From Catajapyx aquilonaris (lineage: Eukaryota), in assembly GCA_000934665.2 (NCBI GenBank), contig JYFJ02002918.1, positions 1 through 49,045 on the forward strand: 49,045 nt of DNA, given 5' to 3'. The notes beneath the pieces are model-generated. The model was not told the DNA's origin. It ran no database searches and worked only from the letters and a program-made list of their open reading frames with translations. Positions 1 to 49,045 of the stretch are shown here, one piece after another. How positions within the stretch are numbered: position 1 is the first letter of the stretch; every line of letters starts with the position of its first letter. The translations under genes were made by a program, and so were the position numbers.

Positions 1-174
1 CAGGAATGTGCAGAGGGAGTAGCGCCATCTTTGCGTCAATAATATAACTACGTGGTAAATCGGCGGTCCATCTTATTAAATTGTTTGATTGTCGCTGCCG
101 TACTGATTATAGGCTTTGACAAATTGGGTTTATTGGCTTGAATCTGCGACTCTGTTTGTCCAGGGCGAGCTAGT

Positions 175-720
175 AGCCACTTTCCTCCGCATGAGAGTGG
201 CAGCACTGTGCAGATAGGGAGGTTGCGTCATCTATGAGCGAAGTAGGGTACTATGTGGACAGTATTATGCCAAAGAGCTCACTAGAGCAATCATCTCATA
301 CTTTTTCCAACCCGATGTACCTAGCAGTAAGCAGCCCTTTAAGATTCAAGTGTGGTAAAGCGGCTTACGGGGCCTGGCCCCCGGGCAAAAGCAGCACCTT
401 ATCCGGAGGGTGCAGCTTATGTATGTACAGTACCCACAACTTGTAACTGTACAGCGGAGGGTTTCTAATATCAGCCTCACTTGTTATGCTCAGACGTCAC
501 CCTCGACCATGCCATTATTAAGTTCGCAAGCCACGGATGGCTTTAATCAGAGGAAGAGTTTGTGTTATGGCAACCTTGGCATTTATAACTATAGTGAAGC
601 TGCTCAGACTGTCCACCTTACTTTGGCTCATAGATGGCGTAACGTCCCTCTCTGCACACTGCTGCCACGCTTTCATGTGGAAGAAAGCGGTACTGCATGC
701 ACCTGATGACTCACCGCGGA
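175..720. mobile_element. MITE/foldback-like element with ~75 bp imperfect inverted arms; member of a dispersed family
   Basis: 178-250 (gtggcagcactgtgcagatagggaggttgcgtcatctatgagc) is the approximate reverse complement of 614-694. Related copies lie at 1-35, 30724-30744, 30890-30965, 31045-31110 and 44350-44435. Confidence 0.6.
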
Positions 721-1369
721 CAGATCCAATTCCGCAATGATTCTTAAGGTTTGGGCACTTCATATGGCTTATTTACTCACAGAAAATTAATCGCAAATGA
801 CATGTTTGTGGTTCCGTGACTTAATAAGTCCACGGCCTTCAACCCAGGTTGGACACCGGCTCGTGCAAGGACTGCGTAATTCCGAGGGGATAATTAGGAT
901 GGCAGTGTGAAGCACCCTCTGAAAACTACTTGAGACGCATGGAGGCCAACCCGGGAAATAACTATTACCCAACTTCAGTCTTGACCTTTTCCCACCCCAT
1001 AAAACCTCCTCCTCCTCCTTTTCCTCCCCCAATTGCTACGCTCATTAGTTCCTGAGGTCGGAACTAACGAACGGAGCAATTTTAACCTAATCACCTCGTT
1101 CAATGTATTAAGACGGTGGATTATAAACCCTCTCCCCATCTTGCCTTTTTGCTCATTGGATTAGAGAGAGGACGACCCCGGGATCTCACGTGCACTCATC
1201 TAATAAGATCGGAAATTTAATCAGTCTTTTTTCGTTCTTTCTACCTGAATATGGGTGCTTGTAGTTTCGACGTAAAAAGTCCAAAAAAAAATAGTCAAAA
1301 TCATCCACAGATGTACTGTAGTTATGCCAAAAAATGTTTCGGACAGGGGTATCCTCATTTTCATAAAAT

Positions 1370-1650
1370 TTTCATCGTCTTTACTAAGATCATGATCCTG
1401 CTCATCATCATCGTCATCATCATCATCTTCGTCATCATCTTTATTAAGATTTATGATCTTCATCTTCTTCATTACCTTTATTATGATCTTCATCTTCATT
1501 ATCTTTATCATTATCTTACTATCATTATGTTCAACATCATCTTCTTCATTATCTTATGATCTTCTTCTTCAACATCATCATCACCAAGATCTTCAACATC
1601 TTCGTGACCTTTATTATGATCTGCATGATCTTTAATATCATCATCATCAG
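1370..1650. repeat. Degenerate (CAT/CTT)n trinucleotide low-complexity tract
   Basis: Runs of tcatcatca/tcttcatta; explains the spurious Ile- and Asp-rich ORFs. Confidence 0.85.
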
Positions 1651-2449
1651 CTGTTTAAACATAAACGCGTTGCAGCATAATAGGTCAAACATGTCACGGG
1701 CATCATCATGCTAATGCACTGCAATTAACAATCATGTCACAATGTTGGCAGTCCAATTTGCAGGAATCAGCAGCATTTTAAATAACACATACTTATAAGT
1801 GCGAGTGCAGCAAAAAAAAAAAAAATTGAAATCGATGAGAGCAATTAGGAAAATGCATGTCAATATTCTGTGCAGAAGCACGTCGGTGCTTTTACACAGA
1901 TTGGGTTTGGCCGGAGCTTCTCTCTCTTTTTTTTTTTTTGATCCTCCAGGGAACATCAATTCTGGATCAGGAATTGACTTCTCCCGCCTTCATTTGGTGA
2001 ACGCAACCTAATAGCGTTTCACACAAGGCAAACGCTCTCAAAAGGAATGGCTTCCTTTTTGGAACATTATTAATGATCTCGGACTATGATTGGTTTGGAG
2101 AGAAATCCTGCCATCTTCCTTCGGTCAACTTATGTCGGCATACCTACAATCAGCAGCAAAATGCAATTACTTTACGAGTGAACAGGCAATATCTCTAGGC
2201 CAATTGCATGCGTACACACTGAAAACAATGTTGACATAAAAGAAAATTAGATTCCATTTTCATTTCCCAATAATCACATCTGTCCGCTCGGGCAAGCTGT
2301 CATCTCATATCCAGAACTAGAGGAACCCTTTCTTGTCAAACCCATTTTTATACTTGTTGGCTTGGTAACCAAACCTGGACAAACAAACAAACTTTGACTT
2401 TTATACAGTGTATGGCATAGATGTTCATTGAATCCAATTGCTTTTCCAG

Positions 2450-3106
2450 GTGTTCATCGTACAGCATGTGGATGTGTGCATGTTCTCAAACGGCAAATTC
2501 AAGAACGTGGTGGCCCAGGTGGAGTCGCAAGAGAAATGTCCAGTCACTCCAGGCTCCTCGCTGGAACACTCCTTCAACCTGTACCCGGTTAAAGGCATCA
2601 CCAAAAACTGGGTCGCAGTCGAGGACTCCTACTTCAAGGTATAAATCATGTGATTGTTGACTACAATAAAGTTTTTTGTCATACTTTGAACGTTTCAGGA
2701 AGGAGGCGGGCTGGCATCGACAGTGACGCGACCAAACGGCGGGGACGACCGCAATGTGTTTGCCATATATGTCACGTACTATGTGAAAGTGAAGATCATA
2801 CTCGGGGCTATGGGTGGAGTGTTGGCGGTTAAGCTTCCCTTCTCGCTCATGCATCCGTACCCTGAGGATGACCCGCTGTCCAGTGAGCTTGGTCTGTTGC
2901 CGAAGGAAGATGAAGGTGAGAGAGTTGAGGACAAAGAGGTGGAGGACAGTCTTCAGGAAGAGGATAAGGTAGCCACAACCGAAGCCGAAGCCCTGGAGAA
3001 TCATACCAGTGAGGAGATTGTCCGGGTCGAACCGCTACCATCGCACCTTAGAGAACTACTACTGGACAGCCAGGAACCAGAGCCGGACTGTCCTGACACC
3101 ACATGA
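2450..3106 (+). CDS. Arrestin-family protein, last two coding exons (2450-2638, 2699-3106); 5' exons not in window
   Basis: VFIVQHVDVCMFSNGKFKNVVAQVE...PVTPGSSL and LASTV...VFAIYVTYYVKVKIILGAMGGVLAVKLPFSLMHP resemble the arrestin C-domain. GT-AG intron at 2639-2698; acidic tail. Confidence 0.85.
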
Positions 3107-4673
3107 TTTGCCTGGCATGGTCCAGTTCTTCCAGACGTTCACTGCACACTAAAGTGTCCAGAGCCAAATATTACGAAACATTACCTAAGACTGAGAGACC
3201 TGCTCTGCACGGAGCTGACAGTGTGGTCATTATACGTGCCTTTGATGTCACATTGATAGAGCAGAGCTGCGGATATTTACGGAACTCCAAATCAAATTCT
3301 GGACTTATGAAAAGAAAGGGTAAAAAAAAACAAAAAAAACGCTGGTTGTGAAAATGCACCAATATATCAGATATTTAGTCACTTCCAAGGTACGGTTGCT
3401 GTTGTGTCGCTAATTTGTGCCGGATTATTAATTTTGCCCAGGCCAAGATGTGCAGGTACTCTGTACAGTTGGTACAGTAGCAATGACGTTGTATTATGAG
3501 CTTAATTGTTATCAATGCGACTAGCGTTGGTGCAGTCACTAAAGAGAACGTTCAATACGAGAAAAGAGTTGTTATTAATATAGTATTAAACGCAATGCCA
3601 ATAAAGTCGGTAAATCACACTCCTTTAGTCACATCGTTACCGCAATTTGACCAGTGATTATTTGGATTACATTCTAGTCACCAGATAAATGCAGGCCAGA
3701 GTATTTTTGAGAAACACCTGCAGCTATAAATGACAAAAATTCAGTGACATACAAGCAGCATTTAGAAAATGGTAATTACTGTGCTTCATACATTTAGTCA
3801 TATCCTCAGTGCAATTTATCCTCTTCATTACTGGAATACACCAGGTCTCAAATTTTTTTAGAGTAAATATGAACATTTATTTGCATTTACGTAAAATTAT
3901 TCCCAGGAGTGAAGAGGTTAAACATAATGCAAGCCGATGTTACTCAACAGGGAAATGTTCATGTCTTAATTGCATTGTTGCCGCAGAGTATCTTAATCAT
4001 TACTGGTCAAAATGTGGACCAATTAAGACATACACGACTTGTTAATACGAGGACTATGAATCTAATCATGTCACTTCAATTTCAACCTGTTTTCTGACTC
4101 ACATACTAAAGGCTACGTTGAAAAAACAAGCCCAGTTGAAAGTCATGCAAAACTTAATACTTGTCTGAATTATTTAGTTAATGCCAGGCTCTCAGTATTT
4201 TTTTTCTACACGTCTAGAACACAGCAACTTAAATTACAAGCTGATGCTGTTAGGTTGAAACAGATACATTTACGGTTGGATTCACGCTCCTTGCAGTACT
4301 GCCGCCAACTTAATTTGATGTGCGATACAAAATGTATTGGTTGTTGTGCTGTCCTAGAGAAAAATAACCCCCCCGATTGGGCCAACCCTTAAGTTTAAAC
4401 AAAATTTGTGCAAAAAATAATGTGCTGCATTCTCCCTAGCAAACCGCTTATATATATATAAAAAAGGTATGTTGTTTACTCTTCCAATAAATAATCTGGG
4501 AATAAAACCTATTGAGACAAAAACCTCCGTCCAGATCCTTTTTCCAGTGCCTTGGTACATTCTCGTTAACATACTGAAGTAAAGGATGCGACGTTTGTTT
4601 CCAGGTATGGTTTTCAGCGAAGGAATTATATAGAGCGCTTCATCAAACGGCTATTGTTATTGATATACCGTAC

Positions 4674-5100
4674 CGTGAAAGGCGGCCCACGAGTAGCCTC
4701 TTACGATGATCTTTCCTTCCTCCTTCCCTGCCAACGTCTGGTACACTTTGATCAGGATGTACTTGAAGCGACCTTCGTCTATGTCCACCTCCGGTATCTG
4801 GTCCAGCAGGCTTCCAGAGGCCATGGCCACCCTGTGGCAGAATAACCTGGGTCTGATCTGAAATATATTGTGGGCGACAAAAAGTTAGGGGCACAACCTG
4901 GATGATTCCAAAAGTCTATTTTTAGCCAGTGCAGGGCGGGTTCAATGGCCGATTCATCTGTAGTGTTTGGCAGGATTGAACAAGTGGTGGTGTAGAACCA
5001 GGGGGCGGACACGGGGGCGAACCCAGGGGCGAACCCAGGGGCAGGAACTCACCAGAGAATGAATAGAACACCGGCGAAATAGAACCGACACCGAGGACAT
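4674..5100 (-). CDS. PHPT1: 14 kDa phosphohistidine phosphatase / janus-ocnus family, exons 1-2 (5100-5053, 4857-4674); 3' exons not found in window
   Basis: Spliced translation MSSVSVLFRRCSIHSL|IRPRLFCHRVAMASGSLLDQIPEVDIDEGRFKYILIKVYQTLAGKEEGKIIVRGYSWAAFH matches the IPDVDID..G.FKYVLI.V...K.IVRGY.WA.YH signature. Splice sites are canonical. This frame is absent from the ORF track. Confidence 0.85.
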
Positions 5101-5386
5101 CTACCGGGCGAACAAACCGCGCGTTCGAACGCACGCTCATGCATTAATCTAATTATTAACAATTATAACCGAATAATTAAAACATGCTGCTTATTACAAA
5201 GCTATAAATGCGAACATATGGATGTTAAATCAGCTAATATTAAAACTAGAGAACAACAAGAACAGATCTGGTGCAGCAGGAGTAGGGAATGCAACCAAGA
5301 TGGCGGCCGTCGGACATGTGCGCAACAATCGAGCGTAATTAGTGTGCAACAATATATTTGATTGTTGCCGCAATTAGTGCGCAACA
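5101..5386. promoter_or_regulatory. Putative bidirectional promoter between PHPT1-like and TRUB2, with a YY1-type motif
   Basis: Divergent start codons ~290 bp apart; CAAGATGGCGGC at 5296-5307. Confidence 0.55.
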
Positions 5387-6499
5387 ATGGTGGTGTTGTC
5401 GCACGCACCGGACGCATGGAGGCTTCTCAATGGCGTACTGTGCGTGTACAAGCCAGCTGGAGTCAACATGGGGAGACTTAGAAACATGGTTGCGGGCAAC
5501 TTGTGTCGAGGTATGGCCGGCTCAATGTACTGTTGGATGTGCACGGTGTACTTACTTGGTACTTGCAGACTTGAACCAGATGGAGTGCAGGCCGGCAACA
5601 CCGTACGTGAGGATAGACGGTGATGTTGCATCGGGGGAGCTGACGGTCACGGCGGTACCCAGCTATGCGGACAACGTACTGGTGGTGGGTCCGAAGTACC
5701 AGATGCAAGACGTACGATGCTTGTTTACGCATACGTTGGGGAAGGACATATCCGGCGTGATAGGTACGTTGGGTGTTAGCGGATGTGCATGTTGCTACAA
5801 GTCTCATTCGCAGCTGTAGGGATCAACCGTGGCACCAGCATCGCTAGGAAGATACATGAAGCAAAGTACCTCAAGACATACCATGTAAAAGGCCGGTTTG
5901 GACAGGCAACCGACACAATGTACACGGACGGGAAGGTCGTGGAGAAGGCTACGTACGAGCATGTGAGGCAGGTGCATCTGGACCAGATACTCGGAAGCAT
6001 CCAGGCAGCGCACAAGAAGCTGATGTTCGAGTACGTTAAGTCATACCCGTAAATGGTGCTGTACTGTAACGCTGTTTATTCCCACAGGAGCGCAGGGGTG
6101 GATCCGAACAGTCAGACCGCTTACGAGCTGGCGTCCAAAGGTCCTGTCCGCCCGCTCAAAAACACTCCGACCGTCATCTACAACATAAAGTGCGTTGACT
6201 TCTCCCCGCCCGACTTCACCCTGGAGCTGAACTGTATCAACGAGCGCAGCCTGTACCTGAAGTGCTTGATCCACGACATCGGGATGCACATGAAGACTGT
6301 CGCAACCTGCACTCAGATCAGGTGCGTGCGGTTAGGCTTCTTCGGACTGGAGCACGCACTGCTGAGGAAGCACTGGACAATCCAGCACATACTGGAGAAC
6401 ATCATAATGTGCAAGAAGCTGGTCGACGATAACGGGATATACCCCAAATCGCCGCTGCTTCAACAACCGAAAGCGCCGCCTCTAATCGAAGCAACCTAA
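5387..6499 (+). CDS. TRUB2: Mitochondrial TruB-family pseudouridine synthase TRUB2 (exons 5387-5510, 5569-5763, 5814-6030, 6088-6499)
   Basis: LNGVLCVYKPAG, LVVGPKY, Y.VKG.FGQATD, SQTAYELASKG.VRP, PPDFTLE..CINE...YL..LIHDIG and ALLRKHW motifs. Three short GT-AG introns; AATAAA overlaps the stop codon. Confidence 0.92.
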
Positions 6500-6648
6500 T
6501 AAAGATTTCTCGCAACAAATTCTGTTCATTGGCTCAACGGACACTCTCGCAAATAACATAACCTCGATAAGTGTGAAAAAAACTTTAATCAGTTCAACTT
6601 CTCAGTCTTCGTCTCTGAATAGCACAAAAATATGAACAACAACACAAG

Positions 6649-9600
6649 TTACAGTCCGCACCAGTACGGGTCGCCTGAACGGAAGGCCACGTCTTGCTCC
6701 TGAAAACGAGCGAGGGAAAACCAGTCAGACCTTGGCGTGCGTACAGCACGTTGCAAGTACTTACGTGGATGGCACGCCACAGGTTATGATCCTGGCACTT
6801 AAAGGTCTGCAGGATCTGAGGAACACTGTTGAGTTTGTACAGTTTCAGGTACTTCTTGGGCTGACCAGTGAACGGGTTGATTATCCCTGGCACCTTGTAC
6901 CTGGCGGACGGACAGAAAAAAAAAAAAGGTCAGCATCGGCAAGTGCACTCTGCGGATCAGCCACTTACTGCAGAAGGTCAGAGAAGAGGAGTCCGAACGA
7001 CTTCGAGTCTACGTCAAGGTGAGGCACAGTAAATCCCCTGCGCCCCAGCATATCATACAGCAAGTCCTGCCCCTTCCACTCCGGGAAGAAGGCGGACACC
7101 TCCGTGCTGACTAGGTAGGCCGATTCCTGCATATTAACAATATGCACCACCTTTCCGGGAAGCAGCTCTGAAAACGAACATCCGGGTCAATCCAGGTCCC
7201 GAGCTGCCACCAGGAGACACTTACCGACTGGCTTCACGAAACGCGGCTCGCCGATGTCCAGGTCGTCCAGGTCGCACTGCAGCTCCTCTACAGGGTCGGC
7301 CGAGTGCCTGCTATATAAAAAAAAAAGGACCGCGGGTTAATGCAACCAGCCGTGTGACAGCCAGGGTTTGAACTTACGCTTGTTGAGCAGGTTGAGGAGG
7401 TTGAGCAGCAACCTCGGCCCAGCTGAAGGTCTTGGCCGGAGGAGGCGGGGCGCTCTCCGGCTTCCTCTGCATCTGTTCCAGCACCAGTTTCGGTTGCTGC
7501 CCCGAGCTGCGATTCGCGGCTTGAGACGGCGCCGAAACCACAGGTGCGAAGAAGCTTCGAGGCGGCACTGCAGCTTCTTGCAGTTGATTTGTACTTGGCA
7601 GTTGGTCCCGCTTCGGAGGAATCGATTGCGGCGCGGTAGTCGCCCAGGCCTTCAGGTCCATGTTCCACGAAGACGGCTTGGCCGCCTCGGAAGCGCTTTG
7701 CGGGAGGTTCTGAGCAGCTGACGGCAGCCCATTCCAAGCAGCTGATGGTGGCACATTTTGGGCGGACGACAGCAGCGGGTCCGGAGCAGGCGACGGCAGC
7801 ACATTCCCTGGGGCTGTTGGCAGCGGGAGGCTCTGATCCCACCCTTTGACACCATTGGCACCTTCGGGGCCCCAGGCAGACATGACGTGATTCACATTTT
7901 GGGCAATCATCTTCTGCACTCTCGCCTGTGCAGTGTGATTGCCTTTCCTTGCCTCTTCTAACAGGTCACCTGGTATCGACACGAAATCATTGACTTTGGG
8001 AGCAGCGGCTAACAGGTCACATGGTTTTGCCATGAAATCATTGACTTTGGGAGCAGCGGCTAACAGGTCACATGGTTTTGCCACGAAATCATCGACTTTG
8101 GGAGCAGGGGCTAACAGGTCACATGGTTTTGCCACGAAATCATCGACTTTGGGAGCAGCGGCTAACAGGTCACATGCTTTTGCCATGAGATCATTGACTT
8201 TCGGAGAAGCGTCTGCCACAGGCTTCTGGCCAGGAGGAGAGTCATGGCCTGAATCCTCGTCCGACGATTCATCCGAGTCGTCATCCGAGTCCTCATCCGA
8301 GTCCTCATCAGATGAATCCGCGTCCTACAGGGGTCAAGACAGAGAGTGACGTAAAAATAAAGTTCAATCAAAGTGATTCGTGACTATGCAAAGTCTCACC
8401 TTCATGATTTCGTAGTCAACTTCGGCCAGTTTCGCCTCGATAAGGAGGTCGCACAAGTTGATGTCATTTTCTACGGACGTGACGTACAGGCAGACGCTTA
8501 TCTGTTCGCACTGGAGACGGAAAACGAGACAGATCAATATAATTGGGAGGCCAATCATGGCGTACTTTCCGCAGCTGAGACAAGGCCTTACCTGGGAGTT
8601 GTCCGCCTGCAGCCAGCACACCACAGGGTCGTATTTCTTGCTGATCTCGAGGAAGTAATTGTTAGCATTCATTGACCACTTCTTGGCCCCGTTCGCAGGC
8701 ATGATGCCGTACAGCCGGCTCGGAATCGCCTGGGCAGCCAGGTCGAAGAAGTCTCGCCTCAGGAGACGCACTTTTGAAGGACCGACGGTCACATTCCCCC
8801 CGAAATCTACGACCGTCACCTGCAAACATATCACCATAAAATTAGGTTCTCGCAAGGAACTACTGGTGTGGGAGTCAGAAAGCCGACTTTTCAAACGCAG
8901 ATTGCTGTGCTCCGGCAACCACCTAAAACGTTACACACGTGCCACGAAATAATCGTCGTCACATTTAAAAGGTGCTTACCGTCACTTTTCCATTTTCGAA
9001 AGAGACGAACTTTGCTCGCTGCCATATATCCTCATACAACGCGACGCACGGGTGGCCAGGAAAGTACGACTGATCGGTCATCTTGAACTTCGTACTCTGA
9101 TCTTTGCCGTAAAAATCGCTGCAAATAACACGAAGACCTGATGTATCTCTGACGAATTCACGACTCACTATATGATCATTTTGACATCGAACGGCATGCG
9201 AGATAATTAAATCTCCCAAAATTAAACTACCATGCTCACATCATGTTTGTCTCAAGATGCGCGAACGCAACCTTATCCTCATCCAGCTGCAAGAAGAACT
9301 TCCAAGGCGTGTATATGTCGGCAAACGTGACAGGAAAATACTGCCCCTGAGGGGTCTTCACTTTAGGAATCTTTTTGACAGCATATTCCTCTTGAGCGCC
9401 GACCACATCTGGCGGGTACTCAATCTTTGGTAGTTGGTAGACCTGAAAAAGACAAGAACATTTGTCTCGCATTAGACTGAATTAGGACGAAACAACAAAT
9501 CGGCTCTGGAAAATACTGGCTACAAGAGTAGCCGGATCACAGCGAGAGTATGAAGAAAAAATTAGAGTGGTTCCTACAAGAGCACGTTTATCGCAATTCC

Positions 9601-12600
9601 CGCAGGGTAATCTTCACTATAATTACTTGCCCACAATATTGCAAAATGGGTTTTTCCATTACTATCAGCGTTTCTTTACCTTTGGAGCAGGCGAGGGTGC
9701 AGGCGCCTCCACTTGTGGTTTCGCGACAGGTTGCACGACGGGGGAAGGGATGTTTGGCACTGGATCTGGCACCGGCACTTTGGGTGCCACGGATGCCAGA
9801 TGCTGCCCAGGCCACCTGATCGGGCTCACTGGTTTCACCGCAGGTGTCGCAATAGGCTTGAGGAACTGGTTCTCCTTGGATATGAACACGAGCATCCCCT
9901 CAGGTCTGTCCTCCAGACGCACCATTTCTGTTGACAGCGACTCCAACAGTTTCTGCAGGTTTCCGCCCGTCCTGAGCTCCTTATTGCTGAATTTCTGAAA
10001 AACAAAAAGCGCCCATGTAATCCTCCCAACCTGTTGCAAACCGACATTACATGGTTACATGTTACATACCTTATGAATACTTTCCAACTCATTTATGCTG
10101 AGCCCATCCGGGAACATCTTCAGAATGTAGAAGAGCCTCCTCTTCTCATCAAATGTCAGGTCAGGTACAAAATGATTCACTGCCGAGTGTCCGCCTAAAA
10201 GCGAAGAAATCATATCTATAAATTTACGTCTGCCTAATGCGTACGAAAGCCAAGGAGCTTACTCTTCTCATCAGTCGTCTGTTCAGGTACTCGACAATTA
10301 TTGAGCGTTTGGACCTTGCCTGAAAGATCAGAAATAATTTACAGCAATTGCGTCGACCTCCAATTTCCAGCTTCAGATAAACTAAAAGGAGCTTACCCTT
10401 CTCGGCAGTCTTAGTCGATTCAGGTACGCACTTCTTATTAAGTATCGGTCCTTCACCTGAAAGAGCAGAAATTATTTCCAGCGTCACTTACATCGGAAAC
10501 ACTGCACATCTAAACAGACAAATTTCACCGTACCTCTGTCAATGATCACTTTTGGAATGAGGTGGTCAGGAACGCCTCCAGTCATCTGATCAAACAAAAT
10601 GTAATCACCTCCGGGGATGGCCGAACAATAAGCGAATATTGACTGGAAGGACCTGACGAACTCATGGACATTGTTGGCCTTGTATTCCTTCAGGACTAAC
10701 TTTTCCCCGGCGATTCGCTGCAATAACACACATTCGACCGTTATTGTCCCTCGGGAGAGCTTTCGTGAAAGCACCGGATATTACTGAACCATGGAAATAC
10801 TTGTAAATTCTCACGCAAAGGTGAGACGGCAAGCATCATTGTCTACGTTTGTATGTCATTACTTGCCTCATATTCGCTCATTAGATTCTTGATTTGCAGC
10901 CCCTTTGGATTCTCCCGCAACACTTGGTGCAGGACGTCCACATAGTGAGGCTTCTTGGCAGAACTCGTGGAATCCTTTTCTTGCTCCTGTAAATCAGACG
11001 ATTATTCTTTCAAGAGTGCTTTATACGCATTCCTGTTTGTAAGATCAATGCTATAATTTTGTCAGATAAGACTTGAGTAAATTGAGTGGTACTCGCATCA
11101 ATACTTGCAACAGGAAACATGATGCCGAGAAGCACAAGACTGTTACACTGTTTGGAACTGTCGTGTAATGCCAGGCATTAAACGATCAGGGTTTCCAACA
11201 GTATAAACAAATAGTGCTAACAAAAGTACATACTATAGCAACTGAAGATTGGCTTTTGATCAAATCGCTCGAATGTATGCAGCTCGATCGCGATGAAATA
11301 ACTTCAAGCGAAATTCGTACTTTCCCATGCATCTTATTTTGACCCGTCTGCGAATCCGCCCTGAACCTCACTACAGCTTAACACTCACAGAGGATGATGC
11401 TGTTGCGAATCCATCACTCGACGTGGATTTCCCTCCTCGGTACCCAGAGCCAGGTTGGAATGGGACTGCGGTTGCACTCAGCCGACTGGAAGTCGTAACT
11501 TCTGGTAAGGTTGGAGTGGTGGAGCGTCGACCGTTAGTCGTAACTTCTGGTAAGGTTGGAGTTTTGGAGCGTCGACTGTTAGTCGTATCTTCCGGTAAGG
11601 TCGGAGTGATGGAGCGTTGACGAGGCGCCTGGTACAGCGGCATTGCTGGACGTTGCTTGTTAGATGCCGACCTGTCAGGTTTGCTGGCTGTCTCAAGTGA
11701 CGCGGTTGGCATCGATGTGCTGGCTGCTGCCATGCCATTTGCCAACCCTCCACCCTTGGGATTGGCCAGCGAAACCTCCTCCGACTTGTCAACACTTGCC
11801 GGCGTGGCCATGGCGATGTTGCTGCTGATCTGGCTTCCGTTTCCGGCATCTCCAGACACCGTTGCAGTCGCATTAGTTGGAGTCGTCTCCTTCACATCAG
11901 CAGCAGTTGCGGTTTTGCTACTGGGTGCGGAATGCCCCGATGGCCACGTACCCGCTGATCGCATCACGTTGACTTTGTCTTCATTATCTGCAACAAGCGT
12001 GATTGCCATATACGGAAACTCAATTTGCGATGGGTACTCACCCTTTAGCTCCACAACAAGGCCCACTTGCGTGATGAAAATCCGCACATCGTCCACACTT
12101 TTCAGCAAGTCTTCCAGGTTTTTGAATCCGAGTCCGCCCGGCTCGAACTCATACCCGTGTAGGGATTTGAAAGCATCCTGAAACTTGCTGACGGGGATTC
12201 CACTGGGGTAGGCACGCAGTACCGCACATATGTTCTTCCGCATCAGGGCAGGAATGGCTGGCGGGGTGTGGTCAACTGGTCCTCCACCTGCATGCAAATT
12301 GCCAAGCGTTTGGGGTAATGTGTGTGGAGGCTCCCATGGCTGGGGTGGTTTAAAATAATTTGAGAGATGGACAGGTGATTGGGGAGGTTGCGGCCACAGG
12401 CAAGGTAAGTATGTTGGGCCGTGCACCATGTTAACACACGCATGCGGCTGGAGAGGCGGCACGTAAGAACATGCACTTGGTGCAGACTGGTAGACCATTT
12501 GGTATGAAGGAGTGTTGATTTGCATCCACGGGTTCCTGGAGTGTGCGGCTCTATAATCATTCATGGGCGGGAATCGGAATGGCTGTGATGCAAGATGCGG

Positions 12601-13749
12601 CTGATATGTTAATGTCAGGGAAAAGGGTTGCTGTTGCATTCCGTGCATTGTTGGATGTATTAATGGAAATCGGTAAGTAGTGGGAAGCACAGGTGGAATG
12701 TTCATTGCTGGCCTCGGCTGCGGCACTGAGGTCGGTGAAGGCACAGAGGGCAACACTGCCGGCTCCTCCTGGGTTAGTGGTTCTGGGGACAATGTGTCAG
12801 GTTCCTCCTGGGTTAGTGATGGCTCTGGGGACGGCTCTGGGGACGTTTCAGGTTCTTCCCCGGTTGGTGTCGGCACCGGAGACAATGTTTCGGGCTCCTC
12901 CACCTCTGGAGCCGGTGACGGGACTGGAGGCAAGACCTCAGCTTGCTCCAGATTTGGAGGTGTCGTTTGGGGTGATACTGGAGGCTTCTCTGGGGTGGGA
13001 AAAGGGGCTGCGTGTGACAGCAGCAGGATTTTCAAATGTCAGTATGTTTTTTTTTGTTTTTTTTTCAGGTGACGCGGCACATTGAGAGAGTTTCAGAGAA
13101 TGAGGTATTCCAGAGGAGATGAAGAGGAAACGTGGCAAGAACAGCCAATGGAGAGGAAACTGGAAAAATACGACACCCATACTGACCTATGTTCTCTTGC
13201 GATGCTCTCTGGAAGCTGTAATATCCACGCTGAGGATTCCCCAGTTGCGACTGGGACCAGCTGTTCATCTGCTGATACCTTGGACCTCTCCGGTATGACG
13301 GCATGGAATACATACTCTGCGACCGAGTAGGCGGCAGTGATATGCGATGAAGTCGATTCCTCTTCAGCACGGCTTCCACTCCTCGAGCTTGGGCAGAAGT
13401 GCTGGGTCGACTTCTCGCAACAAGTTCAGCAACGTGGGCGGTATTTGCATCTGCCACATATCGCAAAACGTATTCTGGCCCAGCTCTCATTATGCTGACT
13501 GCCTGTGGAATGGACTTGAGGAAATCCAGCAGGGTTTGGAAGCCAAACGTAGAGTACGGGATCAGTTTTCCAGTTAGGTCTGCGTACTCCAACTGGCATC
13601 GGCTCAGGAGAACACCCTGTTGGTAAACCAAAATATTGTGAGGGTAACATACTGCAATTGAAATTAGTTTGTATTACCTTTGGCGATGCCAGAAGAAGGG
13701 CTCGAAGATCCTTCACCACCTCTTCCATCTCAGAATCGTTTGATGACAT
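6649..13749 (-). CDS. TDRD5/Tejas-like germline piRNA-pathway protein: four LOTUS (OST-HTH) domains, one extended Tudor domain and a C-terminal globular region; multi-exon
   Basis: LOTUS-like segments: VVKDLRALLLASPK|QGVLLSRCQLEYADLTGKLIPYSTFGFQTLLDFLKSIP, RKNICAVLRAYPSGIPVSKFQDAFKSLHG, VLHQVLRENPKGLQIKNLMSEYE|RIAGEKL, RRLFYILKMFPDGLSINELE. Tudor: YTPWKFFLQL...GHPCVALYEDIWQRA...VVDFGG...FFDLAAQAI. Last exon EQDVAFRSGDPYWCGL*. Confidence 0.85.
7960..8205 (-). repeat. Coding tandem repeat, ~5 x 51 bp (PKVxDFxAKPCDLLAAA)
   Basis: Repeated gactttgggagcagcggctaacaggtcacatggttttgcca units within an exon of the TDRD5-like gene. Confidence 0.9.
11485..11620 (-). repeat. Coding tandem repeat, ~3 x 45 bp (RSxTPTLPExTT)
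   Basis: Repeated gtcgtaacttctggtaaggttggagt units. Confidence 0.8.
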
Positions 13750-14521
13750 CTTGTACTGCGAACTCATAAAAACAACATTCATTATAGCTTTCAGTAATTT
13801 ACCTTATTTGACGGCATATAAGAAGCACTTTTCCACCCCCAAAAAATGACTGAAATGTTACTGTCGGCACAATTATCTTACCCTTGTTTGAGTGCGATGA
13901 AGTGAAAGCAAATATGACCGAGACCTACGATGAGTGAAAGAGAGAAGCAAGAGAGGAAAGGCAGTATCTTGCTGTTTCTTACTCCGGATGCAGATAAGGT
14001 TGGGTCATTAGGTGATGTAATCTTCACTTATCTAATTGGCGCAAGTGTGGCATGCTGATTATGAGCTATTCTGGTGTAATATTATTCCTGAATAACTTTG
14101 CCTTCACATGATAACATGGCTGCAATGTTCAGAACAAAAGGTCATAAACCTATGCTATGTCTAGCCAAAGCACACTTCTGCTTAAGTTTCCTCCATGGAA
14201 CTAGTGAACCCCCCTGCCCAAAACGGCCCTCCAGACAAGTAAACAGGTCCCTGGAAGTTTTTCCCCCTGTGACGTGATGGAGGAGGGCCATATGGGAGCT
14301 GTCATCAGGGTGTAAAGAGGAAGGGAACCCACCAAACATCAGCAGATATGTCCAGCTCTCACTTTGCCCAAAGTAAACAAAATTGCCCATCTGGTCGAAG
14401 TTAGTGTGATTAATTACAGTGGAATCCACGTGTAACAGCATCGGCTGTAACGGACTTTCGGTTATAACTGACGTTCTTTTCTGCGCTCCCTTGAAGTATG
14501 TTATATCCGGATTCAACTGTA

Positions 14522-14592
14522 TCATTATTATTTACATTATTATTATTTAGTAGTAGTAGTTGCCGTATTATTATTTGCATTATTATTAGTAC

Positions 14593-14644
<52 letters not shown>

Positions 14645-14645
14645 G
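14522..14645. repeat. (TTA)n microsatellite
   Basis: Near-perfect attattatt run. Confidence 0.95.
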
Positions 14646-14646
14646 C

Positions 14647-15767
14647 AGGGTAAACCATACAGTAATACAGGCCACCATACAGTAATGAGCCATTTACTGT
14701 AATCTTATTTATATTAATGCGTGTAGTGAAAGTAGTGATAATTTCCCGGTTGGACTTTCATCAAGGTCGCCAGAGCCTCTCGTCTCTTGAGTCACTTCCA
14801 AAATGTAGTTGGTAAGGAGTAGCACTGCAGCTAGTGATTAAGTTACAAGGGTTTTCGTCACTCCATGGTTGCCGATGTCAATTTGCATGGCTAGGGTAGA
14901 CTCCATAGTTTTATATTTTGTAGATAATGGTAAGTCAGTGTAGATAGCATGAGTAGAAGGGGGTGGCCCATAACTGTGTGGATCGAAACCATCACTTTAC
15001 AGTAATGGGCATACCCTACCCAAAACTGTATTTCGAGGTCAATTTTAATAAAAATTGCTTTTCGAACTTCCTCCCCCTCCCCCTTCATCTTTGGTCATCA
15101 GTAAGCGACCCCCAGAAGAGGATGAAGTAATGTGTGTTATTCAGTTAGCCTACCTGTACATTAGCCTACACTTAGCCTGCATCATTTTATCCAATAGTGC
15201 CCCTAGACCCTACTACCCAACATGATGGCATAAGGGAAGACAGGGCCAGGGAGACACCTCCAGAAGTGGGCAGGTAAGTGAATGTGACAATCATGAAGGA
15301 ATTTCAGGTGAGAAAGTCATCATTCTGTTCTTAACGAAATTCTTTGCTTGGCAGGCAGGCAGGTTCGGTAATTCCGGAGTAAATGCATCTTTCACACAAA
15401 TGACGACAAAGACTAGGGCGATGATCATTAAAACTTGAAAAACTGCTGAGGCAGTAGGAAACAATGCTGGGCAACACCCTGCACCACGAAAGTGCAGCAA
15501 ACAACAATCGAGTCCCTACAATTAGGTGGCCCATAACTGCCCCAAAGACGGCCCATAACTGTACTTTTGTGACTTTTTGTTTTTTGAACATTTCATTACC
15601 AAAAATGACAGTAAGGGAGAATTTCATAATTACAGTTGCTCCTTAAAAGAGAACATTCTGAAGATTCAGAAAAGAAAAAAAAGTATAATGATGTAATTAC
15701 TGTGGGTCATGTTATGATGTGAACTTGGAAAATATCTTAAGTGGCCCATAACTGTATGGTTTACCCT
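14647..15767. mobile_element. Non-autonomous TIR DNA transposon (~1.1 kb)
   Basis: Perfect 17 bp TIRs agggtaaaccatacagt (14647-14663) / actgtatggtttaccct (15751-15767). Repeated internal motif ggcccataactg at ~14965, 15528, 15550 and 15743. No transposase ORF seen. Confidence 0.8.
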
Positions 15768-15867
15768 AGTAGTAGTTGCTGTATTATTAGTAGTATTACT
15801 ATTTGCATTATTATTACGAATTATTAGTTATATTAGTATTATTAGTAGTATTATTAGTTATATTACA

Positions 15868-16117
15868 GGGCGACACGGTGGCGGAGTGGTTAGCGCCACA
15901 GCCTTCCGCCTCTAAGGTCTCGAGTTCGATCCCCGGGTCGCGCAGAGGATACTTATGTGGATATTGTTTCGATGGGTTCTCTCCGTATTCGCGTGGGTTT
16001 TCTCGGGGTTCTCCCGTTTCCTCCCGCAATCAAAATCCATCACACGCAGGCAATGATTAAAGTCGGTTCACGAAAAGAAGATCCCCCTAAGAGGCCGAAG
16101 GACTATCATGGGGTATC

Positions 16118-16176
<59 letters not shown>

Positions 16177-16318
16177 GTTATATTATTATTAGTTATATTA
16201 TTATTAGTTATATTATTATTAGTTATATTATTATTAGTTATATTATTATTAGTTATATTAGTTGTATTATTAGTTATATTAGTTGCATTCTTATTATTGT
16301 TGTTATTATTATTATTAT
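15868..16318 (+). mobile_element. tRNA-derived SINE with a V/Meta-like conserved central domain and (TTA)n tail
   Basis: Pol III A box TGGCGGAGTGG (15879-15889), B box GAGTTCGATCC (15922-15932), core gttctctccgtattcgcgtgggttttctcggggttctcccgtttcctccc, and a TTA-repeat tail from ~16119. Confidence 0.8.
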
Positions 16319-16948
16319 GTCTGTACTCCTTATTGTCCGTGCTAATGAATGCCCTGGTGGGCCAGGGGCAGACCGGTAACAACAAGACCTGTTGAAGAGA
16401 ACATTGCGCCAGGCAGGCGCCAATCAGACGATGGCCGGCAATGGCTGACAGAAGATTCGAACACGGCCAGATCCCGCTTGCAGCCCCCCAGGCCTAGATC
16501 CTTCTTCCTCACCTATTCCTGAAGAGTGGGGATGACGGGACCGCTTCTTCGCAAGCCCCCAGCAGAGCCCGGGGCTGAAGCAAGGGGCCAGTTGGCAAGG
16601 GCAGGGGGACGGACCCGGGGCCAGCAACAGAGTCGAGTCAGAGAAGGGCTTCCAGCGATGCAGTCTGAACGAGACTCGAACGCTATATGATGAGAAATTT
16701 TCTGTGAGGTCCTTCTGTCGCAGGAATCACCGCCAAGGTCTGGGTGGCGCCACATACCCTCCTACTGCGCGTGTTGCACACGTTGCAAGTGCGGTCAAGG
16801 AATTATATGCTGCTCATAATTGCATGATTAAATGATTTTATACATATACATACTGAGTAGTTAATTAGTTGGTAATTAGGAAGTAAAATCAGTAAAATGG
16901 CCTTGAATGTGCATGGAATATGGAATGTACATAGTGCCAAGCCTGTGC

Positions 16949-17850
16949 CAAGCTTACAAGGGAAGTGTCTGTAGGGCCATCGGCCAATCGGCCCGAAAAT
17001 GACACTAGGGGTAAATCGCAGGCCAGAAATTCATTGGTGAAAGTAAAAAGTCGCATTAGCCAAGCGTTTTCGAGATATGGGCGACTATATAGGTGCCCGG
17101 AAAACCTGCTCGGTGACAATGGGGCGCATTCGGCAGAAGGAATTATAAACAGTCTTCGTGGCTCAGTCGGTAGCGCGTCCGCGCCATGATCCGAAGTCTC
17201 CGCGTTCAAGTCCGCAGGAAGCGACTTTTTTTTCCCCCTCCCTCTCTCGTCTCGGAGCATCGTTTTCTTTTTCTTTCTTCCCCAACACCGTTTATCACCG
17301 CATATCTTCCCTTTTGCAATCAACAGGAATAAATAAACAGCTTGCTGGGAAGTGCATTACTTTTTTCTTTTCTTCTGCCGATGCTTACCTACTCTCTCCA
17401 TGGCTTCATATTCGGAAAAATGAATAGTCACAAGCTCAGTAAATAATAACTTATTCGTGTCCCTTCGTAATTATATGTTTACGATGTACACGCGTGCATT
17501 TATGGTTGCGGTTTCATTGAGCAGTTATTGCGAGTTGACAAGGACACAAATGAGAGAAGCGAAATATCAACGTCAACCTGTTTGCAGTGTTGCTAAACAC
17601 CCGGGAAGAGCGAAAATGATAAATATGCTACCGACTGAGCCACGAAGACTGTTTATAATTTCTTCTGCCGAATGCGCCCCATTGTCACCGAGCAGGTTTT
17701 CCGGGCACCTATAGTCGCCCATATCTCGAAAACGCTTGGCTAATGCGACTTTTTACTTTCACCAATGAATTTCTGGCCTGCGATTTACCCCTAGTGTCAT
17801 TTTCGGGCCGATTGGCTGATGGCCCTACAGACACTTCCCTTGTTAGCTTG
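16949..17850. mobile_element. Foldback/MITE-like element with ~225 bp near-perfect inverted arms
   Basis: 16949-17174 is the reverse complement of 17627-17850; the ORF-track peptides from the two arms are nearly identical. Confidence 0.85.
17152..17233 (+). pseudogene. Degenerate tRNA-like sequence (CAT at the anticodon-equivalent position) followed by a T8 run
   Basis: TGGCTCAGTCGGTAG A box, GTTCAAGTCC B box (17204-17213), oligo-T at 17226-17233. Stems pair poorly. Confidence 0.5.
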
Positions 17851-18301
17851 CATTTTGTCCGGCAGAGGCGCTGCAATCATTTCCCGCCAAAAGCTGCCAA
17901 AAGTAACGGTCGAATAGCTCCAGGCAGAGATTACAGAGGGGGGAAAATGTCAGTTTGTGATAATTAAGCAATTATATGCCATAAAAGACGTCACAGTGTG
18001 TCCGAATTGTCCCTGAACTAGCTTCGACCAGACTGCAGCATATGGCTGGATCAGAACTGGAAAAAATACGGCTAAATACAGGATACAACAATCCCCTCGT
18101 TATTCTCTTCCGTGACTCTAAAGAGCGCCACATATGGTTTTCGGATAATCGATAATTTAGCGTAAATATGACTTGCGAAAAAGTATACGCAGCATATATT
18201 TATTTCTTGATTACAGCATACACTGCACCGTCATAATATGTATCAGCATGATTGTTGTGCAATAATAATATGAAAACGTACATATTGAATGAACATGAAT
18301 T

Positions 18302-21300
18302 TTATATGTGGAAGACGTTTCGTTTGGCGTATCCAGCTTGACCCTTGCGGACCACTGCTTTGGCCATTTCGTCTGTTGATAAAAAGTGCGTGAGAGATAT
18401 AACAATTATTATTATGCCATTATTTTCAATTCGTTAGCAAAAGCTGACCTTTCATCACGTGTAGAGAGTAGAGTGTGTTGAATTCCATGAGCTCTGCAAG
18501 TCGATTAAAGTCACGTTTGCTGTAGGTCATCTTGAATAGCGAATAAGGTGAGTTGGGGTCGCTGTACACTGAGAAGTCAGCATATTCTTTCTCGTCCTCT
18601 TGGCGACGGACGCCTGAGACAAACAAAAAATGCATCGGATATTCGCAATACCAGTATACGCGATGTTTCATAATGATTCCCACAAGCATCTAGACTGAAT
18701 CATTATATAACACACTCCTGTATCATGATCTACAACACAGTACGTACCCGGTGCTTTGTACTCCCGGAAAGCATTGTTGGCAATTGGCATGTGTATGATT
18801 GTAGGGCAGTTTGGATCCGTCGGATGCTCAAACACGTACCATTCCTTCACCTTTTTCTCAGCCACGTACTCCAACACTTTCTTTCTTATTGGCGGAAATC
18901 TGATGTTGTTCGCCTCAGCCCATTTCTCAGCCAAAAGCAGCTCCTAATTTTGACATGTATAGACCAATCAAGCGGTACTGATTGTTTGACAACAGAAGGT
19001 CTGACCTCAAATGGTGGAAAGTCGTCTCCAGGTCTGCTGCTAAACTCAAAGGAGAGGATCAGATCGACTGCTCGTTGTGGCCGTAGAAACAGAGGATATG
19101 GCGAGTTGAAGGCCAGACCTGCGTCGACCACGTACATTTTCTTTAGGTCCGGGTCTACTGGTTCGAAAATCCCTTTGAAGTCCACCTCTGTATATATGGA
19201 CAGCAATAATGAGTTCAAAGTTACGCTATATTTGGTGTTCCTTACGGTCAGTTGCAGTCGTCACCACTTCAGGGAGGTGGTCATCCTTAGCCTTATTGAG
19301 AGCGAGGCCTCTGAGTGGGTTGAAAACTGCTCCGGCTCGTAGTTCGCGACTGTCCAGAAAAGATGAGGACAGCAACTTGTTTTTCAGGGATTCGCCAAAG
19401 CTAGCCAACCTGCCCTTCTCTTCTTTCAGACACCCCTTCCTTTCAATTTAAAAAATATATTGCCAACCCATCATCATTTTTGATTACATGTCAATATGCA
19501 CTTACCTTTTTTCTCTGTACTGTTTCACTGGATCATTCCTCTTTGCTTTCTTCATGTTTGGCCCGCTGCAGCTGATTACCATGAAGCAATCGTTTGAATG
19601 GTCAGAGTTATTGTGGCAGTCGATTTCTCCATCGGAATTATCGGAATCGACGGGGACTGCGTCGTCAATGTCACCGTCGCCACCCTCAGGAGGAATGTCA
19701 CATGGAAAGAAGATTCATATGTACCATTAATTTCCCACAGTAAGTCAAATGTGACTCTGACCGTTCAGCATTTCAGATCTTCAAATACTACTCGTGTGTA
19801 GGTAAACACAACAACATGTGTTACAGGCTACCGTGTTTTCCATCATATGAGTTACATAACGTACATATCTCGTCATTTCTTATGCAACATGGATATACCG
19901 TTCGTTGGTTCACGGTGGCTGATTCACTTCCAAGCATTGCAATAAATAAATGATGACCAATCGAAGATATTGAGTTTTCACGTCATATTGTGGAACAAGC
20001 TTGCAGAAAAGCTCGGTACATTCCAGCTTCTTCAGGAAGTTGAAATACCGTCCTTTCATGTATGATGCGTGTAGCTCTGTGAAGTGACATCTCAGGTGCT
20101 AAAATGCTGATCACTTTTACCTGCTTCATTGCCTTGTTGCTAGCGCATGACGCGTCAGGTCGAATTCACACGAAAAAGGAGTGTGAAGAAGGAAGTGACC
20201 AGACGAAGTTCGTTTGGAATCTTCTGGAAGATGAACCAGTGGAGTGTCCTCTGGTTCTGCATCATGATGTCTCGGGAGAAGTTCCAGGACCTCTCGTGAC
20301 TCTGTTAACAAACGTGTCTCTTCTTGGACGACCTGTGCTTGTCTCCAAATCTAGCTCGGCCAGCAGCACTTGGAACTGCGATCCTGCAGAATCAACCTCA
20401 CGAACAGGTTTAGAACTGGATCCAAAGGAGGCTAAGTGTGCAGTGCATCTGGCGGTGGCATGTTCGTCCCATTACCAATATTTGATGGAGGAACTATTGG
20501 AGGAACGAGAGAATAATGTTCTGGTGATGAAAAGAACTAGAGACAAATTTGTCTTGTGGATGAGGGATCATATGGACCTCAATGTTCTTCTGGAGAAGCC
20601 ATTGTCGAAGATCAAGCAGAAAGTGATGATCGAAAGGGATTCGTTACTGATGGCCCATTCAGTGTGCTTTTTCTGCAAAGAAGGAAGCCCAACTGTGGAG
20701 TTGACCATGATACGGTCCGATGAAGTTTCCGACAAAGAAATATTTATTAAGGATACGTCCATCAACTTGCACAGAAAATTTATGAAATCTAAAAACGTAT
20801 TTGAGGAGAGTTACTTGGAATGCAATGAAACGTCCAGGAGCATTCAGTTATGTTTCTTGGGCAATGCTCTAAACTTCACCTGGCACATTTCTGAAGTAAA
20901 TTTAGCCTCTGTGTTTAGCAACATGTCTGCAGCAGTTCAATTTGTAGAGGACATAAACGAAGAAAGATTGAATTTTTTATCTGAATGTCCTGAATTAGAG
21001 TTGACCTATGCATTTGGCGAGATAATAGCGCCTTATTCGGATTTGAAAATGACATTCATGGTTCGGACTCCATTGTCCGAGAAAGAGAATACTTTCATAA
21101 TGTATTGTCCATTCACACTCGTCGCATGGTGTTTGATCGCTTCTTCATTATTAATTCAAGTGTCACTTTAGTAGTGCTTTCTAAGTCACATCCTCATGCA
21201 GATCCAGAACAAGGCCAGTTACTTCGAATCATTTAATTCGTACATGTATTATCTTGTGAAAGTATTTACGGAAGAATCCACTCCATTTCCTGGAGGTTCC

Positions 21301-24180
21301 GCGTCTAATGTCTTTGCAATGATCTGGATTTATTTTTCGATTCTTATTACCACAGTATACTGTTCCAAACTGTATACACTTTTCTGACTCTCCCACCGAG
21401 GGAGGATATCCCAGATACTTTTGTGAAATTGCGGATTTCCAGATTTTCCATTAAAATGTCAAAGGAGACTTACGATGTATTAGCTGGCAGTATTGTAGCG
21501 GATGAGAATGACCCTTATCAAAGGACGTTTGACAGAATAGAACCTGTAACAGACTGGGATGAGTGTTACAGGAACGTAGTCACTGAAGACAGTGTCTGCA
21601 TGGAAACGAGCAGATAGTTACAGAAATTGTTGAATGTTTTGGATGTGTATGGACAGGACGTTGCTTTCATATCCCACGATTACCTATAGCAGTTTTGTAC
21701 CATGCAGTTCTGGTTCCAAAAGGAGTGGTTTATTCGGAGAACTGGAACTACTGGTCCCACATCTTCTACAGCATCGGATTGAGCGAAAAAAAAGACGCAG
21801 GCTACTGGAGCACAGAAGAATGCTCAATTCTGCAGAGGCCAGAAGAAGAGACAAAATTGCTGAAGGAGACGAAGGAAGGCTGGTGGTGTTTTCACTGAAA
21901 AGGTTGCACGGCCATTTTCTTAGTCCTTCTCGTTGGATTGTGCCTTTCGATTACATGCTTTATCAGAGAGATTATTATACGTACATCACTGTCAACCAGT
22001 CTTTGCACGGCGACCTAAATAATCTATACAGTAGGCCTATAATATTATTGTTTAAAAAAAGCATGCTTATCCAGTGGGTGACAGCTAATGTATATTTCGT
22101 GCCATTTGTATATTTCCTCTGCATTCACACAACTGGCCCTAAAAGCACTCTTATAGTCCTTATGAAGTATATTTGCAAATTAATTTATAATGACGTATAT
22201 GGTTGCACATACGAAATGCACAATGATGTACAGTACAAGTGGAATGGTTTCCTTGCTTACATGACTGGGTTAGACTGCAATAAAATGATATTCAGCAAAA
22301 TATAGCAGGATTAATTTTGACCATTTTTCATGGCGATTTCCATGATTGTCCAAAACATCGCACCTTTTTAAATATCATAATTTTTAATCGAACAATTTGA
22401 CCACACTGACCTGCGTCTCTGAGGTTGGCTTCCTCCGATTGGTTGATAGCCTCTCGTGTCAGCAAGTACTTCCCTTGGTCCTGCAGGAGACGGACAAATC
22501 TTATGCAAAATGCGCTGCCCCACAGGCCCATCAAGTAGCTCAAAGGGCATTCGACCTGCTCCTTCAGGACATGACCCATGAAGAACTTTGACCCAAAGTC
22601 CTCCACTTTGAAGAACGCTCCGTACTTGACCATCCCGACCTCGTAAGGCGTGAATTCCATCCACTCCTGGAAGACACGAGCTGACACACTCTTCTTGACG
22701 TGAAGGCTGGCAAACAGGGGCAGAGGAGCATTGGCGTCCTTCACTGCCTTTTGCATCGAAGACAACTTGGACTTTTGTCTCTGTAAAGTGCACATGTTAA
22801 GTAAGTACTGCTGAGGTAAAATAATTGTCAACTTATTACTCCAGGTATGATAGTGTCAGCCACGAGGAATCCGAAGAAGTCTGTGAACGACACGGGCTGT
22901 CCATCCTTCTTCTTGGCAACAAACTTCCTCCACTTGTACAAGAACGAGTCGAAGCTGAGATACTTGGTCCATTCGATCCCAACGTTCTTCCTCAGCTCTT
23001 TTTGCAACTCTCCAGGACTCTTGGCTGGAAATTCACGGCTGGAGTACAGGTTGGAAAGGTACCTGCGAGTGTATATTATTATTTTGTTATTAACATGGAA
23101 GGTGCAGGAATGTTTTTGTTGGTATATTATAGTACCAGGTAGATCCTGAGATTGCTCCGACATAAGTGGCAGCATCCATCACTCCTGAATCATGAAGAGC
23201 TTTCATTACTCCGCTGAATGCACAAAGAGCTCTGAATCCGCCTCCGCTGCCCATTATGGCAACTACTGGAACCTGTAACAATATTAATGATGGGCCACGT
23301 TGTAATAAAACTGTTCACTATCCGAAATTTTGTTATGCACCTTTTGTACCTGATCTATGCTTTGAGGTCCTCTGTCCCCAAGAAGTTTCTTCATGGCTTC
23401 CAACACCTTCATGCCTCTCAGATGCAAGAACCGATCTTCTTTTTCACACAGATCTAAGCTGTACCGCATATCAGGACCATTGCTTTAAAAATATCGTAGT
23501 CAATTTTAGCATCAAACATAACTGTGATACAAGAATTTCAGGTAGCATAAAATAATCTTACCATTTCGTGACCAGAAGCTTCAAGTAAATTGTTGATCCC
23601 TGCAAGTAATTATATTGTAATTAAGCGTTGTTTTTTTTGCTCGTGTTGAGACATAATTACGTTGTCAAACACGATGGTCATGTCTCTTTCTTCTCCGGGC
23701 TGAAGCAATTGGAGCTGGATTTCTCTGGTTCCAATCCTGTCGTCGTCCCAGGTTCCAGGCAGGAGGTCATCATCCCACAAGCTGACCTCTGATCAAAGAT
23801 TGAGGAGGTTTTATTTTTTATTTTTTTTTGCTTACCCCATAAGATTGAGGAGGTCAAATTACGCAATCATTTGCACGTGCCGAATTAAGCCTACCCAACA
23901 GGTTGTCCTTTGAGGAATCGAAGTAAAAAGTAAACTCTTCATGCCACTCAGGGTTTACTGAGTTTGGAACCGATTCGGTGTACTTGGTTCCATTTGGAGT
24001 ACCCTTCACACGAAGAAGGACATACGGATCTGGTACATCAACTGCAAATGTACGAAAGGTATTGAACGTATAGACAATTGTATGACATCGATATGACTCA
24101 CCTTTGTCGCTGGCTCCGACTGTGACATTTTCGCCTCTAAGTACAACCACTTGCAGCACTGCGCATGAATCATGTTGGGC
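18302..24180 (-). CDS. Cytosolic phospholipase A2 group IV, paralog A (C2 plus catalytic domain); 5' end unresolved, possibly a recent pseudogene
   Basis: VDVPDPYV..NSVNPEWHEEF (C2), VPVVAIMGSGGGFRA, GAISGSTWYLS, PLPLFASLHVK, EWMEFTPYEVG, VVDAGLAFNSPYP.LRPQR and last exon DEMAKAVV...VFHI*. Confidence 0.88.
20104..22000 (+). pseudogene. Intronless divergent ionotropic receptor (IR) pseudogene nested antisense in a cPLA2-A intron
   Basis: Signal peptide, long ectodomain, M1 (PFTLVAWCLI), pore-like KVFTEES, TM W..FSILITTVYCSKL..FLT.P....PDTF..L and terminal FSLKRLHGHF + TM. In-frame TAG TAG at 21169-21174, TAG at 21615-21617, and several frameshifts (~21380, ~21700-21920). Confidence 0.72.
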
Positions 24181-25618
24181 CTAAATTTAAGGTTGGTTTG
24201 ATATCACTAGTGTCATGAGGAAAATGGGTGAAAAGTGTGACTAACCTTAAAAATCTGAGCAGATTATTAGCTGGAAAAGAGAGGAAAATGTGGCTTACAG
24301 TACAAGAAAGTATGATGAGAATAGACATGTGTGGAGCCTACTTCCTTCTTGGGCTATTATAGAGACTCACATCTGCTCTATCTCCACATGCTATTTTCAA
24401 TCACAGGATGTAATGACTACATGTTAACCTTTTTCAAAGGTTAAACAGTAGTTTGTCATCTGCTAAATTGAGTTAAATCGATTGCAACTGATCTATAGCA
24501 ATGAGATTAACCATTTGCATACACATATTTATTCACAAGCGATCTTATAAGTACCGGTATGTTCTCTTACTGTATTCCATATTCCTTTAATTAATTCGCC
24601 AGTCTATTCAACCTAAGCAATAAATTATAGTATTAAATGACAAACGGCCTTATTGAACTCGTAGGCGTGATGACACGCTGTAATTAATTAAAATTAAGTG
24701 CCAAAACTTTCTATCAGAGCTAATGACATGTCGCAATAATCAATGCAGCTGAAGTCTCTTGTGCGTGAAAAATAATGTTTGTACCACTCCTGGTCGCATA
24801 ATAATGTCAACCAATGAGAGACATAAATGGATCATGTGACGACTAGAGAAGATATTATGTACCAACATCACCTCAAGTAAGATTGTACAGAAACGTACCT
24901 TTTAGTGACACGACACTCCGGTTAAATCCCGCCAGTTGGGATGACATGTAACAAGAACACACACTTTTCAATAAAAATTAATGACAGATATACATGGTGT
25001 AATGCACAGAGTTCGTGAGGAGTAAATGGGAGAGAAATACTGGATTGTTCATTTCACAAACAATCACTACATTTGTTGCTTCCGAATCATAATTACTGCT
25101 CTAAGTAAGAGAAAAATGATTACCTATTTTTTTAAATGGAAAGAGCTAGTTTACCACCCTATTAGCTGTACGTTGTACTTGCCTGGCATGCCATAGTGAT
25201 TGGTGCGTCACAGTATAAAGTCACAGAATGATGTGAAGAACCCAAAGAAGAATCTCCAAATGGAGTGCCACCCTTTCCTGCTACCAAGTAAAATAAATTC
25301 CTCCAGTAGCTAATTGCAGCCCAGCTTATCGAACCTTCCAACCAATCCCACATCAGAGAAACAACGTTTACTTTAATCACGCCTGGTTCTTATCAAATCT
25401 CACCACCAACACCATTTTTGGCATATTTGTTTTCTAAGAACTGACCTGGACATCATCAACTGTGACATGGAGGGAAATATATTAGCGAAATAAAGTACAC
25501 AGCAGTTAATTTATATCCGAAAAAATAATTAGATGCCTTTATTACTGCAGTTCTGCATACAAATGTGAGTGCCATTTAACTGTCAAAGATTGGAGACACT
25601 GGACAAGGTTTGGTTGGA

Positions 25619-28600
25619 TCATAACGTGGTGACCTCTCCTTCTTCTTCATCGTCCTCCGCGTCGTAAAAGACGTCCTCATCATCTTCAGGCAAACCTCCG
25701 CAGGCTCCGGCTCTGTTCCTGTTCTTCTTTACCCCTAACATGAACCTGTACGCAAACTTCTGCTTGAGAGCAGCCATTTCAGCTATCGTGACACCAGGTT
25801 TGGCGGCAGCCTGGTGCTTACGTTTCACTGCTTCGATCAGCTCCTCTGGAATATATAATATTGGTTATCAATCATATTCTCGAGTCCTCTCGAGATTTCC
25901 TCAAATAATATTATACCTTTGATGATGTCTACAGATAGAAGTGTGTTGAACTCCATGAGCTTAGCAAGTCTGTCGAAGGTCTCGGCAGGATAGTGAAAGT
26001 TGAAGAGAGAATATGGACTCTTGTCGCCAAAAACTGTGAAGTCAGCGAAAGCCTTTTCCTCCTCTGTCTCTCGAGGAACACCTGCAACAATACAATCATT
26101 GTTAGAGGTGTTGAACACCACTAGGCCTGGTCCAATACAAAATGGCGGAGCAGCCATCTTGTCGTGGACTCTTCCAGGCCTAGAGTATAGAGCTGACCTG
26201 GCGCTTTGAACCTGCGGAACTCGTTGTTGATGATGGCAAAGTGGATGATGACAGGGCAGAAAGGGTCAGTCGGATGCCTGAAGACGTACGCTTCCTTCAC
26301 CGGCTCCTTTGAGTACTGCTTTGCCTGCTCGCTGATTGGAGGGAAAGGAATGTGGTTGACCTGTGCCCAACGCTCGGCCAGAAGCAGCTCTTTGAATGGC
26401 GGAAGGTCATCTGAGGGTCTGGCGCTGTAGTCAAATGAGAGGAAGAGGTTGACCCCACGTTGAGGCCGAAGCAACAGAGGGTACGGAGAGTTGAAGGTAA
26501 GTCCACCGTCCACTATAAACAATTTCTTCGCATGAGGATCCAACGGCTCGTGATGTCCCTTGAAGTCAACCTCTGCAAATTGGACATAATAAGTCATTGG
26601 GTGTGTGACCATAAGAATCATACATACCATCAGTAGCGTTGGTTGGTGTGTCCGGACTGAATGGCGACAGTGGATACATTTGGGACAAAGACAATCCTCG
26701 AAGCGGGTTGAAGATAAGTCCTGCCCTTCCAGCTCGGGTGTCCAACATGGAGCTGGAGAAGAGCGATTCCACCACGGAGGATATCATACCACCTTTCTTC
26801 TCCTGCTTTGACTGCCGTTTGGTCCTCCTGCAACAACATTCTTTTGTCAGAAATGCGGTTTGCGCCATCACGATTTGAACCTCGGTCGTACGACCAGACG
26901 CCTGGTCGTGCGACCCAGGCTCAAATCGTGAGGGCGTAAACAGGCCTTTATGGTCGCATCTGACCTCCTCTCCTTCCAGAAGTTGGACTGGTTGCCAGCT
27001 CTACTTCGCACCAACGGCTTCCTCATCTTGTCCACTGCCATGGCAGCTGTCCTGAACGACAGAGCGGTTGGACATTTCGCGTTGTCCGTTTTGTCTCCTT
27101 CCTCATCGGACACCCTGTCCGGAGTGCTGTCGTCCGATGAGTGGGTGTCCACTTCGTCGTCGGAGCAGGACGAGTCTTCTCCCAGCTCCTCAGTCGCTCC
27201 CTTGGCTATACTCGCCTCTGTGATGACAAACAAAATTGTCAGAACTGTGTTCGAAACATGTTCTTTCGATGACGATGATGATGACATACCCAAGTCCCTG
27301 AGTGTGTCCTCTTCTTCCTGGTAGCCATCAGCTTTGGCTGCCTCCTTCCTCTCTTCCTCCGAGAGGCTGTCCCTCAGCATCTCTGCGATGTCTTTCCTCC
27401 CGCTCTCCTGGACCAATCGTTTGAACAGGATGCAGAAGGCGCTGCCCCAAACACCTTGCAGGTAATGAAGAGGGCTCTCCGCATAACCTCTGACCAACCG
27501 ACCCAGGAAGAACTTTGACCCGAAGTCCTGTGGACGCATGAAGGCTCCGTACTTTGCGATTCCGATGTCGTAAGGGTTGAACTCGATCCATTCCTGTGGA
27601 GTAATTAGCAATTAGATTTTTTTTTTCTTCCAAATATTCTAGTTAATAATGGCGCAGTTTAGGTGACTGACCTGGAAGACCCTGGCCGACACGTTCTTCT
27701 TGACGTGCAGGCACGTGAACAATGGGAAGGGCGCAGCTCCGTTGTCAATTACACGGTGCATGTCCGACAGTTTCGACTCTTGACGCTTGAAAAAAAATAG
27801 AATTGGTCAGGAAGTTCTCAGGAAAATGATTGACACTTTCTGGTTGACAAACAATACAACGCGTGCATTGAACTGGAAGGTGTGGTACCCGCCGCATGAA
27901 GCAATTGCGGAACAACAATGAGGACCCAATTTTCAGGTCGTCAGAATTGTCAACACAATTTTATGGGTAATGAGGCTTCGAACACCAATTGACATCATAA
28001 TTTATTCTTCTTATCCGCTTATTAACTCCGTCAGATGTTTGTCCGACCTGACAGTACTGCTATCACCCGCAAGGATTTGAGGGTGACAGTAGTGTGCAAA
28101 GTGGGAGGATGCGCCATCTATGACCGAAGTAAGGTACTAAATGGACAGTCCTTTGCTACTTACTCCTGGAAGAAGGGTGTCTCCAAGGAGACAGCCGAAG
28201 AAGTCAGTGAAGGAGACTGGCTGTCCGTTCATGCTCTTGTTGAGAAGCTTCTTTCCGTACCGGTAAAACCCTGTAGGAGACAGGTTGTACATCCAGTGCT
28301 TGCCCAGACACTCCCGGATTTCCTCCTGGATGTCTCCTGGACTTTTTGTCGGGAAATCCGGATGCGAGTATAGAGTCGACAGGTACCTGAAAAATTACAT
28401 TTCAGGCTGTACTTATAGAGCCAACTATCATATAGATTATTTTATATTACCAGGCTGATCCGGATAATCCAGCTGTGTAGACTACGGTGTCGAGTATCCC
28501 CGAATCTGCGAGGGCCTTCATGACCCCACTGAAGGCCGTGAGTGCCCTGAATCCTCCACCGCTTCCCAAGATGGCCACGATCGGAACCTGCTTCACTTGC

Positions 28601-31600
28601 TTGGGCGCCTTGTCCCCTAGAAGTTTCTTCATGCCCCAAAACACCTTCTTGCGTCGGTCACGCAGAAACTTCTTCTCTTGGTCGCACAGGGCCAGGCTGT
28701 ACCGGAGATCCGGATGCGTACTAAAAGAGAAAATTGTGTTATACTGTGCAGATATAATATTTCTTTGCCAGAGCAACATAGTCCATTGTTCCGACACCGG
28801 TAGCCTAGCCTCTAAAGACTTGCAACGTCGCAAAATTCAGCCGTATTGTTACCCCCTCAAGCGTAGTGTTGGAAACAATATGAGCGAACTGAGTTGCACA
28901 CTCTCGGTTGTGCTCAATTAAAAATTCATATATATACTGTAGGTACCAATCTTAACATTAATTAAGCCAAACAAAATGTACTCACTCTTTTGTTAAATGC
29001 AACCTCAGATGAACTTTAGATGCCTGGAAGAGATTTTTTTTAAAAATAATTTACATTAATATATAGCTGGTGTGAGACTTACTCCTTCGAAGACCAGAGT
29101 GTATTCTTTTTCCTCGTTGGACGGAACATTTTTAAGATTGATGTGCTCCTTTCCAATGAAGGTGTCGATGGTGTAGTTGGCATCCATCAGTGTCACCTCT
29201 GAAATATATTCCATTATCAGTTAGCACACTTTTATTATAGTACCGCACAGTCACTTAAACGAGTAAGGTAGCAGACCTGAAGCTGAAATTACTCTCTCTT
29301 TACCTCAAATTTCAGCTTCAGGTCTGCTACCGTACGCCTGTGACTATTTACATTGTCAACTCACCCAGGATGTTCTTGTGGTCTGGATCGAGGAAGAAAT
29401 TAAACGTCTCTTCCCATACCGGACTGACGCAGTTGTCGACGTGACGTGTCCTCTTCTTTCCGTTTGGAGTACCCGCAACGTGCAGGATGACGTATGGGTC
29501 TGGAGTGTCGACTGGATTGGCACAAAAAAATGGAGTACGAAAGTTAGCAACGGAATTTTATTTTCAGGGTAAATATTATATAGGTCACGAATTAAAAATA
29601 ACTTACAAAAGTCAGCACTTGCTCCTTTCGTCACATTTTCCCCTCGAGCAACGGTCACACGAAGTACTAGGCAGGATTCGTGAGACACCTGAAAATATCA
29701 TCATCATCATCATTGAATGTTAAACACGATTTGGTTGCTAATAATTAAATGGGTTTATAGTCCTTTTGGCTCTCAGCAGTAATTGCTTTGTGGGCTGTGA
29801 TAATACAGTATTGTTCTCTTAATTAACAAAGTCTTTACTGTAGGCATACTATGTCTTGGGTTCGTTTGCAGCCCTTTCCGTGCTAATTAAGAAGTGCAGT
29901 AAACATGCAGTGTTAATGACTTCATCTTCCGGCATAAGTTGTCGACAACCAAAAACAGTTATGAGACACATGTAACATGGCTATGACGTTAGTAGACTTA
30001 AAAAAGTGAACATGGCATCCAAAAATTAGCTAGAATAATTGATTAAAAAAATTGTGTACTCACCTCAAACATCTGAAAAGGATCGAAGCTGCGAACCAGA
30101 AAAAATGTAATTAGAGAAAGTTAACAACTGCAAATTAAGATGTCCTCGTCCTGTGGCAAAAATTAAGTACCGGCCGCTTTTCAGCAAGTATAATTAAACT
30201 GAATTTCTGTTTCAAACAGTCGGCACGTATAACAATTTCTCATGCAATTAGTGACATTGAAATATTTTACGCAATTAAATTTAATTTCTGAAATGCATAT
30301 AAGTTGTGCCACTGCCATTGTTGCGTGAGAAAGAAGCTCCCAAAACAAAAAAAAAAAAGCCACGTGCTTTTTCATGCAAGCGTGCAATAATTGTTATGTT
30401 CAGGCTGATATAATTACGTGATCCTACATGTGCACACCATTGCATCCCGCCATGTCTCGGTACAGATCGTCACGTTTTTGACGAGACGTGTAACTACTGC
30501 AGGAAGTTGCACCGCAAGACAGTGATAAGTAGGCCTAGTTCCCTTTCAAGGTCAGCTAGTGACCTATTATAATAGCTTCCAAGTTTAGGAAGAAGGATGT
30601 TTAGGATAAAAAAACTTCCTCGTTAATATTTTTCCTCAAGCCCAGTTAACAAAATTTGGCAACACACTGCCCCCTCGGGACTGTGGACGTAGTACCATAT
30701 CTCTGACAGAGATGACGGTGCAGTCTGATGACTCACCGCGGACAAAGAGATGCACATACCCAAGTCGATTATATATCAGACTAGTATAGTGAACTCGTTG
30801 CCAAAATTTGGCAAAACTTGTATTAATCAGTACGACAATCATTTTAATGAGATGGTCCGCCGAATTACCACGTAGTTCTATTCTTCCCGGAAATATGGCG
30901 CTCGGCGCATACTCCTGCACACTCCTGCCATCATCAGGTCGTGCGAGAGATAGCGGTACTATCAGGTCGGACAAACATCCGACGGAGGTGAACCCGTTGC
31001 CAAAAATTATAATCATCTGATATGAAATATTTGTAGTACTCTTCTTCACGCAGAGATGGCGAATTCTCCCTCTGCACACTCCTGCCACTTTCAAGTGGTG
31101 CGAGAGAGTAGAAACACGGACAAACAAACGGAAAGAGAGAACAAGCCGATTAGGTATATTGATTTTAGTGGAATTAAGTGCTGTAAATGGGATTTTTGAA
31201 ACATTTCGTTTTAAAGCAGTGCGTTTCACACAACAAACGACCATGCAAAAGTTGACCACATGCAGACTTGTTATCCTTTACCAACATCATGCTGCAAAAT
31301 ATTTTTGTGTGCAAAATATGTATTGATGTTCAACCTGTCGAGGTCCCAAAGGGCGCTTCCTGCCCTGGATAGCCATCCCCATTCGTATAGTCCCGATGGC
31401 GTCTTGGGGTTCTTCCTTGGAGCGTTGGGGTCCCTGACCTTGGACGCCTCGTTCTCCAGGACTGCCCTCTGAAGGTCAAGGGCAGGAGGCCCAAGACCTC
31501 TGCCTCCTCGACCCCTCCCCATTGGAGGAGCCAGGCGACGACGATTCAGGAGACCTGCCATTGGAGGCGGTGCTGACGTCGGGGACGACGGCGGCGACGA

Positions 31601-31630
31601 CCTCTCAGTGTCGTCTGGGGTTCTTGTCAT
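25619..31630 (-). CDS. PLA2G4A: Cytosolic phospholipase A2 alpha-like (PLA2G4A-like), paralog B, apparently intact; probable first exon 31630-31335, micro-exon 30088-30064
   Basis: FDPFQMFEVSH, DTPDPYV, EVTLMDANY (C2 Ca2+ ligands), PDLRYSLALCDQEK, GSGGGFRA, AGLSGSAWYLSTLYSHPDFP, EWIEFNPY, YPLSP and IVDGGLTFNSPYP motifs follow cPLA2-alpha in order. The splice phases checked are consistent. Confidence 0.92.
29267..29330. repeat. Short intronic inverted repeat (24 bp arms)
   Basis: ggtagcagacctgaagctgaaatt ... aatttcagcttcaggtctgctacc. Confidence 0.85.
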
Positions 31631-34600
31631 GCCGTCGGCTAACTGGCTGGCAAAATGATCACATAGGAAGGACTGAACTCTACCTTATAGTTCAACGTCC
31701 TTCTCACTTGAGAACCATTTTAATACACGTAACGAGGACGTCGAAGAGGATGGAAGCAAGGTGCCAATGGAAATTATTTCTCCGTCCAATGATACAAATA
31801 AATCTGGTACGTACTGTACCTGTTACAATCAAATTATGAACACCTTCATAAACATTGATACATTATGGTTCTGCTTTTATTTGTTCTAAAATTATTAACT
31901 CACGATATTACTAGATACTATGAAAATACCTTCAAAAGTAGTGCAAAGTTGCCCCGTGGTTGAATTGACGTGGAATGTGACTCCTAAAAGTAACTGTTGA
32001 CTTCAAAGACATTGGCACTAATAAGAAAGCACTTGATTTATTATAAAGCAGTGTGTTGTGCAAAATACGAACTGTTCATTTTTGGGCACTTCTTTTTCCT
32101 GGAAGGGCCGAGCAGATGTTAACAGGATTCGCAAATTTTTCAGACACCGTGTCATTGACCCTTTCTCCTTGTATTTTTTTTTTGCAAACCAGTACTATAC
32201 GGCAAACATGCAATGAAGCGTGGCGGGCTTTAAAATGCAAATGGTTTTTTTGGACGCGAAAAAAACGGTCAACAAACTCATCTCGCAGCCTAACCCGTGT
32301 CCTTTTTCTGTGTCGCTCGTATGGGGATGGCGAGCTTTTCTCTTGTCCTCAGGCGACTTGTCTCGTGACTTATCCTCTCTATGCTGTACAAGGAAGGATG
32401 CTGGCTGCGATTTACGTAATGGAGGAGGAAAAAATCTTGGTGCCACACATCCTTTTTTCCTGCTACACCTTGGATATATATATATATATATATTTGTCAA
32501 TCTTATAGTTTGTTGCCAAATGAGCGTAAGATTCTGCCAGTAATCATCGAGCTATACATTAATAGAATAAAAATATATGGTCGCCTTCTAAGAAGCGCCA
32601 TGACAGTTTATTAGGGCAGGATATAACCACTGCTTTTGTTAATTTTGGGGGGACTATGATGCGGCAACACTGCTAAAAAATTACCTAACAATTGTCCCTA
32701 TTCTGACGGAGGAAGTCGGCAAATATAAACGTTGATAACACGTTTCTGAATCAACAGCTTACATTTTTTTTTACTAGATTACAACCACATCCATCATGAT
32801 AGAAAGTCTCTTAAAACTGACAGCCGCCTTCGACTAGACGGAGCCAATTTTAAAGTATGGCCTAATACACGTATTAATTAGGCTTACAATTATTTATAAA
32901 TAATGTACTAGCCTCGATATTCCTAAAAATGTCAATTAACGTGATGTGCTCGCAGATTATTCCTTCATAAAATACAGCACAATGCAGGAGGAAGCAACCC
33001 TTCATATTCATCAACAGGTGTATACCGATCCGGTGAAGATTATGACGCAAATAAAAACAATCACTCTCGTAATAAGCCATCACGTTCGGTATGAAATTAG
33101 CATCAATTTTTGCAGACCTTGGAAATGTCTGGATTCCTCTTTTTACGTCCCTTATAAAACAACAGGAGACTCTTACACTCGTAAGCAACACATTACGTGC
33201 GCATATTACTATCAAGGTCTTTACTATGAAAGTGTAGACATTGCTGACGTGACTTGAAGACATATAGGGAAGGCGCACCCGTTTATTATTATACATTTAT
33301 TTATTTGTACGCTATTTATTTATGGCATCAAACGCCTGCGAGGCAAATATAGGCTCAACAATAATACTTTGGGAGCTGTAAGTTTGCGACACATTTATGA
33401 CTCCTTAATTTCCGCTTCCTCTCAAACTTTTTATCTATTTATAACCTCGGGATAAAACGGCTGCTAAACTGTGACCACCGAAGTTAACGCATAATGTCAC
33501 ATTCGCAGACATATATCCGAAACGGTAATTAAAACGGCAGGCAGTAATTAGCCGTGAAATTATGCGATTGCGTCCGATGTTTAGTAAGTCGCAACATGCC
33601 ATTCTTGTGGTAATATCCACCATAAATTTTACGATACGACATGTGAGGTTGAAATTGCCAGTTCTGGTTATTTTAAGCAGTTACTTTTAGGGGTCGTGGA
33701 AAATATACCGATGTTAATATTGGAAGTAACACATTTTGTCATGGTGTGGTTCTGCTAAATTCAGTTAATCCAGGATGGTCTGAAATGCCCTACTCGCGCA
33801 TGCGCATTCTTTGCATACACCTCAGGATCTACCAGTGAGACTGCGCATGCGCGAGTGATCCATCACTTCTTAATCGCCTTTTTAAAAATAAGGTTTGCGA
33901 ATTTGATGCGAATTACTATGCAAAATACCTTCGAATCGGTCCACGACGTCCCCCTGACACCAACACATACACCCTTGCAACGGTGCCTCACGACCTCAAC
34001 TGTGGCGCACTGCCTCGAGTCACGGCCACTAGGGGCAGATGCGCCAGATAGAAAGGCCTACTACTTACACACACACAACTCTGTGGTCCAATCAGGTGCG
34101 CCCCTTTTTTTTTTTTTGCACAGGGCTGTCAGTCTAGCATGCAGAAAAGGACTGTGCATCGAGTTAATTTTTTTTTTTTTTGCAATTATTCAAGGGCGAC
34201 TGGTATCGGTACCGAGCGGTATGACTGGTTTTCGTGACGCAAATGACGCGTAAGAATTCCAAGGGCGGCAAAAATATATACCTATATATTTATGAAATTT
34301 ATATGTATAAAATAAGTGCAGTGTGGTTGGAGACTCTTATTGAGGAAGTTCTTCCTCTCGGTTTGCGTATAGATTAGGAGCTTCTTTCTCATACACACGT
34401 GTACACAGTACAATATAATGATTGTAATGACGCAGGAGGACGCACCAAAATGGCGTTTGCGACTGTTTTTTAAAAAAATGGTGTAGGTTTGTAGGACATG
34501 CAGAAAAAAAGACAGATTAAATTACACAAAACTTCCCCCAAAATTGTTTCTCGCTTTACAATATTATTTGTGGGTTGCCCAGAATTATGTCAAAAAAAAC

Positions 34601-37600
34601 TATTGCAAACGATGCACTTTTTTGTGTACACCACCTGCCATAATTTTGCGTATAAACAGACACTCCCCTTTTTTTGTCAATTAACCCTTAGGGCTGGATT
34701 AACAATGTTTACGATGGTTTTTTCCCCCCTTGTGTAATTTGTTGAAGACTAGACCTACCTCAAAAAAATGACATTATGTGACGCCTTTTTGCAGTTAAAG
34801 TCATCAATGAGAATTTACAAATTTTGCAAAATAAATTGTAATGTAGCGACACAATAATTATTACAGGGATCGAAATATTCGGATGCAATAATTTGCACTC
34901 CAAAATTATTATATGCACTCTAAAGTGACCAATCGGTGGCCAGGAAATACGTGGTACAATTATTATGTAATTTGAAAAGCGGCGTCATATTTTGTTCATT
35001 TCACCAATAATTGCCTGCTGAGTAGACCGGATTACGTCAACTTACGTCGGCATGTCTTCGTCGTCGTCGTCGTCACCCTTGTTCTTTTCGACACTCGAGG
35101 TATCCTGCTTCTTATTTCGTCTGATGAAAGCGGACAGCTCGGCCGGAAATAATTTTCGGCGCCACCCTGTAGATGAATAGGTCACTTTTAAAAAAAATCA
35201 CCGAATTAACAACCCTATAATTAAGCTCATTACGTTTAAGAACTCCTGGTTGGCTACTCATTTTTGGATAATTGATATTATCGAAGCGATTTCCAATATT
35301 GCAAGGGTGATGCAGCCCGGGTTGCAACTTAAACAATGGTTAGTAAGAGAGTAAAAGTCTTGAGACATTGCGAGAAAAATGAATTTATTATTGGTCGAGA
35401 ATTTTTCTTTTCAAGTTCGAATGAGTTGCTCTGAAACTATTGGTCAGACGATAGTTAACTTAACTAGGGTGACCCCCTCGAGACCCTTTGTCACGCTGAT
35501 TATTTCATTTCACGGGATTCTAACTCGACTATATTCTCTGTGAGCGGAAGTTGTAACTAATTCAGCCGGAAAAAGGCCATCATAATAAGAGGAAACTTCA
35601 AAGTTGTAAAAAAATGTACTATAAGCTATAACTAATTTGAACGAAATTAGTTTTTTTTAAAAAATTAATGGAGAGAGAGAGAGGAAAAACTCTGGCTGCA
35701 CTACAGTTCTGGCTGAACATTTTCGAGGAATGCAACATCGGGTGAGCACGAGGGTAAGATATTTACCGGGGGCCGTAAACCAGTGGTTTTAAGGTATATT
35801 ATAGTTGAGCCTATGGGATATTGTTAGGTACGGACTAGCTTTATGGAGGTATTTAATCAGGTACGTGTATGGCGGATTGGTCATACTGCAATATTTCAGG
35901 ATAAGTAGACGAAAGTGAGTGTTTCAGAATAAATTAATGAGATTGCTTAGGTTCTTATGTAACAAAGGGGGGGGGGATCTTTTAAACGCAGCTAGATGTA
36001 AGAGCAGCTATGGCCAGTCACCGGTGACCAATTTTGCTTTCATGGATGACTGATAGTTTTAATAGGATGGCGCTTATTCTGTGGGGAAAAAAATGCTGCA
36101 ATTGCTGTTTTGCCTTATTTATTTATTTCTACAGAATATGATTGTGCATAAAATATTGCATACATTTGTTCGGCCCATTCCCGAGTTATTCTGTATATTT
36201 AGAACTTTTTAGTCGTTTAGAATCCATAAGCAAGCCTATTTATAAAATCTAATGGAAAAATTAATGAAATAACCATTTTCCATGACTTATGAAGGTATGA
36301 AAATTACTCTGACAAAGTTCTCTTCTTCAGTTAAAACTCTCAGGGAAGTACACAATATGAACGACTATGTCATTCTCAAAATGACTATTGTAGTACTGTA
36401 CCAATATTTTCTTACTTTATAACATCCGTACTAATTTCACGAGATAAATAATCGTAATTACCGTTCGACACATTAATAAACAAACTGGAGCACCTGAAAT
36501 GTACACAGAGTCGCACTGATGTGATTTTGAAAAAGCGAATATTGCTTTACGCCAATATTTGAGACACTTCCTTACATTTTTCTAGGTACAGAGGACTGGG
36601 ATTATCCCATCAGAAAACTCATTTGTATGTAAGTAAGTACGTACATGTCAAGGACGATTATCCAATACCCCCCGATACCCACATCAATTTATAGAACAAA
36701 ACATGACTCTCCTGTGCAAATCAGGTCTTCATTTATACAAGGTATATAACCCAACCAATTTTAATGAGCTATTGCTCATCCAATTGTAGCCAAATAAAGT
36801 CACTGCTCCATTTCCCTGTCCAACAAGAGGACTTACCAGGTTTTCTACGAGTGTTTTTGTCCCCATCGCACTGATCTACACCCATCTCTGACTTGGAAGC
36901 GGTAATATTATTCAAGGTGCTTGATTGTGTATGATCTGAGGTCGGACGGACCCAACCACCTTTCCTAGAAACTACTCGTGCACTGAATTTGCCAACAGGA
37001 AATTCATGCCCGGTCTCTGCACAATAATTGGGTGTGGTCTCGCAAAGGGTCCATTCAGAGGATTCAATGACCACCGTCTACGTCATCACCTGGTATTTCC
37101 CCTGTTCCCGAAGTGGGGGGAAAAAACCAGAAAATTTTTAGAGCCCCTGGACTTACGTGACGTCAATCAGGTTTTGCAGATTTACGAGGGCGGCCCGCCA
37201 AACAAAAAAAATTTGCGAGAAAAAAAATTAGTGGTCTCTCGCTCCTGGGTTTTGGACTGCCGAAAGCTGCAAGGTCGTCACAACTGAAATGATTGCGAAG
37301 CATGTGTACAGGTGGGTACAGAGTTGGAATAATTGTATGTCATAAAAGCACATATTCATGCACACAATCATATGCTGGAAGAGCATGCGATTCTCATGTT
37401 ATAACTTTAGCACACATAGAGTCAGAAAATATTTTAGCAAATATTATCAGACTGGTTGACACATGTGAAAAAAAGAGTCAATAGTTCATAAATTACTCGA
37501 ATATATGTGGGCTTATTTCAAACACTTGCCGTTATCTATGAGTTGATAAAAAGTTGCATAAGTAAAAAATACACAACGGACTTTGTAATGTTCTATCGTT

Positions 37601-37649
37601 TGTTGTTATCGCTTGGAATGCTACACTTGTTGGGGAGTCGATATAACAT

Positions 37650-37902
37650 CTGATTTGCATGAATTCCAAATCAATTAACGATAAATCAGCCGTGTTTGTT
37701 AAAACTGTGACTAATATTAATCCTGGTAATTCCATCAGGCATGGTTAAAATGTTCCGTCCAAAGTTCAATTACCCAGCTGATTTGCATGAATTCCAAATT
37801 AATAAATGATAAATCAGCCTTGTTTGTTAAAACTGTTGCTAATATTAATCCTGGTAATTCCATCAAGGCATGGTTAAAATTTTCCCTTCCAAAGTTCAAT
37901 TA
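37650..37902. repeat. Tandem duplication, 2 x ~125 bp
   Basis: ctgatttgcatgaattccaaat...ccaaagttcaatta occurs twice in direct orientation. Confidence 0.85.
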
Positions 37903-38138
37903 TACCCGTCAGCCTCAGGTATCTAGAAGGCAATAGGATAGGTCAGCAACTTTACTTCTGGCTTTGTAGCCTGCGCAGTTCAATATACAAGATGTAAACA
38001 GAGTGTTTGTCCTGTAGGAGTCACCTCTCCAGACGAACTGAAACTATATTATTAACCTGTGTACTGCACGTAAAAATGCGGACAGACCAGTTGTGCAAGT
38101 AATTATGAATGGAAATAAGGGAAAAAAAAATTTGACCA

Positions 38139-38711
38139 GGGAATGCCCTGACGACGTCCGGGGGAATTTTCCATCAAATTTAACTGTGCTGTGGCCCACT
38201 TTTTTTATACGACTTTGTTTCAATCAGCGTCATGATGTTACTTGTGATGTAAAAATAGTTTTCGGGTATTCCCGGAATGTCCGCATCTTTAATGTTGGGC
38301 TTGGAGTATCACAAGTCTTGCATAGAATATGACAAGTTATGTAAACAAAGGTGGAACCAGATTTCCTTGTAACCATCACGACCTGACCGGTTTGTAAGGC
38401 TAAGTTTTGGGTATTTTCCAGGAAGACCTTTGAATCCGTCTATATGTGATTCATCTTGGACGAAATGATCGTCGTAATAAATATAATTTTAAAACAAATT
38501 TCGAGACCAAAATTATTTGTCCGATCAGAGAATCTCCACCTTGCACATGTTAGTGCAATATATTTATGTTGAATTTCAGCTCTAAGTATTGTGTCCTCCT
38601 CGAGTCTTCCGGCACACCCTTTTCTTCTTCGTAAGGTGAGCTACGTAATAAAAAAAAGTCATCGCAAGTCATTCGTCAAACACAGCTCTTCAAACTGCCA
38701 GGGGAATTTCC
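38139..38711. promoter_or_regulatory. Candidate enhancer: cluster of NF-kB-like and STAT-like sites
   Basis: GGGAATGCCC 38139, GGGGAATTTTCC 38161, GGGTATTCCC 38264 overlapping TTCCCGGAA 38269, GGGTATTTTCC 38409 overlapping TTCCAGGAA 38416, and GGGGAATTTCC 38701. Confidence 0.5.
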
Positions 38712-39603
38712 GTCTGGCCATCAAATTCTTGTGCAGTGTGAATCCGTCACGGAAAAGGTTCACGTGTCAATAATAATAATAAATGGTTGGGAGAGAAAGA
38801 GTTGTGAAACTTTATATTGCAGGTTTGCTGCTTTGGCCCTGAGATTTAGGATACCGTTATCACAGAGAGCTATCCTTGACCATTTTTGTCACTTTTTCAG
38901 CGTGTGAGTGATGTAACGACGTGCCTGTCAATTCCGGCATGCAATTTGCCAATTCGAAATGTATGATAGGAATATCCATATACTTTTCACATAGCTCAAG
39001 TATGTTGAAAAAAAATGGGCAAATCTTAAAGTGCTTAAATTTAGACTTCTCCGGAAAGATCTGGTCAAGTTTGACGTCACAGCAGGTTGGAATATCCCGC
39101 AGGTCAAGTGGGCGAAATGTCCACACATAATTCCAACATTGCATCAACTTTCTTAGGGGATGAGAAGCAATAAGGTGAACTCATTACTCAAATCCGTCAA
39201 ATTGTTTGCCAGTCATGATTAATGAACCATGCCCCGAATTTTTAATATAGACCTTGCTGTATACATATATGTGACACAATTGTAACGAATTGCTCCATTG
39301 TTATTGTTCCTCGAATTACAATCCGTGTAGCAGGTCAATTCAGGTATGTATTTCCCCCCTCCCCTCCCCCTGCAAACTTCCGCTCTGATTGCATAAATCA
39401 GGAAGAGGGTCAATTCCGTGGGGGGGGGAAAAAATTGTCGGCAAGGAAGGAAAATTCATAACACGTAATTCATAACAGGATATGAGGGTGTCGCGCTCTC
39501 ACATATTGTATCCCCGCTGGTATGACAAAATAAAACATGTGAACTACATGTAAGTTAGACTATTATTTTTTTAAAAAAAATCTCTTCGCTATAGCATTTT
39601 TCC

Positions 39604-39682
39604 AGTCCTCCACCACTGCAGACCGCAGGCCTAGAAAAACAAGTGGCTTTCTAGTCCTGCGGCCTGCGGTGGTGGAGGACAT
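39604..39682. repeat. Short palindromic element; one arm recurs at ~40790-40820
   Basis: gtcctccaccactgcagaccgcaggcctagaaa ... tttctagtcctgcggcctgcggtggtggaggac. Confidence 0.75.
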
Positions 39683-39713
39683 GGTGTTAATTGCCGTTCC
39701 CCATCTACAGTAT

Positions 39714-39860
39714 CAAGGGGGTAATTACTCGACTGAAAAGTGTACACTGGAGTACCAAATTCAAGGAGTACCACGGAGTAATAAAGAGTGAGGTACCTGA
39801 GGAGTACCAGGGAGTACCAGCCCAGGTGTACACCGGAGTACCGAAGTGATTACCCCCTTG
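39714..39860. mobile_element. Small MITE-like element with internal GGAGTACC repeats
   Basis: TIR-like caagggggtaattact / agtgattacccccttg flanking about six ggagta(cc) units. Confidence 0.6.
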
Positions 39861-40222
39861 TACAGTATAGTCGAAGGACATTCTATAAAATGCACTTCTG
39901 GAACCTCCCACTTTTCAAGTCTTTCCATTGGAAATGACCTCAACAATGTGAGTAAATAGTGTCAACGAAAGGACACCGTTGGCATTCTTGTGTTATAGGG
40001 GGGCTAATAGGGTGCAAGTATATATTGTGCCCGGAAGCACCTTTTTTTTATGCGTCCGTACGAAACGGAAACCATACGGAAGATATGACCGCCATATATG
40101 CACATTTCCCTCCTACAAAAATGACCAGTTGAAAGTGTCAACATTGGGACGGGAAGTACGTCATAGGTTGATTTTTCTTTAAAACCTGTGGTAGTTTCTA
40201 GAGATGGCTAAGAGGGCCAGTA

Positions 40223-40420
40223 GGGGGCTTCCCCTTTACCTTCCGGCCAACCCTTTTGCTTCACTAAGCCATGGGTGTTAGTTAGTGGCATGCTGTGTGA
40301 GCGAGAGGCCTTGTACACGTATAAGAGAAGTGGGCCCCAGAGCCAGCCTCATCACTCGCAGGTGGACCACGAAGGACGTCACTTACACACATTCACACAC
40401 TGGAGCTTCTCACAACCACA
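40223..40420 (+). promoter_or_regulatory. Putative COX core promoter and non-coding first exon
   Basis: kB-like GGGGGCTTCCCC (40223-40234), TATAAGA (~40320), Inr-like TCACTC ~30 nt downstream, and donor GTGAGT at 40421. The COX ATG sits 3 nt after an acceptor (cctcctcag, 41270), which implies an upstream UTR exon. Confidence 0.45.
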
Positions 40421-41273
40421 GTGAGTACTATTAGTGCTATTGAAGTGCACAAACTGTCATTTGTAAATAACAGAGCAATTGTTGTTGAGATTGTTGACTG
40501 GAGCTGTCTTTGAAACGTGCAAAGTTTGTCCCATTTTTGTTCAGATGCCCCTTGGCTTATTCTTCGAAATTTGAACGACGTTGATAGCCATACAAGTTGG
40601 AAAGGACCTGACATAATACTTTGTTATGTAACACTTTGTAATCACTCAACGCCGCAAACGGTTCAAAAGAATATTCAGGCTATGCTAATTAATATTTGGC
40701 GCAACATACAATCTATAATATTCAAATCGTAGTGGGCATGTATGTGCACGCCTTCTTATTGGCCTGCCGCACATTGTTACCCAATATGGCGTCCACCACC
40801 GCAGGCCGCAGGACTAGAAAAAAGCTAGCGAAGCGAGGGTTATTCTACAGTTTACTTCTTGTTGGTTCAACGTGTGATTTCAAGGGAAGAAAATTTTGTG
40901 TTTCGCATCAATTTGCAGGTTTTTAGCCGCTGTAACTAATAATGGTGTCATCAGTATTAGCTGGTTATAACAGCTGGATGGGTGTATGTGTCTTCTGGCA
41001 GGTACGAAGGTCACAAGCACGTGCTTAAGTTGTTTAAAAAAATGTACGCAGCAAGTAGTGGCCTTCAATCCAGTTTCGTTGACTTAAAGACGGCGTAGGT
41101 GCACAAAAAAAATGCAAAAAAAAAGGTTCGAACCCGCCACTTATAAGCAGCTAAACTCCGTATAGTGTAATGTGTGCTGCACACAAACATTGTCATTCAC
41201 GAAACAACGACGCTACGTGAATAAAAAGGACCTTGACTAAATAACCAAGTTGAGTCCGTTTCCTCCTCAGGAA

Positions 41274-44200
41274 ATGCATCTCACCACATTCCTGATTGCA
41301 GCCTCCGCCATAATCGCATCCACCTGCGTACAAGGTAAGAGCTTAATCAAGCAGCTCATTAGTCAGCAATTAACCAGCTATTTAAAATTTTTTGCAGGTT
41401 ACAACCCATGCTGCTCATACCCTTGTCAGAATTTAGCGATATGCGTGCCCAGTGGGACTGATAGCTACAAGTGTGATTGTACAGGACTCAATTACTTTGG
41501 AACTAATTGCGAAAAGCGTAAGTATAATTAGACTATTAATTATTCAGGGGGTAGATTCATTCAATGAGTCACTCAATATTCCCTCATTGTCTAAATATAC
41601 GAGTTTAAGTTGTTTACCACTTTTCAATTTGTAGGGCTCGGAAGAAAAACATGTGAACATGTTTTCTCCATAATAATTCACTTTGATGTTCACAGAGCAG
41701 TGAATTAAAATGAAATGTTCTGTTATCTCTCTCTCTCCGACAGCGACGTTCGTTCAAAGCATCGTCGACTGGTTCAAGATCCCGCCGGACACAATGCACA
41801 TTATCATCACGGGGTACTCTTGGCTCTGGGGTATCGTAAACAGGATACCTTTCCTTCAGAAGAGTGTCATGCAATACATCTACCTCTGTGAGTCTATATC
41901 GGTCTATATTCAAATAATCAGGGAAACCATATTGAATTATGATGTCGGCATTGTTGTATCAGGAAGCATATACTACATAAGAGGCGCAAACATTCGATTT
42001 CCGCGTCTCTCTGCTTGGGGCCGTTGCCAAGGCTGGCGGCCATCTTGAATTGTGGGGAACGCCAACGAGGTATAAATAGGGTACAGGCAAAAATAGGGTC
42101 CCCATCTTTGATTCACGCGCGTTCTTGCCGTGTAGTTGCCATGGCCGCCAAAACCATCAAAGATGGCGGATCCTATTTTTGCCTGTACCCTATTTATACC
42201 TCGTTGGCGTTCCCCACCCTTCAAGATGGCCGCCAGCCTTGGCAACGGCCCCAAACAGAGAGACGCGGAAATCGAATGTTTGCGCCTCTTATGTAGTATA
42301 TGCTCCCTGGTCGTACTCTGGTATGTTGCTAATACTTTGCATGTTTCTTACGCAGCTAGAGGAGCGATGATAGACACACCTAGTCTGTACGAATCAGATC
42401 ATGAGTACATAACGATGGACGCATATTACAACACGTCGTACTACTCTCGGACGTTACCACCGGTGCCTAAAGACTGCCCGACACCTACAGGAATACATGG
42501 TGAGTCCCCAGAAACGTGGAGCAAATTTTTAAATGAAAAATAGTAATGAGGAAGTATAGTTGACTTAATTACATTTCGGCCATGCTCCATTGGGCGGTTA
42601 ACTGAATCGGTCCATGATTCCTGTAGTACCATTGTTCCAGAAAAAAATAGGCTACTTTTTTTTATTACGCCACGAATGTGCTCGTTAAAATTGCGCAACT
42701 TCTAACACATTTCTGAAATTGAAATCAATAAATAAAACGAATCGACTCTCGCGGTAATAACTCGGTTTTAAGATCCATTGCAGCATCGTACGCTCTCAAT
42801 TCATGACACAGGCTCTGCATGCCCACATTTATAGGGGATTTTGTTTTTAAAAAATTAAAAATTCAATTGTTTACCCCCAGCAACCGATTTACAGTGAAGC
42901 TACTCAATTGTTGCTCATCCTGCATACCCGGTTTCTAGGGCAAACAATCCCCATGAGCAGGCTGGCTAACAGCGAAGGCCGCATAGTTTTTACAGCCATT
43001 GGATAATTATTATGCAAATTTGGTTCGCTCCTAATATATGTTTTCTTCAAAGGTCAGAAAGCATGAGAAAGCCATAATATTACTTTACGTAATTAATTAA
43101 TATTTTCAATCGGCACCTTGCTTTCACCCAGACCCAGAGTGAGTTGCAATATTTAGCTGTGGAGGCAGAGCTGAAACGAATAGTGGCAGGCGTCGCTAAT
43201 TTACTGATCGATGTCAATTTTCACGGCTGTCTAAAGTAAATGTCGCAACTTGGACATTAACTATACGACCTTTTTTTCTTTTCTTCGAAATACCAACCCA
43301 GGCCCGGAACAATTTCCTCCAGCAAAGGAGGTGGTACGAAGGCTGTTTCGAAGAAAGAAGTTCATCCCTGACAAGCATGGCACCAACGTGCTCTTCGCAG
43401 CCTTCGCCCAACACTTCAGCCACCAGTTCTTCAGGACAGACTTCAAGAAAGGACCAGCTTTCACTTTGGGATCAGAAGGGGTATTAATCATTCCAAAAAT
43501 CTACAGTTCGTTGTATGTATAAGCATTCTGATTGGTCCGTCGCATATTGTTACCCCGACAATTCCGATTGGCCCGCGTTCTACGCATGCGCAATGGGTGG
43601 AGGCAGCGCCTCTACGGTGGGTGGGAAGAACAATCCATTCGATCGCTGTGGGGGTCAGAGGGTCTACTTCGCTCTCCATCCCTGTATTGTCGGCCAGTTG
43701 GAACCACTGTCAGGTTGTTGACAGTCAGTAAATAACAGTTCATTCTTGGAATGTCAGGGCGTGTTCTGATAACCGGCATGTTCGAAGACCAAAGCGACTA
43801 ACAATATACCTGCATGGCATACCCATTAGAATAGGGTCTGTATCCGCTGAAGATAGGGCTGTATCCGCAAGAAAGGAAGGTTAGGTTATGTTGGTACAGC
43901 CTACCCTTTAGAATAGGGTCTGTATCCGCTGAAGATAGGCAGTATCCGCAAGGAAGGAAGGTTAGGATAGGCTAGGTTATGTTGGTACAGCCTACCTCCT
44001 AGAATATGGTCTGTATCCGCTAAAGACAGGGCTGTATCCGCAAGGAAGGAAGATTAGGTTATGTTGGTACAGCCTACCCCTTATAATAGGGGCTATATCC
44101 GCTGAAGATAGGCAGTATCCGCAAGGAAGGAAGGTTAGGATAGGTTATTAGGTTATGTTAGTACAGCATACCCTTTAGGATAGGGGCGGTATACGCTGAA

Positions 44201-45821
44201 GAGAGGGCTGTATCCGCAAGGAAGGTTAGGTTAGATTATGTTGGTACAGCCTACCCCTTAGAATAGAGGCATCACCGAAGCTAGTGAAGTGAGGGCTTTT
44301 CTAGAACAGTCTTATTAAAATCTTACTAGTATTTCCGTATTATGTTTGTCCGAGCTGATAGTACCACTTTCCCTCGCACGATCTTAAGTGGCAGCACTGT
44401 GCAAAGAGGGAGGTTGCGCCATCTGTGAGAGGCGTTTTCTTAAATGGCTTCTTCCTCATGACCTCCTTGCAGATCGACATGAGTCAGGTGTACGGAGGAG
44501 ACGAGGAGAGTCGTCGCTCGTTACGTTCTTACGTGGACGGAAAGCTGAAGACTCACACGGTGAACGGAGAAGAGTTTCCTCCACTGACTGACCAGGCACC
44601 ACAGGCCACGATGAGGTACCCTCCAGGTACGGGTCAAAAGTTCGCCCTGGGCAACTCCCACTTCGGGATGCTGCCCTGGCTCCTGGCCCTGGGCACCATT
44701 TGGATCAGGGAACACAACAGGGTCTGCGACGTACTCAAGGAGGACAACCCAACTTGGGACGACGAGAGGCTCTACCAGACGGCCAGGATCATACTAGCAG
44801 GTCGGTATATCCCTCACACAAATGGCGCACACTCTGGACAAACAACCGAATTCTACAAAAAAAAAATTAATTAATATTTTTAGGCGAGACAATGAAGATC
44901 GTGGTGGAGGACTATGTGCAGCATTTGAGCCAGTATAACTTCCGTCTGACCTTCGAACCCGAACTGACCCACGGACAGGTGTTCCAGTACTCCAATAGGA
45001 TCCGGGTAGAGTTCTCTCAGCTTTACCATTGGCATCCGTTTGTTCCTGATGTCCTCAAGATTGCAGACAAGGAGTACACGCTGAACCAGACCGTCTTTTC
45101 CACCAAGCCTCTGATGGAACATGGTCTGGACAATTTCATATATTCCATCGTCAATCAACGGGCTGGATCGGTAAGTCTGTTTGATTACACACATTAATGC
45201 CTTACTAAAATTATATCATTTATTTTTACGCAGATGACGTACCATAATCACGCTCCAGAACTGGAGAATATTCTGGAAACAACTTTGTTGCAAGGAAGGC
45301 AGGTCAGGTTACAGTCGTTCAACAATTATTTGCGCCGATTTGGCAGCACCCCTTACAGGTCATTCTATGACCTCACGGGTGACACCGAAACTTCAAAGGT
45401 GCTGGAGGAACTCTATGGACACATAGAGGCGCTGGAGTTCTATCCTGGTTAGTATCAGGTGGTGTGTTTCATATAATTATAGTTATAGGTTGTATCCACT
45501 CTATCGTATCATTCATCTTTTCCAGGTCTTTTGCTGGAAAAATCGGGGACCTCTGTGGTGTCGAGGTCAATGGTGAATATCGGAGGACCTTATTCGGTCA
45601 AAGGTCTTGTGGCCAACCCAATATGCAGTCCTGGTTGGTGGAAACCTTCAACATTCGGAGGGGAGCGAGGATTCCAGATAGTGAACACAGCATCGATTCG
45701 AAAGCTAATTTGCCAAAATTTGGCATCAAGATGTAAGGGACAGTACGTCGCATTTTCTGTCCCGGACAGTCCTCCTTGGTGGGTCAGTCATAATGAGATT
45801 CTAGGAAAGGACGAGCTCTGA
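41274..45821 (+). CDS. PTGS: Cyclooxygenase / prostaglandin G/H synthase (exons 41274-41334, 41398-41517, 41744-41887, 42356-42499, 43302-43480, 44473-44800, 44884-45170, 45234-45447, 45526-45821)
   Basis: Signal peptide, EGF domain NPCCSYPCQN, membrane-binding helices, YYSRTLPPVP.DCPTP, FAQHFSHQFF, IWIREHNRVCD, EDYVQHLS.Y, LYHWHP (catalytic Tyr and proximal His), GGPYSVKG (Ser530 equivalent), NPICSP.WWKPSTFGG and C-terminal KDEL. All introns are GT-AG. Confidence 0.97.
41960..42309. mobile_element. Palindromic MITE (~350 bp, ~145 bp arms) in COX intron 3
   Basis: caggaagcatatactacataagaggcgc...ccatctttgat is near-perfectly complementary to atcaaagatgg...gcgcctcttatgtagtatatgctccctg. Confidence 0.9.
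43820..44265. repeat. Minisatellite, ~5 x 80-95 bp with GGTTA/TTAGG motifs, in COX intron 5
   Basis: Repeated tagaatagggtctgtatccgctgaagatagg...gtatccgcaaggaaggaaggttaggttatgttggtacagcctacc. Confidence 0.9.
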
Positions 45822-48800
45822 TTGGATGGATATGTGTTGCGTTGTGCAGTGTGTGTGTGTAGAGAGAGATTTACCTCTATTGAATACAGACATGGCTGTG
45901 ATATTGCCTTCATGTGCTGTAGTATAGGTGAAGGAGTTCTAACTTCAGATGTAATGTTGGCATCATGTGAAGAGTGGTGCCAATAATGTCACGCAAGAAT
46001 GCATTCACCTATATGCCGATCAGTGTCAACAGCAAATGGCAATTTAAGTACACCTATATTTATCAACTTACGTACAAAGTAATTGTAAAATGCAGTGAAA
46101 CAGGCCTTTAATTTACATGAATAAATACCTGTGTACAAGGTATGACATAGTCAGGTTTCATTGCGCATGAGTATGTCCGATAAGTGTTACCAAAGACATG
46201 AAACACCATGAGTATGTATTCATGTCATGCAATGCACACTTTTTTTTCTGTTTTTGATTGCAGTTCCTACTAGACCCTAGTTAAAGTTGCAAAGACATTT
46301 TAAGTGTAATTATTGCAGTACTTATGTTCATATATTTAAAATATCCACGTAGATAATGTGTAACTGGGTGGTGACCTGTTCAAATCCACAATCAAAGGGA
46401 GATTAATAAATAATAATTATTTTAAACTCTTCCAACTGATTTTGTAAAGCAACTTTGTTGCTGAACATTTGTTGAAATGTGAACTTGAGCAGCGCACCAT
46501 CCTACAGCGTATAAAGAGCATCCTGTGCAATAAATAAACACTGCTTGAAGTAAATGCAATCCTGTCATTTTTTTTATTTGTTCTCACATAAAGCAATTAC
46601 TGATGAAATTACGCCAATATTTTCCCCCCTTTCAGACTGCCTTTTCATATCAAGTTGCATAATAGGGAAGGATATAGTTATTTTAAAAAAATCGTTATGT
46701 GTTTAGTAACCAAACTAAAAATTTTTTATTATTATTGGTCCGACGCCGTGGTCCGACGTGTGTCATAAAGCAAACTTGGCGCTTGAAGACTTATTGTCCC
46801 CTTTTGTGTTTCCAAGCCTGCTTTTTGTCCGATCATATTTCTCGTGCTGGCTACGTCATTAAATCGAAAGAGAGGCAACAAGAAGTGGCAGGCACCCACC
46901 AGTCACTTCAGTCAGTTAGTGACCGTTCACCAGGCCACGTCTCGTCGTATCACCAAGTCTCGCTCGAGTAATATCAAAACACTTTTTTGCGCGCCTTATA
47001 TACATATTTTTTTTTGGCATAATCATCAGCCTGCTTCTGCCGCATTCTTGTCAAGGCCACGCCCATTTCACGCACTTCCGGACATGGCCAACGTGTACTT
47101 CTGCGGGGTTGAAGGGTAAGTATGAAATATACATGTACCGATGTACGCGTAATTACCATAATGTTTTGGGCAAAAACATTATCATCATTTCGAGAAAGTA
47201 CATTGCACGTGGTAAAATGTTACAGTATAAATATATGCTACAGTATTTTCAAATTTTGCGTGCCATTTTTTTGTGTGAGAGTTTATTAGTATAAAGAATA
47301 TTTTGTATGACTAAGATTGCAATGATTGGCATACTGTTTGCGTATGTGACGTATTTAGGTTACAAGTTGTTTAAACTTGCGTCACATGCGTTAATCAATG
47401 TTTACTCCTTTCACATGGAAATGTCGTGCTCGATTATGGGTAATGATAATGACTAATAAAAAAAATGTCGTAATTTCGCAAATTGGATGACTATCAGAAG
47501 ATATTACGCAAGTAGTTAACAATTGGTAATTAAATCCCGAGTTAATAAAACCGCCTAGAATGTTGGACATGAAAATTCTGCTATTAAAATTACCAAATAT
47601 GCGAGAGGACAACAACAACAACAATAATTGCAAGTATGAAAATCACGCCAATATTTTGCAAAAATAATTTCAAGAGAAACGGTATAGGCTAATGTTGTTG
47701 TTCCGTTTGCAGTTACGTTTTTAACAGACACATTTGCCATTTCTTTCCTAGTGGTTGCAAATTTTTTTTGCGGGCTTTCCATGCTTCTATCGCGAAATAT
47801 CCGTTGCGTCACCCATTGTTGACCTCAATAGTAGTCCTACATGGAATGCGCTATAGCTGTATAGTGCTTGATGTATGGAGTGTGTACTCCTAAGAAATTT
47901 TGCAACCCGCATTAAGAGCTGGGGAAAAAAGGTCTAGCAGTTGAGTTTCGCAAGTGTGACTTGGGAATGCCTCACATAAATCAGCAAATATTCGCACACG
48001 ATTGTTGATTGTTGAACTAGTGGAGTCTGCACCGAAGTTTTATTATCGGAACGGTACATTTATATTCGTGGTCTTCTTACAAGTGTGAGAGCAATTCATC
48101 GCAAAAAAAAATAGCACAAATTTTGCAAGTTAATTTTTCATCCTTGGCATAATTTCCTGTAAACAGACACTTGACTCAGATATTTCCATTACAAGGCAAC
48201 ACAACATGGACTACTTACGCCAATTATTATTTGCAACAAGGCCCAACCGTACTCGAATGTACAGTACCGCGTATATTGCTCTTGAAGTGTTTTCTTGGTC
48301 CGGAGATAAAACTAGTGGCCTTGAATCTCTCCAATGACAAAAAAAAAGTGTCGTATATATTTTGAGCGTACAGAGGTTGCGGATCATATCACTTTCATTG
48401 TCACTGCCACGGTACATATTGTACATTGATTTCATCTGATAAAAAAGACCTACTTCAATGCGACACATCTGATGCGATAATGCTTCTGTATTATTCGGAA
48501 CTGTATGGTAGTCTATCAGCTCCTCTGAAATCTTTGCGAATTTCTGTGACGAAGTTGATTTTGGCAATTTTGGCTTCATTATACATAAACAATTGCAATA
48601 TAGGGCTCATTCTGCGCGATAGACAACCTGTTTGTCGCCTAACCCGCAGAATGAGCCTTATCATATGGAGTTATAGAAGGCGTCAGCACCTTTTTTTTTT
48701 ATCGCCGATAGTTGCGAAATTTCACGTGCAGTTCATTTATTCGATGCTAATGTATAGCCCTTAAGTAAGCATAGCTAATTCCAGTTAATCGGGGCGTGAC

Positions 48801-49045
48801 GCAGTGACCGATAATGTCGATAACAGTTTTTTTTTAAAAAATTGATTTGAACTTAGTTTTGGTGCCTAAATTATTAGCGCAATTTTTGCTCTCAATCCTT
48901 GCAACTCTTACGCAACAACGAAGGGTCAATTGATATGCAAATCATCTGAGTAGTATATATATGCGGCTCATGAGACAATGGATCATCAATCACTCGTTGA
49001 CAGCTCACTTCCGGTCTAATCCATTGTTCTCGAACACCTGCTTCC

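Follow-up and report, generated by a model that had tools for sequence, protein, structure and literature searches.

The window, by which we mean the whole 49,045-nucleotide stretch of DNA analysed, comes from an arthropod and carries two tandem cPLA2 genes (cPLA2-A and cPLA2-B) on the minus strand and one complete cyclooxygenase (COX) gene on the plus strand, the two sides being divergently transcribed and separated by ~9.6 kb. This layout of two group-IV cPLA2 genes and a complete, oppositely oriented COX had been proposed in an earlier note made from the sequence, and it was borne out by several searches. On the minus strand, Pfam profiles matched C2 and PLA2_B (lysophospholipase catalytic) in frames at 18.4-24.2 kb and 25.8-29.7 kb, and on the plus strand An_peroxidase and EGF in frames at 41.2-45.8 kb; tblastn with eight cPLA2 and four COX proteins as queries mapped a complete series of cPLA2 blocks twice and a series of COX blocks once. 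Spliced gene models and spliced transcript-like contigs of the public run X5, the latter for cPLA2-B and COX, agree with these matches. We take X5, the sole transcript-like run, to be transcript-derived because its contigs skip introns, no run being on record as RNA; the comparison with it covered cPLA2-B, the intergenic stretch, and COX. The features of the locus are:

18426..24180, minus strand: cPLA2-A, a divergent tandem copy (tblastn blocks, splice-site enumeration, Pfam C2 and PLA2_B)
24180-24102, 24041-23895, 23788-23661, 23599-23562, 23482-23350, 23272-23136, minus strand: cPLA2-A, exons 1-6 of the 12 resolved
23062-22840, 22780-22470, 19439-19246, 19187-19006, 18943-18748, 18613-18426, minus strand: cPLA2-A, exons 7-12 of the 12 resolved
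20083..21171, plus strand: open frame of 362 codons, nested on the opposite strand in a 3-kb intron of cPLA2-A (ORF list)
25619..31644, minus strand: cPLA2-B, the alpha-like cPLA2 (X5 contig, splice sums, 1CJY alignments)
31644 (at least)-31335 (leader, ATG 31382), 29688-29607, 29511-29365, 29198-29083, minus strand: cPLA2-B, 5′ exons
about 28888-28827, 28720-28451, 28386-28164, 27785-27672, 27593-27290, minus strand: cPLA2-B, middle exons
within 27289 to 26573, minus strand: cPLA2-B, linker exon(s) of 453 nt, boundaries not fixed
26572-26198, 26081-25917, 25845-25619 (stop), minus strand: cPLA2-B, 3′ exons
31383..31630, minus strand: cPLA2-B 5′ leader with an upstream ATG (sequence frames and the splice 31335>29688)
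31645..41273: intergenic DNA separating the divergent genes, without a recognisable protein or RNA gene
about 39190-39860: high-copy repeat (DNA word depth)
41274..45821, plus strand: COX (PGH synthase), 8 exons, 611 residues (tblastn, spliced model, X5 contig)
41274-41517, 41744-41887, 42356-42499, 43302-43480, 44473-44800, 44884-45170, 45234-45447, 45526-45821, plus strand: COX exons
41960..42309: foldback repeat of very high copy number in COX intron 2, with 142-nt arms that are 96% complementary
43800..44225: minisatellite within COX intron 4, with a unit of about 77-94 nt present 5 times

The two cPLA2 genes

The structure of cPLA2-B was traced with X5 contig 25 (2956 nt), which aligns to 26196-26572, 27290-27592, 28448-28720, and 31335-31644, joining the 5′ exon at 31335-31644 to the cPLA2-B exons from 26196; the part of it left unaligned at 25917 corresponds to the final exon of the gene. 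Exon sums agree with the contig exactly (335 nt) or to within 1 nt (407 versus 408), and 84 splice combinations satisfy the 453-nt constraint for the linker. After the RNA-supported splice 31335>29688, the ATG at 31630, the one that fits the spacing given in the earlier note, lies in a different frame from exon 2, and the in-frame start is the ATG at 31382; when spliced, the frame opened by the upstream ATG extends past the main ATG for ~105 codons in all and reaches its stop in exon 2. The distance between the start codons of cPLA2-B (31382) and COX (41274) is therefore 9,892 bp rather than the ~9.6 kb of the earlier note, a figure that nevertheless holds when the COX ATG is measured from 31644, the 5′ end known for cPLA2-B.

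Pfam matches in the exon frames and the spliced model place a C2 domain at the N-terminus of cPLA2-B, followed by the PLA2_B lipase domain. For the cPLA2 exons the closest solved structure is human cPLA2-alpha (1CJY), which outscored cPLA2-delta in all four exon searches (146 versus 54, 111 versus 74, 103 versus 49, and 70 versus 38 bits). Alignments with 1CJY showed Arg200, Ser228 (in G-L-S-G-S), and Asp549 all to be kept, and a YPLSP stretch aligns to residues 501-505, such that the Ser505-Pro motif of the MAPK site is likewise kept. Judged from its sequence, cPLA2-B appears to be an alpha-like group IV cPLA2 among the members compared (delta in the structure searches; a tree without beta, epsilon, zeta, or gamma sequences), in keeping with the assignment of the earlier note.

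In cPLA2-A, splice-site enumeration gave a GT-AG boundary for every listed intron; a first coding exon with an ATG was sought and not found, and similarity to the C-terminal exon of cPLA2-B did not reveal a counterpart (best score 32), the model being uncertain in the linker and at the C-terminal end. The GGGFR motif and the catalytic Ser and Asp are present, with the lipase motif reading A-I-S-G-S versus the G-L-S-G-S of 1CJY, and the PLSP motif is absent from the linker as modelled, itself an uncertain part. The tree recovers the two genes of the window as a local duplication within the arthropod clade, with cPLA2-A as sister to cPLA2-B on a long branch (1.02); these sequence comparisons make cPLA2-A a rapidly evolving sister copy. 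The open frame nested within its intron (20083..21171) had no Pfam match; its nearest ESM Atlas clusters are of the arthropod Lig_chan-Glu_bd/ionotropic receptor type (score 0.91, 164 of 256 features in common), and we offer a possible ionotropic-receptor-like gene here as a lead only.

The cyclooxygenase and its surroundings

The COX model has seven introns, all GT-AG, and a frame open from the ATG at 41274 to the stop at 45819-45821. X5 contig 27 aligns to 44472-44798, 44882-45169, and 45525-45849; exon 7, at 214 nt, is an exact fit to it. The product begins with a hydrophobic N-terminus consistent with a signal peptide, continues with the EGF and catalytic domains, and closes with KDEL. Using the customary COX-2 residue numbers, mapped through orangutan COX-2, we found 13 of 15 mapped positions to be identical, those aligned to R513 and E524 reading S and N; the nine key residues singled out (R120, Q203, H207, V349, Y355, Y385, H388, S530, and G533) are all retained in the pairwise map. 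Among these, we take His207 and His388 to be the haem ligands, Tyr385 the radical site, Arg120 and Tyr355 the substrate-binding residues, and Ser530 the aspirin site. The best solved structures are COX-1/COX-2 (114 bits in PDB searches versus 43 for myeloperoxidase or alpha-dioxygenase), and the tree places the protein among COX and not among other peroxidases, in a group with Caprella, Macrobrachium, and insect COX-like proteins (SH-aLRT 99). Identity is 50% with the Caprella sequence (P0013) and 51% with those of Haliotis and Patella; over the whole protein no relative was found to exceed about 52%, nor did any exceed about 60% when a single COX exon was searched against 1.84 billion representatives. 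From the domains and residues of these proteins we infer the predicted cPLA2 and COX enzyme activities.

Between the divergent genes no further gene was recognised, as the earlier note had stated: none of the three longest intergenic frames contains a Pfam family, and Rfam and tRNA searches of the window gave no match. One short low-depth X5 contig lies in this stretch (34317-34635), as does the high-copy repeat, where word depth reaches 23,000-29,000 (39190-39856) versus about 30-40 elsewhere. In the foldback repeat of COX intron 2, word depth is about 40,000-50,000, and short-read contigs break there. Other genes within the 49 kb are Janus/Ocnus phosphatase-like, TruB-like, and LOTUS/Tudor. 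Against PDB, the TruB-like frame gave a weak TRUB1 match (E 5e-4) and the LOTUS frame none; as a lead, these three neighbours may mark the human 9q/1q paralogous regions.

Linkage across animals and its explanation

We surveyed linkage in other animals by a proxy, the distance between protein accession numbers on one contig, which is distinct from gene coordinates or order. By this measure 13 non-vertebrate annotation sets have both genes on one contig, with accessions 1-15 apart in 12: in ten they are 1-4 apart (B. floridae, the B. belcheri RefSeq set, B. lanceolatum, two amphioxus hybrids, four Haliotis species, and Owenia), and in two they are 7 and 15 apart (the B. belcheri GenBank set and Patella vulgata). 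In the last set, Pinctada, they are 916 apart, the genes lying on the same chromosome far from each other. COX and cPLA2 share a 1.8-Mb scaffold in H. rubra and a 1.33-Mb scaffold in B. belcheri. Of four fishes, three (Chanos, Clarias, and Umbra; not Esox) have a contig common to both genes; the proxy fails in Chanos, where accessions on the same contig are 508 apart. Taken with the window, adjacency of the orthologues thus occurs, by the accession proxy, in both protostomes and deuterostomes.

The earlier note had named, as a finding that would speak against its reading, an adjacency restricted to this lineage, with unlinked orthologues in relatives. The restriction did not hold, given the linkage in several other phyla; the unlinked orthologues were indeed encountered. 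In the prawn Macrobrachium nipponense the two genes are on different chromosomes, and they are unlinked in Biomphalaria, Bradybaena, and Physella; in the tree, the listed cPLA2 of these snails falls into the clade of the Haliotis gene that is linked to COX. A first contig comparison had suggested an absence of linkage in 11 molluscs, of which only three count as unlinked: in five (Gigantopelta, Solemya, Saccostrea, Littorina, and Aplysia) the listed cPLA2 belongs to the other paralogue clade, and three (Candidula, Elysia, and Babylonia) were left out of the tree. A reading of B. lanceolatum as unlinked was likewise rejected, another COX copy adjoining PLA2G4A there. No second arthropod with the linkage was found, M. 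nipponense being the one other arthropod with data. Our literature search, which covered the main text of PMC3514665, found no paper on cPLA2-COX linkage outside vertebrates, and the available text of PMC13644484 and PMC2483973 gives no gene positions.

In the explanation that we favour, the locus would encode the two opening steps in prostaglandin synthesis: the calcium-binding C2 domain of cPLA2-B, and perhaps of cPLA2-A, would bring the enzyme to membranes, the Ser/Asp lipase domain would cleave at the sn-2 position to free arachidonate or eicosapentaenoate, and the neighbouring haem COX, predicted to be retained in the ER, would turn the freed fatty acid into PGG2/PGH2. The head-to-head adjacency would come from the bilaterian ancestor, making it the same pair as vertebrate PLA2G4A-PTGS2, and would have been retained because both genes share one regulatory neighbourhood. 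As a whole, we consider this explanation evenly poised between right and wrong. Its historical part is very probable: adjacency in amphioxus, Haliotis, Patella, Owenia, and fishes makes an origin before the protostome-deuterostome split, as the earlier note had it, the most economical reading (accession proxy). That regulatory constraint accounts for the retention, a proposal made by analogy with the human literature and general theory, is in our estimation close to an even call, and the 9.6-kb spacing, far above the bidirectional-promoter range, counts against shared regulation. Only tentatively, and with the balance tilting against it, do we put forward an urbilaterian two-gene eicosanoid module held head-to-head for >500 million years in one shared inducible regulatory domain, of which PLA2G4A-PACERR-PTGS2 would be a descendant.

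The pair could instead be a neutral relic, ancestral neighbours that genomes with a slow pace of rearrangement have simply yet to split up, with no selective or regulatory reason behind it. Amphioxus, Owenia, and vetigastropods, where the adjacency is seen, have such genomes, the prawn and heterobranch snails have lost the linkage while keeping both genes, and the intergenic distance is not promoter-like; yet the pair has been kept in four phyla, including an arthropod and vertebrates after their genome duplications, and its divergent orientation is alike here and in human. Moreover, human data in the available text of PMC13679678 suggest contacts between both loci, and on this evidence we regard neutral persistence as possible though doubtful. 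An independent origin of the adjacency by rearrangement, in the arthropod lineage sampled here as well as elsewhere, would make it non-homologous to the vertebrate pair; this reading draws on the separate chromosomes of the two genes in M. nipponense and on no other arthropod having been found with the linkage. It requires at least four phyla to have brought the same two families together independently, and the cPLA2 genes of the window are, by the tree, a local arthropod-clade duplication and not imports; we deem it improbable.

The join itself rests on the assembly, because the short-read contigs break at both repeats: those of X1-X3, runs that may be the assembly's own data, end at 39677-39940 and 41987-42284, and none of those listed spans the whole stretch, which leaves room for a misjoin of the cPLA2 genes and COX across the high-copy repeats. 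Against such an artefact, the window is without any N, a unique 7.7-kb contig extends over 31978-39677, and contigs are present in 30 of 30 bins; since the same neighbourhood occurs in other phyla, a chance misjoin of exactly cPLA2 and COX is very unlikely, and we hold this to be the least probable of the alternatives.

Significance and comparison with known systems

To our knowledge, animal genomes rarely keep the genes of one pathway together. If the two genes are adjacent from arthropods to humans, they offer a natural case for asking whether shared regulation holds gene order, and the module, if the regulatory account is true, would join a very small number of pathway-ordered pairs in animals preserved by co-regulation. 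The pair would also serve as a synteny anchor for true invertebrate COX and cPLA2-alpha orthologues, which matters because invertebrate eicosanoid biology is debated and many insects, as far as we know, are without a canonical COX.

As in the metabolic clusters of plants and fungi, consecutive pathway steps are physically linked here; unlike in those, there are two steps only, and the window's remaining genes belong outside the pathway. The earlier note's "metabolic cluster" was accordingly an overstatement: the 49-kb window contains two enzyme families and a tandem copy, with no further prostaglandin-pathway gene, as against the at least three non-homologous co-regulated pathway genes by which such clusters are defined. 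The COX falls in the same group as those of the crustaceans Caprella and Macrobrachium, and is set apart from crustacean and other invertebrate COX by its low identity; it ends in KDEL.

The locus also resembles conserved ancestral microsyntenic pairs, among which the 5′-5′ orientation is enriched and tied to co-regulation (Irimia et al. 2012, PMC3514665, main text), in that non-homologous neighbours, here placed 5′-5′, have apparently been kept across phyla; unlike those pairs, its spacing is much larger than a bidirectional promoter. The main text of that paper does not name the cPLA2-COX pair (0 occurrences).

Like the human 1q31 PLA2G4A-PTGS2 locus, the window has the same two enzyme families, with consecutive steps, as neighbouring genes, and cPLA2-B shares the Ser505-Pro motif and the catalytic residues of human cPLA2-alpha. 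The human genes are also divergent, at a spacing of roughly 150 kb. Unlike the human locus, the window has a spacing of 9.6 kb and two tandem cPLA2 copies; unlike PTGS2, its single COX is, by the tree, a pre-duplication relative of COX-1 and COX-2; and the human locus includes PACERR, and no antisense lncRNA was seen in the window. In the available text of PMC13679678, human PLA2G4A is the neighbouring gene of PACERR/PTGS2, with regulatory contacts; the arthropod pair suggests that this regulatory coupling of PLA2G4A and PTGS2 may be ancient and not a vertebrate novelty.

Gene content and gene models

The window (~42% G+C, zero N) is eukaryotic DNA in whose frames Pfam searches recovered C2 and PLA2_B domains in two separate minus-strand stretches, and An_peroxidase and EGF domains on the plus strand at 41.2-45.8 kb. 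tblastn searches with eight cPLA2 and four COX proteins, taken from homology searches, delineated two complete cPLA2 block series (18441-24177 and 25849-29694) and a single COX series (41292-45776). Structure searches with cPLA2 frames favored cPLA2-alpha (1CJY) over cPLA2-delta in four of four cases (146/54, 111/74, 103/49 and 70/38 bits), and the COX frame matched COX-1 and COX-2 at 114 and 108 bits, versus 43 for myeloperoxidase. Together with a 611-residue COX model, the Pfam and tblastn results bear out the earlier note's account of two minus-strand cPLA2 genes (cPLA2-A and cPLA2-B) and a complete plus-strand COX. Models were obtained by enumerating GT/GC-AG junctions that kept the frame open and scoring them against relatives.

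Gene models and neighboring genes in the window
4354-4884, minus: Janus/Ocnus-type (phosphohistidine-phosphatase-like) gene, beyond cPLA2-A on the upstream side
5343-6499, plus: TruB-like gene (TruB-family pseudouridine synthase), same side
8364-13803, minus: LOTUS and Tudor domain gene, same side
Exon 2 start 24180, minus: cPLA2-A, 12 resolved exons, each flanked by AG and GT
ATG 31382 (in 5' exon) to extra 3' exon 25845-25619, minus: cPLA2-B, four C2-domain exons
ATG 41274 to stop 45819-45821, plus: COX, 8 exons, 7 GT-AG introns, 611 residues, C-terminal KDEL

For COX exons 3 and 4 we chose the acceptors at 42356 and 43302 despite slightly lower scores, because with them the Arg120 site keeps its Ser-Arg and the length agrees with that of relatives. 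Splice-site enumeration and similarity scoring did not find the ATG exon of cPLA2-A, whose linker and C-terminus are tentative. Intron positions differ between the two cPLA2 genes (extra 23350/23272 in cPLA2-A; 27672/27593 in cPLA2-B). The ~9.6 kb between start codons given in the earlier note fits ATG 31630 for cPLA2-B, but once the splice 31335>29688 supported by RNA is applied, that frame reaches a stop seven codons on; the one that continues into the C2 domain opens at ATG 31382. The start codons are thus 9,892 bp apart, and ~9.6 kb holds instead for the distance from the known 5' end of cPLA2-B to the COX ATG. The cPLA2-B leader contains an upstream ATG frame (31335-31630, minus; ~105 codons, Pro/Arg/Gly-rich) that overlaps the main start and ends in exon 2; within it, at 31594, the transcript from the public run X5 has a 3-nt CGA insertion relative to the window.

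Inside the 3-kb cPLA2-A intron, on the opposite strand, a 362-codon open frame is followed by further open frames (20083-22305, plus). The 362-codon frame had no Pfam match, and its features in the Atlas resemble those of ionotropic (glutamate-receptor-like) receptors from arthropods (score 0.91), making an ionotropic-receptor-like gene possible. The term "cluster" used previously is generous; the remaining window genes are the Janus/Ocnus, TruB-like, LOTUS/Tudor and possible ionotropic-receptor-like genes. Human relatives of the first three presumably map to 9q and 1q, in the vicinity of PTGS1 and PTGS2, positions that may hint at a wider conserved linkage.

Transcript and read support

The X5 record carries no RNA label, and its contigs skip predicted introns; the comparison took in the cPLA2-B and COX stretches. 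Contig 25 (2956 nt) aligns to cPLA2-B at 26196-26572, 27290-27592, 28448-28720 and 31335-31644; the predicted exons between these pieces account for 335 nt, an exact fit, 453 nt for the linker, whose boundaries are ambiguous, and 407 versus 408 nt. A loose end at 25917 is the start of the 25845 exon read on the other strand. Contig 27 (2276 nt) aligns to COX at 44472-44798, 44882-45169 and 45525-45849, and the 214 nt absent between pieces is exactly the length of exon 7. This agreement shows that both cPLA2-B and COX are transcribed, with splicing as in the models. A low-depth 320-nt X5 contig in the intergenic region (34317-34635) may stem from a repeat, from a non-coding RNA or from an untranslated exon.

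Contigs from X1-X3, DNA runs that share one sample and are possibly the assembly's own, cover 30 of 30 bins. They end at high-copy repeats at 30963-31978, 39677-39940, 41987-42284 and 43097-44205, so the cPLA2-COX join rests on the assembly. The repeats at 41960-42309 (a foldback with 142-nt arms in COX intron 2) and 39190-39860 reach a word depth of ~25,000-50,000 versus ~33 elsewhere, and both interrupt the short-read contigs.

Relationships and function-defining residues

In a cPLA2 tree of 48 rows (the two window models and 46 of the 120 matches listed, picked by taxon with most fish isoforms and several decapods omitted), cPLA2-A and cPLA2-B are sisters (SH-aLRT 95) nested in an arthropod clade (99), near cockroach and malacostracan crustacean proteins (84). 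The branch of cPLA2-A is long (1.02 versus 0.37). On this placement, and on a mutual identity of 56% as against at most 54% to any other compared protein, the two arose by a tandem duplication specific to this lineage. In molluscs the cPLA2s form two clades, one of which, of ~765-residue proteins, includes the COX-adjoining Haliotis gene. In the 1709-residue Palaemon model P0100 the C-terminal half of cPLA2 is matched twice (residues ~812-1070 and 1369-1627), which suggests that this prawn has a tandem duplication or that the gene model is fused. In a 34-row COX tree the window COX falls outside the split between vertebrate COX-1 and COX-2 and groups (99) with amphipod, prawn and insect COX-like proteins. 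Such proteins are annotated in dragonfly (Ladona, P0366), firefly (Aquatica, P0356) and stick insect (Timema, P0044); hence some insects do carry COX relatives.

Mapped pairwise through orangutan COX-2, in ovine numbering, the window COX retains R120, Q203, H207, V349, Y355, Y385, H388, S530 and G533, likewise F381, L384 and W387, and has S opposite R513 and N opposite E524. cPLA2-B retains R200, G-L-S228-G-S, D549 and the Y-P-L-S505-P motif; cPLA2-A retains GGGFR, the Ser and the Asp, with the lipase motif A-I-S-G-S, and its model, in which the linker is tentative, has no PLSP.

Linkage in other animals and origin of the pair

Linkage was judged by proxy, from the accession numbers of proteins in the collection and the lengths of their contigs. 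COX and cPLA2 share a contig in 13 non-vertebrate annotation sets, and in 10 of these their accessions are 1-4 apart: 1 in Branchiostoma floridae, B. belcheri (RefSeq; both on one 1.33-Mb scaffold), B. floridae x belcheri and Haliotis rubra (same 1.8-Mb scaffold); 2 in B. lanceolatum (where the entries are called PTGS2 and PLA2G4A), B. floridae x japonicum (the cPLA2 number falling between two COX copies) and H. cracherodii; 3 in H. rufescens; and 4 in H. asinina and Owenia fusiformis. The remainder are 7 (B. belcheri, GenBank set), 15 (Patella vulgata) and 916 (Pinctada imbricata) apart. Fish controls (Umbra locus tags 4 steps apart, Clarias RefSeq numbers 19, Chanos numbers 508) illustrate both the rule and its limits, and indicate that near numbers are good evidence of neighborhood and far numbers weak counter-evidence. 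The earlier proposal that the pair predates the protostome-deuterostome split is thus supported by accession proximity in amphioxus, Haliotis, Patella and Owenia. The linkage is not universal: COX and cPLA2 lie on different chromosomes in Macrobrachium nipponense, Biomphalaria and Bradybaena, and on separate small scaffolds in Physella. The cPLA2s of the last three belong to the same clade as the COX-linked Haliotis gene.

With the neighborhood common to four phyla (chordates, molluscs, annelids and the window's arthropod; by the accession proxy outside the window), inheritance from the bilaterian ancestor, with the linkage lost several times since, is a far more economical reading than convergence, under which the adjacency would have arisen independently each time. 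What held the inherited pair together may have been regulatory constraint: cPLA2 and COX are divergent, an arrangement that the survey of conserved ancestral microsyntenic pairs describes as enriched among such pairs and tied to co-regulation (Irimia et al., PMC3514665), and a study of human cells reports PACERR/PTGS2-PLA2G4A contacts and coupling (PMC13679678). Alternatively, the pair may have persisted neutrally, as the losses in M. nipponense, Biomphalaria, Bradybaena and Physella and the 9.6-kb spacing would favor. Full-text searches, with the survey's pair table outside their reach, found no published report of invertebrate cPLA2-COX linkage. We accordingly rate the locus as a fresh case of a known type, a deeply conserved neighbor pair, rather than a new kind of system.
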